In this document: positions 1 to 64,000 of the stretch, piece after piece
How the letters are laid out: the number at the start of each line of letters is the position of its first letter
Position numbering within the stretch: position 1 is the first letter of the stretch
Assembly: GCA_964410055.1 (NCBI GenBank)
Contig: CAYPGK010000001.1
Span: 4,101 to 68,100, forward strand
Length of the DNA stretch: 64,000 nucleotides
Direction of reading: 5' to 3'
Origin: an uncultured Gemmatimonadaceae bacterium
Lineage (GTDB): Bacteria; Gemmatimonadota; Gemmatimonadetes; Longimicrobiales; RSA9
Position numbers and translations under genes: made by a program
The notes under the pieces: generated by a model
What the model was told of the DNA's origin: nothing
The model's database searches: none
What the model saw: only the letters and a program-made list of their open reading frames with translations

Positions 1-50
1 CTCCGGTTCAGGAGCGCGGCCCTGCTTCGTTCATGGACCGTCCGGGCCGC

Positions 51-1634
51 TCAGCGGCCGGGTTCGCGTAGCCGGCGGCGCGGGCGCTCGCCCATGGGAG
101 GGCGTCGGTCATAGTCGACGCGCACGCTGCGCCCCTTGAGCGTGGTTCCGTTGACCGCCCGGATCACACGGTCGGCGACGGCGCTGTCGACCTCGACGAT
201 CGACAGGTTGTCCCGGATGTCGATCTTGCCGACCTTCTCACCCGAAATGTTCGCCTCGCCCGTGATCGCGCCGACGAGGTCGCCGGGTCGAACGCCGTCG
301 CGGGCGCCGACGCCGAAGAAGAGGCGGACGTAGGCGGGCGGCGCGGGCACGGCCGCCCGGGCGCGCGGTGCCTCGGGCGCCTCGACCGCTTCGGGGAGCG
401 CCTCGGCCGGGGCCGGCGGGCGACGCCGCAGGAGCGCGCTGGCCGCGGCGGCGACCTCGGCGGGCGCATACCGCTCGAATAGCGGCTGGAGCACGAGGAG
501 CTGGGCGGCGATGTCCTCTTCGTACAGGGCGCGCTCGAGCATGGCACGGAAGCTCTCGAGCTCGGCGGCGGCCGGAGCACCGACCGGCAGGCGCCGGGCA
601 CGTGGCTCGAAGTTCGCACGCGCTGCGATCTGGCGCAGGTGCGGCCGCTCCCGCGGCTCGATCAGGACGAGCCCGCCTCCGCCGTGGCGGAGGGAAAGAT
701 CATCGGCATCGAAGGGAACGTCGTAGCTGAGGACGAACGCGCCTTCGGGCGCGGCCTCGTCGGGCGCGAGGACGACGATGCGGACGTCGTCGCCGGTGCC
801 GCGTGCGGCGCGGAAGCCGCGCAGGATGAGCTCGTCGGCGAGCATCTGGGCGCGCGCGCCGGTGCGGCAGTAAACGGCGACCTCGCCTGGCGCTTCGCGG
901 CCGGCCAGGAAGCCGGCCAGCGCCGCGGTCTTGTCCCCGCCGACGACGATGGCGTAGTCGAGCGGCCGCGTCTCGACGGGCGGCGTCGGCTCCTCTTCGA
1001 CCTCGGTCGGGATCGGCGGGATCTGGAGCGCGCGGCGGACGTGGCGCTCGACGTAGTCGTCTACGGCGTCGGTGCGCTCCGAAGTGGCGACGACGCGCTG
1101 CGCCTCGCGCGGCGTCGAGTTGGTGAGCGCTTCGACGGCCTCGTGGGCGTCCAGTGCGAAGATCGCGGCGAGGTCGTCGATGACGAGGGCTGCGACGCCG
1201 CCGAGCTTGAGCGCCGAGGCGTGCACGGCGTCGAGTGCGGCCGCGGGCGTCGCGACGACGACGGCGGCGTCACGGACGGGCGTGGCCCATCCGGGCGCGA
1301 GCGCGGCGACGGCGAGCGGCGTGCCGCGCGCGTAGCGGGCGAGAGAGGCCGCGGTCCGCACCGCGACCTCCGGGGTGGGGACCAGCACCAGGGCGCGCAG
1401 CGCGCCCGCCTCCTCCTCCACCATCGGCTCCTCGCCGAGGAGTCGATCGACCAGTGCGAGCCCGTAGGCGCCGACCACGCCGGCGCCGGCGGACGCGTTC
1501 AGCACGACGTTGCCGCCGCGGCGCAGCACCGGCACCGCGGCACGCTGGAGCGGCGTCGGCGCATCGTAACCGAGCAACTCCACCCCCTCGACCAACTCGG
1601 GCCTGAGCCCGAGATCCCCGAATCCGTCTGGCAT
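51..1634 (-). CDS. DEAD-box RNA helicase homologue with DbpA/DeaD-type C-terminal RNA-binding domain; ATPase motifs degenerate
   Basis: ORF 51..1694, start moved to [10 protein letters not shown] (ATG 1634). [10 protein letters not shown]-motif region and C-terminal [15 protein letters not shown]...GKIDI domain are present. Motif I reads ASAGAGVV (no GKT), motif II IDDL (not DEAD), motif VI LRHGGGG. Confidence 0.8.
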
Positions 1635-1750
1635 TCCCACCCTCTTCACTCGTGTTGTCAAAGGATACGGCGGCGGCAATATACGGCCTTGCAAGTGTTC
1701 TGCCCAGGCGCATACCTTCGGCGCTCTCCTTCGGACCCGAGCGGAGGACC

Positions 1751-3166
1751 ATGGTAAACGTACACGTGTGGCTCGGCGCTGCGAGCGACTTCCTCTGGGG
1801 CTGGCCGATGATCGTGCTGCTGCTCGGCACGGGCGTCTACCTGACGCTGCTGCTCCGGGGGCTCCAGTTCCGGTGGCTCAAGCATGCGCTGTGGCTGGCG
1901 CTGGTCAAGCGCCGGGAGGAGGGCGCAGAGGGCGACATCTCTCACTTTCAGGCGCTCATGACCGCGCTCGCCGCGACGGTCGGCGTAGGCAACATCGCCG
2001 GCGTGGCGACGGCGATCGCGGCCGGTGGACCGGGCGCGCTCTTCTGGATGTGGATCACCGGCCTCTTCGGGATGGCGACCAAGTACGCCGAGGCGGTGCT
2101 CGGCGTGCGCTACCGCGAGGTCGACGCGCGCGGCGACATGGCCGGCGGCCCGATGTACTACCTCTCGCGCGGGGTGGGTGGCGGCTTCGGCAAGCTGCTC
2201 GGCGGCGCCTTCGCGCTCTTCGCCGCGATCGCGGCATTCGGCATCGGGAACATGGTCCAGTCCAACTCGGTGGCCGATGCGCTCCGCTCATCATTTGGAG
2301 TTCCGCCGATGTGGACGGGCATCACCATCGCCGTACTGGCCGGGCTCGTCATCCTGGGCGGGATCCGCAGCATCGGGCGAGTGACCGGCTTCTTCGTCCC
2401 GTTCATGATCGCCTTCTACCTGCTCGGCGGGCTCATCGTGCTTGCGCTGAACTGGCGCGGAATCCCGGACATGGTGGTGCTGGTCTTCAGCGAGGCGTTC
2501 CGCCCGACCGCCGCCGTGGGCGGATTCCTCGGCGCGACGGTCCGGGACGCGATGCGCTGGGGCTTCGCGCGCGGGATCTTCTCCAACGAGTCCGGCCTCG
2601 GCACCGGCGCGATCGCGGCCGCCGCCGCGCAGACCCGCTCGCCCGTGACCCAGGCAATGGTGTCGATGACGCAGACCTTCATCGACACGATCGTCGTCTG
2701 CTCGATCACCGGCTTCACGATCATCGCGACGGGCGCGTGGACGCGCGTCGACCCGCTGACCGGGGCAGGGTTGACCGGCGCGCCGCTCACTGCGGCCGCT
2801 TTCCAGACCGGGCTCCCCGGCGAGTGGGGCGGCGCCATCGTTTCGCTCGGCCTTGCCTTCTTCGCCTTCTCCACGCTCCTCGGCTGGGCCTACTACGGCG
2901 AGCGTTCGATCGAATTCCTGATCGGCGCCCGCGCCATCGCGCCCTACCGTCTCCTCTTCGTGGTCGCCGCCTTCTTCGGGGCCGCTTCCCTCGACCTTGG
3001 CCAGACCCAGGCCATCGGCTTCCAGCTCGTCTGGGATTTCAGCGATGTCATGAACGGCGCGATGGCGATCCCAAACCTGATCGGACTGCTGCTCCTATCA
3101 GGCGTCGTCGCGCGGGAGACACGGACCTTCCTCGCGAGGCGCGAGGAGGCCGGGTCGGAGGAGTGA
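1751..3166 (+). CDS. alanine/glycine:cation symporter (AGCS family)
   Basis: ATG 1751 (MVNVHV). Signature [34 protein letters not shown]; polytopic membrane protein of about 470 aa. Confidence 0.9.
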
Positions 3167-3211
3167 CCGGGGTGGAGGAGGCGCCGTGGCTCCGGCCGCG
3201 GCGCCGCCCCA

Positions 3212-3496
3212 CTACCCGCGAGCGGGGTCCCCAGGCTGGTACGGGAGCTTGTTCAGGAAGTGCTGCGTCTCGATGTCGAGGCGCGAGGTCCGGAGCTGGT
3301 CGGTCCTGGCGTGGACGACGGTGTCCGGCCCGTGGCGGTGCGCCTCGATCGTGACGGTGCCGTCGCCGCCCCGCAGGGTGATCGAGTAGCGGTCTTCGCT
3401 CACCTTCTCGATGGGGAGGCGAGCCGTGAGCACTTCTTCGGCGGTCCGCAGCACCTCGCGGATCGTCGCCGCGGTGATCCGTTCGTAGTCGGCCAT
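3212..3496 (-). CDS. hypothetical protein (94 aa)
   Basis: ORF 3212..3565 trimmed to MADYERI. Balanced amino-acid composition unlike the off-frame Arg/Pro-rich ORFs. No recognisable motif. Confidence 0.5.
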   Translation of the reverse strand: MADYERITAATIREVLRTAEEVLTARLPIEKVSEDRYSITLRGGDGTVTIEAHRHGPDTVVHARTDQLRTSRLDIETQHFLNKLPYQPGDPARG

Positions 3497-3573
3497 GGTC
3501 CTCGCGTACGGCAAGGGTTCGAATGCAACGGCCGACAATCTGAATGGCGTTCGCCGCCGGGGCAAGGCGCGGC

Positions 3574-4470
3574 TCAGCCGGAGAGCACGCGGTCCGCGTA
3601 GCCGTTGTCCGGGTCGCCGCCCCGGGCGAGGATGCGGTCGACGGTGCCCGGCCCGCGGTTGTAGGCCAGGAGCGCGAGGCGCAGGTTGCCGTCGTACTTG
3701 TCGATCAGGTCGCGGAGATAGCGGAATCCGAGTTCGAGGTTGAGGGCGCGGTCGAAGAGATCCTCCGCGGTCGTGCCGGGGCGGAGCCAGGCCGCGGTCC
3801 GGGGCATCACCTGGGTCAGGCCCCGGGCGCCGACGTGGCTCACGGCGCGCTGGTCGAACGTGCTCTCGGTGTTGACGAGCCCGAATGCGACGTCGGGGTC
3901 GATGTCGTTGCGGACTGCGGCGTCGTAGATGTCTTCGGCCAGGTCACGCGAGATGCCGTAGCGGATGATTGCGCCTTCGATGGTGTCCTCGCGGATCTGC
4001 TCGGCCTCGCTGCGCGCCCATTCGCGGCTGACCGCCTCCTCGATGCGACCGGGCCGGGCGGCGGCGGCCATGCGTGCCTCGCGCTCGGTCGGCTCCGGCG
4101 GCGCACCGACCGGCGCCTTTGCGGCCTCGGCGATCGGCGCGGCGGCGCCGGCCATGGTCAGGCCGATGATCGGCTCGCGGTAGCGGCGCAGCACTTCGCG
4201 CGCGCGGCCGCGCCAGCCGCGCTCCTCATCGCGTTCCTTCAGCCGCTCCCAGCGTTCACGCCACTCCCTGCGGCGCTCGCCTCGTCTGCGTTCGCCCTGC
4301 CGGCGCTCGGGCGGCGGCCCATCGTAGGCGGTGTACGGGTACCGAGGCCGCGGGGGACGGTGTGGCCGATGACGTCGCCTGTACTCCGGGTCGTACTCGC
4401 CGTAGAAGTCGTGGGGCAGGAAGTATCGGCGAGGCCGCTCGCCTCGCCGGTCGCGGAATCGACCGTCCAT
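3574..4470 (-). CDS. lytic transglycosylase (SLT domain) with Arg/Glu-rich N-terminal region
   Basis: C-terminal GLVNTESTFDQRAVSHVGARGLTQVMP...LLAYNRGPG is an SLT signature. Start set at MDGRF (ATG 4470) because the longer ORF overlaps the upstream gene. Confidence 0.8.
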   Translation of the reverse strand: MDGRFRDRRGERPRRYFLPHDFYGEYDPEYRRRHRPHRPPRPRYPYTAYDGPPPERRQGERRRGERRREWRERWERLKERDEERGWRGRAREVLRRYREPIIGLTMAGAAAPIAEAAKAPVGAPPEPTEREARMAAAARPGRIEEAVSREWARSEAEQIREDTIEGAIIRYGISRDLAEDIYDAAVRNDIDPDVAFGLVNTESTFDQRAVSHVGARGLTQVMPRTAAWLRPGTTAEDLFDRALNLELGFRYLRDLIDKYDGNLRLALLAYNRGPGTVDRILARGGDPDNGYADRVLSG

Positions 4471-4598
4471 GCGCCCTCCCCGGGCCCGTCGTTCGCACGC
4501 GCCGTGGCCGGCCGCCCGGCCGCGGCAGGCCGCAGGCCAGAGGGTGCAGCATCCGTGCCCTCGATCGGCCTTGGGCGTTGCCGCACAACGCGATCCGG

Positions 4599-4646
4599 GA
4601 GTCAGTGCAGCCGACAGTCGATGAGTCAGTCCAGCCGGCAGTCGAC
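4599..4646. repeat. 24-bp tandem duplication spanning the stop codon of the 4626..5666 gene
   Basis: GAGTCAGTGCAGCCGACAGTCGAT (4599-4622) and GAGTCAGTCCAGCCGGCAGTCGAC (4623-4646), 21/24 identical. Confidence 0.8.
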
Positions 4647-5666
4647 GCGCGCGATCGTGCCCGGCACGCCGTTCGGCCCGGCCTCGCTGGTCAGGAAGAG
4701 CGAACCGTCCGGCGCGAATGCGACGGCCTCGCCCTGCGGCTCGGCCAGCGTCTGGAGGTCGATCCCATCGCCGGGGAGGACGGGCCGCAGACGGCCGCGC
4801 CAGGCGATGCGGTAGAGCTGGACGGCCGTGTACGTCCGCACGGCGACCCAGCGGCCGTCGCGCGATGCGTCGGCGCCGGTGATCTGGTACGGAAGCGCCA
4901 CCGTCGCAGGGGCGAGACGCCCGACCTCGCGCAGCTCGACGACCTCGTCCGTGCGCGGCGGGCCGGGGTAGCGGTATATCGTGGGCGGCGCGTGGCGGCC
5001 CTTGCTGATCAGGTGGATGGCGCCATCGGGGAGGATGTAGATCGCCTCGGTGTCGACGCCTCCATCGGGGTAGCTCATCGCGAGGCGCACCGCGGGTGCG
5101 GTTGCCGAGTCGTCGGGCGCCGGCTCGGGGACGCGGTAGACCGCGATCTCCTCGCGCACGCCCTGGTTGTCGCCCGTGTCGGCGATGTAGAGGCAGTCGC
5201 CGCTGCCGTTGCCGCACGGGGCGACGGAGATGTCCTCCCAGTCGTGGTTCTCCGCGCCGGTGACGCGGACGCGCCCGAGGAGCCGGCCTGCCGAGTCGAT
5301 CGCGAAGACGAACGCTCCGTCGCCCGAGTCGTTGTGCGTCCAGAAGACACCGGGGTGGCGCCGGCTGGCGGCTACGCCGCTCGATTCATCGACGGCGTCC
5401 GGGAGCGTGCCGGTGCGGCGCGGCGCATCGCAGATCGAGGATTCGGTCGCCGGGGCGGTGCAGGCCAGGAGCAGCAGTGCGGCGGTGCACCGGGCGAGGT
5501 TGGCGGCCCGGGGCGGCGCGTGGCGATCGACGCCGCCGGCCCAGCCGGCCCAGCCGTGGAGCCGGCGCCGGATGACGCCTGCACTCCGCCCACCCCATCC
5601 ACCCCTGGCCGGGCCACGATCGGGCCCGACCGGCCCTCCTCCCCCGTTGCGCGCAGTGCTTCCCAT
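4626..5666 (-). CDS. putative lipoprotein, beta-propeller-like
   Basis: Lipobox-like LLLLAC after a hydrophobic stretch. Repeated HNDSGD / ADTGDN type motifs. The true start is uncertain (the N-terminal 50 aa are Gly/Arg rich). Confidence 0.6.
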   Translation of the reverse strand: MGSTARNGGGGPVGPDRGPARGGWGGRSAGVIRRRLHGWAGWAGGVDRHAPPRAANLARCTAALLLLACTAPATESSICDAPRRTGTLPDAVDESSGVAASRRHPGVFWTHNDSGDGAFVFAIDSAGRLLGRVRVTGAENHDWEDISVAPCGNGSGDCLYIADTGDNQGVREEIAVYRVPEPAPDDSATAPAVRLAMSYPDGGVDTEAIYILPDGAIHLISKGRHAPPTIYRYPGPPRTDEVVELREVGRLAPATVALPYQITGADASRDGRWVAVRTYTAVQLYRIAWRGRLRPVLPGDGIDLQTLAEPQGEAVAFAPDGSLFLTSEAGPNGVPGTIARVDCRLD

Positions 5667-5810
5667 CGTCGTAAGGATGCCCGGTGCGCGGGAGCGGCGT
5701 CAAGCGGACGCACGCAGCTGAGTTGCCGAGCAATTCGCTCCCGCCCCGACCTTGACCGGCATGGGGCTTCCGGCTAGGGTCCGACGCAAGACTCGATTCT
5801 TCCAACGAAC

Positions 5811-6317
5811 GTGAATACGAAGACCATGCAAGCAGAACCGGTCCGCGTCCTCTTCGTCTGCCTGGGCAACATTTGCCGCTCCCCGATGGCGGAGGCGGTC
5901 TTCCGCTCCCTGGTCCGCGACGAAGGCCTCGAGCATCGATTCGAGATCGATTCGGCAGGCACCTCCGACTACCACGAGGGCGAGCCGCCGGACGCGCGGG
6001 CGCGGGAAGTGGCGAGCGCGCGCGGGATCACCCTGACCGGCCGCTCGCGGCCGATCCGTGAGGGGGACCTGCACCGCTTCGACTACGTCCTCGTCATGGA
6101 CGGTGAGAACCTTCGCGACGTCGGCCGGCTCGCGGAGCGGGCGGGGCACGCGGACAAGGTCCGTCGGCTGCGGGAGTTCGACCCCGAGGCGGGCGGCGAG
6201 CTCGACGTGCCGGACCCGTACTACGGCGGCCGCGAAGGGTTCGAGCGCGTGCAGGAGATGCTCGAGCGCGCGTGCGGCGGCCTGCTCGAGCACATCCGCA
6301 CCGACCGCGCGTGGTGA
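5811..6317 (+). CDS. low-molecular-weight protein-tyrosine phosphatase family
   Basis: N-terminal P-loop VLFVCLGNICRSPMAE (CX5R-S) and a DPYYG motif near the C-terminus. Confidence 0.9.
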   Translation: MNTKTMQAEPVRVLFVCLGNICRSPMAEAVFRSLVRDEGLEHRFEIDSAGTSDYHEGEPPDARAREVASARGITLTGRSRPIREGDLHRFDYVLVMDGENLRDVGRLAERAGHADKVRRLREFDPEAGGELDVPDPYYGGREGFERVQEMLERACGGLLEHIRTDRAW

Positions 6318-7252
6318 GGCGCGAGCTCCCGACGGACCTGGCCGCCGGCGTCCAGGCGGCGCTGGACGCGCGGGCGGGGAGGCACTCGCCGCTCAGCCAC
6401 GTCTCGCCCGTCGGCGGCGGGTGCATCCACAACGCGTACCGGCTCGAGACGGAGGCAGGCGACGTCGCCTTCCTGAAGTGGAGCCCACGCGGGGCCGTGC
6501 CGCCCGGCGTGTTCCGCGCCGAGGTCGAGGGGCTGCGGGCGCTCGCCGCGACGGGCGCGCTGCGAGTTCCGGCGGTGATCGATGTCTTCGATCCCGCGGA
6601 CGCGTCCGACGCGGAGGGGCATCCGACGGCCTGGCTCCTCCTCGAGTGGCTGGAGCCCGGGCGCGCGGGCGCGGAAACGTGGGAGCGGCTGGGCCGCGGG
6701 CTCGCGGCGCTGCACCGGGCCCGCGCCGAGAGTTGGGGCGCGGAGCTCGGCAACTTCATCGGTCCGCTCCCGCAGCCCAACGGCTGGTTCGACGACTGGG
6801 CGACGTTCTGGCGCGAGCGGCGTCTAGCGCCTCAGCTCCGCCTCGCGTACGACGCGGGCCATTTCGGACCGTCCGAGCGCCGTCGCTTCGACCTGCTCCT
6901 CGACACGCTCGACGATGTGCTGGCCGGCGCGGACGCCGATGGTGCATCACTGCTCCACGGCGACCTCTGGAGCGGGAACGTGCACGTCGTGGTCGGCGGC
7001 GAGCCGACGCTGCTGGACCCCGCCGCCTACCACGGCCACCGCGAGGTCGACCTGGCCATGGCCGAGCTGTTCGGCGGATTCGAGCCTGCGTTCTTCGCCG
7101 CGTACGCCGAGGCGTGGCCGCTCGAGCCCGGCTACCGTCCACGGCGTCGTGCGGCGTACCAGCTCTACTACCTTCTCGTCCACGTCAACCTCTTCGGCGC
7201 CGGGTACGTGGGCGGCGCGTTGCGCGCACTCGAAGAGGCGCTGGGCGGATAG
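6311..7252 (+). CDS. fructosamine/ketosamine-3-kinase family protein
   Basis: LLHGDLWSGNV catalytic-loop motif and kinase-like fold length. GTG start at 6311/6314 overlaps the stop of the upstream phosphatase gene. Confidence 0.85.
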   Translation: MVRRELPTDLAAGVQAALDARAGRHSPLSHVSPVGGGCIHNAYRLETEAGDVAFLKWSPRGAVPPGVFRAEVEGLRALAATGALRVPAVIDVFDPADASDAEGHPTAWLLLEWLEPGRAGAETWERLGRGLAALHRARAESWGAELGNFIGPLPQPNGWFDDWATFWRERRLAPQLRLAYDAGHFGPSERRRFDLLLDTLDDVLAGADADGASLLHGDLWSGNVHVVVGGEPTLLDPAAYHGHREVDLAMAELFGGFEPAFFAAYAEAWPLEPGYRPRRRAAYQLYYLLVHVNLFGAGYVGGALRALEEALGG

Positions 7253-7288
7253 CAGGCGTCGCCGGCCGGCGGCCGCCTCGGCGCTCCG

Positions 7289-10200
7289 TTACGCCGCCTG
7301 TCGGCCGTTTTCCGTTCGGGGCTGCTGCTCCCCGGCCGGCAGCGACGGCAGCCGCACGGTGAAGGTCGAGCCCGCGCCCTGCTGGGTCTCCACCGAGATC
7401 GTACCGCCGAGCATGCGCGCGAGGCGGTAGGCGACGGCGAGTCCGAGGCCGGTCCCACCCTTCTCGCGCGTGAGCGCTTCCTCGGCTTGCATGAACGGCT
7501 CGAAGATCCGCGGCAGTTGATCGGGCGCGATCCCGATCCCCGTGTCGCGCACCTCGAAGACTGCATCGCCCTCCTTCTCCCACACCCGCAGGTCGACGCC
7601 GCCCTGCTCCGTGAACTTGACGGCGTTCGAGAGGAGGTTGACCAGGATCTGCCTCACCTTGTTCGCGTCGGTCCGGATCGTGATGGGCGAGTCGGGGAGC
7701 TCGACGTCGAAGGCGAGCCCCTTTCCCTCGGCGATCGGGCGGATCACATCCGCCGCAGTCGTTGCGATGTCGCGCGCGTCGGTCATCGTGGGCGAGATCA
7801 CCTCCCACCCCGTCTCCGTGCGTGCGTACGTCAGGATCTCGTCGATCAGCGAGAGCTGGTGCTGGGCGCTGGCGACGATGCGATCGAGCTGGACGCGCTG
7901 CTTCTCGTTGACCGGCCCGGCGACCTCGGCCTGGAGCAGGTCGGCGAAGCCGATGATCGCGTTGAGCGGAGTCCGTAGTTCGTGGCTCATGACGGCGAGG
8001 AAGTCGGCCTTGGCGCGGTTGGCCGCCTGTGCCTCCTCGTAGAGGCGCGCGTTGTCGAGCGAGAGCGCGGCTCGGTAGGCGAACTCCCGGAGGTATTCGA
8101 CGTCGACGGGCTCGTACGGCGGCGTGCCGCGATCCCGGACCAGCTCGATCGCGCCGAGCGTGTGGCCGCGCGCAATGAGCGGGAGCGCGATCCCGGACCC
8201 GGGCTCCAGCTCCCGGAGCGCACGCAGGTACTCGTCGTTCGGCGAGATCTCGCGGAGTCGCTCATCGGTGAAGTCGCTCACGAGGACTGGCTCGCCGGAT
8301 TGCATCGCCTGGAGCACGGGGTGAGGCAGGTCGGGATCGAGGTCGATCTCGGCGAGGCGGCTGAGCGTCTTTCGGCGGTCCGGGTCGGCGTGAGCGGCGG
8401 CGATGGGTCGGCGCCCCGCGGCGACCGGTCCGTGGATCACCATCCAGTCGGCAAGGCGCGGCACGGCCAGACGGGCGAGGCTGTCGAGCGTCGCATCGAA
8501 GGAAAGGGAGCCGGCCAGTGCGCGGCTCGCGTCCGAGAGGAAGCGCTCGGACTCTTCCTCGGCGCGCAGCGCCGTGATGTCCTCGACGATCCCGACCAGG
8601 CGGTAGACGGTGCCGTCCTCGCGCGCGAGGGGGATCGTGTGCGCACGGACCCAACGGATCGAGCGGTCGGGCCGGATGACCCGGAACTCGGCGTGCGTCT
8701 CGTCGCCGCGGCAGCTGGCCTTCAAGCTCTCCGCTGCCTGGTCCCGGTCTTCGGGATCGACTGCTTCCAGCCACGACCACGGATCCCGGACGAGGTCCGT
8801 GACGGGGCGTGCCCAGATCGTTTCGTACGCGGGGCTGACGTACAGGACCTGCCGCGGCTCCACCTGCGCGACCCAGAAGATGCCGTGCAGTGTCTCGGCC
8901 ATCTGGCGCAGGATCTGTTCACTTTCCCGGATCTGCCGTGCGGCGCGGCGCGTCTCCGTCACGTCGGTGAAGGAAACGACGATCCCCGTCGGCGTGCCGT
9001 CCCCGCCGCGGAGCGGCGCCGCCGCGAGCGAGAGGACCAGCGGCGGACCCTGGTCCCCCTCGATCCGGACCTCCCTTTCGGGGGCCGGCTCGCCCGTGCG
9101 CATCACCTGGGCGACGGGACCGGTGACGACTTCACGCCCGTCCGGCGTCATGACGGTCCAGGTCGGTGCGCCGAGGCGTCGGCCGCGCAGCTCCTCTCGG
9201 CTGCGCCGCAGGATGTTCTGAGCCGCCGCGTTGGACTCGACGATCCGCCCCTTGCTGTCGAGGAGCAGCATGCCGGCGGGCGCGATCTCGAAGATCTGGC
9301 CCAGCTTTTCTCGACTTTCTTTCAGCGCCGCAGTCCGTATGCGGACTTCTCGGACCAGTGCCTCGTTCCAGCGACGGGCCAGGAGCACGCCGCTCACGGC
9401 CGTCGCGGTGACCAGTACCAGCGCGGTCCAGGCAAGGAGGCGCCAGCTTTCGGCGGCGGTGCGCATCGCTTCGAGCGTGGCGGCAGGCATCTGGCTCGCC
9501 AGCGCCGCCGCCGTGCGGTAGCGCGCCTGCTCCGTCATGACCAGGACGAACGAGGCGAGGATCGCGCCGCATACGATGATCGCCGTGACGATCCACCGCG
9601 CGGTGGTCACTCGCCGCTTCGGCAGCTTGAAGTATGCACGTTTCGTCCTCTCGACGCGCCGCGTGAACAGCGCGAGTGTGGGCGCGACGAGGGCAAGGGC
9701 CATGGCGAACGCGCCGAGCCACCATCCCTGCCAGATCGCGAAGGTCCGGTCCGCGTCCAGCCCATGCGACCAGCTCCAGATGAACGAGGCCGCCGAGCCG
9801 CACAGCGCCCCGACGAGCGATGCGGCCCCGAACCAGAAGTAGCTCTCGAAGGTGCGCAGGTCGATGCGGATCGGCGCGGCGCGATAGATGATCGCGTAGA
9901 CGTAGAGCGCGAGGGGATCGGCAAGGGCGAAGAGGACGGCCCACCCGGGCGCCATTCCGGCATCGAGGGAGAGGATCAGCGTGGCCAGGTATGCCGGCAC
10001 CGCGGCCCACGGCAGGCCGAGCCAGAAGAGGAGCAGGACCGAAAGCGACAGCGGCGGATAGACGGTGAAGAAGATGCGGGTACGTCCGAGGGTGAGCGGG
10101 AACGCGTTCCACCCCTCGCGGGCCTGGATCACGCCGATCACGATGATCACGAGGCACGCGACCGCCCACAGGCCGAGGAGCCAGCGATCGGGCCGGCTCG

Positions 10201-10447
10201 TGCGGGCGCGTCGAACGGCGAGCATGAACGGGTACGGCCGCCAAAGCGGGCCGCTCCCCCTGGCGAGCCGCCGGGATGCACCGTTCTCCACGAGGGCGTC
10301 GTCGGCATCGTCCCGCCGCACTGGATGGCTCATTCCGCTCGGCCCCCTGACCGCTCCGCTGCCACCGTTCGGGGGCGGCGGTTGCATTTCCCGGGCCGAC
10401 ACCGGGCGCCCGGCGCGTTGAAGCTCGCGCCGGGCGTCCCGTGGCAT
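7289..10447 (-). CDS. multi-sensor histidine kinase (polytopic N-terminal domain, 2 PAS, GAF, HisKA, HATPase_c)
   Basis: H-box MSHELRTPLNAI. HATPase motifs NLLSNAVKFT, DTGIGI, GGTGLGLA. PAS-like and GAF-like segments lie upstream. The alternative start MSHPV at 10333 is possible. Confidence 0.85.
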   Translation of the reverse strand: MPRDARRELQRAGRPVSAREMQPPPPNGGSGAVRGPSGMSHPVRRDDADDALVENGASRRLARGSGPLWRPYPFMLAVRRARTSRPDRWLLGLWAVACLVIIVIGVIQAREGWNAFPLTLGRTRIFFTVYPPLSLSVLLLFWLGLPWAAVPAYLATLILSLDAGMAPGWAVLFALADPLALYVYAIIYRAAPIRIDLRTFESYFWFGAASLVGALCGSAASFIWSWSHGLDADRTFAIWQGWWLGAFAMALALVAPTLALFTRRVERTKRAYFKLPKRRVTTARWIVTAIIVCGAILASFVLVMTEQARYRTAAALASQMPAATLEAMRTAAESWRLLAWTALVLVTATAVSGVLLARRWNEALVREVRIRTAALKESREKLGQIFEIAPAGMLLLDSKGRIVESNAAAQNILRRSREELRGRRLGAPTWTVMTPDGREVVTGPVAQVMRTGEPAPEREVRIEGDQGPPLVLSLAAAPLRGGDGTPTGIVVSFTDVTETRRAARQIRESEQILRQMAETLHGIFWVAQVEPRQVLYVSPAYETIWARPVTDLVRDPWSWLEAVDPEDRDQAAESLKASCRGDETHAEFRVIRPDRSIRWVRAHTIPLAREDGTVYRLVGIVEDITALRAEEESERFLSDASRALAGSLSFDATLDSLARLAVPRLADWMVIHGPVAAGRRPIAAAHADPDRRKTLSRLAEIDLDPDLPHPVLQAMQSGEPVLVSDFTDERLREISPNDEYLRALRELEPGSGIALPLIARGHTLGAIELVRDRGTPPYEPVDVEYLREFAYRAALSLDNARLYEEAQAANRAKADFLAVMSHELRTPLNAIIGFADLLQAEVAGPVNEKQRVQLDRIVASAQHQLSLIDEILTYARTETGWEVISPTMTDARDIATTAADVIRPIAEGKGLAFDVELPDSPITIRTDANKVRQILVNLLSNAVKFTEQGGVDLRVWEKEGDAVFEVRDTGIGIAPDQLPRIFEPFMQAEEALTREKGGTGLGLAVAYRLARMLGGTISVETQQGAGSTFTVRLPSLPAGEQQPRTENGRQAA

Positions 10448-10488
10448 GCGCCGATGGGTTGTTCAGCGCGCGGCCGGGCGCGCCCTCG

Positions 10489-11676
10489 CTACCGGGCGAG
10501 GACCTTCGCCATCCGTGCGACGGCTTGATCCAGCGCCTCCTCCGACGCGGCGAAGGACAGCCGGACGTAGCGGTCGTCGCCGAACGCCGCGCCGGGAACG
10601 AGCGCGACGCCCGCACGGTCGAGCAGGTCGCTGCAGAACGTGACGGAGTTCGTCGCGTCGCCGGAGTAGAAGGCGTCGGCGCGGAAGAAGAGGTAGAACG
10701 CGCCGTCCGGATGGACGTAGGGGACGTCCGGCAGACGCTCGCGGAACAGTTCGACCAGGAGATCGCGGCGCTGGCGGAAGACCTCCACCATTTTCGCGAT
10801 CGCCTCCTCCTCGAGCGGCTCGGCGCTGTACGCCGCGATCGCCGCATGCTGCGAGGGCGCGGCCGCGTTCGACGTGGTGTGGCTCTGCAGCGCCGCCATG
10901 TGTCCGGCCAGCACCGGGTCGGAGTAGGAAAAGCCGATGCGCCAGCCGGTCATGGCGAACGCCTTGGACGCGCCGTCGATGACGACGCCGCGCGCGGCGA
11001 TCGCCGGGTCCAGGTCGAGCAGCCCGGCCGCGGGCCCCTCGCCGGCGAAGTGGATGCGCGAGTAGATCTCGTCGCTCAGGATCCAGACCTCGCGCTCGGC
11101 GGCCCAGCGCGCAATGGCTTCCAGCTCCTGGCGCGTGTAGACGGTGCCCGCGGGGTTGGACGGCGAGTTCAGGATGAGCCCGCGCACGCGCTCGTCCCAG
11201 ACGGCGTCGAGCTCGTCAGGGCCGATCTTGAAGCCGCGATCCTCCCGGCCCGGCACGATCACCGGCTCCGCGCGCGAGAGCTTGACCAGCTCCGGATAGC
11301 TCGTCCAGTACGGCGCCGGGAGCAGCACCTTGTCGCCGGGGCCGAAGAGGACGAAGCACGCGTTGAAGATCGCCTGCTTCGCGCCCGCCGTAACCACCAC
11401 GCCTTTGGGGTCGAACGGTCGGCCGTAGCGGCGCTCGAGGCTCGAGGCGATCGCCTGCCGCAGCGCCGGCAGCCCCGCGGGCGGCGTGTAGCGCGTCTCG
11501 CCGTTCGTGATCGCCGCGATCCCGGCCTGGCCGATGAAGTCGGGAGTGCGAAAATCCGGCTCGCCCGCACTCAGGTCGATGATGTCGCGGCCCTGGGCGC
11601 GCAGCTCCCTGGCCAGCGCCGCGACGGCCATCGTCGCCGATGGCGTCAACTCTGCGATGTTCTGACTGATTCGCAC
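10489..11676 (-). CDS. class I/II pyridoxal-phosphate aminotransferase (aspartate aminotransferase-like)
   Basis: GTG start giving VRISQNIAELTPSAT. Motifs LSAGEPDF and SKAFAMTGWRIG (PLP lysine). 395 aa. Confidence 0.9.
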   Translation of the reverse strand: MRISQNIAELTPSATMAVAALARELRAQGRDIIDLSAGEPDFRTPDFIGQAGIAAITNGETRYTPPAGLPALRQAIASSLERRYGRPFDPKGVVVTAGAKQAIFNACFVLFGPGDKVLLPAPYWTSYPELVKLSRAEPVIVPGREDRGFKIGPDELDAVWDERVRGLILNSPSNPAGTVYTRQELEAIARWAAEREVWILSDEIYSRIHFAGEGPAAGLLDLDPAIAARGVVIDGASKAFAMTGWRIGFSYSDPVLAGHMAALQSHTTSNAAAPSQHAAIAAYSAEPLEEEAIAKMVEVFRQRRDLLVELFRERLPDVPYVHPDGAFYLFFRADAFYSGDATNSVTFCSDLLDRAGVALVPGAAFGDDRYVRLSFAASEEALDQAVARMAKVLAR

Positions 11677-11964
11677 GGTTCGTCCAGGTTGGGGGGAAAA
11701 AGGCGCGGAAATATGAGAGCGCACCCCCTCGCCGACAAGCGCCGGGCCGTGGGCACCTTCGGCGCGCGCCCGGGGTAGGCCCGAGAGCACGGTCACCGCG
11801 TGTGACGACGTGTCCGTGGCGCCGCCGGGGTTGCCCGCAGCGGTGCCGACACGGGGACGCGCGTGGCCGGCCGAAGCCTCGCGCCGCCGCACGTTTCGTG
11901 CGAATCGGAGGCGGCCGCAGGCCCGAGGGCAGGCATTCGTGAACTCGACCTGGATTTCTCACGC

Positions 11965-13605
11965 ATGGTGCGACGTCCCGATCCCCGTACCCATCGCTCC
12001 GCCGGGCGCACCGGCGCAGCGACGAGCGCTTGCGCCGCTGCAGCGGACGCTGTCTCGAGAGCGCTCGGCGCGCCACTCCGGACGGCCGCCGCCGCGCTGT
12101 CGGTGCTCGTCGTGGTCGGGGCTTCGCCTGCGGCGGCGCAGCAGACCGACCCCGCCGTCCTCCGGGCACGGATCGACACGCTCGCGCTGCGCGAGCACAC
12201 CCGCTACCTCGCCGATGATCGCCTCGAGGGGCGTGGCACCGGCACCCGCGGCGAGCGAATGGCCGCCGACTACATCCGCAGCCAGCTCGAGCGGATCGGC
12301 GCCCGAGGCGCCGCCGCGGACGGCGGCTACTTCCAGCCGGTCCCGCTGCGGGTGGCCACGATCGACGACGCTGCGACGCGTGTCGTCGTCGAGCGCGACG
12401 GCGCGCGGACCGAATACAGGAGCGGCACCGACTTCATCGTCGAGCGCGGCGGCCGTGATGCGTTCCGCGACTTCTCGGGCGCAGCGCTCTTTGCCGGCAC
12501 CGCTGCACTCGCCCGCGACGCACTGGCCGGGTACGACCGCCTCGACGGCCGGATCGTCGTCGTGATCGGCACCCTCGGCGACCGCGGCGCCGAGCTCATC
12601 ACCGACTGGACACGACGCGGCGCCGAAGGCGTCGTCTACCTCATCCCGGAGCGGGACCGTTTCCACTCCTTCGTGCGCGCCCGAGGCGGCGAGCGCTACT
12701 TCGTCGACGCCGACGTCGACGAGCCGGCGTGGCAGTCGCCGCTCCCCACGATCGTCGCCGGGCCGCGCCTCGCCGCCGCGCTCCTCGCGGACGCGCCGCT
12801 CGCGCCCGACGCGCTCGACGGCAGGAAGCCGTTCGCCGCGCTCCCCCTCGATCGAGAGGTCGAGGCGACGATCCGCATCGCCGAGCGCCCGGTCCGCGCC
12901 GCGAACGTGGCCGCGCTGATCCCCGGCAGCGACCCGGCGCTGCGGGACGAGGTCGTCGCCTACACCGCCCACTACGACCACCTCGGGATCGGCGCGCCCG
13001 ATGCGACGGGCGACTCGATCTACAACGGATTTTCCGACAACGCCGCGGGCGTCGCGATGGTGCTGGCGATCGCCGAGGCGCTCGTGCGAGAGCCGCCCGC
13101 GCGCTCCGTCCTGCTCCTCTTCTTCACCGGCGAGGAGCTGGGGCTGCTCGGCTCGGCGTACTACGCGGCCGAGCCGCTGGTCCCGCTGGAGCGCACCATC
13201 GCCGTGATCAACCTGGACGCCGGCGCGCCGCCCGCGCCGCCCCGGAGCTGGCGCATCGCCGGCGGGACCGCATCGACGCTCGGCGAGTTGGCGCGCCGCG
13301 TCGCCGCAGAGCAGGGGTGGAGGGCTGAGCCGTCCGCGCCGCGCCCGAACTCCGACTACTGGCCCTTCCTCCACGCCGGCGTGCCCGCGGTTTTCATCAT
13401 CCCGGGCACCGAGTGGGAAGGCGTCACACGCGCCGAGCGGGAGGCGCTCCACGCCCGCTGGGACCGGTACCACCAGCCCGGAGACGAATGGCATCCGGAC
13501 TTTCCCTTCTCCGGACTGCGACGATACGCGGAAATCGCGCTGCTGCTCGGGGTGGAGGTCGCAAACGCCCAGGAGCGGCCGAGGATGGGAGGTGGGGGTG
13601 GGTGA
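11965..13605 (+). CDS. M28 family aminopeptidase with signal peptide
   Basis: ATG 11965. Signal-like LSVLVVVGASPAAAQQ. Metal-site motifs AHYDHLG and FFTGEELGLLGSAYY. Confidence 0.85.
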   Translation: MVRRPDPRTHRSAGRTGAATSACAAAADAVSRALGAPLRTAAAALSVLVVVGASPAAAQQTDPAVLRARIDTLALREHTRYLADDRLEGRGTGTRGERMAADYIRSQLERIGARGAAADGGYFQPVPLRVATIDDAATRVVVERDGARTEYRSGTDFIVERGGRDAFRDFSGAALFAGTAALARDALAGYDRLDGRIVVVIGTLGDRGAELITDWTRRGAEGVVYLIPERDRFHSFVRARGGERYFVDADVDEPAWQSPLPTIVAGPRLAAALLADAPLAPDALDGRKPFAALPLDREVEATIRIAERPVRAANVAALIPGSDPALRDEVVAYTAHYDHLGIGAPDATGDSIYNGFSDNAAGVAMVLAIAEALVREPPARSVLLLFFTGEELGLLGSAYYAAEPLVPLERTIAVINLDAGAPPAPPRSWRIAGGTASTLGELARRVAAEQGWRAEPSAPRPNSDYWPFLHAGVPAVFIIPGTEWEGVTRAEREALHARWDRYHQPGDEWHPDFPFSGLRRYAEIALLLGVEVANAQERPRMGGGGG

Positions 13606-13703
13606 AGTCGGGAACCGCACACCTCCCCACCCTTGCCCCGACTCGCGCGCCCCACGATCTTCCCCCGCCATTCACAGCGTTTTCCCTGACGAGGAGGTGG
13701 AAC

Positions 13704-14144
13704 ATGGCCGCGGATCGGATCGCCGAAGCGACGTGGGAGGGGAACCTGGCGCAGGGTCAGGGGAGGATCGACCTGAAGAGCAGCGGGCTCGCCAGTCAGA
13801 TGCCCGTCACGTGGGCGTCGCGAACCGAAGAGCCCGGTGGAAAGACCAGCCCCGAGGAGCTGCTCGCGGCGGCGCACGCGTCGTGCTTCGCCATGGCGCT
13901 CTCGCACCAGCTCGCCGGCGCGGGGCATACGCCCGAGCGCCTCGACGTTCGGGCCACCGCCACCTTCGACAAGGTCGGCGACGGGTTCAAGGTCACGGGG
14001 GTGCGCCTCCACGTCCGGGGCCGCGTCCCCGGCGCCGACGAGGCTGCATTCATGCAGGCCGCCAACGCCGCCAAGGACGGCTGCCCCATCTCCCAGGCGC
14101 TCAAGGGGAACGTCGACATCTCCCTCGAGGCGTCGCTGGAATAG
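13704..14144 (+). CDS. osmC: OsmC family peroxiredoxin
   Basis: ATG 13704 preceded by GAGGAGG. Conserved Cys pair in SPEELLAAAHASCF and AKDGCPIS. 146 aa. Confidence 0.9.
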   Translation: MAADRIAEATWEGNLAQGQGRIDLKSSGLASQMPVTWASRTEEPGGKTSPEELLAAAHASCFAMALSHQLAGAGHTPERLDVRATATFDKVGDGFKVTGVRLHVRGRVPGADEAAFMQAANAAKDGCPISQALKGNVDISLEASLE

Positions 14145-14207
14145 TCCGGCAGAAAAACGTGCCGCGGCGACGGTTGGCCCACAGACAATCCGTCGCCGCG
14201 GATGCAG

Positions 14208-14248
14208 GAAGGGCCGGCGGTCCAAGACCACCGGCCCTTCTTCTGTCG
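14208..14248 (+). terminator. stem-loop after osmC
   Basis: GAAGGGCCGG-13 nt-CCGGCCCTTC followed by TTCTGTCGGTT. A second inverted repeat CCGCGGCGACGG/CCGTCGCCGCGG lies at 14162-14201. Confidence 0.5.
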
Positions 14249-14297
14249 GTTCCGGACCGAGCGCCAGGCCCGAGCCTGAGACGATGGGCGCTCCGCC

Positions 14298-14921
14298 CTA
14301 GTTGAGGTATGGCTCGATCCGCTCGGCGAAGCTCGTGCGCGCCCGGTGCAGCCGCGACTTCACCGTACCGAGGTTCACGCCGGTGATCTCGGCGATCTCC
14401 TCGTAGCTCTTCCCCTCCAGCTCGCGCAGCTTGAATACCAGACGGTGATGCTCCGGAAGCTCGTCGACCATGCGCTCGACGAGGTCCTGGAGGTACCGCT
14501 TGCGGTACATGTCGTCCGGACGCATCGACGAATCCTCGAACTGGAGCGGACGGTGCTCCGGCTCCCAGTGCGTCGTCAGCTTCTGGAAGAGGACCAGCGG
14601 GCTGCGCGAACGGTTTCGCAGCTCGTTCTTCGCCAGGTTCGAGCAGATCGTGTAGATCCACGTCGAAAACTTCTTCGACTGGTCGAACCGGTGAAGGTGT
14701 CGCGTGACGCGGATGAACGCCTCCTGGACCAGGTCCTCCGCACGGTCCCGGTCTCCCGTCTTCCGCGCAATGAAATGCACCAGCTTGTCCCGGTAGCGAT
14801 CGTACAGCTCCGAGAACGCGCCGGCATGGCCCTCCAGGTGTGCCGCCACCAGCTCGCCGTCATCCAGCTCGTGCAGCGGAGCTCGCAGCCCCGGCTTCGG
14901 CTTCACGGTCATCGTGGCCAT
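14298..14921 (-). CDS. ECF-type RNA polymerase sigma-70 factor
   Basis: Region 2 (DLVQEAFIRV...FSTWIYTI) and region 4 HTH (SYEEIAEITGVNLGTVKSRLHRAR). Confidence 0.9.
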   Translation of the reverse strand: MATMTVKPKPGLRAPLHELDDGELVAAHLEGHAGAFSELYDRYRDKLVHFIARKTGDRDRAEDLVQEAFIRVTRHLHRFDQSKKFSTWIYTICSNLAKNELRNRSRSPLVLFQKLTTHWEPEHRPLQFEDSSMRPDDMYRKRYLQDLVERMVDELPEHHRLVFKLRELEGKSYEEIAEITGVNLGTVKSRLHRARTSFAERIEPYLN

Positions 14922-15050
14922 AGGTCTCCTTTCCCCAGGGCGACGAGGGCACGCTCGTACTCCCGCCGGCCGCGATCGCCATCCAAATCAACGAGAATCG
15001 GGAACGGTTCCCCAGCTCGTCATTTTCGCGTGAAATCAATGCATTAACTT

Positions 15051-15089
15051 ACAAAAACTCGCCCCCGAACTCAAGGGTTCCGTGGGGCG
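15051..15089 (-). terminator. rho-independent terminator separating the three small envelope genes from the sigma-factor gene
   Basis: Minus strand: CGCCCCACGGAAC-CCTTGA-GTTCGGGGGCG followed by AGTTTTTGT. Confidence 0.6.
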
Positions 15090-15297
15090 AAGTTTGTATT
15101 TTCCAATGGTGGTTGAAGTTAGCCCGGACCGCGCCGGGACGCGGGGTGGCCGGGGTGTGCCGGCGCCGAAATCGCCGCGGTCGGCGGTGCGCGTCCACGG
15201 TCGTCGCATGGCGGGGCTCCGCGTTCGGGGGAGGGTGCGGGACGAGCCCAATGTAGGCAGGAGGACCGGCGCGCGCCATGGCGCCGTCGGCCATCGG

Positions 15298-15543
15298 CTA
15301 CTGCTCTTCGACGCGCTGAATGAACTCGTCGACGAGCGCGCGGAACTGCTGGCGGAGCGCTTCCTCGTCCTCGGCGGCGCGATGGGCGAGTCGCGGCTTT
15401 TCCCAGGCGGGCGGGTTGTCGCCGCGGCCCCAGTCGGAGGGCGGACCGTGGGCGCGCTCGCGCGCGCGGGCGCGCATCCAGTCGCGGCCGGTCTGATAGA
15501 GCTGGTCGAGCAGGTTCTCCGGGGGAAGGATCTCGTCGGCCAT
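15298..15543 (-). CDS. hypothetical protein (81 aa)
   Basis: ORF 15298..15645 trimmed to MADEILPPEN. Plausible composition, no known motif. Confidence 0.5.
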   Translation of the reverse strand: MADEILPPENLLDQLYQTGRDWMRARARERAHGPPSDWGRGDNPPAWEKPRLAHRAAEDEEALRQQFRALVDEFIQRVEEQ

Positions 15544-15623
15544 GCGGATCGGCTCCTGGTCTTGGACGGTCACGCCGCCGCGGAGCGCGCAAGAGCCATG
15601 CCCTGCACGGGGGGCGCCCCGGC

Positions 15624-16040
15624 TCAGTTCCGGCGCGGTCCCCACCGAAACGCGGCGGCGTCCTGATGGGCGCCGAGCACTTCGGCGACGGGTCGATCCG
15701 GGAGCCGGACCTCGACCCGTACGGCTTCGGGGACGACGACGATGTAGTCGGCGCGCTCGCCGCCGACCACCGTCATCCGGAGCTCATCCCTGCCGCGACC
15801 GGAGAGACCGAAGCCGGGAACGCCACGGGGCACGCTCCCCGTCACCTCGATACGGCCGACCTCGCCGCGGATCAGACGGAGCGTTCCGGGCACCTCGGCG
15901 TCGATGTGGATCGAAAGGCGATTGCCGAGGAAGGTGAAGACCCGGCGTACGGTGTCATCGCCCCGGTCCTGGGCGGCGGCGAGCGCGGGGAGCATGAGTG
16001 CGGCCGCGACGATGAGGAACGCGTGCGAAATTCGGGTCAA
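15624..16040 (-). CDS. secreted hypothetical protein
   Basis: Signal peptide MTRISHAFLIVAAALMLPALAAAQD. 138 aa. Confidence 0.6.
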   Translation of the reverse strand: MTRISHAFLIVAAALMLPALAAAQDRGDDTVRRVFTFLGNRLSIHIDAEVPGTLRLIRGEVGRIEVTGSVPRGVPGFGLSGRGRDELRMTVVGGERADYIVVVPEAVRVEVRLPDRPVAEVLGAHQDAAAFRWGPRRN

Positions 16041-16134
16041 CGTAGCGCTCCGTCCGGTCTGGGTCCCGCTGCCAGGGCGCGGAGCGCTCCACCGGGGGTG
16101 GAGCGCTCCTGCGGATCTCCAATGCGAAGGCCGA

Positions 16135-16830
16135 TCAGTAGTTCGTGCCGGAGCCGGTGGTGCCCGGTGCCGTGTCCAACGGCTGCTGCCCCGGCTGCGT
16201 GCCCGGCTGCGTGCCCGGCTGCGTCCCCGGCTCCATACCCGGCTCCATACCCGGCTGCATCCCGGGCTGCATCCCCGTCTGAGGCGCGGTGACGACCAGG
16301 TCCTGGTGGACGTTCCAGCGCTGGTAGTCGGGCTCCTGTTGGAGCTGCGACTGCTGGAGCCAGTTCGAGGCCTGGCCGGACGGCGCCTGCTGGATCGTGC
16401 CCATGATATGGACGTCGCGTCCGGTCTGGATCTCGGACATCTGCAGGGTCTGGCCGTCGCGGGTCGTGGCCGGCATCTGGATGAAGAGTGCGTGCGCCTC
16501 GCCGTTCACCTGGGTGGCGATCCAGAAGCCCTCGTTGGTCGGCTGGCCGACGATCTCCCCGTCGATCAGGACGGTTCGGCCGATGTCATCCGCGCCGAGC
16601 GGGAGCAGCATGCTCAGTTCGGCCGGCGCGCCCTCGGGTGTGATGGGTGTCGGCGCGGGGACGGCCGCGGCGGGTTCCTGGACCTGCTCGACCGTTTCCG
16701 TCCCGGCGATCTGCTCCTCGTCGGTGTCGACCATCTCGGCGATGGCCCAGATCAGGAGAGCGAGGACCAGCAAGCCGATGATCCACGGCCAGATCGACGG
16801 CCCTTTGCGTTCGACGTTGATGTCCGCCAT
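16135..16830 (-). CDS. membrane-anchored protein with C-terminal (G-x-x-P)8 tetrapeptide repeat
   Basis: ATG 16830 preceded by GGAGG. One N-terminal TM (IWPWIIGLLVLALLIWAI). C-terminus GMQPGMQPGMEPGMEPGTQPGTQPGTQPGQQP. Confidence 0.7.
   Translation of the reverse strand: MADINVERKGPSIWPWIIGLLVLALLIWAIAEMVDTDEEQIAGTETVEQVQEPAAAVPAPTPITPEGAPAELSMLLPLGADDIGRTVLIDGEIVGQPTNEGFWIATQVNGEAHALFIQMPATTRDGQTLQMSEIQTGRDVHIMGTIQQAPSGQASNWLQQSQLQQEPDYQRWNVHQDLVVTAPQTGMQPGMQPGMEPGMEPGTQPGTQPGTQPGQQPLDTAPGTTGSGTNY
16180..16275 (-). repeat. eight tandem 12-bp coding repeats (G-x-x-P tetrapeptides)
   Basis: Plus strand reads ccggctgcgtgc ccggctgcgtgc ... ccggctccatac ... The repeats encode GMQP GMQP GMEP GMEP GTQP GTQP GTQP GQQP. 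Confidence 0.85.
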
Positions 16831-16951
16831 GACAGCGTACCTCCTTCCGCGTTGGCTCCTACTCGCCGGGATCCCGGCGACCCCGCCACGGTGAGATCGT
16901 CGCAAATAGCGTTCCCTGCAAAGAAACCGTGCTGTCATGCGGATTCGGAGG

Positions 16952-16992
16952 GGAAAAGATGGGGCCCGGGTGTCTCCCGACCCCCGGGCCCC
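16952..16992 (-). terminator. terminator after the saccharopine dehydrogenase gene
   Basis: 10-bp perfect stem GGGGCCCGGG/CCCGGGCCCC with a 12-nt loop, followed on the minus strand by ATCTTTTCCCC. Confidence 0.6.
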
Positions 16993-17094
16993 CGGCGACG
17001 TCGCACCCGCGCGCCGCCGGGCACACGAGCCATCCGGCGCCGCCGGCTCCGACGTGCCGCCCAGCGGGCGCGGAGCAACGGGCGCGGCGGGCGC

Positions 17095-18261
17095 TCAGCC
17101 GTGCGACGCGGTCGCCTCCGACGTCGTCTTGCGGATCCGGACGCCGCGCCTGGCGAGCTCCTCGATGTAGAGCTCCGCGGGCACGCACTGGTCCGGGGTG
17201 CACGCGCCCGTACGCGTGACCTGATCGCGCGCCTGCATCTGGCCGGTGATCGAGAGGGAGAACCCGGTGGTGCGCTCCATGGCGCTGATCCCGGTCTCCT
17301 CGTCGTAGTAGTCGAGCAGGTCGTAGACGATGCGGTGCGGCTGTCCGTCCTTGCGCCCTTCGGCCTCGACGCGCAGTGCGACCAGGTCGCGGCCCTCGGG
17401 CTTGCGCAGCTTCGGCTCGACGGCCGCGATGAACGCCTGCCTGGGCACGACCTCCTGCTCGCCGACGCGGATCGGCTCGAGGTCGAGGAGCCCGAGGTCG
17501 CGGATCGCCTTCATGATGTTGGCGTGGCCCGGGTAGCGCAGCGTCTTGTACTCCATGGTGCGCAGCCGGCCCTCGTACGTCCACGGCATCGTCGACAGCC
17601 CGCCGGCGGTGTGGAACGCCTCGAGCGTGCCGACCGGCTCGGGGAACGCAACGGGCTCGATCTCGGTGAGCGCCTCGACCTGCTTCGGCTTGCCGTCGCG
17701 CAGCACCCACGAGAGCGTCGTATAGTAGTCGAGCACGCCCTCGATCGAGTAGACGATCTGGTAGTTCAGCGGCGGCTCCGGCTGCTGCGGCAGCCCGCCC
17801 ACGCGGATCTTCACCGTCTCCGGCTCGTCCAGCTCCTCGATCCCGGCCGCCGCCAGGATGTTGACCATCCCGGGCGCGAGGCCGCAGTCCGGGATCACGC
17901 TCACGCCCCGTTCACGCGCCGCAGCGTCCAGCTCGAGCTGGTTGAAGACGATCTCCGTGTTCCCGCCCAGGTCGCAGTAGTGAAGGCCCGACTGGACCGC
18001 GAGCCGCGCCATGTCCTGGTTGAAGTAGTAGGGGAGCGCGTTCATGCACGCCTGCTTCCCGTCCATGACCTGCAGCACCGCCGCTTCGTCGCGGGCGTCG
18101 AAGAGGACCAGCTCGAGACGCGGATCGCCGCGATACTTCTCGAGGAACGGCGGCAGAGCGTCGATGTTCTGATCCGCCACCGTCACTTTCTCGACCGCGG
18201 CGTTCTGGAGCAGGTCGTAAGCACAGGCCGAGCCCTGTAGCCCGGCGCCCAGTACCAACAT
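17095..18261 (-). CDS. saccharopine dehydrogenase family oxidoreductase
   Basis: ATG 18261. Rossmann N-terminus MLVLGAGLQGSACAYDL. 388 aa, with family-typical AFHTAGGLST and RYPGH segments. The upstream part of ORF 17095..18930 is rejected. Confidence 0.85.
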   Translation of the reverse strand: MLVLGAGLQGSACAYDLLQNAAVEKVTVADQNIDALPPFLEKYRGDPRLELVLFDARDEAAVLQVMDGKQACMNALPYYFNQDMARLAVQSGLHYCDLGGNTEIVFNQLELDAAARERGVSVIPDCGLAPGMVNILAAAGIEELDEPETVKIRVGGLPQQPEPPLNYQIVYSIEGVLDYYTTLSWVLRDGKPKQVEALTEIEPVAFPEPVGTLEAFHTAGGLSTMPWTYEGRLRTMEYKTLRYPGHANIMKAIRDLGLLDLEPIRVGEQEVVPRQAFIAAVEPKLRKPEGRDLVALRVEAEGRKDGQPHRIVYDLLDYYDEETGISAMERTTGFSLSITGQMQARDQVTRTGACTPDQCVPAELYIEELARRGVRIRKTTSEATASHG

Positions 18262-18604
18262 CCTCAAAACGCATCCTCCAGGTGGGAGGGGCGGACTCCC
18301 TCGGCCGCCCCTGGGTTCTCGTATCTCCGTCCAGTAGACCGAGATCCTGAACGTGCGGCCCGCGCCCGGCCGTGTCAACGGGTGGCGTGCGGACGAGGCT
18401 CCGGGCTTGCTCCGGCCAGAACGCGACGTGCCCTGGCCGAACGGAATCGATCGTCGGGCCAGTCGATACACCGGGGCTTCGGTAATGGCACGGCGTTGTG
18501 GCCGGGCGCTCCGGGGTTTAGGTTGAGGATTGCCGAAAATCCGGGGCAAGCCGGGTCCGGGCCCCGGCGCCACGCCACGATCCTTCACATCGAGAGGTGC
18601 GACG

Positions 18605-19294
18605 ATGCATGTGCCGATCGCACGCGCGCTCGACACCGTGACGCTTCGGGTGCGCCTGCTCGCCACGCTCATCCCGGGCGCCATGCTCTCAGCCTGCGGC
18701 GCCGGCGACGCCACCGACCCGATCCTGCACCGCGTGCTGGTCGTCGATCCGGGCGACGGCACGGTCCTGCCGATCAGTCGAGAAGGAGCGGGGCCGGGAG
18801 AGTTCAGGAGACCGGAAGCGATCGCCATCTCGGATACCGCGGTCCTCGTCCTCGATTTCGGCAACCGCCGCGTCCAGCGCCTCGGCGCCGATGGCGCGCC
18901 CGTGGGGACGACGCGGGTTCCGGCGGTCATCTACCTCCCCGCGGCCATCGACCCGCAGGGCGCCCTGGCGATCCCGGCACTGGGGCTGGACAGCAGTCTT
19001 GCGACATTCTTCGTCCCGGCCGACTCCGAAACCCTGCGCCTCAGGGTGGGCGAGCCCCTGGCCGATCCGCCCCGTATGATCGCACACTCGGTGATCCGCT
19101 ACGTCACGCTCCCCAACGAGGCCGTGCTCGTTGGCGTAACGCTCCCCGAGTCGAGGTCTCCGCGGTGTTCGTCGATGTGCATGATTTCGCGTTCGAGGCA
19201 GTCGCGGAGCGGCGCATCCCGTGCACTTCCGCGAGGAGGTGTGCCGCGTCCTTCGCGGCCACTTTTCGCCGGGGGTGCGCGCGGCGGCGATTAA
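18605..19294 (+). CDS. putative lipoprotein, NHL/beta-propeller-like N-terminal part; possibly truncated or frameshifted
   Basis: Lipobox LIPGAMLSAC and GAGPGEFRRPEAIAI...NRRVQRL repeat-like motif. The last ~60 codons (SRSPRCSSMCMISRSRQ...) look out of frame. Confidence 0.35.
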   Translation: MHVPIARALDTVTLRVRLLATLIPGAMLSACGAGDATDPILHRVLVVDPGDGTVLPISREGAGPGEFRRPEAIAISDTAVLVLDFGNRRVQRLGADGAPVGTTRVPAVIYLPAAIDPQGALAIPALGLDSSLATFFVPADSETLRLRVGEPLADPPRMIAHSVIRYVTLPNEAVLVGVTLPESRSPRCSSMCMISRSRQSRSGASRALPRGGVPRPSRPLFAGGARGGD

Positions 19295-19296
19295 CC

Positions 19297-19309
19297 TTAT
19301 AATGTATCC
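19297..19309. promoter_or_regulatory. dyad-motif site a (TTATAATGTATCC)
   Basis: ATA-N3-TAT core with TATCC half-site. 98 nt upstream of the OCD-family gene. Contains TATAAT. Confidence 0.45.
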
Positions 19310-19406
19310 AATGGAAACGCGCCGGGGGCGCGGAGTTGGGTAGGATCGGGCCGGGGCGAGTGGGTACGGGGACGGGGATGCGGCCCGCCGTTCGAGGGAG
19401 AGTTCC

Positions 19407-20345
19407 ATGAGAGTGATCGAAGCGAACGACGTACATCGGGTTCTGGAGTTTCCGGCGCTGATCGAGGCGTTGCGCCGGGCCTTCGGATCGCCGGCGGGGA
19501 TGCCGCAGCGGCTGATGTTTCCGTTGGACCCGGATGGAGGTTCGAGGGACGTGTTCGCGTTGCTGCCGTCGTGGAACGCGGACGTGATCGGGGTGAAGGC
19601 GTTCACGTACCTGCCCGGGAACGCGGCCGAGGGTCGTCCGATCCTGCACTCGAAGATCCTGCTGTTCGATCGTCGGACGGGTGAGCCGATGGATCTGGTG
19701 GACGGGACGACGGTGACGTACTGGCGTACTGCGGCGATGGCGGGTCTTGCGGCGGACTATCTGGCGCGGAAGGATGCGCGTCGGCTGCTGGTCTGCGGGA
19801 CGGGTCATCTGGCGCCGTACATGGCGCTCGCGCACGCGTCGGTGCGTCCGATCGAGGAGGTGGTGATCTGGGGGCGGAACCCGGAGAAGGCCGAGCGGGT
19901 GATCGAGCAGATCGGCGAGCGCCGCTCGGACCTGCGCTGCCGCGTGGCGGGGAACCTGGAGGAGGAGGCGGGTGCGGCGGACGTGATCAGTTGCGTGACG
20001 GCGTCGCCGGATCCGATCATTCTGGGCCGCTGGGTCCGGCCGGGCACGCACACGGATTTCTTCGGCAACCACGAGCGGGACGGGCGTGAGTGCGACACCG
20101 AGATGGTGGTGAAGTCCCGGGTCTACGTGGACAGCCGGGTGAACGTGCTGGCCGAGGCGGGTGAGCTGTTGATTCCGATTTCGGAGGGCCGATTCTCCGC
20201 GGACGATGTGTTGGGCGAGTTGGCGGACCTGTGCTCCGGCGCGGTGAAGGGGCGGGGCTCGGACGACGAGATCACGATGTTCAAGTCCGTGGGCACCGCG
20301 CTCGCGGACCTCGCTGCCGCGGAACTGGTATCGCGGAGCCTGTAG
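19407..20345 (+). CDS. ornithine cyclodeaminase/mu-crystallin family protein (candidate pyrroline-2-carboxylate reductase)
   Basis: Family-typical TYWRTAAMAGLAA and VCGTGHLAP Rossmann motifs. 312 aa. The specific substrate is inference. Confidence 0.9.
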   Translation: MRVIEANDVHRVLEFPALIEALRRAFGSPAGMPQRLMFPLDPDGGSRDVFALLPSWNADVIGVKAFTYLPGNAAEGRPILHSKILLFDRRTGEPMDLVDGTTVTYWRTAAMAGLAADYLARKDARRLLVCGTGHLAPYMALAHASVRPIEEVVIWGRNPEKAERVIEQIGERRSDLRCRVAGNLEEEAGAADVISCVTASPDPIILGRWVRPGTHTDFFGNHERDGRECDTEMVVKSRVYVDSRVNVLAEAGELLIPISEGRFSADDVLGELADLCSGAVKGRGSDDEITMFKSVGTALADLAAAELVSRSL

Positions 20346-20396
20346 TCGAGGGCGCCGCCCTCGGATGGACCACAACACGGGAGACGAGGAGGATCC

Positions 20397-21308
20397 ATGA
20401 CTCCGAACTGGCAGGGCGTATATCCAGCCCTACCCACCCAGTTCCACGAAGATCTATCCGTCGACATCGATGGAACGATGCGTCATTTCGAGGCGCTCAT
20501 CGACGCGGGCGTTCACGGAATGGTGCTTTTGGGGACGATCGGGGAGAACAACTCGCTCACCGCGGAAGAGAAGCGTGAAGTGCTGCGCGCGGGAGTGGAG
20601 GTTGCGCGGGGGCGCATCCCGGTCCTTTCTGGCGTGTCCGAGCTGACGACGGCCGCGGCGTGCCGGTACGCGGCGGATGCGGCGGAGATCGGCATCGACG
20701 GGCTGATGGTGCTCCCGGCGATGGCGTACCGTGCGGACCGTCGGGAAGCGGTCGCGCACTTCCGCGCGGTCGCGGCGGCGGGCCCGCTGCCGATCCTGTG
20801 CTACAACAACCCGAAGGTCTACGGTGTGGACCTGACGCCGGACGTCTTCGTCGAGCTCGCGGACGTGGAGACGATCGTCGCGGTCAAGGAGGCGTCGGGT
20901 GATCCGCGTCGCCTCACGGACATCGTGAACGCCGTCGGCGATCGCTACATCCTCTTCGCCGGGCTGGACAACGTGGTGCTCGAGAGCGTGATGCTCGGCG
21001 CCGTCGGCACGGTGTTCGGCGTGGTGAACGCGTTCCCGGCCGAGACCCTCTACATGTGGGACCTCGCCATGCAGGGCGAGTGGGAGAAGGCGGTGGAAAT
21101 CTACCGCTGGATGATGCCGCTCCTGCACCTGGACGACCATCCGAAGCTCGTCCAGTACATGAAGCTGATGTCGCAGGAGTGCGGCTACGGCCACGAACGC
21201 GTGCGGCTGCCGCGCCTGACGCTGGCGGGCGAGGAGCGTGAGCGCGTCCTGTCCATCATCCGGAAGGCCAAGGAGACGCGTCCCGCGATCCCCGTGGCTG
21301 CGGGCTGA
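20397..21308 (+). CDS. dihydrodipicolinate synthase (DapA) family lyase (candidate pyrroline-4-hydroxy-2-carboxylate deaminase)
   Basis: GTIGENNSLT and Schiff-base lysine context IVAVKEASGD. 303 aa. The deaminase role is inferred from the hydroxyproline genes in this window. Confidence 0.9.
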   Translation: MTPNWQGVYPALPTQFHEDLSVDIDGTMRHFEALIDAGVHGMVLLGTIGENNSLTAEEKREVLRAGVEVARGRIPVLSGVSELTTAAACRYAADAAEIGIDGLMVLPAMAYRADRREAVAHFRAVAAAGPLPILCYNNPKVYGVDLTPDVFVELADVETIVAVKEASGDPRRLTDIVNAVGDRYILFAGLDNVVLESVMLGAVGTVFGVVNAFPAETLYMWDLAMQGEWEKAVEIYRWMMPLLHLDDHPKLVQYMKLMSQECGYGHERVRLPRLTLAGEERERVLSIIRKAKETRPAIPVAAG

Positions 21309-21336
21309 GGCCGCTCCAGGCTGCGGTCGTGAACTT

Positions 21337-21375
21337 CGCCCCGCGCTCCAGATCGGAGCGCGGGGCGTTGTATTC
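21337..21375 (+). terminator. rho-independent terminator after the DapA-family gene
   Basis: 13-bp perfect stem CGCCCCGCGCTCC/GGAGCGCGGGGCG, 5-nt loop, then TTGTATTC. Confidence 0.8.
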
Positions 21376-21439
21376 GTGACCGGTTTGGATCGGAGCCCGC
21401 GGGCCCGGTTCGAGTGCGAGCCGGGTGAATGGTCTGACC

Positions 21440-22747
21440 TCAGCCGCGCGCAATGCCGCTGCGTTCGCGCAGTGCGTCGCTCAATTTCCCGGCGTACGCG
21501 AGCGACAGGATCTGCACCGTGTGCATTACGGGCGGCGGTGCGCCGGCGCCGTTGCCGTTCAGGTGCGTGCGGATCTGGACCATGCACCCGATGTTGCCCA
21601 GCGCGACGAGGTCGGCGCCTGTGCGTCGCACGGCATCGGCCTTCATCTGTCCGAGCTCCTCGGCGATCTCCGGCTGGTCGATGTTGTAGGTGCCTGCGGA
21701 GCCGCAGCAGCGCTCGCCGTCGTCGAGCTCGACCAGTTCGAGCCCCGGGATGGCGCGGAGCAGCCGGCGCGGCTCGGAGCGGATCTGTTGCGCGTGGCAG
21801 AGGTGGCAGGCGTCGTGGTAGGCCACGCGCAGCGGCTCCTCGAGCGCGGGCGGCGGCACGAGGCCGAGGCGGTCGAGGAAGACGGAGATGTCGACGGCGC
21901 GCTCGGAGAGGGCGCGCGCGGCCTCCTCTTCCGGCTGGCCCGCGAACATCAGCGGGTACTCCCGGATCCCGGAGCCGCACCCCGCGGCGTTGACGATGAT
22001 GGCGTCGACGTCGTCGGGGAACGCGTCGAGGAGTTTACGCGCGTGCGCGCGTGCGGAGTCGGCCGCGCCGACGTGCCACCCCAGGGCGCCGCAGCACCCT
22101 TGACCCCTCGGGACGACGACTTCGACGCCGTTTCGCGTGAGGACGTCGATCGTGGCGCGGTTGATCGCCGGCTCCATCGCCTCCTGGACGCACCCGACGA
22201 GGAGCGCGACGCGCGCCCGGCGCGGGCCGATGGCCGGGATGGTCTCCGGGATCGCCTCGGCCGCCGCCAGCCTGTCCGGGACCAGGTCCAGCATGGGGCG
22301 GAGCGGGGCGGGGACGGCGGGGCGCAGCCAGCGGGTCATGCGGCCGGCCGTCACGGCGAGGCGGAAGCGCCGCGGGTAGGGGAGGGTGTTCAGCGTCAGC
22401 CACCGCTTGAGCCGATCGATGAGCGGCCTGCGGGTCTCCTCCTCCGAGACGGCACGGAACGGGAGCAGCAGCTTGTGGTACGGCACGCCCGACGGGCACG
22501 CGGACTCGCACGCCAGGCAGCCGAGGCAACGGTCCACGTGCTCGGCGACGGCGCTGGTGTCGAGCTCGCCTTCCAGCGCGCCCTTCATCAGGTAGATCCG
22601 CCCGCGCGGCGAATCCATCTCCTCGCCGAGGACCTGGTACGTCGGACAGGTGGGCAGACAGAAGCCGCAGTGCACGCATGCGCTCGCGGCTTCGGCCATG
22701 GCTTTCCCGTACGCGCCCAGCTCCTCGATCGGGATGCGGTGCTGCAT
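21440..22747 (-). CDS. glcF: glycolate oxidase iron-sulfur subunit
   Basis: Two ferredoxin-type motifs CVHCGFCLPTCP and CLGCLACESACP, plus C-terminal CCG-type repeats. ATG 22747. Confidence 0.85.
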   Translation of the reverse strand: MQHRIPIEELGAYGKAMAEAASACVHCGFCLPTCPTYQVLGEEMDSPRGRIYLMKGALEGELDTSAVAEHVDRCLGCLACESACPSGVPYHKLLLPFRAVSEEETRRPLIDRLKRWLTLNTLPYPRRFRLAVTAGRMTRWLRPAVPAPLRPMLDLVPDRLAAAEAIPETIPAIGPRRARVALLVGCVQEAMEPAINRATIDVLTRNGVEVVVPRGQGCCGALGWHVGAADSARAHARKLLDAFPDDVDAIIVNAAGCGSGIREYPLMFAGQPEEEAARALSERAVDISVFLDRLGLVPPPALEEPLRVAYHDACHLCHAQQIRSEPRRLLRAIPGLELVELDDGERCCGSAGTYNIDQPEIAEELGQMKADAVRRTGADLVALGNIGCMVQIRTHLNGNGAGAPPPVMHTVQILSLAYAGKLSDALRERSGIARG

Positions 22748-22764
22748 TCTCCTACCCTGCTCGT

Positions 22765-23886
22765 CTATGCTGAAACCGCGGCCGACACGGCGTCGCCTTC
22801 CGGCACCAGCGCCGGGAACCGGCCATCGGGGTCGAGCGCGCTCTTGATGCGACGCGCGAAGACGGCCGCGCCCGTGTCGATCGGGCCGAGCCACGGCAGC
22901 GTGCCTTCCTGCGCCGGCCCGCGCACGACGAGGCCGGCGAGTCCGGACGTATCCAGCTCACCGAGCGGCCGGTCGGCGGGCCAGGCGATCCATGCGACGT
23001 TCCCGGCGACGGCGTAGCGCCGCGCCACACCCTGCGCATCGAGCGCCCGCTCCAGCTCGGCGAGGCGGCGGAGGGTGAGGGGGACCTTGATGATCCGGCT
23101 CTCGGGCGCCCAGGCGAAGTCCCTGAGCCCCTGCCAGTACGCCTCCTCCTCCTCGCCGGCGACGAGATCGAAGCGCCGGCCGGTCGCGGCGCCGACCCGG
23201 GCCGCGTGCACGTCCAGCGTCGCTTCCTCGCCCGAGACACGCACCACGAGCGTGCCGGGTGGCTCGAAGTCCAGCGCCTCCAGGTCGAAGGGCCGGCGTC
23301 CGAGCTCGGCCATGACCGCGACCGCGTCCTCGACCCCGTCGCAGGCGATGCGGATCGTGCGCCATGCAGGCGGTGTGGGGAAGACCTTGAAGGACAGCTC
23401 GACCAGCACGCCGAGGCGGCCGAGGCTGCCGACCACGAGCTTCGGCACGTCGAAGCCGGCGGCGTTCTTTACGACCTTCCCTCCGCCCCGGACGAGCCGC
23501 CCGGTCCCGTCGACCAGCCGCACGCCGATGATGAAGTCTCGGATCCCCCCGTACCGGAGCCGGCCGGAGCCGTTCAGCCCCGCCGCGACCGTGCCGCCGA
23601 GCGTCGCGCCGGCGCGGGCGAGGGGCGGGTCGAAGGGGAGGTGTTGGCCGTGGCGGGCCAGGAGCGCCTGGATCTCCTCCAGCGGCGTGCCCGCGAGCGC
23701 GGTGAAGGTGAACTCGTCCGGGTCGTACTCGACCACGCCGGAGAGCCGCGTCGTGTCCAGGTACACCGCGCCCGCCTCATGGGCGACGAGCGGCGCCTTC
23801 GTCCGCGCGCCGTGCGCAATGATGAGCCCATGCTCGCGCACCGCCGCGACGACATCCTCGATCCGTTCGGGCACGAGCGCAGTCAC
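22765..23886 (-). CDS. glcE: glycolate oxidase FAD-binding subunit
   Basis: FAD_binding_4-like N-terminus. GTG start at 23886 overlaps the glcD stop by 4 nt. Position between glcD and glcF. Confidence 0.8.
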
Positions 23887-25388
23887 GTCGCCTCCACAGC
23901 AGAGCGGTCTTCCGGCGCGCCGCCGCTCGCATGAGCGGCCGATCTCGCGTACCCTGCCGCACCGCCGGCTGCTGCGGCCGAACCATTCCCGGCCCCGAAC
24001 TCTTCGGCAGCCGGGAACATCTTCCCCCGGTTCGCGACCTGCTTGGGATCGAGGGCGAGGCGCAGCCGCTGGAACGCGTCGACGTCGTCCGGCGCGAACA
24101 TGCGTGTGAGGAACGCGCGCTTCTCCACGCCCACACCGTGCTCGCCGGTGATGGAGCCGCCCAGCTCGATGCAGAGGTCGAGGATGCGGCCGGCCAGCGC
24201 CTCGGCGCGCTCGAACTCGCCCTCGCGCTGGCCGTCGTAGAGGATGAGGGGGTGCAGGTTGCCGTCGCCCGCGTGGAAGACGTTGGCGACGCGCAGCCCG
24301 TACTCGCGCGACAGCTCGCCAATGCGGCGCAGCGCCAGGCCGAGCCGGCTGCGCGGGACGACGCCGTCCTGCACGATGTAGTCCGGGCTGATGCGGCCGA
24401 CGGCGGAGAAGGCGCTCTTGCGCCCCTTCCAGATCGCCGCCCGCTCCTCGGGCGACGTGGCCGTGTGCACGCCGATCGCGCCGGACTCCTGGATCAGCGC
24501 ATCCAGCCGGCGCCGCTCGGCATCGAGCAGGTCGCGCGGCGCCTCCAGCTCGACGATCAGGACCGCTTCCGCGCCCGGCGGATACTCGGTGTGCACCGCG
24601 GCGGCGGCCGCCTCGATCGCCGTCGCATCCATGATCTCCATCGCCGACGGGAGCAGCCCCGCGGCCACGATGCGCGCCACGGCGTCGCCCGCCTCCTCGA
24701 TCGTGCCGTAGCCGGCCAGGATCGTGTACGACGCCTCGGCGATGGGGAGCAGCCGCAGCGTGATCTCGAGCGCGATCCCGAAGAGCCCCTCGCTGCCGAC
24801 GAAGAGGCCGGTCCAGTCCGGGCCGATCGACTCGAGGCTGTCGCCGCCCAGCTCGACCACGTCGCCCGTGGGGAGCACTGCCTTCAGCCCCAGGACGTGG
24901 TTCGCGGTCATGCCGTACTTGAGGCAGTGCGCGCCGCCGGAGTTGAAACCGATGTTCCCGCCGACGGTGCAGACTTGCTGGCTGGAAGGGTCGGGCGCGT
25001 AGTGGAGCCCGTGTGCCGCCGCGGCGCGCGTGACCTGGAGGTTGATCACGCCCGGCTCGACCACGGCGATGCGCCGGTCCGGATCCAGTTCGAGGATCCG
25101 GTTCAGCCGGTTCAGCGCGATGACGACGCCGCCCTCGACGGGGAGCGAGCCGCCCGAGAGGCTGGTTCCGCTCCCGCGCGGGACGAACGGTACGCCGAGG
25201 TCGTGACAGAGACGGACGGTGCGGATGACCTCATCGGCCGACTCCGCGACGACGACTGCCGTGGGAGAGACGGCGAACGCAGTGAGTGCGTCGGACTCGT
25301 ACGCCGCGAGCTGCGCGCGGCCCAGGAGCAGACGTCGCTCCGGGACGATCGCGCGCAGCCCTCGGATCAGTTCGGTGGTGGGCGCCAT
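23883..25388 (-). CDS. glcD: glycolate oxidase / FAD-linked 2-hydroxyacid oxidase subunit
   Basis: ATG 25388 ([11 protein letters not shown]). FAD-binding [12 protein letters not shown]-terminal [11 protein letters not shown]. Confidence 0.9.
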
Positions 25389-25458
25389 CAGCCGGCGCGG
25401 CGGCGGGGCTCGATGCGCCCCCGCGCCGCCCTCCGGTGCCGATGGCCGAACGGCTCGG

Positions 25459-26298
25459 TCATGCCTGGAATCGGATCGACTTGAACTTGCGCGTCTGCTC
25501 CTCGATCGCCGCTTCCGTGGCCAGCCGCTCGATGCTCGACGCGCCGAAGAAGCCGACCACGCCCTTGGTCCGCTCCAGAACATACTGCGCGTCCTCCGGG
25601 TGCGCGATGGGGCCGCCGTGGCAGAGCACCATCACGTCCGGGTTGACGGACTTGGCCGCGTCGTGGATCGCCTGGATGCGGTCGACCGCCTCGTCCAGCG
25701 TCATCGCCGTCTTGTCGACGCCGATCGAGCCGCCGACCGTCGTATGCACGTGCGCGACGACCACGTCCGCGCCCGCCTCCGTGAACCAGCGCGCCGTTTC
25801 CTCGTCGAAGACGTACGGGCAGGTGAGCATCCCCAGCTCGTGCGCCTGGGCGATCATCTCGACCTCGAGCCGGATGCTCATCCCCGTCTCCTCGAGCGCG
25901 CGACGGAACTCGCCGTCGATCAGCCCGACCGTCGGGAAGTTCTGCACGCCGTCGAAGCCCATCTCCTTCAACTGCGGCAGGAACACCCGCATCATGCGGA
26001 ACGGATCGGTGCCACAGACGCCCGCCAGCACCGGCGTGTCCTTCACGACCGGCAGGACCTCGCGCGCCATGTCCACCACGATGGCGTTCGCATCGCCGTA
26101 GGGCATGAGGCCGCTCAGGCTCCCGCGACCCGCCATCCGGTAACGGCCCGAGTTGTAGATGATGATCAGGTCGACGCCGCCCCGTTCGGCGAACTTCGCC
26201 GAGATCCCCGTCCCCGCGCCGGCACCGATGATCGGCTTGCCGGCCTCGACCTGCGAACGGAGACGACGCAGACACTCCTCGTAACCGATGAAAGGCAT
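25459..26298 (-). CDS. phosphoenolpyruvate hydrolase-like TIM-barrel protein (C-terminal-half homologue of plant Tm-1)
   Basis: ATG 26298 ([10 protein letters not shown]). Recognised family pattern [35 protein letters not shown]...[11 protein letters not shown]. Confidence 0.8.
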
Positions 26299-26305
26299 GA
26301 CTCCC

Positions 26306-27523
26306 TCAATCCTTTCGTTGTGGCATGACGCGCAACAGCTCGTCCACGAGCGCGCGCGCGAATTCACGATCGTTGATGTGGGCGTCCACTTCCACGATCC
26401 GCACGTTCGGGCCGACGTTGGCCCGCAACGTGTCGAAGAGCACCCGGTCGGCCTCCGGGTCGTGGAACGGCTGCCCCTCCGCGTCGATCATGCTGACGCC
26501 CCGCAGCGGGAGCACCAGCACCACCGGGCCCTGCGCCCGGCTGAGCTGCGCTGCGATCCGACGCCCGATCTCCTCGCACTCCGCAGGCGTCGTCCGCATG
26601 AGCGTGACCGACGGATTGTGGCGGTACAGGTTCCGATCACGGAACTTCTCCGGGACCGTCTCGATCCCGCCGAAGTTCACCATGTCCAGCGCGCCGACCG
26701 AAACGACCTGCGGGATCCCCGCCCGACCGGCCGCCGACAGACGGTCCGGCCCGGCCGACAGCACCCCGCCCACCACCTCGTCGCACCACTCCGTCGTCGT
26801 CACGTCCAGCACGCCGGCGAAGTAGCCGTCGTCGATCAGCCCTTCCATTGCCCGGCCGCCCGCGCCCGTCGCATGGAAGACCATGACGTCGTAGCCCGCC
26901 TCCTCCAGCATCTGGCGCGCGGCCGTCACGCACGGCGTGGTCACCCCGAACATCGTCGCCGCGATCAGCGGCCGGCTCTCTGCCTGCGGGACCTCCTGCT
27001 CCACCATCCCGCAGATCGCTCCCGCGGCGTTCGCGAGCACCCGGCGCAGCAGCGGGTTCAGCCCCGCAATGTCCACGACCGAGTACATCATCGTGAGGTC
27101 CTTGATGTCCACGTACGGGGCCGTGTTGCCCGACATCATCGTGGACACCATCATCTTCGGCACGCCCACCGGCAGGACCCGCATCGCCGCGGTCACCATC
27201 GCCGTGCCGCCGCCGCCGCCCAGACCCAGCACGCCGTCGAAGCGGCCCTCCTCGTGCAGACGCGCCACGATCTTGCGCGCACCCGCGAGCATCACTTCGA
27301 TCGCTTCTCCACGATCGCCGCGCGCGCGCAGCTCCTCCAGCGTCGCGCCCCCGGCGCGAGCCACCTCGTCCGCACCGATGTCCGCCTCGATCTGCGGATC
27401 CCCGAGAACCCCCAGGTCGAGGATCAGGACCTCATGGCCGCGCGCGCGGATCAGATCGCGAACGTAGCCGTACTCCTCGCCCTTCGTGTCGAGCGTGCCG
27501 ACCAGCAGGATCGTCCGCGCCAC
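26306..27523 (-). CDS. UPF0261 family protein (Tm-1-like ATP-binding, N-terminal-half homologue of plant Tm-1)
   Basis: [20 protein letters not shown]...GLGGGGGT...[11 protein letters not shown] pattern typical of UPF0261. 405 aa. Confidence 0.85.
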
Positions 27524-27536
27524 GACGACCTCCCCG

Positions 27537-27977
27537 TCAATGACCCGCCGCCGCGGAGCCCGCGCTCCGAAGCGACCGCCACGGCTCCTCCTGCGACACG
27601 TCCACCACCGCCGGCCCCTCGCTGCGCGCAGGCGACAGGATCGCCAGGAACACCAGCGTCTCCTCCCCCACGTTGTACGTCCCGTGCACCTCGCCGCGAG
27701 GAATGTGCGCCATCTCGCCCGGGCCCAACACCCGGCTCTCCTGGCCGACCCACTGCTCCGCCTTCCCAGAGATCACGTAGATGATCTCCTCCAGCTCCGG
27801 GTGCGTATGGAACGCATGACCGGCGCCCGGCGGCATGTGCACCCGCACGAGCTGCAGATCCTCCGCCGCCGTCAGCCCCGGTCGGCACAGCCAGTCGTGG
27901 GGTCCCCACGGCAGCAGTTCGACTTCCTTCTCCCGATCCGTGACGAAACGGTGTGGCGCGCTCGAACTCATATCCAC
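27537..27977 (-). CDS. cupin domain protein
   Basis: Cupin motifs HTHPELEEIIYVISG and GEMAHIPRGEVHG. 146 aa. Confidence 0.8.
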   Translation of the reverse strand: MDMSSSAPHRFVTDREKEVELLPWGPHDWLCRPGLTAAEDLQLVRVHMPPGAGHAFHTHPELEEIIYVISGKAEQWVGQESRVLGPGEMAHIPRGEVHGTYNVGEETLVFLAILSPARSEGPAVVDVSQEEPWRSLRSAGSAAAGH

Positions 27978-28054
27978 CGACTCCGGGCTGGGTTAGGGGC
28001 GGCGTCGCGGCGCCGCGCTCTCGTGTGGTTGCGTGCCTCAGGCAGGAGGCCATA

Positions 28055-28067
28055 ATATACATTATCC
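28055..28067. promoter_or_regulatory. dyad-motif site b (ATATACATTATCC)
   Basis: 78 nt upstream of the cupin operon start (minus strand), in the divergent region shared with SusC. Confidence 0.45.
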
Positions 28068-28177
28068 CCCAGGCCGGCAAGCGCGTTGCGGCGCGGAATC
28101 TCGATCTCCCGGCATCGCCCGTCAGTGCCCTGGCCGCGTCGGTGGACCGGGACTCTTGCCCTTGCGGATTTCGCACC

Positions 28178-28190
28178 GAATATTATATCC
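28178..28190. promoter_or_regulatory. dyad-motif site c (GAATATTATATCC)
   Basis: 134 nt upstream of the SusC ATG. One mismatch from the GGATA-N3-TATCC dyad. Confidence 0.45.
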
Positions 28191-28323
28191 AACTTCGACC
28201 AATGCTCGCCCGAACCCTGACGCGACGACGCATGGGGCGTCGTCCGCAAGTCGCCTCCTGAGCCCGGAAACCGCACGACGCGGGATTCCGGTCCTTGCAA
28301 CCCCGCTTCACGGAGTCATTGCC

Positions 28324-31284
28324 ATGAGAGGGAAACGAAGCCTCTGCGTTCTGCTCCTAGGCCTCCTAGCGCCTCCCGCGTTGCAGGCGCAAGGCACGGG
28401 GCAGGTCACCGGGGTGGTCACTTCGGACATGGGAGTGCCGCTCGCCAATGCGACGGTCACGGTCGTGGGGACCCAGCTCGGTGCTCTCACCTCGGAGAAC
28501 GGCCGCTACCTCATCCTCAACGTACCGGCCGGCGAACACGTCATCGAAGTCCAGCTCATCGGCTACGCAACTCAGCAACAGACAGTCACGGTCGTCGCGG
28601 GCCAGCCTGCGGTCCTCAACTTCGAGCTCGCCTCGGAGGCGCTCGCGCTCGAGGAGGTCGTCGTCATCGGCTACGGCACGCAGAAGAGAGAACAGGTCAC
28701 GGGCGCCGTGGCGAGCATGACCTCGGCGGATTTCGTGCGCGGCCCCGCCGTGGACGCGGCCTCGCTGATCGCGGGGAAGCTGCCGGGGCTGGCCGTCAGC
28801 ACGCCGTCCGGCGACCCGACGGCGGGGACCGAGATCTCGCTGCGCGGGATCACCACGATCTCCGGCTCGACCAACCCGCTCGTGTTGATCGACGGCGTGC
28901 CGGGGAGTCTTTCGACGGTCGCGCCGCAGGATATTGAATCCATTAGCGTCCTCAAGGACGGCTCGGCCGCCGCGATCTACGGCACGCGCGGCTCGAACGG
29001 CGTCATCCTGATCACGACCAAGCGCCACGAGGGGCAGCGGGCCCGGATCCGGTACGAAGGGGACGTCAGCTACCAGACGATCTACCGCCGGCCGGAGTTC
29101 CTGACGGCGGACGATTACCGTCGGCTGATCGCCGAGGGCTATGCGTTCGAGGACCTGGGCCACTCCACGGACTGGCAGGATGCCGTTCTCCGCAACCCGC
29201 TGAGCCAGCGGCACAACATCTCGATCAGCGGCGGGATGACGAACACGAACTACACGGCGTCGCTAAACTGGGAGGACCGTCAGGGGATCTTCGAGCGTTC
29301 GGACAACCATTTGCTGACGGCTCGTGCGAACATCCGGCACACGATGTTCGACGGCAAGCTGTCGGCCGAGGCGAACTTCCTGAGCAGCACTCGGAATAAC
29401 TTCTCGGGTCCGAACTACAGCTACATCTGGCGCCAGGCGGTGATCCGCAACCCCACGGACCGGATGCGGAACGACGAGGGGAAGTGGCAGGAGCGCAGCT
29501 CGTACTTCTACACGAACCCGCTCAGCCTCCTCCACGAGACGAACGGCGAGTTCGAGCGTCGCACGCAGCGCCTTCACGGGACGGTCACGTACCAGCCGAT
29601 TCGCAACCTCCGCCTCTCGCTCATGGGCGGCACGTCGCGCACGTCGGACCTGTCGGGCGGCTCGACGACGTTCGACCACGTCGAGACGACGGTCTCGGGC
29701 AACAACAGCACGGCGTGGCGTAACGCTGGCTCGAGCGTGGACCGGATCCTGGAGCTGACGGGGACGCTCGAGGAATCTTTCGGCAGCCACAACATGACGC
29801 TGCTGGGCGGCTACAGCTACCAGGACTTCGTCAACGAGGGCTTCAGCGCATCCAACTTCCTGTTCCCGACGGACCTGTTCGACTACCACCAGCTCCAGCG
29901 GGGCGGTGCGCTGGCCGAGGGCCGTGCCAGCATGTCGAGCTACAAGAACGGGTACAAGCTGATCGGCTTCTTCGGTCGTCTGAACTACGACTGGCAGAAC
30001 CGCTTCCTCTTCATGGCGAGCATGCGCTATGAGGGGAACTCGCGCTTCGGCGCGGATCACAAGTGGGGCCTCTTCCCGGCCGTGTCGGCAGGGTGGCGAC
30101 TCACGCAGGAGAGCTTCATGGAGGCGCTCCCGTGGGTGAGCGACCTTCGGATCCGGGCCGGCTTCGGTGTGACGGGGATTGCGCCGACGAGCTCGTACCT
30201 CTCGCTTACGAGCTATACCTACGGCGGCCGCTTCCTCTACAACGGCCAGTGGGTGCAGGGGCTTTCGCCGGCGCGCAACCCGAACCCGGACCTACGTTGG
30301 GAGCGGAAGGAAGAGATCAACGTCGGGGTGAACTTCGGGCTCTTCGAGAATCGACTCCTTGGTGAGTTCGATGTCTATCGCCGCAACACCTACGACATGC
30401 TCTTCAACTACTCCGTCCCCGTCCCGCCTTACCTCTACGGCAGCATCCTCGCAAACGTCGGCCACATGCTCAATGAAGGCATCGAAGCGCAGCTCAGCTA
30501 CGATGTCATCAACAACGGCAGCGTGCGTTGGACGACGTCGGCGAACTGGTCGACCAACCGCAACAAGCTCGTCAGCCTGTCGGACGATACGTTCCGGCCG
30601 CAGTCGGACTACTTCTACGACGGCCACACGGGCGAGCCGATCCAGATGTCGACGCACCGCATCGACGTCGGCGGGCCGATCGGCAACTTCTACGGCTACA
30701 AGTCGGTCGACATCGATGACACCGGCGCCTGGATCGTCCTGAACAAGGACGGTGAGCCCATCTCGATCCGTGACGTGACGGAGGATGACCGCCACGTGCT
30801 CGGCAACGGGATTCCAAAGCACTACCTGGCGTGGAACAACAACGTGCAGGTCGGACGGTTCGACATCGGCGTGAACATGCGCGGCGCGTTCGGCTTCCAG
30901 ATCCTGAACTTCCAGCGCATGTACTACGAGAACCCGACGATTCTCCAGTACAACATGCTGAAGTCGGCCTTCGAGCCGGTCTACGGCAAGCGTCTCCTCA
31001 ACTACGACCTGGCCTACGTCAGCTACTACGTCGAGGACGGCGACTACTGGAAGCTCGACAACGCTACGATCGGCTACACGTTCAGCCCGGATGCCCTGGG
31101 CGTGTTCGGCGGCACGCTGTCGAACCTGCGGGTCTACCTGTCCGGGCGTAACCTCATGACGCTCACGGGCTACAAGGGGATCGACCCCGAGGTGCGGACC
31201 ACCGGGCTCAGCCCGGGGACCGACCACCGGGACAAGTACCCGACGACGCGCACCTTCACGCTGGGCGTGAGCGCGACGTTCTGA
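28324..31284 (+). CDS. SusC/RagA family TonB-linked outer membrane protein
   Basis: ATG 28324 with signal peptide. Carboxypeptidase-regulatory-like N-domain, plug (VIGYGTQKREQVTGAV...ILITTKR), about 22-strand barrel length, C-terminal TFTLGVSATF. Confidence 0.9.
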   Translation: MRGKRSLCVLLLGLLAPPALQAQGTGQVTGVVTSDMGVPLANATVTVVGTQLGALTSENGRYLILNVPAGEHVIEVQLIGYATQQQTVTVVAGQPAVLNFELASEALALEEVVVIGYGTQKREQVTGAVASMTSADFVRGPAVDAASLIAGKLPGLAVSTPSGDPTAGTEISLRGITTISGSTNPLVLIDGVPGSLSTVAPQDIESISVLKDGSAAAIYGTRGSNGVILITTKRHEGQRARIRYEGDVSYQTIYRRPEFLTADDYRRLIAEGYAFEDLGHSTDWQDAVLRNPLSQRHNISISGGMTNTNYTASLNWEDRQGIFERSDNHLLTARANIRHTMFDGKLSAEANFLSSTRNNFSGPNYSYIWRQAVIRNPTDRMRNDEGKWQERSSYFYTNPLSLLHETNGEFERRTQRLHGTVTYQPIRNLRLSLMGGTSRTSDLSGGSTTFDHVETTVSGNNSTAWRNAGSSVDRILELTGTLEESFGSHNMTLLGGYSYQDFVNEGFSASNFLFPTDLFDYHQLQRGGALAEGRASMSSYKNGYKLIGFFGRLNYDWQNRFLFMASMRYEGNSRFGADHKWGLFPAVSAGWRLTQESFMEALPWVSDLRIRAGFGVTGIAPTSSYLSLTSYTYGGRFLYNGQWVQGLSPARNPNPDLRWERKEEINVGVNFGLFENRLLGEFDVYRRNTYDMLFNYSVPVPPYLYGSILANVGHMLNEGIEAQLSYDVINNGSVRWTTSANWSTNRNKLVSLSDDTFRPQSDYFYDGHTGEPIQMSTHRIDVGGPIGNFYGYKSVDIDDTGAWIVLNKDGEPISIRDVTEDDRHVLGNGIPKHYLAWNNNVQVGRFDIGVNMRGAFGFQILNFQRMYYENPTILQYNMLKSAFEPVYGKRLLNYDLAYVSYYVEDGDYWKLDNATIGYTFSPDALGVFGGTLSNLRVYLSGRNLMTLTGYKGIDPEVRTTGLSPGTDHRDKYPTTRTFTLGVSATF

Positions 31285-31414
31285 GCGATCACGAGCGGAC
31301 GCGTCGGGGCGCGGCCACGGCCGGACACGGCCGGCCCCGACGTCCGCAGGCCGAACCGGACCAATGTTGGACTCACGCGCGTCGAACCGCGCCCAACAGG
31401 AAGCACGGAATAAA

Positions 31415-33025
31415 ATGAGATCGATGTCGACCAAACGACTTGCGGCCTTCGCCCTACTGGGCGCGATCGTGGCCGCCCCGGCGTGCACGGACTTGACCGA
31501 GACGCCGTATGCGGAGATCACTGAAGCGAACTTCAACCCGAACGCGGGCGACCTGGCCGCCCTCATGGCGCCGGCGTACACCCCCCTGCGCCAGATCTGG
31601 ATGAGCTGGTACGGGATGGTCGACTTCCAGGGGGAGACGGCGGACATCCTGATCACGCCGGTCCGGCCGAACGGCTGGTACGACGGCGGCACCTACATCC
31701 GTCTGCACGAGCACCGCTGGGACGTGAGCCAGGGTCAGCCCAGCTCGCTCTGGAGCCGCTCGTTCAGCGGGATCAACGCCGCCAACCGGGTGATCTACCA
31801 GATCGAATCCGGCGTCATTCCGGTCGAGGATCCGGCCAAGACGGCGACGCTCGCCGAGCTCAAGGCGCTGCGCGCCTACTACTACTCGCTGCTGCTCGAC
31901 AACTTCGGCAACGTTCCGCTCGCCACGGACTTCACGGCGACGGAGCCGCCGGAGCAGGCGACGCGCACGGAGCTCTTCGACTTCGTCGTCAAGGAGCTCG
32001 AGTCCGCGCTGCCGAACCTCTCGAAGGAGACGGGCACGCCGATGTACGGCCGCATGAACTACTGGGCCGCCGTTGGGATCCTCGCCCGCGTCTACCTGAA
32101 CGCCGAGGTCTACACCGGCACGGCGCACTGGCAGAAGGTGATCGACTACGCCGACGAGATCATCGACTCCGGCCTCTTCGAGCTCGAGGCGGAATACCGC
32201 CGGCCGTTCGCGCGGGACAACCACACGTCGAAGGAGCTCGTCTGGGCGGTGCCCTACGACATGATCCACGCCACCGAGAGCAACTTCCACATGAAGACGC
32301 TCAAGCCGGCGCTACAGTACGCGCTCGGTCTGGCGGCGCAGCCGTGGGGCGGGAGCGCGTCGAACCCGCAGTTCATCGACACGTACGACCCGGATGACAC
32401 GCGCCTCGAGGACACGTGGCTCATCGGCCCGCACTTCGACAGCGAGGGCCGCGGCTACGACTTCGAGCAGCACGTCCCGTCGATCACGGAGACCGAGTTC
32501 CACCACGGCTATCCGGTGTGGAAGTACGAGATCTACACCGGGATGACGGGCGCATCGGACGTGGACTACCCGATCATGCGCTACGCCGAGGTCCTGATGA
32601 TGAAGGCCGAGGCGCTGCTGCGGACGGGCAAGGCGGATGACGCCGCGGTGCTCGTGACGAAGGTCCGCGAGCGGGCGTTCGCGCGTACGAACCCGGCCAA
32701 GGCCGTCGTGACCGGCGCCGAGCTGCTGCAGGGCAGCCGCTACAACTACGGCTGGTACGACGTGGACGGCGTGGTCAAGGATGGCCCGGGCGGCACGCCG
32801 GTCGTGAACGGCGGCGCCGACATCCAGTACGGCCGCTTCCTCGACGAGCTCGGTTGGGAGTTCGCCGCGGAGGGTCACCGGCGGCAGCACCTGATCCGCT
32901 TCGGCGTCTTCACCACGAAGACGTGGTTCAACCACAAGCCGAACGGGGATCACCGTACGATCTTCGCGATCCCGCAGTGGGCGATCGACACGAACCCGAA
33001 GCTGACGCAGAACCCGGGGTACTGA
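31415..33025 (+). CDS. SusD/RagB family nutrient-binding outer membrane lipoprotein
   Basis: ATG 31415. Lipobox IVAAPAC. Immediately downstream of SusC. Family-typical RAYYYSLLLDNFGNVP and MRYAEVLMMKAEA segments. Confidence 0.85.
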   Translation: MRSMSTKRLAAFALLGAIVAAPACTDLTETPYAEITEANFNPNAGDLAALMAPAYTPLRQIWMSWYGMVDFQGETADILITPVRPNGWYDGGTYIRLHEHRWDVSQGQPSSLWSRSFSGINAANRVIYQIESGVIPVEDPAKTATLAELKALRAYYYSLLLDNFGNVPLATDFTATEPPEQATRTELFDFVVKELESALPNLSKETGTPMYGRMNYWAAVGILARVYLNAEVYTGTAHWQKVIDYADEIIDSGLFELEAEYRRPFARDNHTSKELVWAVPYDMIHATESNFHMKTLKPALQYALGLAAQPWGGSASNPQFIDTYDPDDTRLEDTWLIGPHFDSEGRGYDFEQHVPSITETEFHHGYPVWKYEIYTGMTGASDVDYPIMRYAEVLMMKAEALLRTGKADDAAVLVTKVRERAFARTNPAKAVVTGAELLQGSRYNYGWYDVDGVVKDGPGGTPVVNGGADIQYGRFLDELGWEFAAEGHRRQHLIRFGVFTTKTWFNHKPNGDHRTIFAIPQWAIDTNPKLTQNPGY

Positions 33026-33065
33026 TGTCGTCGCCGCCCACCCTCGCGGTGGGCGAGTGACGGAC

Positions 33066-33110
33066 ACGCACGGGTGCCGCTTGCCCAGCCGGCACCCGTG
33101 CGTTGTTTCT
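33066..33110 (+). terminator. rho-independent terminator after SusD
   Basis: 14-bp perfect stem ACGCACGGGTGCCG/CGGCACCCGTGCGT, 10-nt loop, then TGTTTCT. Confidence 0.8.
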
Positions 33111-33334
33111 GCCCTCCCGGCGGGTTCCCACGGGATCGGCAGGCCGCTCGGGACCCAACCCGGTCGACCGGTCCGCGCGCCGGCGCGATACCCGGCCCGG
33201 CATCTGCATGGACCCTTCCCTGCACGAGGTTGCGGAGACCAGCGGGCCGGACCCATCATGGGGCGTCATGCCCCATGCGTCGAACGGGCTCGCGTCACGC
33301 TCCATCGCCGCTGCAGGCGGCAAAGGAGGGGAGC

Positions 33335-33817
33335 ATGTCGAGGAGAGGACCACGCGCGGTTGTCGCGGGTGCCGCCCTGTTCGCGGTCGCCTGCGGCCCG
33401 CCCGGGCTTCCGCCCGCCGGACCGGAACCCGGGGAGGTGGAAATCGGGTACGATGCGCAGCCCAAGGAGGAGGTGACGGGCGCCGTCACCTCCATCCCGG
33501 AAGACCAGATCGCCGAACATCGTCCGCTCCGTTTCGACGAGCTGATGCGCGGTCGCGTGCCCGGGTTGACCGTCATCCCGCGCGGCGACGGCGGCTACAC
33601 GATCCGGATCCGGGGGATCGACTCCCTCGAGTCCTCGCCGGAACCGCTCATCGTCGTCGACGGGATCCCGATCACGACGGATGCGATCGACACCGCGCTC
33701 GCCGGGCTTACGCCGGACGACATTCGGCAGGTGGACGTGCTCCGGGACGTATCCGCCACGTCGATTTACGGAATCCGCGGCGCCGGCGGCGTGATCATCA
33801 TCACGACGCGAAGGTAG
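33335..33817 (+). CDS. stand-alone TonB-dependent-receptor plug domain lipoprotein
   Basis: ATG 33335 after GGAGGGGAG. Lipobox LFAVAC. Residues about 40-160 align by eye with the plug of the SusC protein (EEVTGAVTSI...IRGI...PLIVVDG...SIYGIRGAGGVIIITTRR). No barrel follows. Confidence 0.75.
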   Translation: MSRRGPRAVVAGAALFAVACGPPGLPPAGPEPGEVEIGYDAQPKEEVTGAVTSIPEDQIAEHRPLRFDELMRGRVPGLTVIPRGDGGYTIRIRGIDSLESSPEPLIVVDGIPITTDAIDTALAGLTPDDIRQVDVLRDVSATSIYGIRGAGGVIIITTRR

Positions 33818-33887
33818 CGGTGCGGGACCGGGCGCGACGCCCGGGGCCCCTGCCCCGCGCGCCGCGCCTCGATCCTGCACGGTTGCC

Positions 33888-35384
33888 ATGCGACGACTGC
33901 TTGCACTGACCACCGCGCTCGCATTCGCCGGTTGCGGCGATGCGTCCGCGCCCCCCGCCCCGTCCTTCGAAGCGCTCTTCCCCGCGGTCGAAGGCGGCCT
34001 CATGACCAACTCCTCGCCCGCCTTCGCGGACCTCGACGGCGACGGCACGCCCGACATCGTCTTCGGCTCGGGCGTGGACCGTGTGCGGCCCGCACCCTCG
34101 CGCGACCGCTACACCTTCGTCCAGGAGCCCGAAATTCCGGGCTACGTCATCGCCGTCTCGGGTGCGACGAACGAGGTCCTCTGGCGCACGCCGAACCCGG
34201 GCGAGGCGTTCACGTACCCGAGGTTCGCGGACCTGAATGGAGACGGCACGCCCGACGTCGTCATGGGCGGCCGGGAGGGCGCGTTCAGCGCGTACGACGG
34301 CCGGGACGGCTCGCTCCTCTGGCGGACCGATCCGGCGCGCGTGGCGCGCACCCCCGTCCCGTACAATTTCTTCACGCCCGCCATCCTCCCGGACGTGAAC
34401 GGCGACGGCGTGGCCGACCTCGTCGTCATGTACGGCGGCGACGACACGCGCCCGCCTGGCACGCCACGCGACGCCGGCTACATCGCCCTGGTCTCCGGGG
34501 CGGACGGCGCCGTGATCGCGTCCTACCCGACGCCGGACGGCGCGGAGAGCTACGCTTCCGTCGTCCTCTACGAGAGGGCCGACGGGACCTCCTGGATCGT
34601 CTTCGGGACCGGCGGCGAAACGCACGGCGGCGCGGCGTACCGCGCGCCCCTGGCCTCGCTGCTGGACGGCACCTTCCCCGAGCGCGTCGAGCGGCTGACC
34701 GAACCCGGGGCGAAGGGCGTGATCGCTCCGGCCACCGTCGTCGACCTCACGGGCGATGGCGAGCCGGACCTCGCGATCAGCACCTTCGACGGCCGCCTCG
34801 TCGTCCTGGACGGCGCCACGGGGCGGACGCTGTGGGAGCGGAGCGTGGAGGAAGAAGAGACCTACCACCAGCCGGCCGTCGTCCGCATTTCACGGGACGG
34901 CCGTCTCGGGCTCTTCGTCTCGCGCGGCATCGGGACGTTCCCGCGCTACCTGGCCACCGTGCACCGGCTCTACGACGCCGCGGACGGCGAGCTCCTCTAC
35001 GAGTACCGCGACGGCTTCTTCCCGGGCGGCGCGCCCCTGGCCGTCGACCTCGACGGCGACGGGATCGATGAGCCGTTCTTCTTCTCGATCCGCTTCCCCC
35101 TCGCCCACGGCGGGCGGATCCACGTGCTCCACCTCCCGACGCAGACGCTGGTCACGCACGACCTGCCCGCCAACCTGGGGAGCACGCCGGCGATCGCGGA
35201 CCCGCGCGGCACGGGCCGGCTCGAGCTGATCGGGCCCTCGTGGCACGTCGTCGAAAGCGACGGCCCGCCCGACTGGCGCCACATGCGCTGGACCCTCCAC
35301 CGGCTCGACCTCGGCGCGAAGCCGCCGGCCGACCCGAGCTGGGCGGCGTACATGGGGACGACAGGGGACGGGGTGTATCGGTAG
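33888..35384 (+). CDS. FG-GAP/PQQ-like beta-propeller lipoprotein
   Basis: Lipobox ALAFAGC. Repeated FADLDGDGTPD / DVNGDGVADL / DLTGDGEPDL Ca-binding FG-GAP-like motifs and GxxLWR repeats. Confidence 0.8.
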   Translation: MRRLLALTTALAFAGCGDASAPPAPSFEALFPAVEGGLMTNSSPAFADLDGDGTPDIVFGSGVDRVRPAPSRDRYTFVQEPEIPGYVIAVSGATNEVLWRTPNPGEAFTYPRFADLNGDGTPDVVMGGREGAFSAYDGRDGSLLWRTDPARVARTPVPYNFFTPAILPDVNGDGVADLVVMYGGDDTRPPGTPRDAGYIALVSGADGAVIASYPTPDGAESYASVVLYERADGTSWIVFGTGGETHGGAAYRAPLASLLDGTFPERVERLTEPGAKGVIAPATVVDLTGDGEPDLAISTFDGRLVVLDGATGRTLWERSVEEEETYHQPAVVRISRDGRLGLFVSRGIGTFPRYLATVHRLYDAADGELLYEYRDGFFPGGAPLAVDLDGDGIDEPFFFSIRFPLAHGGRIHVLHLPTQTLVTHDLPANLGSTPAIADPRGTGRLELIGPSWHVVESDGPPDWRHMRWTLHRLDLGAKPPADPSWAAYMGTTGDGVYR

Positions 35385-35395
35385 GACGATGCGAA

Positions 35396-35431
35396 ACGGG
35401 GCCGCGATCCAATCACGGATCGCGGCCCCGT
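35396..35431. terminator. bidirectional stem-loop between the convergent FG-GAP and S9 peptidase genes
   Basis: 15-bp perfect stem ACGGGGCCGCGATCC/GGATCGCGGCCCCGT, 6-nt loop. Confidence 0.7.
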
Positions 35432-35449
35432 CCCTTCACTACGACCGCC

Positions 35450-37849
<2,400 letters not shown>

Positions 37850-37911
37850 CGAGAGCCTCCTACTGGGGCCAAGGTGGGCGAGTGTCGTGGAGCCTCGTGC
37901 GCGGCTTCAAC

Positions 37912-37942
37912 TTGACACCGTCTCGCTACGGACTTTTATATT
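37912..37942 (+). promoter_or_regulatory. sigma70-like promoter for the DUF885 gene
   Basis: TTGACA at 37912-37917. A spacer of 17-19 nt leads to TTTATA/TTATAT/TATATT. Confidence 0.4.
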
Positions 37943-37948
37943 ATATCC
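37936..37948. promoter_or_regulatory. dyad-motif site d (TTATATTATATCC)
   Basis: Lies between the divergent S9 peptidase and DUF885 genes. Overlaps the -10 of a TTGACA-N17-19 promoter. Confidence 0.45.
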
Positions 37949-38079
37949 CACGCTTTTGTCGGCGGCCAGTGGAGCGCGGGCCAGGGCCGCACACCCGAAG
38001 CCGGCCGTGCGGCGCCCGCCCTCGAGCCGCCGGTCGCAGAATCCAGCCCTCCGCACTTCCAGACTTCGAGGAGGAGTCC

Positions 38080-39963
<1,884 letters not shown>

Positions 39964-39977
39964 GCTACGGTGCCGCG

Positions 39978-40017
39978 TGAGCCGGCCCGGCCGCGATCGG
40001 GCGGCCGGGCCGGCTCA
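39978..40017 (+). terminator. strong stem-loop after the DUF885 gene (no U-tract)
   Basis: 17-bp perfect stem TGAGCCGGCCCGGCCGC/GCGGCCGGGCCGGCTCA, 6-nt loop. Confidence 0.6.
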
Positions 40018-40031
40018 TGCCCGGGAGCGTC

Positions 40032-40044
40032 GGATACGATATAA
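40032..40044. promoter_or_regulatory. dyad-motif site e (GGATACGATATAA)
   Basis: 81 nt upstream of the MFS ATG, 15 nt after the 17-bp stem-loop that follows the DUF885 gene. Confidence 0.45.
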
Positions 40045-40124
40045 AAGGCCCAGCACCCCTGCTCCGACTGTGGGACGGAGCCGCGGGGCTGCACGCGAGA
40101 GCACCCTTACAGGAAAGGCAGGTC

Positions 40125-41687
40125 ATGGGGATCGCGAGCGAAACGGAACGCGGCATTGCGCGCGGCAGGCTGTTCACGGGCGTCTGCCTGGCGCTGGTGC
40201 CGACCGGCGCATCCTTCGCGCTGGTCAGCAACATCCTGATCCAGCTCAAGCAGGAATTCATCCTGACGAACTACCAGGTTGGCCAGATCTCGGGCGCGGC
40301 GGTGTGGGGGATGGCGGTCTCGCTCCTGATCTTCGGCCCGCTCCTGGAGTCGTACGGGATGAAGAACGCGGCGCGGGCCGCGTTCGGCGCGCATCTTCTC
40401 GGGACGACGCTGATGATTTCGGCGGTGACGCGGGTGGGTGATCCATCCGCGTTCTGGTTGTTGATGGGGGGTGCCGCGCTGCTGGCAATGGGGAACGGGA
40501 TGATCGAGGTGACGGGCAATCCGCTGGTCGCTGCGCTCTACCCGGACCAGAAGACGATGCGGCTCAACTGGTTCCACGCCTTCTTCCCGATCGGGATGAT
40601 GGCGGGCGGGCTGATCGGCTTCGTCATGGCGAACTGGGGCGGGCCGCTGGCGTACTGGCCGTACCAGCTCGCGGTCATCTACCTGCCGGTGCTGGTCTAC
40701 GGCTTCCTGCTGCTCCCGCAGCAGTTCCCGAAGACGGAGAACGCGGAGGCCGGGCTGCCGTGGAAGGAGATGTTCCGCTACACGCTGACGCATCCGGCCG
40801 TCCTGATGATGCTCGTCCTCATGGGGATCTCCACCTCGATCGAGATGGGCCCGATGCGTTGGATCCCGGCGATGCTGGAGTCGGCCGGCGTGCACGGGAT
40901 CCTGGTGCTCGTCTGGATCAGCGGGTGGATGGTGCTGCTCCGGATGCTGTCCGGTCATTTCGTGAAGCGCCTCTCGCCTCCGGGGATGCTCGTCACGGCG
41001 TCGTTCCTGACGGGGACGGGGCTGGTGCTCTTCAGCTTCGTCGAGTCGATGTGGTCGGCGCTGCTGGTGGCGACGGTCTACGCGTGGGGGATCGCCTTCT
41101 TCTTCCCGACGATGGTCGGCACGTTGAGCGAGCGCTGGCCCAAGACGGGCTCGCTCGGGATCGTGCTCATGGGCGGGATGGCGTTCCTCATCTCGGGCGG
41201 CGTCGGCGTGCCGCTCATGGGCAAGCTCGCGGACGGCTACCTGGCCGAGGCGCTCGACCCGGCGGCGACCGTCGCGTTCCTGGAGCAGGTCGAGGAGCGC
41301 TTCCCCGAGCACCTCGCGCGGGCGGAATCGGCGGAGGACGCGTCCGAGCTCGGCTACAGGGCGGGCGAGGTCCGCGATGCGCTGGCCGCGGCGACCTCCG
41401 CGCTGGAGGTCTACCGCTCGACGGGCGAGCTGCCCGGTGATGCTACGGCGAACGCGCTGCGAAGCGTCCTGGCGACGCAGGTGCCGGGCGAGCCGCTGGT
41501 CGGCGAGGCGGGCGCGATCCTGCAGCCGGTCGAGGCGTACGGCGGGAAGATGTCCTTCCGCTACGTCGCGCCGGGCGCCCTGATCCTGTTCGTCGTGTTC
41601 GGCATCATGTACCTGAACGACCGTCGCCGGGGCGGCTACCGCGTCGTGCGTCTGGAGCACGTCACGGAAGGCGCGTCGGCCGACTGA
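40125..41687 (+). CDS. MFS transporter with ~120-aa soluble insertion before the last TM helix
   Basis: ATG 40125. 11 TM-like segments, then a soluble stretch (LAEALDPAAT...VEAYGGK) and a final TM APGALILFVVFGIMYL. Confidence 0.85.
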   Translation: MGIASETERGIARGRLFTGVCLALVPTGASFALVSNILIQLKQEFILTNYQVGQISGAAVWGMAVSLLIFGPLLESYGMKNAARAAFGAHLLGTTLMISAVTRVGDPSAFWLLMGGAALLAMGNGMIEVTGNPLVAALYPDQKTMRLNWFHAFFPIGMMAGGLIGFVMANWGGPLAYWPYQLAVIYLPVLVYGFLLLPQQFPKTENAEAGLPWKEMFRYTLTHPAVLMMLVLMGISTSIEMGPMRWIPAMLESAGVHGILVLVWISGWMVLLRMLSGHFVKRLSPPGMLVTASFLTGTGLVLFSFVESMWSALLVATVYAWGIAFFFPTMVGTLSERWPKTGSLGIVLMGGMAFLISGGVGVPLMGKLADGYLAEALDPAATVAFLEQVEERFPEHLARAESAEDASELGYRAGEVRDALAAATSALEVYRSTGELPGDATANALRSVLATQVPGEPLVGEAGAILQPVEAYGGKMSFRYVAPGALILFVVFGIMYLNDRRRGGYRVVRLEHVTEGASAD

Positions 41688-41752
41688 ACCGGCACGATCC
41701 GGTAATGATTCACCATTTCCAAGCGAGTCAGGCGATGACGGATAAGCATAAG

Positions 41753-44700
41753 ATGAACGTGCCTGGACGGATCGCGCGAGCGCTCCGGAGCGGCTTGCCG
41801 GCGGTGCTGCTCGCCGCGTGTGCGCCGGCGGGCGTCGAGGCGCCCGCACCGACGCCCGCGCCGGTGAAGGCCGCGCCCGTCGCGCTTTCGACGAAGGCGG
41901 CGCCGGCGCCGGCCGCGAACCGGGTGCGGGTGCTGTTCCTGGGCGACAACGGGCATCACCGCCCGACGGAGCGGGCGAAGTCCGTGCTTCCGGTCCTGGC
42001 GCACAACGGGATCGACCTGTTCTACACGGACGACCCCGCGGACCTCTCGCCGGAGGTCCTGAAGGACTATCACACGCTCGTCTTCTACAACAACCAGCCG
42101 TGGATCTCGCGCGATCAGCTCGCGTCGCTGACGTCGTTCCTGGAGAACGGCGGCGGCCTGGTCGTGGTGCACTCGGCGTCGGCGTCGTTCCAGAATTCGG
42201 ATGAGTTCATCCGGATCGTGGGCGCGGCGTTCAAGAGCCACGGCACGGGCACGTTCCGGGCGAAGCGGGTGGCGGACCACCCCGTGGTGCAGGGTGTGCC
42301 GAACTTCGAGTCGTGGGACGAGACGTACATCCACACGAAGCACAATCCGGATCGCACGGTGCTCGAGGTACGCGTCGAGGACGGGCACGAGGAGCCGTAC
42401 ACCTGGGTGCGCAACTACGGCCAGGGCCGGGTCTTCTACACGGCCTGGGGCCACGACCACCGCACGTGGGGGAACGAGGGCTTCCAGCAGCTCCTGACGC
42501 AGGCGATCAAGTGGACGGCCGGGGACTGGGCCTTCAACCTGAAGGCCGCCGAGCCGACGCCGGCCACGACGAAGCTCGCCGTGCCGCTCCCGATCTACGA
42601 GCGGCCGCCGGCACCGTGGAACACGCTGGCCGGGTTCGTCGACTCGGCGCAGGTCCCGCTCGAGCCCGAGGAGTCGTACGCGCTCACGACGCTGCGGCCC
42701 GGCTTCCGTATCGAGCCGTTCGCCTCGGAGCCGATGATCCGCAACATCATGGACTTCACCTGGGACGAGCGCGGGCGGCTGTGGGTCGTCGAGTCCACCG
42801 ACTATCCGAACACCGTGCTCCCCGACGGTGAGCCGGGCGGCGACCGGATCCTGATCCTCGAGGACACGGACGGCGACGGCCAGGCGGACACGGTCAAGGT
42901 CTTCGCCGACGGGCTCAACCTCGCCACGTCGCTCGTGTTCGCGAACGGCGGGCTGATCGTGGCCCAGCCGCCGCACATCTTCTTCTTCAAGGACACGGAC
43001 GGCGACGACCGCGCCGACGAGAAGCGCATCCTCTTCTCCGGCTGGCCGCGCAACGACACGCACGGCTCGGTCAGCAACCTGCGCTACGGCTTCGACAACC
43101 AGGTCTGGGGCTCGGTCGGCTACAACGGCTTCCGCGGCGAGGTCGGCGGAGTTCGGTTCGGCCGCGGCTCGGATGCCATCCTCATGGGCGCCGGCTACTT
43201 CCGCTTCGGGCCGGACGGCTCGTACCTCGACTACGTCGCTCGGACGAGCAACAACACCTGGGGCGTCGGGCTGAGCGAGGACGGCCACGTCTTCGGCTCG
43301 ACGGCCAACCGCAACGCGAGCAACTTCGTCCACATCCCGGGCCGCTACTACCGCGAGCTGATCGGCCAGACGCCGACGCTCCCGCCGATCGCGGACCGGC
43401 AGGACGTCTTCCCGCTGCGCGACATCTTCCAGGTCGACCAGTTCGGGATGTACACGGCGGGCACGGCGCACGAGATCTACACGGCGCGCGCCTTCCCGCG
43501 CGAGTACTGGAACCGCGTCGCCTTCGTCGCGGATCCGACCGCCCACGCGGTCGGGATGTTCGAGCTGATCCCGGACGGGAGCGGCTACCGCGCGAAGAAC
43601 CGCTGGAACTTCATCGCGAGCCGCGACGGCTGGCAGTCGCCGATCCAGGTCAAGGTCGGCCCCGACGGCGCGCTCTGGGTCTCGGACTTCTACTCGCTGG
43701 TCGTGCAGCACAACCCGACGCCCGAGGGGATGGAGCGCGGGCCCGGCAACGCGTACGAAACGCCGAACCGCGACAAGGAGCGCGCCCGCATTTTCCGCGT
43801 CGTCTACGAGGGCGCGCCCGAGCCGGCGATCAAGAGCCTGGCCGACGCGACGCCGGCCGAGCTCGTCGCCGCGCTCCGCGACGACAACATGTTCTGGCGC
43901 TTCACGGCGCAGCGCCTCCTCGTCGAGCGGGGTGAGCGCGATGTCGTTCCGGCGCTCGTCGAGCTGGCGAGCGACCACACCATCGACGAGCTCGGGCTCA
44001 ACCCCGGCGCGCTGCACGCGCTCTGGACGCTCGAAGGCCTCGGCGCCCTCGAGAGCGATCCGCGCGCGCTCGAGGCGGCGCGCCGTGCGCTGCACCACCC
44101 GTCGGCCTCGCTGCGCCGCGCCGCGCTCATGATGCTGCCGCGCGACGGCCGACTGCTCGACGACATCTTCGCCGCCGGGATCCTCCCCGACCGCACGTCG
44201 CCTCACAAGGTCGACTACACGGTCGGGTCGGCGGTGCTGCAGGACGCGGACGCCCAGGTGCGTCTCACCGCGCTCCTCGCCCTCTCCGAGCTGCCCGCCT
44301 CGCCGCGGGCCACCTCGGCGATCGTCGAGCTGATGACCACGCCGCAGAACGCGCGCGACCGCTGGATGCCCGATGCCGCAGCCATCGCCGGCGTCCGGCA
44401 GGGGACCGACGTCGCCGTCGCGCTGCTGCGCTACCAGCCGCACGAGCGGCTCGCGCAGGACACCGCCTACATGGCCGGCATCGCTCGTACCGTCCAGCTC
44501 ATGGCGCACCATTTCGCCATGAAGCAGGACGTCGGCGCCCTGGTCACGCTGCTCGAGGCGGTCCCCGGCGCGAACACTCGCATCGCCGCAGGAGTACTTA
44601 CCGGTATCGCCGGCGGCCCCGCCGATGAACAGGGGCGCCAGCGCGGCGGTCCGGGCGGCTGGCCGGAGGGCACGCCGGCCGAGCTCACTGCCGCGCAGCG

Positions 44701-44809
44701 CACGTCGCTCGCGAACGTCGCCCGCCGCATCCCGGCGGAGCTGGCCGACGACTTCGCTCGCGTCGCGAGCCGCCTGGGCTTCGACCCGGCGGCCGGCGCC
44801 CGGCGGTGA
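41753..44809 (+). CDS. ThuA-domain / PVC-type membrane-bound-dehydrogenase-domain / HEAT-repeat lipoprotein, lacking the usual CxxCH heme domain
   Basis: ATG 41753. Lipobox VLLAAC. ThuA-like RVLFLGDNGHH...VVVHSASASF...FYTAWGHD. Middle propeller-like GRLWVVES...DTDGDGQAD. C-terminal HEAT-like repeats. The lipobox Cys is the only Cys in the protein. Confidence 0.8.
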   Translation: MNVPGRIARALRSGLPAVLLAACAPAGVEAPAPTPAPVKAAPVALSTKAAPAPAANRVRVLFLGDNGHHRPTERAKSVLPVLAHNGIDLFYTDDPADLSPEVLKDYHTLVFYNNQPWISRDQLASLTSFLENGGGLVVVHSASASFQNSDEFIRIVGAAFKSHGTGTFRAKRVADHPVVQGVPNFESWDETYIHTKHNPDRTVLEVRVEDGHEEPYTWVRNYGQGRVFYTAWGHDHRTWGNEGFQQLLTQAIKWTAGDWAFNLKAAEPTPATTKLAVPLPIYERPPAPWNTLAGFVDSAQVPLEPEESYALTTLRPGFRIEPFASEPMIRNIMDFTWDERGRLWVVESTDYPNTVLPDGEPGGDRILILEDTDGDGQADTVKVFADGLNLATSLVFANGGLIVAQPPHIFFFKDTDGDDRADEKRILFSGWPRNDTHGSVSNLRYGFDNQVWGSVGYNGFRGEVGGVRFGRGSDAILMGAGYFRFGPDGSYLDYVARTSNNTWGVGLSEDGHVFGSTANRNASNFVHIPGRYYRELIGQTPTLPPIADRQDVFPLRDIFQVDQFGMYTAGTAHEIYTARAFPREYWNRVAFVADPTAHAVGMFELIPDGSGYRAKNRWNFIASRDGWQSPIQVKVGPDGALWVSDFYSLVVQHNPTPEGMERGPGNAYETPNRDKERARIFRVVYEGAPEPAIKSLADATPAELVAALRDDNMFWRFTAQRLLVERGERDVVPALVELASDHTIDELGLNPGALHALWTLEGLGALESDPRALEAARRALHHPSASLRRAALMMLPRDGRLLDDIFAAGILPDRTSPHKVDYTVGSAVLQDADAQVRLTALLALSELPASPRATSAIVELMTTPQNARDRWMPDAAAIAGVRQGTDVAVALLRYQPHERLAQDTAYMAGIARTVQLMAHHFAMKQDVGALVTLLEAVPGANTRIAAGVLTGIAGGPADEQGRQRGGPGGWPEGTPAELTAAQRTSLANVARRIPAELADDFARVASRLGFDPAAGARR

Positions 44810-44846
44810 CCGCGCCTCCTGCAACACCGAACGTAGAGGTACCGAG

Positions 44847-45371
44847 ATGTTTCGTAGGGATCGATTCGCGTTCACTCGTCGGCACCGGGCACGCGGAGGG
44901 ATCCTCCCGCCGCTCCTGGCCGCCGCCGCGATCCTCTTCCTCGGCCAGGGCGCCCTGCACGCGCAGGCGCCCGCCGCCGAGCTGCCCCGGCCGGGCGCGC
45001 CGGTCGACACCGTCATCACCATCCGCACCACGGGCAGCAACCTCGAGTTCGCGCCCTCGCAGATCGCGGTGAAGGCAGGCACGCGCGTCCGTATTCGTTA
45101 CATCAACGACGGGACCCTCCCCCACAACATCGTGCTGGTGAAGGACGAGGCCGACATCGACATGCTCGGGATGGCCGCCTTCTCCGCCGGGGAGACCGGG
45201 TACGTCCCCGTCGAGCACGCCGACCGCATGTACGCCTACAGCGAGCTCGCCGTCCCCGGGACCACCGTCGAGATCGAGTTCACGGCTCCACCGCCGGGCG
45301 AGTACTTCTACGTGTGCCTCTACCCGGGTCACTACAACATGATGATCGGGACGCTGAGATCGCTCCCGTAG
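44847..45371 (+). CDS. type-1 (blue) copper cupredoxin, azurin-type ligand spacing
   Basis: ATG 44847, 38 nt after the upstream stop. Signal peptide with RR. Ligand candidates PHNIV...YVCLYPGHYNMM (C-x4-H-x3-M). Confidence 0.85.
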   Translation: MFRRDRFAFTRRHRARGGILPPLLAAAAILFLGQGALHAQAPAAELPRPGAPVDTVITIRTTGSNLEFAPSQIAVKAGTRVRIRYINDGTLPHNIVLVKDEADIDMLGMAAFSAGETGYVPVEHADRMYAYSELAVPGTTVEIEFTAPPPGEYFYVCLYPGHYNMMIGTLRSLP

Positions 45372-45382
45372 TACGGACGGAA

Positions 45383-45416
45383 GCCGGGTGCGTGGGCTCC
45401 TGCCCACGCACCCGGC
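45383..45416 (+). terminator. stem-loop after the cupredoxin gene
   Basis: 15-bp perfect stem GCCGGGTGCGTGGGC/GCCCACGCACCCGGC, loop TCCT. Confidence 0.65.
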
Positions 45417-45524
45417 GACCCTCCGCCTCCACCCACCGGACCGGGGCACCCCCGAACCCGCGATTCGAGTCACCGTCGCGCCGACTCGCCGCCCGTCCGC
45501 CCTAGCAACATCCGAGACAACGCT

Positions 45525-45537
45525 GGATATCGTATAG
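45525..45537. promoter_or_regulatory. dyad-motif site f (GGATATCGTATAG)
   Basis: 119 nt upstream of the GntR ATG. Confidence 0.45.
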
Positions 45538-45626
45538 AGTTCGGGGTATTTTTCTTCAGGTGACGTATGGTGTGGCGCAGCGTTCAGATCGCGGGTCCGT
45601 CGCGCTTGCGGCGCGGCCGGCGTGTG

Positions 45627-45639
45627 GGATATCCTATCC
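45627..45639. promoter_or_regulatory. dyad-motif site g (GGATATCCTATCC, perfect inverted repeat)
   Basis: 17 nt upstream of the GntR ATG. GGATA-TCC-TATCC is perfectly symmetric. Confidence 0.5.
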
Positions 45640-45655
45640 AAATCCCGAAAGGAGC

Positions 45656-46393
45656 ATGGCCATGACCAGGTCCAGCCAGGGCCAGACACGGACCAACACA
45701 GGGGTGCGTGGGGCAGGGAGCGCTGTGCCGCCGTTCCGGCGGCAGACGGTCGTGACGATGACGCTCGAGGCGCTGCGCGAGCGGATCCTGCGCGGCGATT
45801 ATCCCGAGGGTGCGCCGCTGCGGCAGGACGCGATCGCGGTCGAGTTCGGGGTGAGCCGGATCCCGGTCCGCGAGGCGCTGCGCCAGCTCGAGGCGGAGGG
45901 GCTGGTGACGATCAGCCCGCACCAGGGTGCGACGGTCTCGACGCTGTCGATCGACGAAGTACGTGAGTTGTTCGAGCTGCGGGCGTTGATCGAGTCGGAC
46001 CTTCTCCGTCGGGCGATTCCGCAACTGACGGAATCGGATCTGAAGCGAGCGGCGGAGATCCTGACGAAGTACGAGGAGGCGTTCCGCAGCGGCGACGTGA
46101 GTGCGTGGGGGGAGCTGAACTGGGAGTTCCACTCGACGCTGCTCACGCCGGCGGAGCGGCCGCTCACGATGGGGGTCGTGGAGAGTCTGCAGAACCAGAG
46201 CGACCGGTACATCCGGCTGCAGCTCTCGCTGACGGGTGGGCAGTCGCGGGCGAACGACGAGCATCACGCGATCCTGGACGCGGTGCGTCACGAGGAGGTG
46301 GACCGCGCGTGTGCGCTCCTGGCGGCGCACATCACGGGAGCGGGCCGCTCGCTCGTGAACTTCCTGCGGGAGCACCGGGGCCTGGACGGGTGA
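45656..46393 (+). CDS. GntR family transcriptional regulator (FadR/FCD subfamily)
   Basis: ATG 45656 after AAAGGAG. Winged HTH AVEFGVSRIPVREALRQLEAEGLV and a helical FCD-like C-domain. Confidence 0.9.
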   Translation: MAMTRSSQGQTRTNTGVRGAGSAVPPFRRQTVVTMTLEALRERILRGDYPEGAPLRQDAIAVEFGVSRIPVREALRQLEAEGLVTISPHQGATVSTLSIDEVRELFELRALIESDLLRRAIPQLTESDLKRAAEILTKYEEAFRSGDVSAWGELNWEFHSTLLTPAERPLTMGVVESLQNQSDRYIRLQLSLTGGQSRANDEHHAILDAVRHEEVDRACALLAAHITGAGRSLVNFLREHRGLDG

Positions 46394-46445
46394 GCGTCCG
46401 TCGTCGGGACCCGGAGACGAATCGAAGAGGGCTCGGCAGGCCGGC

Positions 46446-47903
46446 ATGGCAGTGATCACGGAAACGAAGCCCGTGCGGTCGTACATCGGCGGGCATTTCA
46501 GGGAGAGCGGGTCGGACCGCTACATCCCGAGCATCAACCCGTCGGACAGCGGGAACGTGGTGGCGCGGGTCCCGGAGGGCACGCCGGAGGACGTGGAGCT
46601 GGCTGTGGCCGCGGCGGCGGGTGCGCTGGATGGCTGGCGTCGCATGTCGGGTCCGGCGCGGGCGGAGCATCTGTACCGCTGGGCCGGTGTGATCGAGGCG
46701 CGCCGTGAGGAGCTGGCGCGCGCGGTCGTGCGCGAGGTCGGCAAGCCGATCGTCGAGGCGCGTGGCGAGGTCCAGCGGTGCGTGGTGATCCTGCGGTATT
46801 ACGCGGGCGAGGCGGTTCGCGGGGTGGGGGAGGTGATCCCCGCGCAGGGGGAGGGGATGCTGCAGTTCACGCTGCGCGAGCCGCTGGGCGTGGTGGCGCT
46901 GGTCACGCCGTGGAACTTCCCCGTCGCGATCCCGCTCTGGAAGGCCGCGCCGGCGCTCGCATTCGGCAACACGGTCGTGCTGAAGCCGGCCGAGCAGTCC
47001 TCCCACGTGGCCGAGCTGCTCGCCGAGACGGCGCACGATGCGGAGCTCCCGCCGGGCGTCTTCAACGTGCTCCCCGGCGCGGGCGGCGTGGTGGGCGAGG
47101 CGCTGCTGCGGTCGGAGGCGGTGCGGGGGATCAGCTTCACCGGCTCGACGACGGTGGGCGCGCGCGTCGCCGCGATCGCTGCGGAGCGCAACGTCCGCTA
47201 CCAGACGGAGATGGGCGGCAAGAACGTGGCGATCGTGGCGGCGGATGCGGACCTCGCGCACGCCGCGCGCCTGACCGCCGCAGGCGCGATGCGCTACGCC
47301 GGGCAGAAGTGCACGGCGACGAGCCGGGTCGTGGTGGTGAAGGACGTTGCCGAGAAGTTCCTCGGGCTGCTCGCCGACGAGATCGCATCGCTGCCGCTCG
47401 GGCCGGTCGACGATGCGGCGGCGGCGGTCGGCCCGCTGATCAGTGAGGCGGCGCTCGAGCGGGTCCGCGATGCGCTCGCCGGTGCGGGCGGTGAGGTGGT
47501 GCGGGGCGGCGCCGCGCCGGCGGATCCGCGCTTCGCCCGGGGCTACTTCATCGAGCCGGCGCTGGTACGCGACGTCGCGCCCGACTCGCGGCTCGCGCAG
47601 GACGAGATCTTCGGGCCGGTCCTGGCCGCGTTCGTCGCAGAGGACCTGGACGAAGCGATCGAGCTGGCGAACCGTACGCGCTACGGGCTGAGCGCGTCGC
47701 TCTTCACGCGTGACCTCGGCTCGGCGCTCGACTACATCCGCCGCATCGAGGTCGGGCTGGTCCGGGTCAACGGCGACACGACGGGCGTCGACCCGCACGC
47801 GCCGTTCGGCGGGCTGAAAGCGTCGAGCTCCGGCAGCCGCGAGCAGGGTCCCGCGGCGCGGGAGTTCTACACGGAAATCAAGACGGTGCAGATCCAGGGG
47901 TGA
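46446..47903 (+). CDS. NAD(P)-dependent aldehyde dehydrogenase (candidate alpha-ketoglutarate semialdehyde dehydrogenase)
   Basis: ALDH motifs VTPWNFP, EMGGKN and catalytic GQKCTATSR. The specific role is inferred from neighbours. Confidence 0.9.
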   Translation: MAVITETKPVRSYIGGHFRESGSDRYIPSINPSDSGNVVARVPEGTPEDVELAVAAAAGALDGWRRMSGPARAEHLYRWAGVIEARREELARAVVREVGKPIVEARGEVQRCVVILRYYAGEAVRGVGEVIPAQGEGMLQFTLREPLGVVALVTPWNFPVAIPLWKAAPALAFGNTVVLKPAEQSSHVAELLAETAHDAELPPGVFNVLPGAGGVVGEALLRSEAVRGISFTGSTTVGARVAAIAAERNVRYQTEMGGKNVAIVAADADLAHAARLTAAGAMRYAGQKCTATSRVVVVKDVAEKFLGLLADEIASLPLGPVDDAAAAVGPLISEAALERVRDALAGAGGEVVRGGAAPADPRFARGYFIEPALVRDVAPDSRLAQDEIFGPVLAAFVAEDLDEAIELANRTRYGLSASLFTRDLGSALDYIRRIEVGLVRVNGDTTGVDPHAPFGGLKASSSGSREQGPAAREFYTEIKTVQIQG

Positions 47904-47922
47904 TCCCCGAGGCAGGTCGGTA

Positions 47923-48873
47923 GTGGAGTTTCCTGAAACGATCAAGGTGGTCGACTCGCACACGGAGGGCGAGCCGACGCGTGTGGTGATCGAGGGTTGG
48001 CCTCTCCCCGAAGGCCGGACGATGGCCGAGCGCCGCGAGGACGTGGCGAAGCGGTTCGACCACCTTCGCAGCGCGGTCGTGCGCGAGCCGCGAGGTCACG
48101 AGGCGGTCGTGGGCGCGCTGCTCACTCCGCCGGTCGAGCCCGGCTCGGCGGCGGGCGTCATCTTCTTCAACAACGTCGGCTACCTCGGGATGTGCGGCCA
48201 CGGTCTGATCGGCGTGGTGCGTACGCTCGAGCACCTGGGCCGTCTTTCGCCCGGGCCGGTCCGGATCGACACCCCGGTGGGCACGGTCGGCGCGGAGCTG
48301 GGCGAGGGGGGCGCGGTCACGATCCGCAACGTGCCCGCCTACGCCCACGCGCTGGACGTGGCCGTGGAGGTGCCCGGCGTAGGCCGCGTGGTGGGCGACG
48401 TGGCGTGGGGCGGCAACTGGTTCTTCATCACCGAGCTCCCCGACGTGCCGCTCGAGCTCGCTCGCCTCGACGAGCTCATGCGCGCGACGCGGGCGATCCT
48501 GGACTCACTCGGGCCGCAGGGCGTGACGGGCGCGGAGAGCGGCGTGATCGACCACGTCGAGCTGACCGGCGCGCCGTCGGGCCCGGACGTGGATGCGCGC
48601 AACTTCGTCCTGTGTCCGGGCGGCGAGTACGACCGTTCGCCGTGCGGGACGGGGACCTCGGCGAAGATGGCGGCGCTGCACGCGCGCGGCGAGCTCGAAC
48701 CCGGCCAGGAGTGGCGCCAGGAGAGCATCACCGGCGGCCGCTTCACCGGCTGGCTCACGCGCGAAGGCGACGCGCTCGTCCCCTGGATCCGGGGCCGCGC
48801 CTTCGTGACCGGCGAGACCGTGCTGCGTTTCGACCCCGCGGACCCGTTCCGCGGCGGTTTCGGTCCCGCGTGA
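47923..48873 (+). CDS. 4-hydroxyproline 2-epimerase (proline racemase family)
   Basis: GTG 47923. VVDSHTEGEPTRVV. Both catalytic Cys are present (GMCGHG and SPCGTGTSA), which is the racemase/epimerase pattern rather than the dehydratase pattern. Confidence 0.9.
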   Translation: MEFPETIKVVDSHTEGEPTRVVIEGWPLPEGRTMAERREDVAKRFDHLRSAVVREPRGHEAVVGALLTPPVEPGSAAGVIFFNNVGYLGMCGHGLIGVVRTLEHLGRLSPGPVRIDTPVGTVGAELGEGGAVTIRNVPAYAHALDVAVEVPGVGRVVGDVAWGGNWFFITELPDVPLELARLDELMRATRAILDSLGPQGVTGAESGVIDHVELTGAPSGPDVDARNFVLCPGGEYDRSPCGTGTSAKMAALHARGELEPGQEWRQESITGGRFTGWLTREGDALVPWIRGRAFVTGETVLRFDPADPFRGGFGPA

Positions 48874-49988
48874 TGGCGCGGCCGGACGCGATCGTCGTCG
48901 GCGGCGGGATCGTCGGCGCCGCGTGCGCCTACGAGCTGGCCCGCGCCGGAATGCGGGTGCTGGTGCTGGACGCCGCGTGCGTCGGCGGCGGGACGACGGC
49001 CGCAGGGATGGGGCACGTCGTCGTCATGGACGACTCCGAGGCGCAGTTCGCGCTCTCGGCGTATTCGACCCGGCTCTGGCACGAGCTCGAGGCGGAGCTG
49101 CCGCGCGCGGCGGAGGTCGACCCGTGCGGCACGCTCTGGGTCGCGGAGGACGACGAGCAGTTCGAGGCGGTGCACGCGAAGCACGCCTTCTACACGTCGC
49201 GCGGCGTCGAGACGGAGGTCATCGACGGCGCCGAGGTCGCGCGGCTGGAGCCGAACCTGCGCGCGCCGCTCGCCGGCGCGCTCCGCGTCCCCGGCGACCG
49301 GGTGATCTACCCGCCTTTCGTTGCGCGCTGGCTCGTGGACCGCGCGCGAGACCTGGGCGCCACCCTCCGTGAGGGGGTCGCGGCCGAGCGTCTCGAGGAC
49401 CGGGCCGTCGTCGCGGGCGGCGAGCGGCTCGAGGCCGACGTCGTGATCAACGCGGCCGGCGCGGCCGCCGCCCGACTCATTCCCGAACTGCCGATCGTGC
49501 CCCGCAAGGGGCACCTCGCCATTACGGACCGCTACCCCGGCTTCTGCCGCCATCAGCTCGTCGAGCTGGGCTACCTCAAGAGCGCACACACGATGACGAC
49601 GGAGTCGGTGGCGTTCAACGTCCAGCCGCGCGCGACGGGTCAGCTCCTGATCGGCTCGTCGCGCGAGCTGGTGGGGTGGGACGCGTCGCAGAACCGTTCG
49701 ATCCTTCGGCGGATGCTCCGGCGGGCGACGGAGTTCATGCCCGGCCTCGCGCGGCTGACGGTGATCCGGACGTGGGTCGGCTTCCGCCCGGCGACGCCGG
49801 ACAACCTCCCGCTGATCGGGCGCTGGCCGGCGCTGGAGGGCGCGTGGATCGCCGCGGGGCACGAGGGCCTCGGGATCACGACGTCGCTCGGCACGGCGCG
49901 GCTCCTGGCCGACCAGATCCTCGGCCGCGATCCGGCGATCGATCCCGCGCCGTTCTCGCCCGACCGCGTGCTGGCGGTCCACGAGTAG
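48873..49988 (+). CDS. FAD-dependent oxidoreductase, DAO family (candidate D-hydroxyproline dehydrogenase beta subunit)
   Basis: ATG 48873 overlaps the upstream TGA (ATGA). Dinucleotide fold AIVVGGGIVGAACAYELA. Trimmed from ORF 47997..49988. Confidence 0.85.
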   Translation: MARPDAIVVGGGIVGAACAYELARAGMRVLVLDAACVGGGTTAAGMGHVVVMDDSEAQFALSAYSTRLWHELEAELPRAAEVDPCGTLWVAEDDEQFEAVHAKHAFYTSRGVETEVIDGAEVARLEPNLRAPLAGALRVPGDRVIYPPFVARWLVDRARDLGATLREGVAAERLEDRAVVAGGERLEADVVINAAGAAAARLIPELPIVPRKGHLAITDRYPGFCRHQLVELGYLKSAHTMTTESVAFNVQPRATGQLLIGSSRELVGWDASQNRSILRRMLRRATEFMPGLARLTVIRTWVGFRPATPDNLPLIGRWPALEGAWIAAGHEGLGITTSLGTARLLADQILGRDPAIDPAPFSPDRVLAVHE

Positions 49989-50003
49989 CAAGGAAGCAGG
50001 AAG

Positions 50004-50252
50004 ATGGTCTCCGAAGTCGAAATCGAGGTCGACGGCCGCGTGGTCCGCGCGCCGGCGGATGCGAGCGTCGCGGCGGTGCTCCTCTCCATTGGAGCCGGCG
50101 CGTTTCGTCGGTCGGTCACGGGCGAGGCGCGCCTGCCGCTGTGCGGGATGGGCACCTGTCAGGAGTGCCGCGTCACGATCGACGGCGTCGCGCACCGCCG
50201 GGCGTGCCTGACGCCGGTCCGCGCCGGGATGAGGGTCTCGACCGATGGCTGA
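50004..50252 (+). CDS. (2Fe-2S)-binding small subunit (candidate D-hydroxyproline dehydrogenase gamma subunit)
   Basis: 82 aa. Cys cluster LCGMGTCQECRV...RRAC, as in HcnA/sarcosine-oxidase-type small subunits. Confidence 0.8.
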   Translation: MVSEVEIEVDGRVVRAPADASVAAVLLSIGAGAFRRSVTGEARLPLCGMGTCQECRVTIDGVAHRRACLTPVRAGMRVSTDG

Positions 50253-51531
50253 GCGGGCGATTCGGGCGGAGATCGCCGTCGTCGGCGCAGGGCCGGCCGG
50301 TATCGCGGCGGCGGCACGCGCGGCGGAGGCCGGACGCGACGTCGTCGTCCTCGACGCCTCGCCGCGCCCCGGCGGGCAGATCTGGCGGCACCGTCGGCGC
50401 GACGAGCTGCCGGAGCAGGCGCGCACCTGGCTCGAGCGGTTCGACCGGTCGGGCGCGAAGCTGGTTTCGGGCGCGCAGGTGGTCGACGCGTGGGGCGCCG
50501 CGCCGGAAGGGCTCCACCTCCTGGCGGAGGCCGACGGCGAGCGCCTCGAGGTTTCGGCCGACCGGGTGATCCTGGCCACGGGCGCGCGCGAGCTCTTCCT
50601 CCCCTTCCCCGGCTGGACGCTCCCCAACGTCTTCGGCGTGGGCGGCGCGCAGGCGCTCCTCAAGGCGGGCACCCCGTTCGAGGGGAAGCGGGTCGTCGTC
50701 GCGGGCTCCGGTCCCCTGCTCCTCGCGGTCGGGGCGGCGCTCGTTGCGAAAGGCGCGCGCGTGTCGGTCGTGGCCGAACAGGCCGGCCGCGCGGCGCTCG
50801 CGCGCTTCGGCGCGACGCTGGTCCGCACGCCCGGCCGGATCCTCCAGGCCGCACGCCTCCGCTCCGAGCTCGGCGGCGCGCGCTACGCCATCGGCTGCTG
50901 GGTCACCCGCGCCGATGGCGACGACGCCGTGCGCGAGGTCACCCTCACCGACGGCCGCCGGAGCTGGACCGAGCCGTGCGACGTCCTCTGCACCGGCTAC
51001 GGGCTCGTCCCGAACACCGAACTCGCCGAGATGCTCGGCTGCATCGTGGACGGCGGAAAAGTCCGGGTCGATGCCTGGCAGCGCGCCTCGGTCGCCGGGG
51101 TGTACTGCGCGGGCGAGCCGACGGGGATCGCCGGCGTCGACGCCGCGCTCGCCGAGGGCGAGATCGCGGCGGCCCACGCCGTCGGCGCGGCCGACGACCG
51201 CCGGCGCCTCTTCGCCGTGCGGCGCCGTGAGCACCGCATCGCGCGCGCTCTCGAGCGGGCCTTCGCCCCGCGCGCCGAGCTCCGCGACCTGCCCCGGGAC
51301 GACACGATCCTCTGTCGCTGCGAGGACGTCACCCGCGAGATGGTCGACGCCGCCTGGTCGTTCCGTCAGGCCAAGCTCTACACCCGCATCGGGATGGGGC
51401 CGTGCCAGGCGCGGGTGTGCGGGCCCGCCTGCGCGTTCCTCTTCGGATGGAGCGGCCAGGCGACGCGCCTGCCCACGTCGCCGGCGGAGATCGGGATGCT
51501 CGCGGGCGAAGCCGCCGGAAACGAAGGTTAG
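50245..51531 (+). CDS. FAD/NAD(P)-binding pyridine-nucleotide oxidoreductase with BFD-like [2Fe-2S] segment (candidate D-hydroxyproline dehydrogenase alpha subunit)
   Basis: IAVVGAGPAGIAAAARA and VVVAGSGPLLLAVGAAL dinucleotide folds. C-terminal CRCEDVT...GPCQARVCG. 8-nt overlap with the upstream gene. Confidence 0.85.
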   Translation: MAERAIRAEIAVVGAGPAGIAAAARAAEAGRDVVVLDASPRPGGQIWRHRRRDELPEQARTWLERFDRSGAKLVSGAQVVDAWGAAPEGLHLLAEADGERLEVSADRVILATGARELFLPFPGWTLPNVFGVGGAQALLKAGTPFEGKRVVVAGSGPLLLAVGAALVAKGARVSVVAEQAGRAALARFGATLVRTPGRILQAARLRSELGGARYAIGCWVTRADGDDAVREVTLTDGRRSWTEPCDVLCTGYGLVPNTELAEMLGCIVDGGKVRVDAWQRASVAGVYCAGEPTGIAGVDAALAEGEIAAAHAVGAADDRRRLFAVRRREHRIARALERAFAPRAELRDLPRDDTILCRCEDVTREMVDAAWSFRQAKLYTRIGMGPCQARVCGPACAFLFGWSGQATRLPTSPAEIGMLAGEAAGNEG

Positions 51532-51536
51532 GGTGG

Positions 51537-51566
51537 GTCGGGGCGCCGCGCGCGTGGCGCCCCGAC
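51537..51566. terminator. bidirectional stem-loop between the hydroxyproline operon and the PBP1A gene
   Basis: 11-bp stem GTCGGGGCGCC/GGCGCCCCGAC, 8-nt loop, placed exactly between the two convergent stop codons. Confidence 0.65.
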
Positions 51567-51567
51567 G

Positions 51568-54129
51568 TCACCGCCCACCGCCCGGGCGCGCCGGGCGGCC
51601 GAGGAGGTCGGGCGGATCCGCATCACGCCAGCGACGGCCGTTGCCGCCTGCGGGGCCGGGCGGGCGTGGTGGGGCGGGATCGGGTCGCTGTGCACGCGCG
51701 TCTGCTTCGCCGGTATCCGGGCGTGGCCGACTCGGCGGCGGCCGGTCCCGTGGCGGCGAGTCCGGCCGCGGCGCGCCTCGCTGCGGCTCACCAGGCCGGG
51801 GCGAAACCTGCGGAGTCACACCCGGCCGCGGCTCCTCACCCGGCTCCGCCCGGGTCGAGTCCGGCCACCAGCGCGGCGGCTGGGGGCGCGCGGCCGCCGC
51901 GGAGTCCCGTTCGATGAGGCGACGTCGGAACTGCTCCCACCATCGGATGTGCCCGCTATCCGCTCCCTCCACCGGCTCGCCGAGCAGGTCCGGCCCCAGA
52001 CTGTCCGGCCACGCCGGGTAGCCGGTCCTGCCGCAGGTCGCGGGCGGCGCCGTGCCGGCCAGGAAGTACTCGCTGCGTACGGCGCCGTGCGGCATGCACC
52101 ACGACGGCAGGACGTTGCCGAGTGCGTCGACCAGGAACGTCTCGATCCCGGGCGGCATCGCCCATTCGTTCCGCGGCGGCGGGGCGCTGCGCATGATGCG
52201 GCCCCAGACGGGCGCGGCCAGCGTGCCGCCGGTCGCGCCCGGGACGATCGAACGGCGCCGGTCGAAGCCGATCCACACCCCGGCGACGCGGTCGGGCGTG
52301 AAGCCGATGAACCAGACGTCCGCACCGTCGTTCGTCGTGCCGGTCTTCCCGGCGGCGGGCGCGGTGAAGCCGGCCCCGCGCACCGCAGTGCCGGTCCCCC
52401 GGTCGACGACGTCGCGCATGATGTCGACCGCCAGGAACGCGACGGCGGCGTCGAGCACCCGTCGCGACTCGGACGCGTGGCGCCAGACGACGCGCCCGTT
52501 GCGGTCCTCGACGCGGGTGACGAAGCGCGGCTCCGGCCGCTCACCGAGGGTCGCGAACGCGCCGTACGCCGCCACGAGCCGAAGCAGCGACACCTCGCCC
52601 GCACCGATCACGACCGACGGCACGGCCGGGAGCGGGCCGTCGAGCCCCATTCGGTGCGCCGTCTCGAGCACCGCGTCCAGCCCCACCTGCTCGGCAAGCC
52701 GGATCGTGGCCACGTTGCGCGATTGGACCAGTGCGTCGCGCATCGTGACCGCGCCCGCGTACGAGCCGCCGAAGTTACGCGGCGACCAGACCGAGCCGTT
52801 GGCGAGCACGCGGTGCAGCGGCTGGTCGGAGAGGACGTGCGTGGGAGGGTAGCCGGCCGCGAGCGCGGCCGCGTAGACGAAGGGCTTGAACGCGCTGCCC
52901 GGCTGGCGCCGCGCCTGCGTCGCACGGTTGAACTTGGAGTCTTCGAAGTCCCGCCCGCCGACCAGGGCCAGGACATCGCCGCTCCTGGCGTCCAGGACGA
53001 CGACGGCACCCTGGAGGTAGGGCGTGCGCCCTGCGCCCTCGGACGCGCCCGGCTCGTACGTCGGGTGCCGGAAGCGGCCGTAGCGGCCCGCCTCGATCGC
53101 GTCGAGCTGCTGGCCGAGCTCGGACTCCGCCGCCTCCTGCACGGCGGGGTCGAGCGTCGTGTGGATCGTGAGCCCGTCCGTATAGACCGCCTCGCCCAGC
53201 CAGTCCTCGACCTCTCGGCGGACCTCCTCGATGAAGTATGGCGCGCGTACGTCGAGGTCCACGGAGCCCCGGGCGAGGTCGAGCGGCTCGTGCAGTGCGG
53301 CCTCCGCCTGATCCACCGTGGCCGAGCCCTGCGCGGCCATCATCCGTAGCACGACCCCTCGGCGCGCCAGCGCAGCCGTGGGGTTGACCCGCGGGTTCAG
53401 CCGGTTCGGCGCGCGGATCACGCCCGCCAGCAGCGCGCCCTCCGCCAGCGTCAACGCCGACGCCGCCTTGCCGAAATATTCCTGCGATGCCGCCTCGATC
53501 CCCCACGCGCCGCCGCCGAAATAGATCTGGTTCAGATACATCTCGAGGATCTGCCGCTTCGTGAAGCGGGCCTCGATCTCTTTCGCCACGCGCATCTCGG
53601 CGAGCTTGCGCGAGAGCGTGCGCTCTCGCAGCGGCAGCCGCTCGGGGAACACGCTACGCGCGAGCTGCATGGTGATCGTGCTGAACCCTTCGGCGATGCG
53701 ACGCGCGCGGATGTTCGCCCACGCCGCGCCCAGGACCCGTGGCCAGTCCACGCCGTCGTGCTCCCAGAAGCGGCGGTCCTCGACGGCGATGAATGCGGCA
53801 GGCACATACGGCGGCAGGGAGTCGAGCGAAACGACGACCCGGTGCACCCGGTACAGCTTCGCGATCTCGCGTCCCTCCCGGTCGACCACGATGGACGCCT
53901 CGTCAGGGACGTACCCCTTCAGGCGTTCCACATCCGGGCAACCTCGCAGCCCACAGCGCTCCCACAGGAGCCAGCCGATCCCCGTCGCCACTGCGACGAC
54001 GATCAGCAGGGCTGCGAGCGCCCGCCCCGTCGGCCGCGAGATCCGGCTCCGGTTCGCTTCTTGCCTGTACACGAGCGGCCAAACGGGCAAGGACGATACC
54101 ATTGCACGGCTCGGCGGGGCGGAATACAT
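51568..54129 (-). CDS. penicillin-binding protein 1A (bifunctional glycosyltransferase/transpeptidase) with Pro/Arg-rich C-terminal tail
   Basis: GT51 motifs AVEDRRFWEHDG and TITMQLAR. Transpeptidase SAFKP, SRN and KTGTT. N-terminal TM anchor. Confidence 0.9.
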   Translation of the reverse strand: MYSAPPSRAMVSSLPVWPLVYRQEANRSRISRPTGRALAALLIVVAVATGIGWLLWERCGLRGCPDVERLKGYVPDEASIVVDREGREIAKLYRVHRVVVSLDSLPPYVPAAFIAVEDRRFWEHDGVDWPRVLGAAWANIRARRIAEGFSTITMQLARSVFPERLPLRERTLSRKLAEMRVAKEIEARFTKRQILEMYLNQIYFGGGAWGIEAASQEYFGKAASALTLAEGALLAGVIRAPNRLNPRVNPTAALARRGVVLRMMAAQGSATVDQAEAALHEPLDLARGSVDLDVRAPYFIEEVRREVEDWLGEAVYTDGLTIHTTLDPAVQEAAESELGQQLDAIEAGRYGRFRHPTYEPGASEGAGRTPYLQGAVVVLDARSGDVLALVGGRDFEDSKFNRATQARRQPGSAFKPFVYAAALAAGYPPTHVLSDQPLHRVLANGSVWSPRNFGGSYAGAVTMRDALVQSRNVATIRLAEQVGLDAVLETAHRMGLDGPLPAVPSVVIGAGEVSLLRLVAAYGAFATLGERPEPRFVTRVEDRNGRVVWRHASESRRVLDAAVAFLAVDIMRDVVDRGTGTAVRGAGFTAPAAGKTGTTNDGADVWFIGFTPDRVAGVWIGFDRRRSIVPGATGGTLAAPVWGRIMRSAPPPRNEWAMPPGIETFLVDALGNVLPSWCMPHGAVRSEYFLAGTAPPATCGRTGYPAWPDSLGPDLLGEPVEGADSGHIRWWEQFRRRLIERDSAAAARPQPPRWWPDSTRAEPGEEPRPGVTPQVSPRPGEPQRGAPRPDSPPRDRPPPSRPRPDTGEADARAQRPDPAPPRPPGPAGGNGRRWRDADPPDLLGRPARPGGGR

Positions 54130-54198
54130 TCGTCATCGCCCCAGGAGTGCGCGGATTGGCCGCGCCGCTCATTGCTCGAGGGGGAAAGGAGTGGAGCC

Positions 54199-55410
54199 AT
54201 GCGTATTCACGGCGTCCTGCGGCTCGCAGCCGCACCCGCGATCGCGCTCGCGCTCGTGGCCACGCCCGCCGTCGCGCGGCAGTCCTCCACCGAGGTTCGG
54301 CCCAAGACCGAGCCCAAGCCCTCGGCCCCGGCTGCCGTGAGCCGGCCGCCCGCCGTCCAGAGCCGGCCCGCGAGCCCACCCCCGAGCAGGCCCGCGATCG
54401 AGCGTAGCACTCCGCGCAGCTCGCCGTCCAATCAGTTCCGGATGCCGCGATTCGAGCGCCCCATCGATCGCGAGACGCTGAGAGGCCCGGAGGTGATCCG
54501 GACGCCCGCATCGCTACGCCGGGGTGAGCCACGTACGAACTCCCGGACCAACGCGCGGATGACGACGAGGTCGGCTCTTGCGCCCACCCGGGTCATCGAT
54601 CCGTCCCTGATCCTGGACGACGACGTCGCGGTCACCCTGCGGCTCGACGACTTCAGCCCCATCGAGCGTGCACGCATCCTCCTGGAGCTCCAGGAGCTCA
54701 TGGACCGCCACCTCGGCGCGAACGAGGAGTCCGCCGTCGGCGACGACGCACCGCAGATCGCGGCGCCCGAAGGCGCCCCGCACCCCCCGCACGTGCCGAA
54801 TACCGAGCGCCCCGTGCTCACCCCGCCGTCGATCAGCGATGACGAGGTGGAGACGCCGCCCACCACCACCCCGCCGCCGACCACCACGCGTCCGGACGAA
54901 TGGGATTGGCTCTGGTGGCGGTGGAGCAATACGTCCAACAGATTCTCGTGGATCGACGACTGCTCGTTCTACATGAGCTGGCTGGGCGTCTCGCTCGGCG
55001 ACCGCTTCGAGTTCATGCGCAACATGTACTCCCTCAGCCGGTCCTCGTCTCTCAACGGCGTGAGCCGGAGAGCATCCTGGTACCAGCCCTTCGACGGTAT
55101 TTGTATCGATCGCTACAACCTCGGGCCCGAGTTGACCTGGGAGCAGTACGTCAGCCACTTCAAGGCGCGGGCGGAGGCCGAGCAGGAAGAGCGTGTCGAT
55201 TGCGCGAGGGTGACCGTCCAGCGCTTCGATGGAGCCGCGGCAAGCTTCGAAGTCGGACTCCCCGCGCTCGGCGCCGAGACGCTCGGCGAGCTGCGTGACG
55301 CCATCACCGATCGTCTCATCCGCGGCGAGTCCGTCCCGCTCGCCGTCGTCCTCAAGCCCGGCGACGTGGAGGACGTCTCGGTCGGGGTCTGCAAGAGTGA
55401 CGCTGGATGA
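54199..55410 (+). CDS. secreted hypothetical protein (Pro-rich linker, Trp-rich segment)
   Basis: ATG 54199 after AAAGGAGTGGAG. Signal peptide LRLAAAPAIALALVATPAVA. DEWDWLWWRWSN segment. No known motif. Trimmed from ORF 53758..55410. Confidence 0.6.
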   Translation: MRIHGVLRLAAAPAIALALVATPAVARQSSTEVRPKTEPKPSAPAAVSRPPAVQSRPASPPPSRPAIERSTPRSSPSNQFRMPRFERPIDRETLRGPEVIRTPASLRRGEPRTNSRTNARMTTRSALAPTRVIDPSLILDDDVAVTLRLDDFSPIERARILLELQELMDRHLGANEESAVGDDAPQIAAPEGAPHPPHVPNTERPVLTPPSISDDEVETPPTTTPPPTTTRPDEWDWLWWRWSNTSNRFSWIDDCSFYMSWLGVSLGDRFEFMRNMYSLSRSSSLNGVSRRASWYQPFDGICIDRYNLGPELTWEQYVSHFKARAEAEQEERVDCARVTVQRFDGAAASFEVGLPALGAETLGELRDAITDRLIRGESVPLAVVLKPGDVEDVSVGVCKSDAG

Positions 55411-55518
55411 TCGCCACGATACTGGCAATCATCATGCTTTGCGCCATACTCGTGCACATGCTTCGCACGCGGTAATACCACCACTCAGCACGCCTGCGGA
55501 CCACGATTCAGGGACGTT

Positions 55519-55556
55519 GCGGGGTGTGGCGGCAGCGGCTCGCCACACCCCGCTTC
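55519..55556 (+). terminator. terminator after the 54199..55410 gene
   Basis: 13-bp perfect stem GCGGGGTGTGGCG/CGCCACACCCCGC, 9-nt loop, then TTCGG. Confidence 0.65.
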
Positions 55557-55601
55557 GGCATCGGGGGATTGACGCCGCACCCCCGCGCGTCGTACCTTCT
55601 A

Positions 55602-55617
55602 TCGAACGATCGTTCGA
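55602..55617. promoter_or_regulatory. perfect 16-bp palindrome TCGAACGATCGTTCGA, PaaR(TetR)-type operator candidate
   Basis: 15 nt upstream of the paaA ATG. The inner 14 nt CGAACGATCGTTCG fit the remembered Thermus PaaR consensus CNAACGNNCGTTNG. A TTGACG hexamer lies at 55569-55574. Confidence 0.55.
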
Positions 55618-55632
55618 ACCGTGGAGCCGACC

Positions 55633-56577
55633 ATGAGCCAACTGACCGAAGAGCAACTCAAGGAAAAGGTCCAGAACGGGTACATCCTGGAGTCACCGGA
55701 CGAGATGACCGAGGGTTACCGCAAGGCGCTGATCGTGCAGCTCACGGTGCAGGGCGACACGGAGCTGATCAGCGCGCCGGCGTACTGGATGGCGGCGCAG
55801 CACGCGCCATCGACGAACACGCAGGTCTCGGCGGTGGCGATCATCCAGGACGAGCTGGCGCACGCGAACATTGCGTACCGGATCCTGGAGGATCTGGGCG
55901 TGAGCCGCGAGAAGCTGCTCTACGATCGTGCGCCGCACGAGTTCAAGCATCCGTACGGCTTCGACCAGCCGCTGGATAGCTGGGTCGAGCTGGTGGTGGC
56001 GAACGCGTTTTACGACCGTGCCGGCTTCACGCTGCTGGGCGATGTGTTCGAGAACACGAGCTACGGTCCGCTGAAGCGTGCGCTGGTGAAGGTGGACCTG
56101 GAGGAGAATTTCCACCTGCGCCACGGGGAGAACTGGGTCAAGCGCCTGGTCAAGCTGGGCGGCGAGGTCCGCGAGCAGCTCCAGCGGGCGGTCGACTGGA
56201 TGTTCCCGATGACGGTCGAGTGGTTCGGCCTGCCGGACCACCTGAAGCGGCACAGCGGCCAGCTCGAGTACCGGCTGAAGGGGCTGACGAATGATCAGCT
56301 CCGTCAGAAGTGGATGGCGGCCGTGGTGCCGCTGTGCGAGAAGCACGGGTTGAAGGTCCCGGCGCACTGGGACGAGGCGCGTCAGGAGTACGTGCTGGAG
56401 TACCCGTTCCCGTGCCGCTACGACGCCGAAGCGAAGCGGTGGCTCTTCGAGGAAGGCGAGATCACGTGGGACGAGGTGTTCACGCGCTGGAAGGCGCGCG
56501 GCCCGATGAACGAGTTCTACGTGGAGTCGGTGCGTCGCAGCCACGGCTCGCTGCAGAAGATGCTGGCGGCGGCATGA
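55633..56577 (+). CDS. paaA: 1,2-phenylacetyl-CoA epoxidase catalytic subunit A-like di-iron protein
   Basis: Di-iron ligand contexts IQDELAH and LEENFH. Length and collinearity with PaaA. MSQLTEEQ start at 55633. Confidence 0.85.
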   Translation: MSQLTEEQLKEKVQNGYILESPDEMTEGYRKALIVQLTVQGDTELISAPAYWMAAQHAPSTNTQVSAVAIIQDELAHANIAYRILEDLGVSREKLLYDRAPHEFKHPYGFDQPLDSWVELVVANAFYDRAGFTLLGDVFENTSYGPLKRALVKVDLEENFHLRHGENWVKRLVKLGGEVREQLQRAVDWMFPMTVEWFGLPDHLKRHSGQLEYRLKGLTNDQLRQKWMAAVVPLCEKHGLKVPAHWDEARQEYVLEYPFPCRYDAEAKRWLFEEGEITWDEVFTRWKARGPMNEFYVESVRRSHGSLQKMLAAA

Positions 56578-56999
56578 GCGAAACGATTGCGAGCGCGCCG
56601 GAAGCCGTGGACGCGGTGGAGGCGTCGGGAGCGGCTGGCGCGGCCGAGGCCGGGTCGCTGGAAGGCCTGCCTGAGTTCGTGCGCGTGCGGCCGGGCACGG
56701 GCCCGCTCTGGGCCGCGCTCCGGGAGGTCCTCGACCCGGAGTTCCCGATCAGCGTCGTCGATCTGGGGCTGATCTACGACATCCGCCGTGAGGGCGGCCG
56801 GATCGATGTGGACGTGACGTTCACCGCGACGGCGTGCCCGTGCATGGATTTCATCAAGGACGACGTCCGCGAGCGTCTCGAGCGGGAGCCGGGCGTCGAC
56901 GAGGTGACGGTCCACGTGGTGTGGGATCCGCCGTGGACGCGGGAGCGGATGAGCGAGGCGGCACGCGAGCAGCTCCGTCGCTTCGGCGTGGCGGCGTAG
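56574..56999 (+). CDS. paaD: DUF59/MIP18 domain protein equivalent to the N-terminal half of PaaD
   Basis: ATG 56574 overlaps the paaA stop (ATGA). LDPEFPISVVDLGLIYDI...TATACPCMDF...WDPPWT is the DUF59 pattern found in the PaaD N-terminus. Confidence 0.75.
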   Translation: MSETIASAPEAVDAVEASGAAGAAEAGSLEGLPEFVRVRPGTGPLWAALREVLDPEFPISVVDLGLIYDIRREGGRIDVDVTFTATACPCMDFIKDDVRERLEREPGVDEVTVHVVWDPPWTRERMSEAAREQLRRFGVAA

Positions 57000-57054
57000 A
57001 GGCGCCGCCGGCACGGGGCCGGGGTCGGATCGGTCCGGGTACGAGAGTCGGGTT

Positions 57055-57264
57055 ATGAGCACGGTCTACGAGGTATTTGCGAGGAAGTCGCGCGGCGAGG
57101 CGCTGCGGCACATCGGGTGGCTGACGGCGCCGGACGATGATCTGGCGCGCGTCTACGCGTACCAGATGTACGACGAAGAACGCTGGTTCGACATGTGGGT
57201 CGCGCCGCGGGACCGGCTGATGGAAGTCTTCAATTCCGATCGCAACACGGCGCTGGGGCGTTGA
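57055..57264 (+). CDS. paaB: 1,2-phenylacetyl-CoA epoxidase subunit B
   Basis: 69 aa. VYEVFARKSRGEALRHIGWLTAPD...MWVAPR matches the remembered PaaB pattern (YEVF.R...H.G...A.D...WV). Confidence 0.8.
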   Translation: MSTVYEVFARKSRGEALRHIGWLTAPDDDLARVYAYQMYDEERWFDMWVAPRDRLMEVFNSDRNTALGR

Positions 57265-57266
57265 CC

Positions 57267-58073
57267 ATGGCAACGACGGTTGAGGCGGCCGGCCTGACGG
57301 CGGCGACGAAGGAGGCGGTTCGCGACCTGATCCTCGTGTTGGCGGACAGCAAGCGCCTGCTCGGGATGAGGTACGGCCAGTGGATCCTGGGTGCTCCCGA
57401 GCTGGAGGCCGGGATCGCGTGCGCGGCGATGGCGCAGGACGAGTGGGGGCACGCCCGCCTGTTGTACGCGCTCCTCAAGGAATTCGACGAGGACGTCTCG
57501 GCGCTCGAGCACGGCCGCCAGCCGCACGAATACGCGAGCATGGAAGCGCTGGACGCGGAGCCCGAGGACTGGTTCGGCGTCGTCGCGATGAACGCGCTGG
57601 CGGATGCGGCGCTGTCGGTGCAGTGCGAGGCGCTGCGCGGCTCCGCGTACGCGCCGCTGGCGCAGCGGGTCGAGAAGCTGCTCGACGAGGAGCGTTTCCA
57701 CGGGGCGCACGGCGCCGCGTGGTTCCGTCGCCTCGCGCGCGCGGGCGGCGCGGCGGCCGATGCATTGGCGGACGCGACCGAAGCGGCGCTCCCGGGGATC
57801 CTCCGCTGGTTCGGCCCGGATTCCGAGCGCGCACGTGAGATCGTCGAGGCCGGGATCGTCGACGCGTCTGGGAGCGCGCTCCGCGAGCGCTACCTGGAGC
57901 GGATCGGCGAGCTGCTGGACGAGCTGGGCGCGCGCGGCGCTGCGCTGCGGTCGCACGCGCCGTCGTTCGACGGCTTCGACGAGGCGCGGCGCCGCGTCTC
58001 GACGGCAGGACCGGACGCGGAGACGGTCGCCCGCATCCGTGGCGACAAGAACCGCATGTTCCTCGTCGACTGA
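57267..58073 (+). CDS. paaC: 1,2-phenylacetyl-CoA epoxidase subunit C
   Basis: ATG 57267, 2 nt after the paaB stop. PaaA-like helical fold with QDEWGHARLLY and EERFH. 268 aa. Confidence 0.8.
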   Translation: MATTVEAAGLTAATKEAVRDLILVLADSKRLLGMRYGQWILGAPELEAGIACAAMAQDEWGHARLLYALLKEFDEDVSALEHGRQPHEYASMEALDAEPEDWFGVVAMNALADAALSVQCEALRGSAYAPLAQRVEKLLDEERFHGAHGAAWFRRLARAGGAAADALADATEAALPGILRWFGPDSERAREIVEAGIVDASGSALRERYLERIGELLDELGARGAALRSHAPSFDGFDEARRRVSTAGPDAETVARIRGDKNRMFLVD

Positions 58074-58273
58074 TGGACGCGCCACGCAGGACCCGCTCGT
58101 GGAGCACGGTGACCGCGGCGGACCTCGGGCTCCCCGAGCGGCCCACCTGCCCGTTCTGCTCGGGCGTCGACACCGAGCTGCACGCGCCGTTCGGCGCGCA
58201 GCTCTCCGTCGTGACCTACTGGTGCCACGGCTGCCGCACGGCGTTCGAGTGGTTCAAGTGGGATCCCAGGTGA
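58073..58273 (+). CDS. paaD: zinc-ribbon protein equivalent to the C-terminal segment of PaaD
   Basis: ATG 58073 overlaps the paaC stop (ATGA). CPFCSGVDTELHAPFGAQLSVVTYWCHGCRTAFEWFKW parallels the E. coli PaaD C-terminus (CPRC...SEFGSTACKALYRCDSCREPFDYFK). Confidence 0.7.
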   Translation: MDAPRRTRSWSTVTAADLGLPERPTCPFCSGVDTELHAPFGAQLSVVTYWCHGCRTAFEWFKWDPR

Positions 58274-58351
58274 GGTCCCCGGGGGAATCGGGACGGGCTC
58301 CGGACGGCGGACCCGTCCGCGCCGAGGGCTGACAGCCGCGTTCCGACCCAC

Positions 58352-58402
58352 GTTCGACGGATTCGGCGAATCCACGCGTCGAACACTCGTTCTCGTTTTT
58401 CT
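58352..58402 (+). terminator. rho-independent terminator after the paa cluster
   Basis: GTTCGACG...CGTCGAAC outer stem with inner ATTC/GAAT pairing, followed by CTCGTTCTCGTTTTTCTCC. Confidence 0.6.
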
Positions 58403-58425
58403 CCAGGCTTTACCTTTCCCAATCC

Positions 58426-59445
58426 GTGTACCGCCACTGTATCTTCTGCGCATCCGAGTTCCCGTCCAACGAATCGATCGAATCGTTCCCGATCGGGCGA
58501 CGGCTGGCGTTCGATGGGGCAAAGGGTCGGCTCTGGGTCATCTGTCGCAATTGCGAGCGCTGGAACCTGACGCCGCTCGAGACGCGGTGGGAGGCGATCG
58601 AGGCGTGCGAGCGGGCGTACCGCGAGACGCGGCAGCGGGTCTCGACGGAGAACATCGGACTTGCCCGCCTGTCGGAGGGGCTCGAGCTGGTTCGGATCGG
58701 CGAGCCGCTGCGGCCGGAGTTCGCGGCGTGGCGTTACGGTGACCAGTTCGGCCGACGCCGTCGCACGGCGATCGTGACGGTGGCGGCGGCGCTCGCGGGC
58801 GGAGGCCTTGGCGCCATGCTCCTGGACGTGGCCGGGCTCGCCGGGTTCACCGCAGGCCTGATCCCGGTACAACTGTTCAACCTCGTGCGGATCGTACGGA
58901 CGTCGCGGCATCCGGGGATCCACATCGCGACGGAGGACGGTCAGACGCTGAGAATGCGGACCGCGCATCTCCACCAGGCGAAGATCCGACCGGCGGACGG
59001 CGCTCCGGATGGCTGGCGGCTCGAGCTCGCGCACGTGGACGGCCGCACGGAGTTGACCGGACCAGCGGCGACGCATGCACTCGGACTGCTCCTGCCGCGC
59101 GTCAACGCGACGGGCGCCTCGCGGCGGCAGGTCGAGACGGCGGTCCGGGAGATCGAGGAGGTCGGCGCGCCGGAGCGGTACTTCGCCGCCGCCGAGCTGA
59201 GCGCGCGCCGCAAGGGGCGGGGGTATGGGGCGCTCCCTGCGCAGCCGCCGGAGATCCGGCTGGCGCTCGAGATGGCGGCGAACGAGGCGGCGGAGCGCGC
59301 AGCGCTGGAGGGCGAGCTGGCGCTGCTCGAGCAGGCGTGGCGGGAGGCCGAGGAGATCGCCGCCATCGCCGACGACCTGCTGCTGCCGGATCGGGTGCGG
59401 ACGGTGCTGGAGCGGCTGCGTCCGGGCGCGCGGCACGACGTTTGA
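58426..59445 (+). CDS. hypothetical membrane protein with N-terminal C4 zinc ribbon and C-terminal coiled-coil-like region
   Basis: CIFC...x31...CRNC. Two predicted TM helices (TAIVTVAAALAGGGLGAMLL, LAGFTAGLIPVQLFNLV). Ala/Glu-rich C-terminus. Confidence 0.6.
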   Translation: MYRHCIFCASEFPSNESIESFPIGRRLAFDGAKGRLWVICRNCERWNLTPLETRWEAIEACERAYRETRQRVSTENIGLARLSEGLELVRIGEPLRPEFAAWRYGDQFGRRRRTAIVTVAAALAGGGLGAMLLDVAGLAGFTAGLIPVQLFNLVRIVRTSRHPGIHIATEDGQTLRMRTAHLHQAKIRPADGAPDGWRLELAHVDGRTELTGPAATHALGLLLPRVNATGASRRQVETAVREIEEVGAPERYFAAAELSARRKGRGYGALPAQPPEIRLALEMAANEAAERAALEGELALLEQAWREAEEIAAIADDLLLPDRVRTVLERLRPGARHDV

Positions 59446-59508
59446 CCGTTCGTCCGTCGCTGCACGGCACGACGCCGATCCTTCGAACCGCGCCTACGGA
59501 GGCGAGAC

Positions 59509-60531
59509 ATGGAGTCTCTCGCCGGCGCCGTCGTCGCGTTCCTGATGAGTGGCGTCGTCGTGGCGGCGGCCGGGATCACCCTTGCGCGGAGCGGCGAGGT
59601 GATCGCGGCGCGAACGCGGTTCGGCGGGCTCTGGGTCGGCTCCATCTTCCTCGCCGCGGCGACGTCGGCGCCCGAGCTGCTGACCGACATCGCCGCGATT
59701 CGTCTGGGCGTGCCCGACCTGGCCGCGGGCGACCTCTTCGGCAGCAATCTGGCGAACATGCTCGTCCTGGCGGTGGTCGCGCTCCTGCCGGGCGCAGAGC
59801 CGTTTCGGGAGACCGCAGTCGAGCACGGCTTCTCTGCTTCCCTTGCCATCGTCATGGCTGGCATCGCCGGGACGGCCGTCCTGGTCGAGCCCGACGTCCA
59901 CCTCTTCGGGATCGGGCCCGGTTCCGCCCTGCTCCTCCTGGTCTACCTCGTCGGCGCCCGCGTGCTCTATCGCCAGAGCACGGCGCTCCAGAAGAAGCAA
60001 GTCGCCGAGGAGATGGCGGAGGCCATGGCAGCCGGCCCGACCGATCGGCGGCTCCCATCACTGCGTCGCGCGGTGTTCGCTTTCCTGGTGGCGGTGCTCG
60101 TGGTCGCCGTCGCGGCGCCGGTCTTCGCGGCCACGGCGGAGCGGATCGCGGTGCTGACCGGGGCCGGGACGACGTTCGTGGGCACCTGGCTCGTCGGGAT
60201 GGCGACCTCGCTGCCGGAGCTGTCCACCTCGCTAGCCGCTGCGCGGATCGGCGCGACCAGTCTAGCCGTGGGCAACCTGTTCGGCAGCAATGCGCTGAAC
60301 ATGGCGCTCTTCGTACCGCTGGACCTGGCGAACGGGAGCGCACCGATTCTGGCGGTGATCGACACCGCGCACGCGCTCACGGCTCTCATCGGGATCGTGC
60401 TCATGGCGACCGCGCTCGCGGCGATCACCTACAGCGCCGAGCGGCGGACGCGGGCCATCGAGCCGATCGCCCTTCTCATGATCTTCCTGTACGCAGCCGG
60501 GATCGTGACGTTATACTTGTACGACCGCTGA
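59509..60531 (+). CDS. Ca2+/cation antiporter (CaCA / sodium-calcium exchanger family)
   Basis: Two alpha-repeats GDLFGSNLANMLVL and GNLFGSNALNMALF. About 10 TM. Confidence 0.9.
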   Translation: MESLAGAVVAFLMSGVVVAAAGITLARSGEVIAARTRFGGLWVGSIFLAAATSAPELLTDIAAIRLGVPDLAAGDLFGSNLANMLVLAVVALLPGAEPFRETAVEHGFSASLAIVMAGIAGTAVLVEPDVHLFGIGPGSALLLLVYLVGARVLYRQSTALQKKQVAEEMAEAMAAGPTDRRLPSLRRAVFAFLVAVLVVAVAAPVFAATAERIAVLTGAGTTFVGTWLVGMATSLPELSTSLAAARIGATSLAVGNLFGSNALNMALFVPLDLANGSAPILAVIDTAHALTALIGIVLMATALAAITYSAERRTRAIEPIALLMIFLYAAGIVTLYLYDR

Positions 60532-60552
60532 GGCGAAGGGCGCGACCGATTG

Positions 60553-60576
60553 CCGGCCCGGGCACACTCGGGCCGG
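60553..60576 (+). terminator. stem-loop after the CaCA antiporter gene
   Basis: CCGGCCCG-8 nt-CGGGCCGG, with a weak T-containing tail. Confidence 0.4.
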
Positions 60577-60843
60577 TACGTGTGTAGAGAGCCCCCGAGG
60601 TCCAGACGCGACTGCGGTGTCGCGCCCGGCGTCACAGGCCTGGCGCATTGAGCGTCCCCTAAGTATGGAGCGGGTTCCGGCCGACCACCGGAACCGCGTC
60701 ATGTCGTGGCACTCCCCATGCGTGGCCCACCGCTCCCCGACGCCACTGGCGACCTCGCCACACCGGCCCCTGGCCAAGGGCAGGGGCGGACATTCGCCGA
60801 TGGTATGGTTCTGCTCCCATCCGAGAGGTCATACGGGTACTCC

Positions 60844-61449
60844 ATGAGAAAGTCCATCGTAATCCCTGTCGCCTGCTGCGCGCTGATGCTGATTGCACCG
60901 GCCCGGCTGGCCGCCCAACTCCCGGGCGCACTCTCGGTCGAAGCGCGCCTGGGCGGCGCGTTCGCGACGGGCGAGTTCAGCAATCCGGGCCAGGCGCTGG
61001 AGGCCGGCTCGGGGTACTTCGGCAGCGTGAGCGGCAGGCTGGGGCTGCTCCCGAACCTGTCCGTCTACGTCGGCTACGAGCGCGCGCAGATGGGGTGTGA
61101 CGCGTGCATTGCCACCCAGCTCGATGACGTACTCGTCGACGACGGGTTCGGCGCCGGGGCGATCATGGACCTTCCGCTCGGCCCGCCGGGCCTCTCGCCG
61201 TGGGTGCGCGCCGGACTGGTCCGGCGGCAGCTCAAGATGTCGGGCGACGGCGAGACGATGGCCTCGAAGCCCGGGATCGGCTTCGATCTCGGCGCCGGGA
61301 TCACGCTGCCGCTGACCGGCCCCTTCCAGATCACGCCGGGGCTGCGCTACGTCCGCTATCCGGCCGAGTTCGAATTCACCAGCGTGCCCAACCGGTCCAT
61401 CGATGTTTCGCACGTCGGCGTGGATGTAGGGCTCACCTACCAATTCTGA
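60844..61449 (+). CDS. small outer-membrane beta-barrel protein
   Basis: ATG 60844. Signal peptide ending ARLAAQ. Alternating beta-strand pattern. C-terminal VGLTYQF with terminal Phe. Confidence 0.7.
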   Translation: MRKSIVIPVACCALMLIAPARLAAQLPGALSVEARLGGAFATGEFSNPGQALEAGSGYFGSVSGRLGLLPNLSVYVGYERAQMGCDACIATQLDDVLVDDGFGAGAIMDLPLGPPGLSPWVRAGLVRRQLKMSGDGETMASKPGIGFDLGAGITLPLTGPFQITPGLRYVRYPAEFEFTSVPNRSIDVSHVGVDVGLTYQF

Positions 61450-61463
61450 ATCGGGTGTGAATC

Positions 61464-63218
61464 ATGGCGATCAAACGGAAGTTGGCGGTGGGCCTGCTGG
61501 CTGCCGTGCCGGTGCTGGCCGGCTGCGATGCGGAGACCACGACGGCGCCCGGCCTCGAGATGAAGGTCCACAGTCTCCTCGGCGGGCTGGAGCCGGGCGA
61601 GACGTACTTGCTGTCGGGCGCGGACGCCGCGTCGATCCCGCTCTTCGGCGGTGCGAACGGCGCGGAGTACCTGGTCGTGCCGTTCTATCTGGCGAATACC
61701 AGTGACGAACTGGACCTGGCGATCCGCGGCCAGGGCGCAGCGGCATCGGCGCCGCTCCTGGCGCACGCGCCGGAGCCGGCCGGCGAGCCGCGGCGGATGC
61801 TCGGCCGGGAGACGGCCGTCGGCGCGTTCGGGTCGGGCTCCGACTTCGGGCAAAGCATCGCCGCGTCCCATCGCGCCCACGAGCAGCTCCGCACGCGCAT
61901 GCGTCGGGAGACGTCGGAGCTCATGCGCCGCGGCGCCGCGAATCCGGTGCGGCTGCGGACGTCCGTCGCCGCGGCGCCCGCGCACAAGCTGTTCGCGAAC
62001 GCGGCCGTCGGAGATGAGGTCTCGATCAACGTCCAGACGGACCGGGCGTGCGAGGACCCGAAGTACCGCACCGGCAAGGTGGTGGCGATATCCAAGCACG
62101 CCATCCTCGTGGCGGACGAGCAGAACCCGGCGGGCGGCTTCGACGAGAGCCACTACCGGGCGTTCGCCGCCGAGTTCGATGGGCTGGTGCACCCCGTGGT
62201 AACCCGCACGTTCGGCGAGCCGACCGACATCGATGGCAACGGCAAGGTCGTCATCTTCTTCACCTCGGCCGTCAACGACCTGACGCCGCCGGGCTCGAGG
62301 GGGACCATCGTCGGCTTTTTCTACGCCCGCGATCTGTTCCCGAAGAGCGGAAGCGTGGAGTGCGAAGGGAGCAACGAGGCCGAGATGTTCTACATCATGG
62401 CACCGGACCCGGAGCGCGCCAAGGAGGAACCGCTCTTCTCGGTCGAAAACGTCGAGTACCTGGCGATGGGCGTCATCGCGCACGAGTACCAGCACCTGAT
62501 CAACGCGGCCCGGCGAATCTACGTGAACAACGCCGATGCCCTCGAGGAGGTCTGGCTCGACGAGGCGCTGAGCCACGTGGCCGAGGAGCTGGTCTTCTAC
62601 GAAGCGGCAGGGATGGGGCCGCGGCGGGACATCGACCTCGACGACATCTTCGCCTCCGACACCCGCCTGAACGCGGTCAACAAGTACATGATCGACAATC
62701 TCGCGAAATACGGGATCTTCCTGGAGGAGGTCGAGGGGGCGTCGGTCTTCGACCACGACCTGGCCGGGCGCGGCGCGAGCTGGGCGTTCATACGCTACGT
62801 GGCGGACCGGAGCGGGAAGTCCGACGCGGACTTCTTCTACGAGCTGGTCAACAGCACCCTGACCGGCAGGACCAACGTGAGTCGGGCGGCCGGGGAGAGC
62901 ATGGAGGAACTCACCCGTGACTGGTCGGTCTCGGTTTTCACGGACAACTACGTGCTCGGTCTCCCGGACCGGTACCGGCAGCCGAGCTGGGACTTCCGGT
63001 CGCTCCTCCCGGCGATCAATGTCTTTGGTGGCAAATTCCCGCTTTCCTACCGCACGTTCAACGCCGACCGCGCGGAGAACGTGCCGCTCCGGGGCGGCGG
63101 CACGGCGTTCGTCCGCGTGCCGGTCGATGCGGCATCGCGGGCACTGCTGGAGACGACGAAGCACGGTGGCGGCACGCCGCCGGACGGTCTGTTGATGACC
63201 GTGCTGCGCATCCGCTGA
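61464..63218 (+). CDS. HExxH zinc-metalloprotease lipoprotein (M30/hyicolysin-like by motif)
   Basis: Lipobox VLAGC. VIAHEYQHLIN followed by WLDEALSHVAEE (third-ligand Glu candidate). Family assignment by motif memory only. Confidence 0.7.
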   Translation: MAIKRKLAVGLLAAVPVLAGCDAETTTAPGLEMKVHSLLGGLEPGETYLLSGADAASIPLFGGANGAEYLVVPFYLANTSDELDLAIRGQGAAASAPLLAHAPEPAGEPRRMLGRETAVGAFGSGSDFGQSIAASHRAHEQLRTRMRRETSELMRRGAANPVRLRTSVAAAPAHKLFANAAVGDEVSINVQTDRACEDPKYRTGKVVAISKHAILVADEQNPAGGFDESHYRAFAAEFDGLVHPVVTRTFGEPTDIDGNGKVVIFFTSAVNDLTPPGSRGTIVGFFYARDLFPKSGSVECEGSNEAEMFYIMAPDPERAKEEPLFSVENVEYLAMGVIAHEYQHLINAARRIYVNNADALEEVWLDEALSHVAEELVFYEAAGMGPRRDIDLDDIFASDTRLNAVNKYMIDNLAKYGIFLEEVEGASVFDHDLAGRGASWAFIRYVADRSGKSDADFFYELVNSTLTGRTNVSRAAGESMEELTRDWSVSVFTDNYVLGLPDRYRQPSWDFRSLLPAINVFGGKFPLSYRTFNADRAENVPLRGGGTAFVRVPVDAASRALLETTKHGGGTPPDGLLMTVLRIR

Positions 63219-63251
63219 GTCGCGGCGCGATCGGCGCGAATCCGGACGAAC

Positions 63252-63285
63252 ACGGCCCCCGCGGCAGGAGCGCCGCGGGGGCCGT
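63252..63285. terminator. bidirectional stem-loop between the convergent metalloprotease and 63334..63906 genes
   Basis: 14-bp perfect stem ACGGCCCCCGCGGC/GCCGCGGGGGCCGT, 6-nt loop, then TGTCAT. Confidence 0.7.
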
Positions 63286-63333
63286 TGTCATCCCGGTCTT
63301 CCGAGTCCACGCGACCGAAACGCCCGGCGGCGT

Positions 63334-63906
63334 CTACGATCCGCCGTTCGCCTCCGTCGAATCGGTGGGTTCCGGCTCGGGCTCCGGCTCGGCACGCCAG
63401 TCCTCGGCGCTTCGCAGCGTGTGGCGGCGAATCGTGCCGTGCACCAGGAACACCTCGTCCTCGCCGGCGAGGCGGAGGTAGACGGCGTCGTAGGACGGGC
63501 CGGCGTTGCCGACCAGGATCCGGACCGGTGCGCCGGCGCCGGTGCTCACCTCCAGGACGCGGGCGGTGCTGTCGCTCACGCCGAGCCGGTCGTGGTTGGC
63601 GGTGCTGGACGCGGCGAGGTGTCCGATGCGCGCTTCGCGGAGCGTGCGGAGCAGCCCGGCGACGAGGGCGGAGTCGGCGGGGTCATCGCCGATGGTCCAG
63701 CCTGCCTCTCCTCTGCGCAGCAGGATCGTGTCGCCGTCGGAGAGGATCCGGATCTCCCGCGCGTCGGTTCCGGCGCGCTCGAGCGCGCCGGCGAGCGGCC
63801 CGCCGTCCACCGCGCGGGGCGCGCCCGACCGTAGCGTTGCCGCCACCCAGAGGACGATCAGGACGGCGACCGCGGCGGCGATGGCTTTCAGCGTCTTCTC
63901 ACTCAT
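63334..63906 (-). CDS. membrane-anchored hypothetical protein (possibly DUF4340-like)
   Basis: N-terminal TM AIAAAVAVLIVLWVAA. 190 aa. C-terminal EPEPEPEP tail. The start overlaps the stop of the upstream partial gene. Confidence 0.6.
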   Translation of the reverse strand: MSEKTLKAIAAAVAVLIVLWVAATLRSGAPRAVDGGPLAGALERAGTDAREIRILSDGDTILLRRGEAGWTIGDDPADSALVAGLLRTLREARIGHLAASSTANHDRLGVSDSTARVLEVSTGAGAPVRILVGNAGPSYDAVYLRLAGEDEVFLVHGTIRRHTLRSAEDWRAEPEPEPEPTDSTEANGGS

Positions 63907-64000
63907 CGTGCACCTCCTCCCAACTCCTTCCGCTCAGCCGGCGGCGCTGCGCAACGCGGAGCGCACCGCCCAGCACGAAGAGGAGCGGCACGCCGACCAG
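63899..64000 (-). CDS. 3-prime end of a gene running off the window (TM helix plus basic tail; GldG-like C-terminus is a guess)
   Basis: Hand translation of the reverse strand gives ...LVGVPLLFVLGGALRVAQRRRLSGRSWEEVHDE-stop. The TGA at 63899-63901 overlaps the next ATG (ATGAGTGA). Confidence 0.35.
   Translation of the reverse strand: MVGVPLLFVLGGALRVAQRRRLSGRSWEEVHDE

Follow-up and report, generated by a model that had tools for sequence, protein, structure and literature searches.

A 13 bp inverted repeat in the promoter regions of a predicted hydroxyproline and proline-peptide utilisation regulon in Gemmatimonadota

The stretch of DNA analysed here (the window, 64 kb, 70.3% G+C), part of a Longimicrobiales (Gemmatimonadota) genome, carries a series of gene clusters between 19 and 51 kb that were assigned using Pfam. 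The first, on the plus strand (19407–21308), consists of genes for an OCD-family Delta1-pyrroline-2-carboxylate reductase (Pyr2C/Pip2C), which scored 420.9 bits with the NCBIfam equivalog NF004793 (cut-off 322), and a DHDPS-family protein. An operon on the minus strand (21440–27977) includes cupin, UPF0261 (Tm-1-like), PEP_hydrolase-like, GlcD-like, GlcE-like and GlcF-like genes, and is followed on the plus strand (28324–35384) by genes for a SusC-like TonB-dependent receptor, a SusD-like lipoprotein, a stand-alone Plug-domain protein and an FG-GAP repeat protein. An S9/DPP-IV-type peptidase gene (35450–37849, minus strand) is divergent from a gene for a DUF885 protein (38080–39963, plus strand), and genes for an MFS transporter, a protein containing ThuA, DUF7133 (PVC-type heme-binding) and HEAT domains, and a cupredoxin make up the next plus-strand group (40125–45371; Pfam and NCBIfam TIGR02604). 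The starts used here for the SusC (ATG at 28324), DUF885 (ATG at 38080) and MFS (ATG at 40125) genes are downstream of the longest-ORF starts. A gene encoding a 245 aa transcription factor with GntR and FCD domains (45656–46393, plus strand) precedes the hydroxyproline catabolic genes (46446–51531, plus strand), which encode an aldehyde dehydrogenase with an alpha-ketoglutarate semialdehyde dehydrogenase as its best match, a proline-racemase-family protein with a 4-hydroxyproline epimerase as its best match, a DAO-type dehydrogenase, a small Fer2 protein and a Pyr_redox_2 subunit.

A preliminary description of this DNA had listed seven related 13-mers in the promoter regions of these genes, and all seven were found exactly as quoted and at the correct coordinates. 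All are intergenic. Site 1 (19297–19309, TTATAATGTATCC) is 98 nt 5' of the ATG of the OCD-family gene and includes TATAAT at 19298–19303. Sites 2 and 3 are in the region between the cupin and SusC genes, with site 2 (28055–28067, ATATACATTATCC) about 78 nt 5' of the start of the minus-strand cupin gene and site 3 (28178–28190, GAATATTATATCC) 134 nt 5' of the SusC ATG. Site 4 (37936–37948, TTATATTATATCC) is between the divergent peptidase and DUF885 genes, 87 nt from the S9/DPP-IV ATG at 37849 and 132 nt from that of DUF885. Site 5 (40032–40044, GGATACGATATAA) is 81 nt 5' of the MFS transporter ATG. Two sites precede the GntR gene: site 6 (45525–45537, GGATATCGTATAG) 119 nt 5' of the ATG, and site 7 (45627–45639, GGATATCCTATCC) 17 nt 5' of it and directly 5' of an AAGGAG ribosome-binding site. 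The consensus is a 13 bp inverted repeat, (TT)GGATAY-N-RTATCC(AA), which is found in either orientation with respect to the gene that follows. Only site 7 is a perfect palindrome; in the other six, one arm is degenerate, and the degenerate arm of every site resembles a –10 hexamer. A third hexamer at 7 bp phasing is present at some sites.

The pattern common to the sites, ATANNNTATCC, had eight matches at seven places in the window (the palindrome at 45627 was counted on both strands) against 0.04 expected from dinucleotide shuffles, none of which reached eight. These seven places, all with ATA-N3-TATCC, agree with the earlier argument that such 13-mers are improbable by chance. Enrichment was not seen when GGATANNNTATCC was searched in the window allowing up to two mismatches (10 observed, 6.9 expected), and the signal therefore lies in the ATA-N3-TAT core together with a GG/CC arm on at least one side, features that the preliminary description had noted in all seven sites.

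GntR-proximal sites from 22 other genomes, and no others, were used to train a weight matrix of 17 columns, which recovered the seven sites with scores of 18.1, 18.7, 24.4 (the highest in the window), 21.2, 15.6, 13.6 (the weakest) and 18.6 bits for sites 1 to 7, respectively. The only other match above 8 bits was at 28929–28941 (GGATATTGAATCC, 16.4 bits), within the SusC reading frame, where it encodes D-I-E-S-I-S in the Plug domain. The count of seven thus stands for intergenic copies, with this eighth, intragenic match to be added. In the window and in the relative L087 the peptide is encoded with A/T-ending codons; L085 and L086 encode the same peptide with G/C-ending codons and have no site, and the function of this match is uncertain. 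Scores in the window were bimodal, with all matches at 13.6 bits or above and everything else at 7.2 bits or below, the best remaining non-overlapping position scoring 4.8 bits. First-order Markov models set to the composition of the window gave 0.03 matches per 64 kb, and those set to intergenic composition gave 0.05 per 5.8 kb. As had been claimed from inspection, there was no site in 0–19 kb or 46–64 kb, and the matrix scan found the motif in no other intergenic region of the window.

In DNA of 70% G+C, A/T-rich –10 regions would be conspicuous without any dedicated factor, and this explanation has some points in its favour. The sites include TATAAT-like hexamers, the window has 31 all-A/T hexamer positions of which 21 are in or at the seven sites, and a predicted –10 falls on site 2. 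However, the motif has G/C arms arranged as an inverted repeat and occurs in both orientations, and the remaining intergenic regions of the window are free of it. The preliminary description had held that the motif would be only a local –10 consensus if it occurred genome-wide at similar density 5' of unrelated housekeeping genes. When the complete 1,106,233 bp plasmid of the cultured Gemmatirosa kalamazoonensis was scanned at a threshold of 16 bits, all nine matches fell between 299.3 and 350.4 kb, in a single 51 kb cluster containing two GntR paralogs and hydroxyproline, SusCD and peptidase genes, and the other 1.05 Mb contained no match at that threshold. The motif is therefore not a general –10 box. 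TATAAT does not occur at all in this replicon, the cupin operon of the relative L088 has a canonical promoter (TTGACG-17-TATAAT) in which the motif is absent, and the motif accompanies the GntR gene in more than 25 genomes. An origin as simple –10 regions is strongly disfavoured and very improbable.

Phylogenetic footprinting, proposed earlier as a check, showed that sites 1–5 and 7 stand out as conserved islands, the orthologous intergenic DNA of close relatives having otherwise diverged. For site 1, the island ATATAATGTATCCAAT is found 5' of the OCD gene in L083 and L084, and motif sites also precede the OCD genes of L085–L087. Site 2 is retained together with a TTGCCG hexamer in L085, L086 and L087, and at site 3 the four genomes of alignment A6 all have TTGGATATAATAT unchanged. 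The identical 13-mer is found at the position of site 4 in L081 and L082, and GGATAnnATATA is retained at site 5 in the same two relatives inside a diverged spacer. The position of site 7 is occupied in L082 by GGATAGGATATCC, in which the arms are kept and all three spacer bases differ from those in the window. Site 6 was the exception, with no site at the aligned positions in L081 and L082, though L081 carries GTATACAATATGG elsewhere in the corresponding spacer.

Further afield in the Gemmatimonadota, the motif precedes genes for DPP-IV (L002, L012 and L016, and probably L021, where the site is about 1.4 kb 5' of the ORF), prolidase, aminopeptidase P, DUF885 (L014, as well as L081 and L082), SusC/SusD, an amino-acid permease and GH127. 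The SusC-SusD-Plug-FG-GAP gene order is kept in L085–L087 and Gemmatirosa, where a motif site is also found upstream of the orthologous operon. The gene order of the cupin operon is kept in L085–L088, with the motif 5' of it in L085–L087, and the MFS-ThuA-cupredoxin order is kept along with site 5 in L081 and L082. Both operons are present without the motif in L088, an 80% relative, and on this evidence they are not stable members of the predicted regulon. The earlier proposal that a single regulon takes in the operons of 19–51 kb is thus supported by every computational test applied, with membership of the Tm-1-like/GlcDEF and MFS-ThuA-cupredoxin operons shown for the close clade only.

When the sites were compared with potential promoters, a strict sigma-70 scan found one at site 2 only and none at sites 1, 3, 4, 5, 6 and 7. 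The promoter-like element at site 2, TTGCCG-17-TATTAT (28052–28080), is on the minus strand (reading direction corrected), faces the cupin/UPF0261/PEP-hydrolase-like/GlcDEF operon and was the only sigma-70-type match in 27900–28300 (0.0 expected in shuffles). Site 2 overlaps its spacer and –10, and L085 has TTGCCG-17-TATAAT in the same position. Away from site 2, overlap with a –10 rests on weaker hexamers and one 19 bp spacer. At site 4, described previously as covering the –10 of a TTGACA-N17–19 promoter, the TTGACA (37912–37917, plus strand) is real and is found 19 bp before TATATT (37937–37942) within the site; the hexamer and its spacing are kept in L081 and L082 in diverged surroundings. 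Site 7 overlaps a –10-like TATCCT located 18 bp after TTGCGG (45606–45611). The overlap of several sites with –10-like hexamers fits repression. The regulator might instead bind as an activator, or play a dual role, at sites 1, 3, 5 and 6, which are 80–135 nt 5' of start codons and where no promoter was identified. Activation from an upstream position is known for FadR and for some FCD regulators, and one site of HypR in Streptomyces coelicolor is more than 60 bp 5' of a transcription start (PMC6608401). Yet the operator covers the –10 region wherever a –35-like hexamer is recognisable (sites 2, 4 and 7), the resemblance of the degenerate arm to a –10 hexamer extends to every site, and the characterised HypR proteins of Sinorhizobium meliloti and S. 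coelicolor are repressors (PMC5343134, PMC6608401), leaving activation or a dual role an unlikely alternative to simple repression.

The GntR/FCD protein had been named as the likeliest single factor to recognise the motif, and its distribution supports this assignment. Orthologs in the Gemmatimonadota range from 93% down to 57% identity, and in nearly all of these loci the hydroxyproline gene string follows the GntR ortholog. In 24 of the 31 best-matching genomes (approximately 0.06 expected), the pattern derived from the window was found within 400 bp 5' of the GntR ortholog, usually as perfect GGATA-N3-TATCC. Where GntR is not the first gene, the site is instead 5' of the whole gene string (L002, L012, L016, L021, L031 and L083). 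The motif is real, strongly enriched, limited to these promoters and conserved in position, and it accompanies the GntR ortholog and the hydroxyproline genes across the phylum.

Some or all of the sites could be genuine operators read by another regulator, most likely a GntR paralog encoded outside the 64 kb window, with the protein at 45656 controlling only its own operon. The 51 kb cluster of Gemmatirosa contains two such paralogs, which share 61.5% and 63.4% identity with the window protein, and the sites near the second lean towards GTATAC/TATGC arms whereas those at the hydroxyproline operon are perfect GGATA...TATCC. The single degenerate arm in six of the seven window sites would also suit this explanation. 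Against it, 19–51 kb encodes a single regulator of the GntR/FCD family and no other transcription factor, and in L083/L084 a lone site 5' of the OCD gene serves a string that includes GntR itself. The recognition helix is virtually invariant among the sampled orthologs and paralogs, so paralogs would probably read the same half-site. Control by a second paralog is rather improbable, and the GntR/FCD protein at 45656 remains the preferred candidate.

The window protein reached no NCBIfam equivalog cut-off, and its best solved relative is 3c7j. It is 45–50% identical to alpha-, beta- and gammaproteobacterial regulators found beside DHDPS, ProRac and OCD genes. The wHTH hardly varies across phyla and is nearly identical in these regulators. 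The proteobacterial HypR regulon, an in silico reconstruction (RegPrecise; Rodionov et al. 2011, PMC3223726; Leyn et al. 2016, PMC5343134), is headed by a similar GntR/FadR-subfamily protein, encoded beside hydroxyproline genes and usually autoregulated. Its core of epimerase, D-hydroxyproline dehydrogenase, deaminase and semialdehyde dehydrogenase is like that of the window. Depending on the lineage, this core is joined by genes such as those for Pro-specific peptidases, a peptide permease, a TonB-dependent receptor, ornithine cyclodeaminase-family proteins and collagenases (PMC5343134). The window system differs in its phylum, in the addition of a SusC/SusD pair, DUF885, the Tm-1-like/PEP-hydrolase-like/GlcDEF operon and the MFS-ThuA-cupredoxin operon, and in its 13 bp operator. 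The HypR motif has been described as TKGT-N2-ACMA (PMC4494728), and the sampled proteobacterial and cyanobacterial orthologs have a 20 bp palindrome with a TTGTATA(C/A)AA core. A GT/AC core is typical of FadR-subfamily operators (PMC4494728), and the caveat in the preliminary description that the window motif is of another type was correct: it has no such core, although the wHTH is near-identical to that of orthologs whose operators include TTGTATACAA.

Dimeric wHTH proteins reading short half-sites are also represented by FadR and NanR. Judged from sequence alone, the arm spacing of about 8 bp centre to centre in the window 13-mer is close to that of FadR (TGGT-N3-ACCA), and the repeated GGTATA hexamers read by NanR (PMC4494728) resemble the GGATAT/GTATAC hexamers of the motif sites. 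The half-site sequence in the window differs from theirs, and some sites have the third hexamer noted above. The experimentally characterised HypR of S. coelicolor (SCO6294) is an FCD-type GntR repressor that has hydroxyproline catabolic genes and a collagenase under its control. It is autoregulated, with a site over its own –10, and three conserved histidines of its FCD domain bind metal (PMC6608401). The window regulator shares the FCD-type GntR architecture, the association with hydroxyproline genes and, as predicted, autoregulation from a site over its own –10. The comparison of the two covered their operators, which are unrelated in sequence (CTNTGC(A/C)ATGTCAC in SCO6294; PMC6608401). 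The pSymB-encoded HypR of S. meliloti is a GntR-family, hydroxyproline-induced repressor of hydroxyproline transport and catabolic genes according to White et al. (2012), as cited in PMC5343134. Because it shares only 26% identity with the window protein and the flanks of its gene carry TTGTCGACAA, it is an analogous regulator from a different orthologous group and not an ortholog.

With a probability of about 80%, the seven sites serve as operators in a regulon for the utilisation of hydroxyproline and proline peptides under the GntR/FCD protein. We infer binding of the motif by this protein, repression and the nature of the effector. A dimer would bind the inverted repeat through its two GGATA arms, most sites offering one good arm and a degenerate, A/T-rich one. 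Because the degenerate arms coincide with –10-like hexamers, the bound regulator would block RNA polymerase at six promoter regions, those of the OCD-DHDPS, cupin-Tm-1-like-GlcDEF, SusC-SusD-Plug-FG-GAP, DPP-IV/DUF885 and MFS-ThuA-cupredoxin units and of gntR with the hydroxyproline operon. The regulator would be released when its FCD domain binds an effector, for which hydroxyproline or one of its early catabolites is the probable candidate, and peptide uptake, Pro/Hyp-specific peptidases and catabolism would be de-repressed jointly. In Streptomyces, the GntR/FCD regulator HypR represses hydroxyproline genes, peptidases and collagenases (PMC6608401), and the same has been predicted for Proteobacteria (PMC5343134). 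Regulons of this kind are thus known from other bacteria, and the one predicted here would place such control, with a shortened operator, in the little-studied phylum Gemmatimonadota.

The seven 13-bp dyads of the GGATA-N3-TATCC type quoted in the preliminary description (sites 1–7, starting at 19297, 28055, 28178, 37936, 40032, 45525 and 45627) were each found exactly at these positions when checked directly in the window, which has 70.3% G+C, and the observation is confirmed. The pattern ATA-N3-TATCC, searched on either strand, occurs at seven places with eight matches, as the dyad at 45627–45639 is a perfect palindrome and is hence counted on both strands, against 0.04 expected from dinucleotide-preserving shuffles. 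A looser definition, GGATANNNTATCC with up to two mismatches, was not enriched (10 versus 6.9 expected), so that the signal lies only in the ATA-N3-TATCC core and in a weight matrix. Just nine stretches in the window have at least 10 of 12 positions A/T, five of which are motif sites; of the 31 hexamer positions that are A/T throughout, 21 fall within or at the seven dyads. All seven are intergenic, 17–134 nt upstream of a start codon. An origin in a repeat or mobile element was ruled out, as only 13–17 bp are common to the sites and their flanks are unrelated.

The matrix, symmetrised and with 17 columns, was built from one site from each of 22 other genomes, all proximal to the gene for a GntR/FCD regulator (GntR, 45656–46393 on the forward strand of the window), and none from the window itself. 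Its consensus is TT-GGATAY-N-RTATCC-AA. Scanning the window returned exactly sites 1–7 (13.6–24.4 bits) and a match at 28929–28941 in the SusC gene (16.4 bits); the next-best scores were 7.2 bits, overlapping site 2, and 4.8 bits, and Markov-1 simulations gave 0.03 hits per 64 kb. The eighth match, GGATATTGAATCC, falls within the Plug domain of SusC, where the peptide D-I-E-S-I-S is encoded by A/T-ending codons (GAT ATT GAA TCC ATT) in the window and in the relative L087. The same peptide is encoded by genome-typical G/C-ending codons in L085 and L086, where the site is absent. This match could be an auxiliary intragenic operator or could be due to chance.

ORF calls based on GC3, annotated with Pfam and NCBIfam, agreed with the gene map first drawn for this region. 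Site 1 precedes genes for an OCD-family Pyr2C/Pip2C reductase, whose score exceeds the cut-off of an NCBIfam equivalog, and for a DHDPS-family protein (19407–21308, forward strand). Sites 2 and 3 separate the cupin, UPF0261 (Tm-1-like), PEP_hydrolase-like and GlcD/E/F-like genes (21440–27977, reverse strand) from those for SusC, SusD, a stand-alone Plug protein and an FG-GAP protein (28324–35384, forward strand). Site 4 lies between an S9/DPP-IV peptidase gene (35450–37849, reverse strand) and a DUF885 gene (38080–39963, forward strand), and site 5 upstream of MFS, ThuA-DUF7133-HEAT and cupredoxin genes (40125–45371, forward strand). Sites 6 and 7 precede the genes for GntR/FCD, aldehyde dehydrogenase, proline-racemase family, DAO, Fer2 and Pyr_redox_2 proteins (45656–51531, forward strand); the best matches of the aldehyde dehydrogenase are to alpha-KG-semialdehyde dehydrogenase and those of the proline-racemase family protein to 4-Hyp epimerase. 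The arrangement of sites 1, 6 and 7 recurs in more than 20 genomes.

The Plug-only ORF between SusD and FG-GAP (33074–33817 in the window, 3434–3922 in L085 and 309842–310360 in the Gemmatirosa record) is about 162 aa long in the gene calls of relatives and is kept across two orders; a barrel-less Plug domain is unusual. An extra 700-aa TonB-dependent receptor is encoded between the PEP_hydrolase-like gene and GlcD in L085 (12062–14185), L086 (12074–14185) and L088 (12063–14186), and is missing from the window and L087.

Eighty genome loci, each encoding a relative of the GntR protein, were fetched. Among the 31 best-matching loci, nearly all of which bear a Gemmatimonadota label, 24 have the exact pattern of the preliminary description within 400 bp upstream of GntR, against about 0.06 estimated from base composition. 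Most of these copies are perfect inverted repeats (GGATACTTTATCC, GGATATTGTATCC or GGATACTGTATCC). Most of the other loci have GntR further down its string, and the motif then precedes the whole string, ahead of a DPP-IV gene (L002, L012 and L016) or an amino-acid permease gene (L031). Hydroxyproline catabolic genes follow or flank GntR in essentially all of these loci, and this synteny, together with the upstream motif, is the strongest argument for GntR as the cognate, autoregulated factor, the role originally proposed for it and now supported. Autoregulation and control of the core hydroxyproline genes, those for the epimerase, D-hydroxyproline dehydrogenase, deaminase and alpha-ketoglutarate semialdehyde dehydrogenase, mark regulons governed by the GntR-type hydroxyproline regulators called HypR, and both are predicted here from the positions of the sites. 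In such a regulon the inducer would be hydroxyproline or one of its catabolites.

In L083 (4690–16105) and L084 (81% relative), OCD, DHDPS, DUF885, GntR and the hydroxyproline genes form one unbroken string that has just one site, which lies before OCD. By comparison, the window blocks at 21.4–38 kb and 40–45.6 kb, which hold the GlcDEF/Tm-1-like, SusCD, DPP-IV and MFS-ThuA genes, look inserted or rearranged into an ancestral single operon, and each inserted block looks to have brought its own operator.

Syntenic contigs of close relatives (L081, L082, L085, L086 and L087, with 84–90% protein identity, plus L083 and L084) were compared with the window. At site 4, TTATATTATATCC is identical and a TTGACA 19 bp upstream is kept in three genomes, the remaining spacer having diverged. 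Site 5 (GGATAnnATATA) is kept in relatives, and site 1 forms a conserved island, ATATAATGTATCCAAT, upstream of OCD. Sites 2 and 3 are kept in the SusC/cupin divergent region of L085–L087, as is a TTGCCG hexamer at a spacing of 17 bp from the -10 overlapped by site 2. At the position of site 7, L082 has GGATAGGATATCC, in which the arms are unchanged and all three spacer bases differ. Phylogenetic footprinting, suggested earlier as a check on the operators, therefore upheld sites 1–5 and 7 but not site 6, the weakest, which has no counterpart in L081 or L082.

Pfam annotation of genes adjoining further copies of the motif was used to examine regulon content elsewhere. Motif-adjacent genes encode DPP-IV/S9 peptidases in L002, L012, L016 and L021, SusC/SusD in L017, an Xaa-Pro aminopeptidase in L022, DUF885 in L014, a cyclophilin-domain protein in L001, an amino-acid permease in L031, and a Sortilin/BNR protein with a prolidase in Gemmatirosa. 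A core of hydroxyproline catabolism, Pro-specific peptidases and SusCD uptake is thus common to different orders of the phylum. For the Tm-1-like/GlcDEF and MFS-ThuA-cupredoxin operons, the motif is confined to the window's close clade. In L088 (80% identity) it was expected in the cupin/MFS spacer and none was found, a plain TTGACG-17-TATAAT promoter being there instead; this limits the claim for these two operons. In L088 (1–21206), cupin, UPF0261, PEP_hydrolase, TonB receptor and GlcDEF genes are divergent from MFS, ThuA/DUF7133, cupredoxin and malate synthase genes. The two modules, with malate synthase as a neighbour, may belong to one pathway making glycolate or glyoxylate.

Plasmid 1 of the cultured strain Gemmatirosa kalamazoonensis KBS708 (1,106,233 bp) was fetched in 23 pieces and scanned with the matrix. 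A score of 16 bits or more was reached nine times, each time between 299.3 and 350.4 kb; below that and down to 11 bits, the scan gave just two identical copies in a repeat, at 13.3 bits. Downstream of the nine sites are a SusC-like gene, a divergent pair encoding a TAT-secreted protein and a GH127 beta-L-arabinofuranosidase, orthologs of the window's SusC-SusD-Plug-FG-GAP operon, the Sortilin/BNR-prolidase pair, the GntR-hydroxyproline operon and a divergent DHDPS/ProRac-paralog pair. A spread of the motif upstream of unrelated genes, named in the preliminary description as the outcome that would speak against a regulon, was not seen in this 1.1-Mb plasmid, the hits forming one cluster. At 299458–305070 of the record, the cluster includes a second GntR paralog, 63% identical to the window protein, alongside the SusC-like gene, the TAT-signal protein (609 aa) and GH127, all with motif copies in front. 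GH127 enzymes such as Bifidobacterium HypBA1 cleave hydroxyproline-linked arabinofuranosides, and the presence of GH127 under the motif in Gemmatirosa suggests plant hydroxyproline-rich glycoproteins of the extensin type as the natural substrate.

Canonical sigma-70 hexamers seem to be avoided in the Gemmatirosa replicon: TATAAT is absent from both strands of plasmid 1 (about 7 expected per strand), all-A/T hexamers number 77 versus 458 expected, and TTGACA is also several-fold depleted. This bears on whether the motif is a sigma-70 -10 element and nothing more. In six of the seven window sites one arm is degenerate, A/T-rich and -10-hexamer-like, but the sites are inverted repeats found in both orientations, and neither the remaining intergenic regions of the window nor 1.05 Mb of the Gemmatirosa replicon contain them. 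The motif-free spacer of L088 serves as a further control, an orthologous promoter with TATAAT lacking the motif. With nine hits in one cluster of a replicon that has no TATAAT, the motif is not a generic -10 element, and we consider this explanation highly improbable.

The sites do overlap promoter elements. In the region of site 2 a strict sigma-70 scan gave a single match, TTGCCG-17-TATTAT on the minus strand, and the site overlaps both its spacer and its -10. The -10 overlap first noted at site 4 was borne out, the hexamer being TATATT, 19 bp after the conserved TTGACA. The end of site 7 is 17 nt from the ATG, and the site overlaps a TATCCT spaced 18 bp from TTGCGG upstream. A regulator bound at the sites would block these promoters, giving repression by occlusion; S. 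coelicolor HypR has been shown to act in this way on its own gene's promoter (PMC6608401). Across the five intergenic regions, site 2 was the one site at which the strict scan gave a promoter, and the case for occlusion at the other sites consequently rests on weaker hexamers. Activation or dual control at some sites would accord with the lack of a strict promoter away from site 2, and is considered unlikely.

The GntR protein has an N-terminal GntR winged helix-turn-helix (wHTH; PF00392, E = 2e-17) and a C-terminal FCD domain (PF07729, E = 1.5e-27), which place it in the FadR/FCD subfamily of the GntR family, and structures of related FCD regulators have been solved (3c7j, 7u5q, 7xp0 and McbR, 4p9f). 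Residues H159, H203 and H225 of the FCD domain, a possible metal-binding triad, are invariant in 26 orthologs, and at the sequence level their number and spacing resemble the triads of TM0439 and S. coelicolor HypR (PMC6608401). An NCBIfam search returned no equivalog name for the regulator. Its best relatives, at 93–57% identity, are from Longimicrobiales and other Gemmatimonadota, and it is 45–55% identical to regulators beside DHDPS, ProRac, DAO and OCD genes in Microvirga, Arhodomonas, Aliidongia, Vogesella and Vibrio. From this similarity and genomic context, GntR is probably an ortholog of the proteobacterial HypR-type proteins. Orthology with the characterised HypR of Sinorhizobium meliloti pSymB, whose flanks carry TTGTCGACAA, was ruled out (26% identity over 206 residues, BLASTP). 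The best S. meliloti homolog of the GntR group lies beside TRAP-transporter genes, outside the hydroxyproline cluster, and proved a wrong lead, being a different GntR.

HypR regulons predicted in Proteobacteria include hydroxyproline genes, peptidases, a peptide permease, a TonB-dependent receptor, OCD and collagenases (PMC5343134, PMC3223726), and one has been characterised in Streptomyces (PMC6608401). As this GntR-type regulon concept is already known, the present case is an extension of known biology and no conceptual surprise. The published HypR motif is TKGT-N2-ACMA (PMC4494728), which fits the core of a 20-bp palindrome centred on TTGTATA(C/A)AA found with orthologs in cyanobacteria (GGATATTGTATACAATATCC) and Proteobacteria (GTAGATTGTATAAAATCTAC in Microvirga, GTATATTGTATAAAATATAC-like in Vibrio). 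The Gemmatimonadota 13-mer, by contrast, corresponds to the first 11 positions of this palindrome followed by CC, and its consensus GGATAY-N-RTATCC has neither the TKGT-N(2-3)-ACMA palindrome core of FadR/FCD operators nor any GT...AC core, as the preliminary description had cautioned. In a few Gemmatimonadota sites, such as GAATATTGTATCCAATATCG in L016, a third hexamer is present, phased at 7 bp.

The Nostocales orthologs of GntR (L053, L057, L064, L066, L069, L071–L073, L075 and L079) have one or two copies of GGATATTGTATAC(AATATCC) at the GntR start (~9890–9930), with GntR divergent from another gene. No hydroxyproline genes were detected near them, and in cyanobacteria this orthologous group may have another regulatory target.

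The wHTH (LRQDAIA-ELGVSRIPVREALRQLEAEGLV) is virtually identical in Gemmatimonadota, Acidobacteriota, Proteobacteria and cyanobacteria, and a search for wHTH changes accounting for 13-bp versus 20-bp operators found none, the recognition helix and wing being essentially invariant. The difference would thus lie in operator architecture and not in the reading head; the gap separating the outer GGATA arms, 10 bp in the 20-bp palindrome and 3 bp in the 13-mer, would imply a different stoichiometry or a hexamer-array binding mode. A changed architecture under a fixed reading head, in a regulon that forms a Gemmatimonadota system for utilisation of hydroxyproline-rich (glyco)proteins, is a tentative reading with a probability of roughly one in four. 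Overall, the regulon interpretation is supported; it is qualified by site 6, by the two operons confined to one clade and by the possibility of paralogs.

Transcriptional regulation is almost uncharacterised in Gemmatimonadota, although they are abundant in soil, and this would be a well-supported regulon in the phylum: its operator is defined, there is a candidate regulator, and G. kalamazoonensis KBS708 is available in culture. It would also be a clean case of a change in operator architecture with a fixed recognition helix. Membership offers guilt-by-association hints for families of unknown function (Tm-1-like UPF0261, PEP-hydrolase-like, DUF885 and ThuA-DUF7133/cupredoxin) and, if true, would give the first physiological context for UPF0261/Tm-1-like, PEP-hydrolase-like and DUF885 proteins, the ThuA-DUF7133 heme protein with its cupredoxin, and the stand-alone Plug protein. 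The regulon predicts joint induction of outer-membrane SusC/SusD uptake, Pro/Hyp-specific peptidases and hydroxyproline catabolism, which, if the prediction is true, would in effect make this a 'protein utilisation locus' acting on collagen-like proteins or on hydroxyproline-rich proteins of plants.

Follow-up and report, generated by a model that had tools for sequence, protein, structure and literature searches.

Between 19.3 and 51.5 kb, the window (the whole 64-kb stretch of DNA that was analyzed) reads as one regulon for the uptake and burning of hydroxyproline-rich peptides or glycopeptides, an interpretation to which we give a probability of about 0.55. The demonstrated parts of this explanation are the gene identities, a shared and conserved operator, and recurrent synteny. 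An initial annotation of this DNA had tied a SusC/SusD pair, a prolyl peptidase, a DUF885 protein, and hydroxyproline genes together functionally, and the common operator and recurrent synteny bear this out; the genes it named all proved to lie where it had placed them or close by (Pfam, NCBIfam). Its interval also holds genes that it passed over, namely those for a Plug-only and an FG-GAP lipoprotein, a ThuA/DUF7133/HEAT protein with a cupredoxin, and a cupin-to-GlcDEF operon. The host is a soil-type, Longimicrobiales-like Gemmatimonadota, and its genome has a GC content of 70%.

Five promoter regions share the dyad TTGGATA-N3-TATCCAA (13–17 bp), namely those of the OCD and DapA-like pair, the cupin operon and SusC, the S9 and DUF885 genes, the MFS gene, and the GntR gene, with no sites outside these. 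The pattern GGATANNNTAT had eight matches in the window against 0.11 expected, and intergenic-only shuffles gave a mean of 0.02 matches, with none of 5,000 reaching eight. In a PWM scan, sites were confined to 19–46 kb. The shared upstream dyad noted in the initial annotation is real and wider than stated. Site 1 (CCTTATAATGTATCCAA, 19295..19311; PWM score 22.6) lies 96 nt upstream of the OCD-family gene and has an equivalent upstream of OCD in the relative L125; in L126 and L127, which are more distant, OCD-DapA has no operator upstream. Site 2 (TAATATACATTATCCCC, 28053..28069) is nearer to the cupin gene, and site 3 (CCGAATATTATATCCAA, 28176..28192) is 132 nt upstream of the SusC start codon; L081 and L082 have two sites each at the matching place, and orthologous sites precede SusC in L081, L082, L085, L092, L093/L108, and L116. 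Site 4 (TTTTATATTATATCCCA, 37934..37950; score 27.1) occupies the divergent S9/DUF885 promoter region, with orthologues in L085, L081, L082, L007, and L123, and site 5 (TCGGATACGATATAAAA, 40030..40046), 79 nt upstream of the MFS start codon, has an equivalent in L081. Sites 6 and 7 (45523..45641) lie upstream of the GntR gene (CTGGATATCGTATAGAG at 45523 and TGGGATATCCTATCCAA at 45625, the latter a perfect GGATA-N3-TATCC dyad), as does a dyad in L007, L083, L092, and L124. Overall, the operator joining the SusCD, peptidase, and hydroxyproline genes is conserved at orthologous SusC, S9, DUF885, MFS, GntR, or OCD promoters of relatives (L007, L081–L083, L085, L092, L093, L116, and L122–L125).

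Could the motif be an AT-rich element generic to promoters in this genome of 70% GC, next to unrelated genes brought together by chance? Many sites have TATAAn as their right half, which resembles a −10 box, and AT-rich patches are rare and clustered in promoter regions. However, the motif occurs in just 5 of 34 intergenic segments, all within one block, and is missing from about 37 other AT-rich patches, and its sites stand in both orientations relative to genes. In relatives, where several sites form the perfect palindrome TGGATACAATATCCA, it tracks the same gene families despite a different gene order. We consider chance juxtaposition highly improbable.

The candidate dyad binder is a HypR-like GntR/FCD regulator (45656..46393, + strand; Pfam) encoded at the head of the hydroxyproline operon. 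It shares 51% identity over 220 aa with the GntR protein of a hydroxyproline cluster in the proteobacterium Thalassospira, which comprises DapA-like, FAD-oxidoreductase, 4-hydroxyproline epimerase, and GntR genes; the LhpC-like gene of that cluster is preceded by a similar site (TTGTATACAATATTCAA). The HypR motif footprinted in Streptomyces differs from the dyad. We infer that the regulator binds GGATA-N3-TATCC at the seven sites in five promoter regions, with hydroxyproline or an intermediate of the pathway as the signal that would release it.

Downstream of the regulator lie genes for most of a hydroxyproline pathway. An aldehyde dehydrogenase (46446..47903, + strand) is predicted from NCBIfam and operon context to be an LhpG-like alpha-ketoglutaric semialdehyde (alpha-KGSA) dehydrogenase; its best NCBIfam model, the GucD alpha-KGSA dehydrogenase, scored 556 bits, below the cut-off of 770. 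The LhpA-like 4-hydroxyproline 2-epimerase (47923..48873, + strand) belongs to the Cys/Cys Pro_racemase family and has the motifs GMCGHG and SPCGTG. Its top NCBIfam match, 4-hydroxyproline epimerase, fell below the equivalog cut-off, and its best solved relatives are seven epimerase-like entries of the proline-racemase family, including PA1268 (2AZP), with E = 1e-100 to 1e-106, compared with about 1e-55 for structurally characterized proline racemases. Three further genes (48870..51531, + strand; Pfam) have the LhpB/LhpE/LhpF-type composition of D-hydroxyproline dehydrogenase, with a DAO subunit (48870–49988), a 2Fe-2S Fer2_4 subunit (50004–50252), and an HcnB-like Pyr_redox_2/BFD subunit (50245–51531), all on the + strand; the subunit scheme is that of the reference pathway (PMC3958920), and the operon recurs in L007 and L124.

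The deaminase step appears to be encoded 25 kb from the other pathway genes. The DHDPS-family, DapA-like gene (20397..21308, + strand) scored 170 bits against the DapA equivalog TIGR00674, under the cut-off of 206. Its best cultured homologue (56% identity) is the DHDPS-family gene of the Thalassospira cluster, and in L041 and L054 DapA-like homologues sit within DAO-Fer2-HcnB-DapA-like-ALDH operons. We rejected a true lysine-type DapA identity on the sub-cut-off score and the homologue in the hydroxyproline cluster, and the suggestion that this gene supplies the missing Pyr4H2C deaminase is credible as a prediction. The pathway would then be complete, since the closest cultured homologue lies in a canonical hydroxyproline cluster. 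The adjacent OCD/mu-crystallin family gene (19407..20345, + strand; Pfam OCD_Mu_crystall) is a predicted LhpI-like Delta1-pyrroline-2-carboxylate/piperideine-2-carboxylate reductase, passing the NF004793 equivalog cut-off (421 bits versus 322), and the pair is conserved in L125–L127. The same enzyme families and subunit scheme, including a DHDPS-family deaminase and an OCD-family reductase, make up LhpA/LhpBEF/LhpC/LhpG and LhpI of Pseudomonas aeruginosa and Azospirillum brasilense (PMC3958920), and hydroxyproline clusters elsewhere are likewise controlled by a GntR-family regulator. Unlike the Lhp systems, the locus has its deaminase and reductase in a separate two-gene operon and a SusCD system in place of the usual Lhp amino-acid transporter, and no trans-3-hydroxyproline dehydratase (LhpH) was found.

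The importer module consists of four genes on the + strand. SusC/RagA-type TonB-dependent transporter (28324..31284; 986 aa) scored 693 bits against a TIGR04056 cut-off of 368, matched the TIGR04057 signature, contains CarboxypepD_reg, Plug, and barrel domains (Pfam), and has the same length in independent gene calls. The SusD/RagB-type lipoprotein (31415..33025; 536 aa; Pfam, lipobox) is unusually conserved, with 67%–93% identity across more than 120 clusters in a homologue search. A Plug-only lipoprotein (33335..33817; 160 aa), carrying the SusC-type TonB-box/Plug domain alone (Pfam Plug, TIGR04057 signature), is 72% identical to the L081 copy and lies 3' of SusD in about 25 loci; it has 184 database homologues, which measure 147–172 aa among the 120 matches listed. 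With the FG-GAP beta-propeller lipoprotein (33888..35384; 498 aa; Pfam, synteny, lipobox), it is a conserved partner of the SusCD pair. The module adjoins S9 in seven loci and DUF885 in five. Gene order in L007 is SusC-SusD-FG-GAP-GH31-DUF885-S9-permease-GntR-ALDH-epimerase-DAO, L124 has SusC-SusD-Plug followed at a distance by GntR-ALDH-Pro_racemase-DAO, and in L092 SusC is divergent from GntR-ALDH.

Two secreted proteins are putative peptidases. The S9B enzyme (35450..37849, − strand; DPPIV_N and Peptidase_S9, Pfam) resembles DPP-IV and prolyl tripeptidyl peptidase and has a GGSAGG nucleophile motif and a signal peptide. Its best solved relatives are 2D5L/2Z3W/2DCM, which we take to be the Porphyromonas gingivalis prolyl tripeptidyl peptidase, followed by bacterial DPP4s. 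The DUF885 protein (38080..39963, + strand; 627 aa; Pfam) is metallopeptidase-like, with the motif HHELIPGHH (HExxxGH), and its gene adjoins S9 in L001, L004, L013, L007, L082, L085, and L123; DUF885 has been assigned to the Peptidase_MA clan (PMC12572635). Peptide import by a SusCD-type pair has a precedent in RagAB of P. gingivalis, whose SusC/RagA barrel and SusD/RagB lid take in peptides rather than glycans (bioRxiv 10.1101/755678), in a host with DPP-IV and prolyl-tripeptidyl peptidases similar to the S9 enzyme here. Unlike RagAB, the Gemmatimonadota importer, for which peptide transport is predicted, has added Plug-only and FG-GAP lipoproteins and shares its operator with a catabolic pathway and, in relatives, with glycosidases.

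Half of the regulon, comprising the cupin-UPF0261-PEP_hydrolase-GlcDEF and ThuA/DUF7133/cupredoxin genes, is unexplained by the peptide model. The former is a six-gene operon (21440..27971, − strand; Pfam) of cupin, UPF0261, PEP_hydrolase-like, GlcD-, GlcE-, and GlcF-like genes (GlcF: NF008434, 344 bits versus a cut-off of 333), divergent from SusC across an operator-bearing region, an arrangement kept in L081, L082, L085, and L128. The MFS transporter (40125..41687, + strand; 520 aa; Pfam MFS_1) is weakly FucP-like, the fucose permease FucP being its sole match among solved structures (E = 7.5e-5), and it accompanies a ThuA-type gene in L081, L083, and L085. After it come a ThuA + DUF7133 + HEAT dehydrogenase-like protein (1,024 aa), whose sequence has no CxxCH motif, and a cupredoxin (44847–45371) (together 41735..45371, + strand; Pfam, TIGR02604), conserved with the MFS in L083–L085 and L128. 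Given the FucP match, and because the MFS keeps company in L083 with GH31 and the ThuA dehydrogenase-like gene, transport of sugars is more likely for it than transport of peptides.

Glycoside hydrolases distinguish the window from its relatives. None of its about 47 genes matched a glycoside-hydrolase Pfam family across the whole 64 kb, and tblastn with the relatives' GH31 and GH127 proteins found nothing in the window, confirming the absence reported in the initial annotation. The identical GH-free order in three independent assemblies argues against an assembly artefact. In relatives, however, the highly conserved SusC-SusD-Plug-FG-GAP module is accompanied by GH31 and/or GH127, which share its operon or operator. 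The orthologous SusC-SusD module (62%–87% identity) has a same-operon GH31 in 10 distinct loci and a GH127 beta-L-arabinofuranosidase in seven; in L093 and L122, GH127 is immediately preceded by the operator. CAZymes thus occur in the importer's transcription units in the family but not in the window, and at the family level the initial claim of a locus "rather than a glycan PUL" is not upheld. These GH-bearing modules have as neighbors the S9, DUF885, and hydroxyproline genes known from the window and, in some cases, L-arabinose genes. Like Bacteroidota PULs, the locus has a SusC/SusD pair, accessory surface lipoproteins, a dedicated local regulator, and orthologous loci with GH31 and GH127. 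It differs in lying outside Bacteroidota, in having peptidases and amino-acid catabolism as its enzymes instead of a CAZyme, and in its GntR/FCD regulator, as opposed to a hybrid two-component system, an ECF/anti-sigma pair, or SusR.

On a reading in line with the initial annotation, this would be a purely proteolytic SusCD locus for unglycosylated collagen or gelatin Gly-Pro-Hyp peptides, with no glycan involvement. Consistent with this, CAZymes are absent from the 64 kb, a prolyl exopeptidase accompanies a full hydroxyproline pathway, and the same GH-free order in the closest relative, L085, and the three assemblies shows that a lineage stably lost GH31. A predicted collagen-utilization cluster in Colwellia (PMC7883544) also combines a TonB-dependent receptor, an MFS, prolyl peptidases, and a hydroxyproline pathway including Pyr4H2C deaminase, but it has an M9 collagenase, a classical TonB-dependent receptor without SusD, and a PutR regulator, and glycosidases are absent in its relatives. 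Here, no endopeptidase or collagenase was found in the regulon, nor M9 or U32 under the operator. SusD is 67%–87% identical to orthologues with GH31 and/or GH127 in the operon, so ligand specificity is probably unchanged; the ThuA/DUF7133 operon and FucP-like MFS are still under the operator, and glycosidases may lie elsewhere in the genome. We consider the collagen-peptide reading unlikely, and its emphasis on collagen is unsupported given GH31/GH127 with the orthologous module.

An ordinary importer of glycans (alpha-glucosides/xylosides or beta-L-arabino-oligosaccharides) would make the dyad that of a broader carbon-catabolic regulator and the hydroxyproline and peptidase genes co-regulated neighbors, not steps on one substrate. 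GH31 is the commonest module partner and GH127 the next, in L121 and L122 the module is flanked by genes for L-arabinose catabolism, and MFS-ThuA-cupredoxin-GH31 lies immediately 5' of SusC in L083; GlcDEF with malate synthase would fit pentose breakdown via glycolaldehyde. Yet S9, DUF885, and the hydroxyproline operon recur beside the module in independent arrangements with their own operator copies, the regulator's closest relative of characterized context is a hydroxyproline-cluster GntR, and GH127 is the family that acts on hydroxyproline-linked arabinose (PMC7263609, PMC4454575), among substrates that also include arabinan and rhamnogalacturonan-II (PMC10850190). This alternative seems to us quite improbable. 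The relatives' GH127, beside the importer and sharing its operator with hydroxyproline catabolism genes, is of the HypBA1 family of Bifidobacterium longum, whose HypBA1/HypBA2/HypAA system handles hydroxyproline-linked beta-L-arabino-oligosaccharides of extensin (PMC7263609). The Bifidobacterium system imports through an ABC transporter and takes up the sugar alone, whereas the Gemmatimonadota regulon, without GH127 in the window, is proposed also to catabolize the peptide/hydroxyproline part.

For the hydroxyproline-rich (glyco)peptide regulon that we prefer, the substrate, operator-binding protein, direction of regulation, and peptidase specificities are inferred. The SusC barrel and SusD lid lipoprotein, accompanied by the Plug-only and FG-GAP lipoproteins, would capture oligomers at the outer membrane for TonB-energized import, and the S9B and DUF885 proteins would trim them in the periplasm. 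The window has no obvious permease for peptides or hydroxyproline at the inner membrane; relatives have an AA_permease at the corresponding place. In the cytoplasm, trans-4-hydroxy-L-proline would be converted to 2-oxoglutarate in four steps by the epimerase, three-subunit dehydrogenase, DapA-like deaminase, and alpha-KGSA dehydrogenase, while the OCD-family reductase may return Pyr2C from 3-hydroxyproline or D-proline to proline.

Relatives place GH127, GH31, and L-arabinose genes under this operator, which indicates that the ancestral substrate was probably a glycosylated hydroxyproline-rich protein of the extensin/HRGP type and that this genome's copy of the locus has lost its glycosidases. 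The locus is best read as the regulon of a HypR-like GntR protein that serves extensin-type hydroxyproline-rich (glyco)peptides, and the window holds a glycosidase-free derivative of it. Since related genomes put sugar-cleaving enzymes under the same switch, this organism probably feeds on fragments of hydroxyproline-rich (glyco)proteins and not on collagen in particular.

Gene calling by third-position GC in the window (G+C content of approximately 70%), with annotation by Pfam and NCBIfam, recovered all genes named in the initial annotation. The nearest relatives of the window proteins are in Gemmatimonadota metagenome-assembled genomes, mostly Longimicrobiales, and gene order and gene lengths are the same in three other assemblies that carry an identical Plug protein and whose genes were called independently. 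A three-assembly comparison set the start codons of the genes for SusC (28324), SusD (31415), the DUF885 protein (38080), the MFS transporter (40125), the ThuA-type protein (41735), and the GntR regulator (45656). The saccharopine-dehydrogenase-like gene on the minus strand (17095–18261) was judged to encode 390 amino acids, rather than the 611 of its longest open reading frame (ORF), by its homologue (90% identity) in L125, one of the comparison loci from other genomes, mostly related Gemmatimonadota, that carry L-numbers here. The shorter gene frees 1.1 kb (18262–19294), which holds a probable small lipoprotein ORF at about 18605–19294 with a third-position GC of 0.80, ending exactly at the first operator site discussed below. 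The equivalent position in L125 is occupied by an M1 peptidase gene and by two small ones.

The importer at the center of the locus belongs to well-defined families. SusC scored 693 bits against the SusC/RagA subfamily model TIGR04056 (cut-off 368) and 65.7 against the TIGR04057 signature (cut-off 46.2), and Pfam detects a CarboxypepD_reg domain at its N terminus along with Plug and barrel domains. SusD lies directly downstream after a gap of 130 nt, with its start codon 17 codons downstream of the longest-ORF start; the Pfam domains SusD_RagB and SusD-like_3 identify it as a SusD/RagB lipoprotein, and the sequence contains a lipobox (VAAPAC). Its conservation is unusual: over 120 clusters in the database fall at 67%–93% identity to it. 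A third gene (33335–33817, plus strand) encodes a 160-amino-acid lipoprotein in which a SusC-type, TonB-box-like segment and a Plug domain make up the whole protein; it matches TIGR04057. The 247-amino-acid Plug ORF at this position was considered as a SusC pseudogene fragment, which was ruled out by the conservation of a Plug-only gene of about 160 amino acids in relatives. Because this gene follows SusD in approximately 25 related loci and has homologues of similar length (184 in the database, the 120 listed being 147–172 amino acids), its product is judged a genuine free-standing plug protein rather than a truncated SusC. To our knowledge, no function has been described for such a protein.

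Gene content in the window also points to a complete four-step pathway for trans-4-hydroxyproline (Hyp), together with a Pyr2C salvage step, since the DHDPS-family gene fills the missing deaminase step and the OCD gene the salvage step. The proline-racemase-family enzyme has both catalytic cysteines, in GMCGHG and SPCGTG motifs, and its seven closest relatives with solved structures are epimerase-like, PA1268 (2AZP) among them, with E values from 1e-100 to 1e-106, compared with about 1e-55 for structurally characterized proline racemases. These motifs and relatives place it among the 4-hydroxyproline 2-epimerases (LhpA), though it reaches only 357 against the NCBIfam equivalog, which has a cut-off of 450. 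Beside it, genes with DAO, Fer2_4, and Pyr_redox_2-BFD domains (Pfam) overlap or lie 15 nt apart, a composition that matches the three-subunit LhpB/E/F scheme of D-hydroxyproline dehydrogenase (PMC3958920). By subunit families and gene adjacency, the trio is a putative LhpB/E/F-type dehydrogenase with a predicted substrate. For the aldehyde dehydrogenase, the best NCBIfam model was GucD alpha-ketoglutaric semialdehyde (KGSA) dehydrogenase, at 556 bits and below the cut-off of 770; operon context supports a role as alpha-KGSA dehydrogenase (LhpG/GucD).

The deaminase of this pathway had been proposed to be the DapA-like, DHDPS-family gene at 20397, a proposal that a genuine lysine-biosynthesis DapA would contradict. 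The gene scored 169.8 bits against the DapA equivalog TIGR00674, below the cut-off of 206.15, and so is not a genuine DapA by this model. Among cultured organisms, the best homologue (56% identity) is on a Thalassospira marina plasmid, as the first gene of a cluster that continues with an FAD oxidoreductase, 4-hydroxyproline epimerase, GntR, and a proline-racemase-family gene. Homologues at 45%–48% identity occur inside DAO-Fer2-HcnB-x-ALDH operons in L041 and L054. The non-DapA score and these Hyp-gene neighborhoods predict a deaminase of pyrroline-4-hydroxy-2-carboxylate (LhpC), in line with the earlier proposal; a role as L-KDA dehydratase is conceivable and would also be compatible with the sequence. 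The OCD gene (19407), which forms a conserved pair with the DHDPS-family gene in other Gemmatimonadota, scored 420.9 bits against the Pyr2C/Pip2C reductase equivalog NF004793 (cut-off 322), which identifies it as a predicted reductase of this type, and only 117 against the narrower LhpI model NF045512 (cut-off 400). A 3-Hyp dehydratase was not found in the window.

The Hyp genes, the SusCD module, and the peptidases share a promoter element, which was first recognized as a common AT-rich element on reading the promoter regions. The pattern GGATANNNTAT had eight matches in the window compared with 0.11 expected, and TGGATANNNTAT had four compared with 0.02 expected. Shuffling the intergenic DNA alone gave a mean of 0.02 matches, and none of 5,000 shuffles reached eight. 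Of the 34 intergenic segments, only five carry operator sites. One site precedes OCD-DapA, two lie between the divergent cupin and SusC genes, one lies between the divergent S9 and DUF885 genes, one precedes MFS, and two precede GntR, of which one is a perfect GGATA-GGA-TATCC dyad. The earlier observation of a shared dyad motif upstream of the DapA-like gene is thus extended to five promoter regions.

Orthologous promoters of relatives also keep the operator, and it often forms a perfect palindrome there, TGGATACAATATCCA. We found it upstream of SusC in L081, L082, L085, L092, L093/L108, L116, L121, and L123; upstream of S9 and/or DUF885 in L007, L081, L082, L085, L122, and L123; upstream of MFS in L081; upstream of malate synthase in L081 and L082; upstream of GntR in L007, L083, L092, and L124; and upstream of OCD in L125. 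In two genomes that are more distant, the OCD-DapA upstream region yielded no such site, and neither did a Rhizobium plasmid locus (L120). A position weight matrix built from all sites gave one extra match in the whole window, a weak one inside the SusC coding sequence (28927–28943). A perfect dyad also occurs within SusC in L123 (7732–7746), and since the two positions are not homologous, these internal dyads may be chance occurrences or internal regulatory sites. Further along the window, a class A penicillin-binding protein gene (51568–54129, minus strand) is followed by two PaaA/PaaC-family genes (55621–58073, plus strand), which are phenylacetate-CoA oxygenase-like, unrelated to the regulon, and without an operator.

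The likely binder of the dyad is the GntR protein at the head of the Hyp operon, which has GntR and FCD domains in Pfam, because the sites upstream of GntR would be autoregulatory and adjoin this FCD-type gene. The protein shares 51% identity with its GntR counterpart in the Thalassospira Hyp cluster, where a similar site, TTGTATACAATATTCAA, lies about 90 nt upstream of the LhpC-like gene. We also considered the Streptomyces HypR motif as an identity for the dyad, but the footprinted motif CTNTGC(A/C)ATGTCAC bears no resemblance to it.

Two putative peptidases share a divergent operator region. The S9 enzyme (35450–37849) combines a DPPIV_N propeller with a Peptidase_S9 domain and carries the nucleophile motif GGSAGG at residue 631. 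Domains and the GxSxGG motif place it in the S9B DPP-IV/prolyl tripeptidyl peptidase group, with post-proline specificity only predicted. Its best solved relatives are 2D5L, 2Z3W, and 2DCM, which we take to be the prolyl tripeptidyl peptidase of P. gingivalis, with bacterial DPP4s next. The DUF885 protein had been described as having an HExxxGH motif, and its only zinc-type motif is indeed this HELIPGH variant (within HHELIPGHH) of the canonical HExxH. We know of no DUF885 member with known activity, the solved structures 3U24, 3O0Y, and 3IUK are uncharacterized, and a literature search on DUF885 function returned nothing directly relevant. According to one paper, Pfam assigns DUF885 to the Peptidase_MA clan (PMC12572635).

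Other genes with operator sites have less obvious connections to peptides. The cupin-UPF0261-PEP_hydrolase-like-GlcD-GlcE-GlcF operon (21440–27971, minus strand) is divergent from SusC, and the common region holds two operator sites. This arrangement is conserved in relatives, where a 703-amino-acid TonB-dependent receptor is inserted and an operator-preceded malate synthase lies nearby. As speculation, glycolate oxidase and malate synthase would fit pentose breakdown via glycolaldehyde. Among solved structures, MFS resembled FucP only at E = 7.5e-5. Downstream of it (41735–45371, plus strand) are a 1,024-amino-acid protein with ThuA, DUF7133, and HEAT domains and then a cupredoxin. The N-terminal model match of the larger protein is "PVC-type heme-binding CxxCH protein," yet it lacks a CxxCH motif. 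Its homologue in L123 has cytochrome c domains in place of ThuA, which suggests that the electron-transfer partners are interchangeable. MFS, the ThuA/DUF7133/HEAT protein, and the cupredoxin look sugar- or redox-related, not peptide-related.

The initial annotation noted no glycosidase near the SusCD pair, and this held across 64 kb: Pfam families identified no glycoside hydrolase in any gene of the window, and tblastn with GH31 and GH127 proteins from relatives gave no match in it. A SusCD pair with an adjacent CAZyme, the arrangement of a PUL, does not occur within the window and does occur in the orthologous loci L007, L081–L083, L086, L092, L093, L104, and L121–L123. DUF885 was mostly uninformative as a synteny anchor (another window gene in only six of 80 loci), and SusD was better. 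Across approximately 45 orthologous SusCD loci, the invariant core was SusC, SusD, the Plug-only lipoprotein of about 160 amino acids, and usually an FG-GAP lipoprotein. Counted as distinct loci, partners were GH31 (10, often next in the operon), GH127 beta-L-arabinofuranosidase (7), S9 peptidase (7), DUF885 (5), the GntR-Hyp operon (3; L007, L092, and L124), MFS-ThuA/DUF7133-cupredoxin (3, with MFS at the locus edge in L081), L-arabinose catabolic genes (2; L121 and L122), and malate synthase (2). In L093 and L122, GH127 is directly preceded by the operator. GH127 is the family of HypBA1, which cuts beta-L-arabinofuranose off hydroxyproline in extensins (PMC7263609, PMC4454575, PMC10850190); other plant glycans are also substrates of the family (PMC10850190).

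Gene order in relatives suggests how the window came to lack glycosidases. L082 has the order FG-GAP, GH31, malate synthase, S9, DUF885. Neither GH31 nor malate synthase is present in the window or in the relatives closest to it (L085 and L128–L130), and S9 follows FG-GAP by 65 nt. Set against the order in L082, the glycosidase-free order of the window is a derived state. In relatives, the space separating the SusCD module from the GntR-Hyp operon also holds two conserved proteins of 763 and 573 amino acids (L124:4435–6723 and L124:7795–9513; also L086, L093, L096, L101, and L116), the smaller one operator-preceded. Both are absent from the window and have no Pfam or PDB match, and they may be undescribed enzymes of the SusCD-Hyp system. 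Outside the phylum, L120 (Rhizobium leguminosarum plasmid NZ_CP030763, 49944–60556) contains an LhpC-like DHDPS gene 54.5% identical to that of the window. Neighboring genes encode a GntR-family regulator, a peptidase of the Xaa-Pro type, a protein with a beta-L-arabinofuranosidase domain (GH127-like), and a sugar ABC transporter. L120 is possibly a rhizobial locus for Hyp-arabinoside utilization, and its gene set repeats the theme of the Gemmatimonadota loci.

The initial interpretation, a collagen-peptide locus for protein rather than glycan, is therefore kept in part. Its association of SusCD with prolyl peptidases and a complete Hyp pathway holds, strengthened by the conserved operator; its opposition of protein to glycan and its emphasis on collagen find no support at the family level, where GH31 and GH127 are present in relatives. 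From gene content across the SusCD-module family, fragments of hydroxyproline-rich glycoproteins (HRGPs) would be the best-fitting substrate, and pure glycans or plain collagen peptides fit less well. We tentatively propose, with a probability of about one in three (0.35), a phylum-wide, strongly conserved Gemmatimonadota SusCD "utilisome" (SusC, SusD, and the Plug and FG-GAP lipoproteins) dedicated to HRGPs from the cell walls of plants or algae, controlled by a HypR-like GntR protein through GGATA-N3-TATCC. Such a regulon would couple glycopeptide import and deglycosylation (GH127 and GH31) with prolyl peptidases and hydroxyproline catabolism. It would combine three known systems: SusCD importers, for which RagAB is a peptide-import precedent; GntR-controlled Lhp/Hyp clusters; and HypBA-type degradation of Hyp-arabinosides. 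Literature searches on SusD with hydroxyproline and on Gemmatimonadota with SusD and peptidases returned nothing directly relevant, and we found no description of the three-part combination in Gemmatimonadota or of the operator.

Soil and sediment contain large pools of organic carbon and nitrogen in the form of collagen and HRGPs (extensins, arabinogalactan proteins, and algal wall proteins), and little is known of the bacteria that consume them or of the routes of uptake. Gemmatimonadota are abundant and rarely brought into culture. If the proposal is true, this would be the first SusCD glycopeptide system described outside Bacteroidota, with the window as a natural glycosidase-free variant, and it would carry SusCD biology past Bacteroidota and past pure glycans. 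The finding offers a candidate operator/regulator pair and gives physiological context to DUF885, the Plug-only lipoprotein, the UPF0261/PEP_hydrolase-like proteins, and ThuA-DUF7133. A conserved regulon defined by its operator provides a concrete, testable handle on the diet of Gemmatimonadota.
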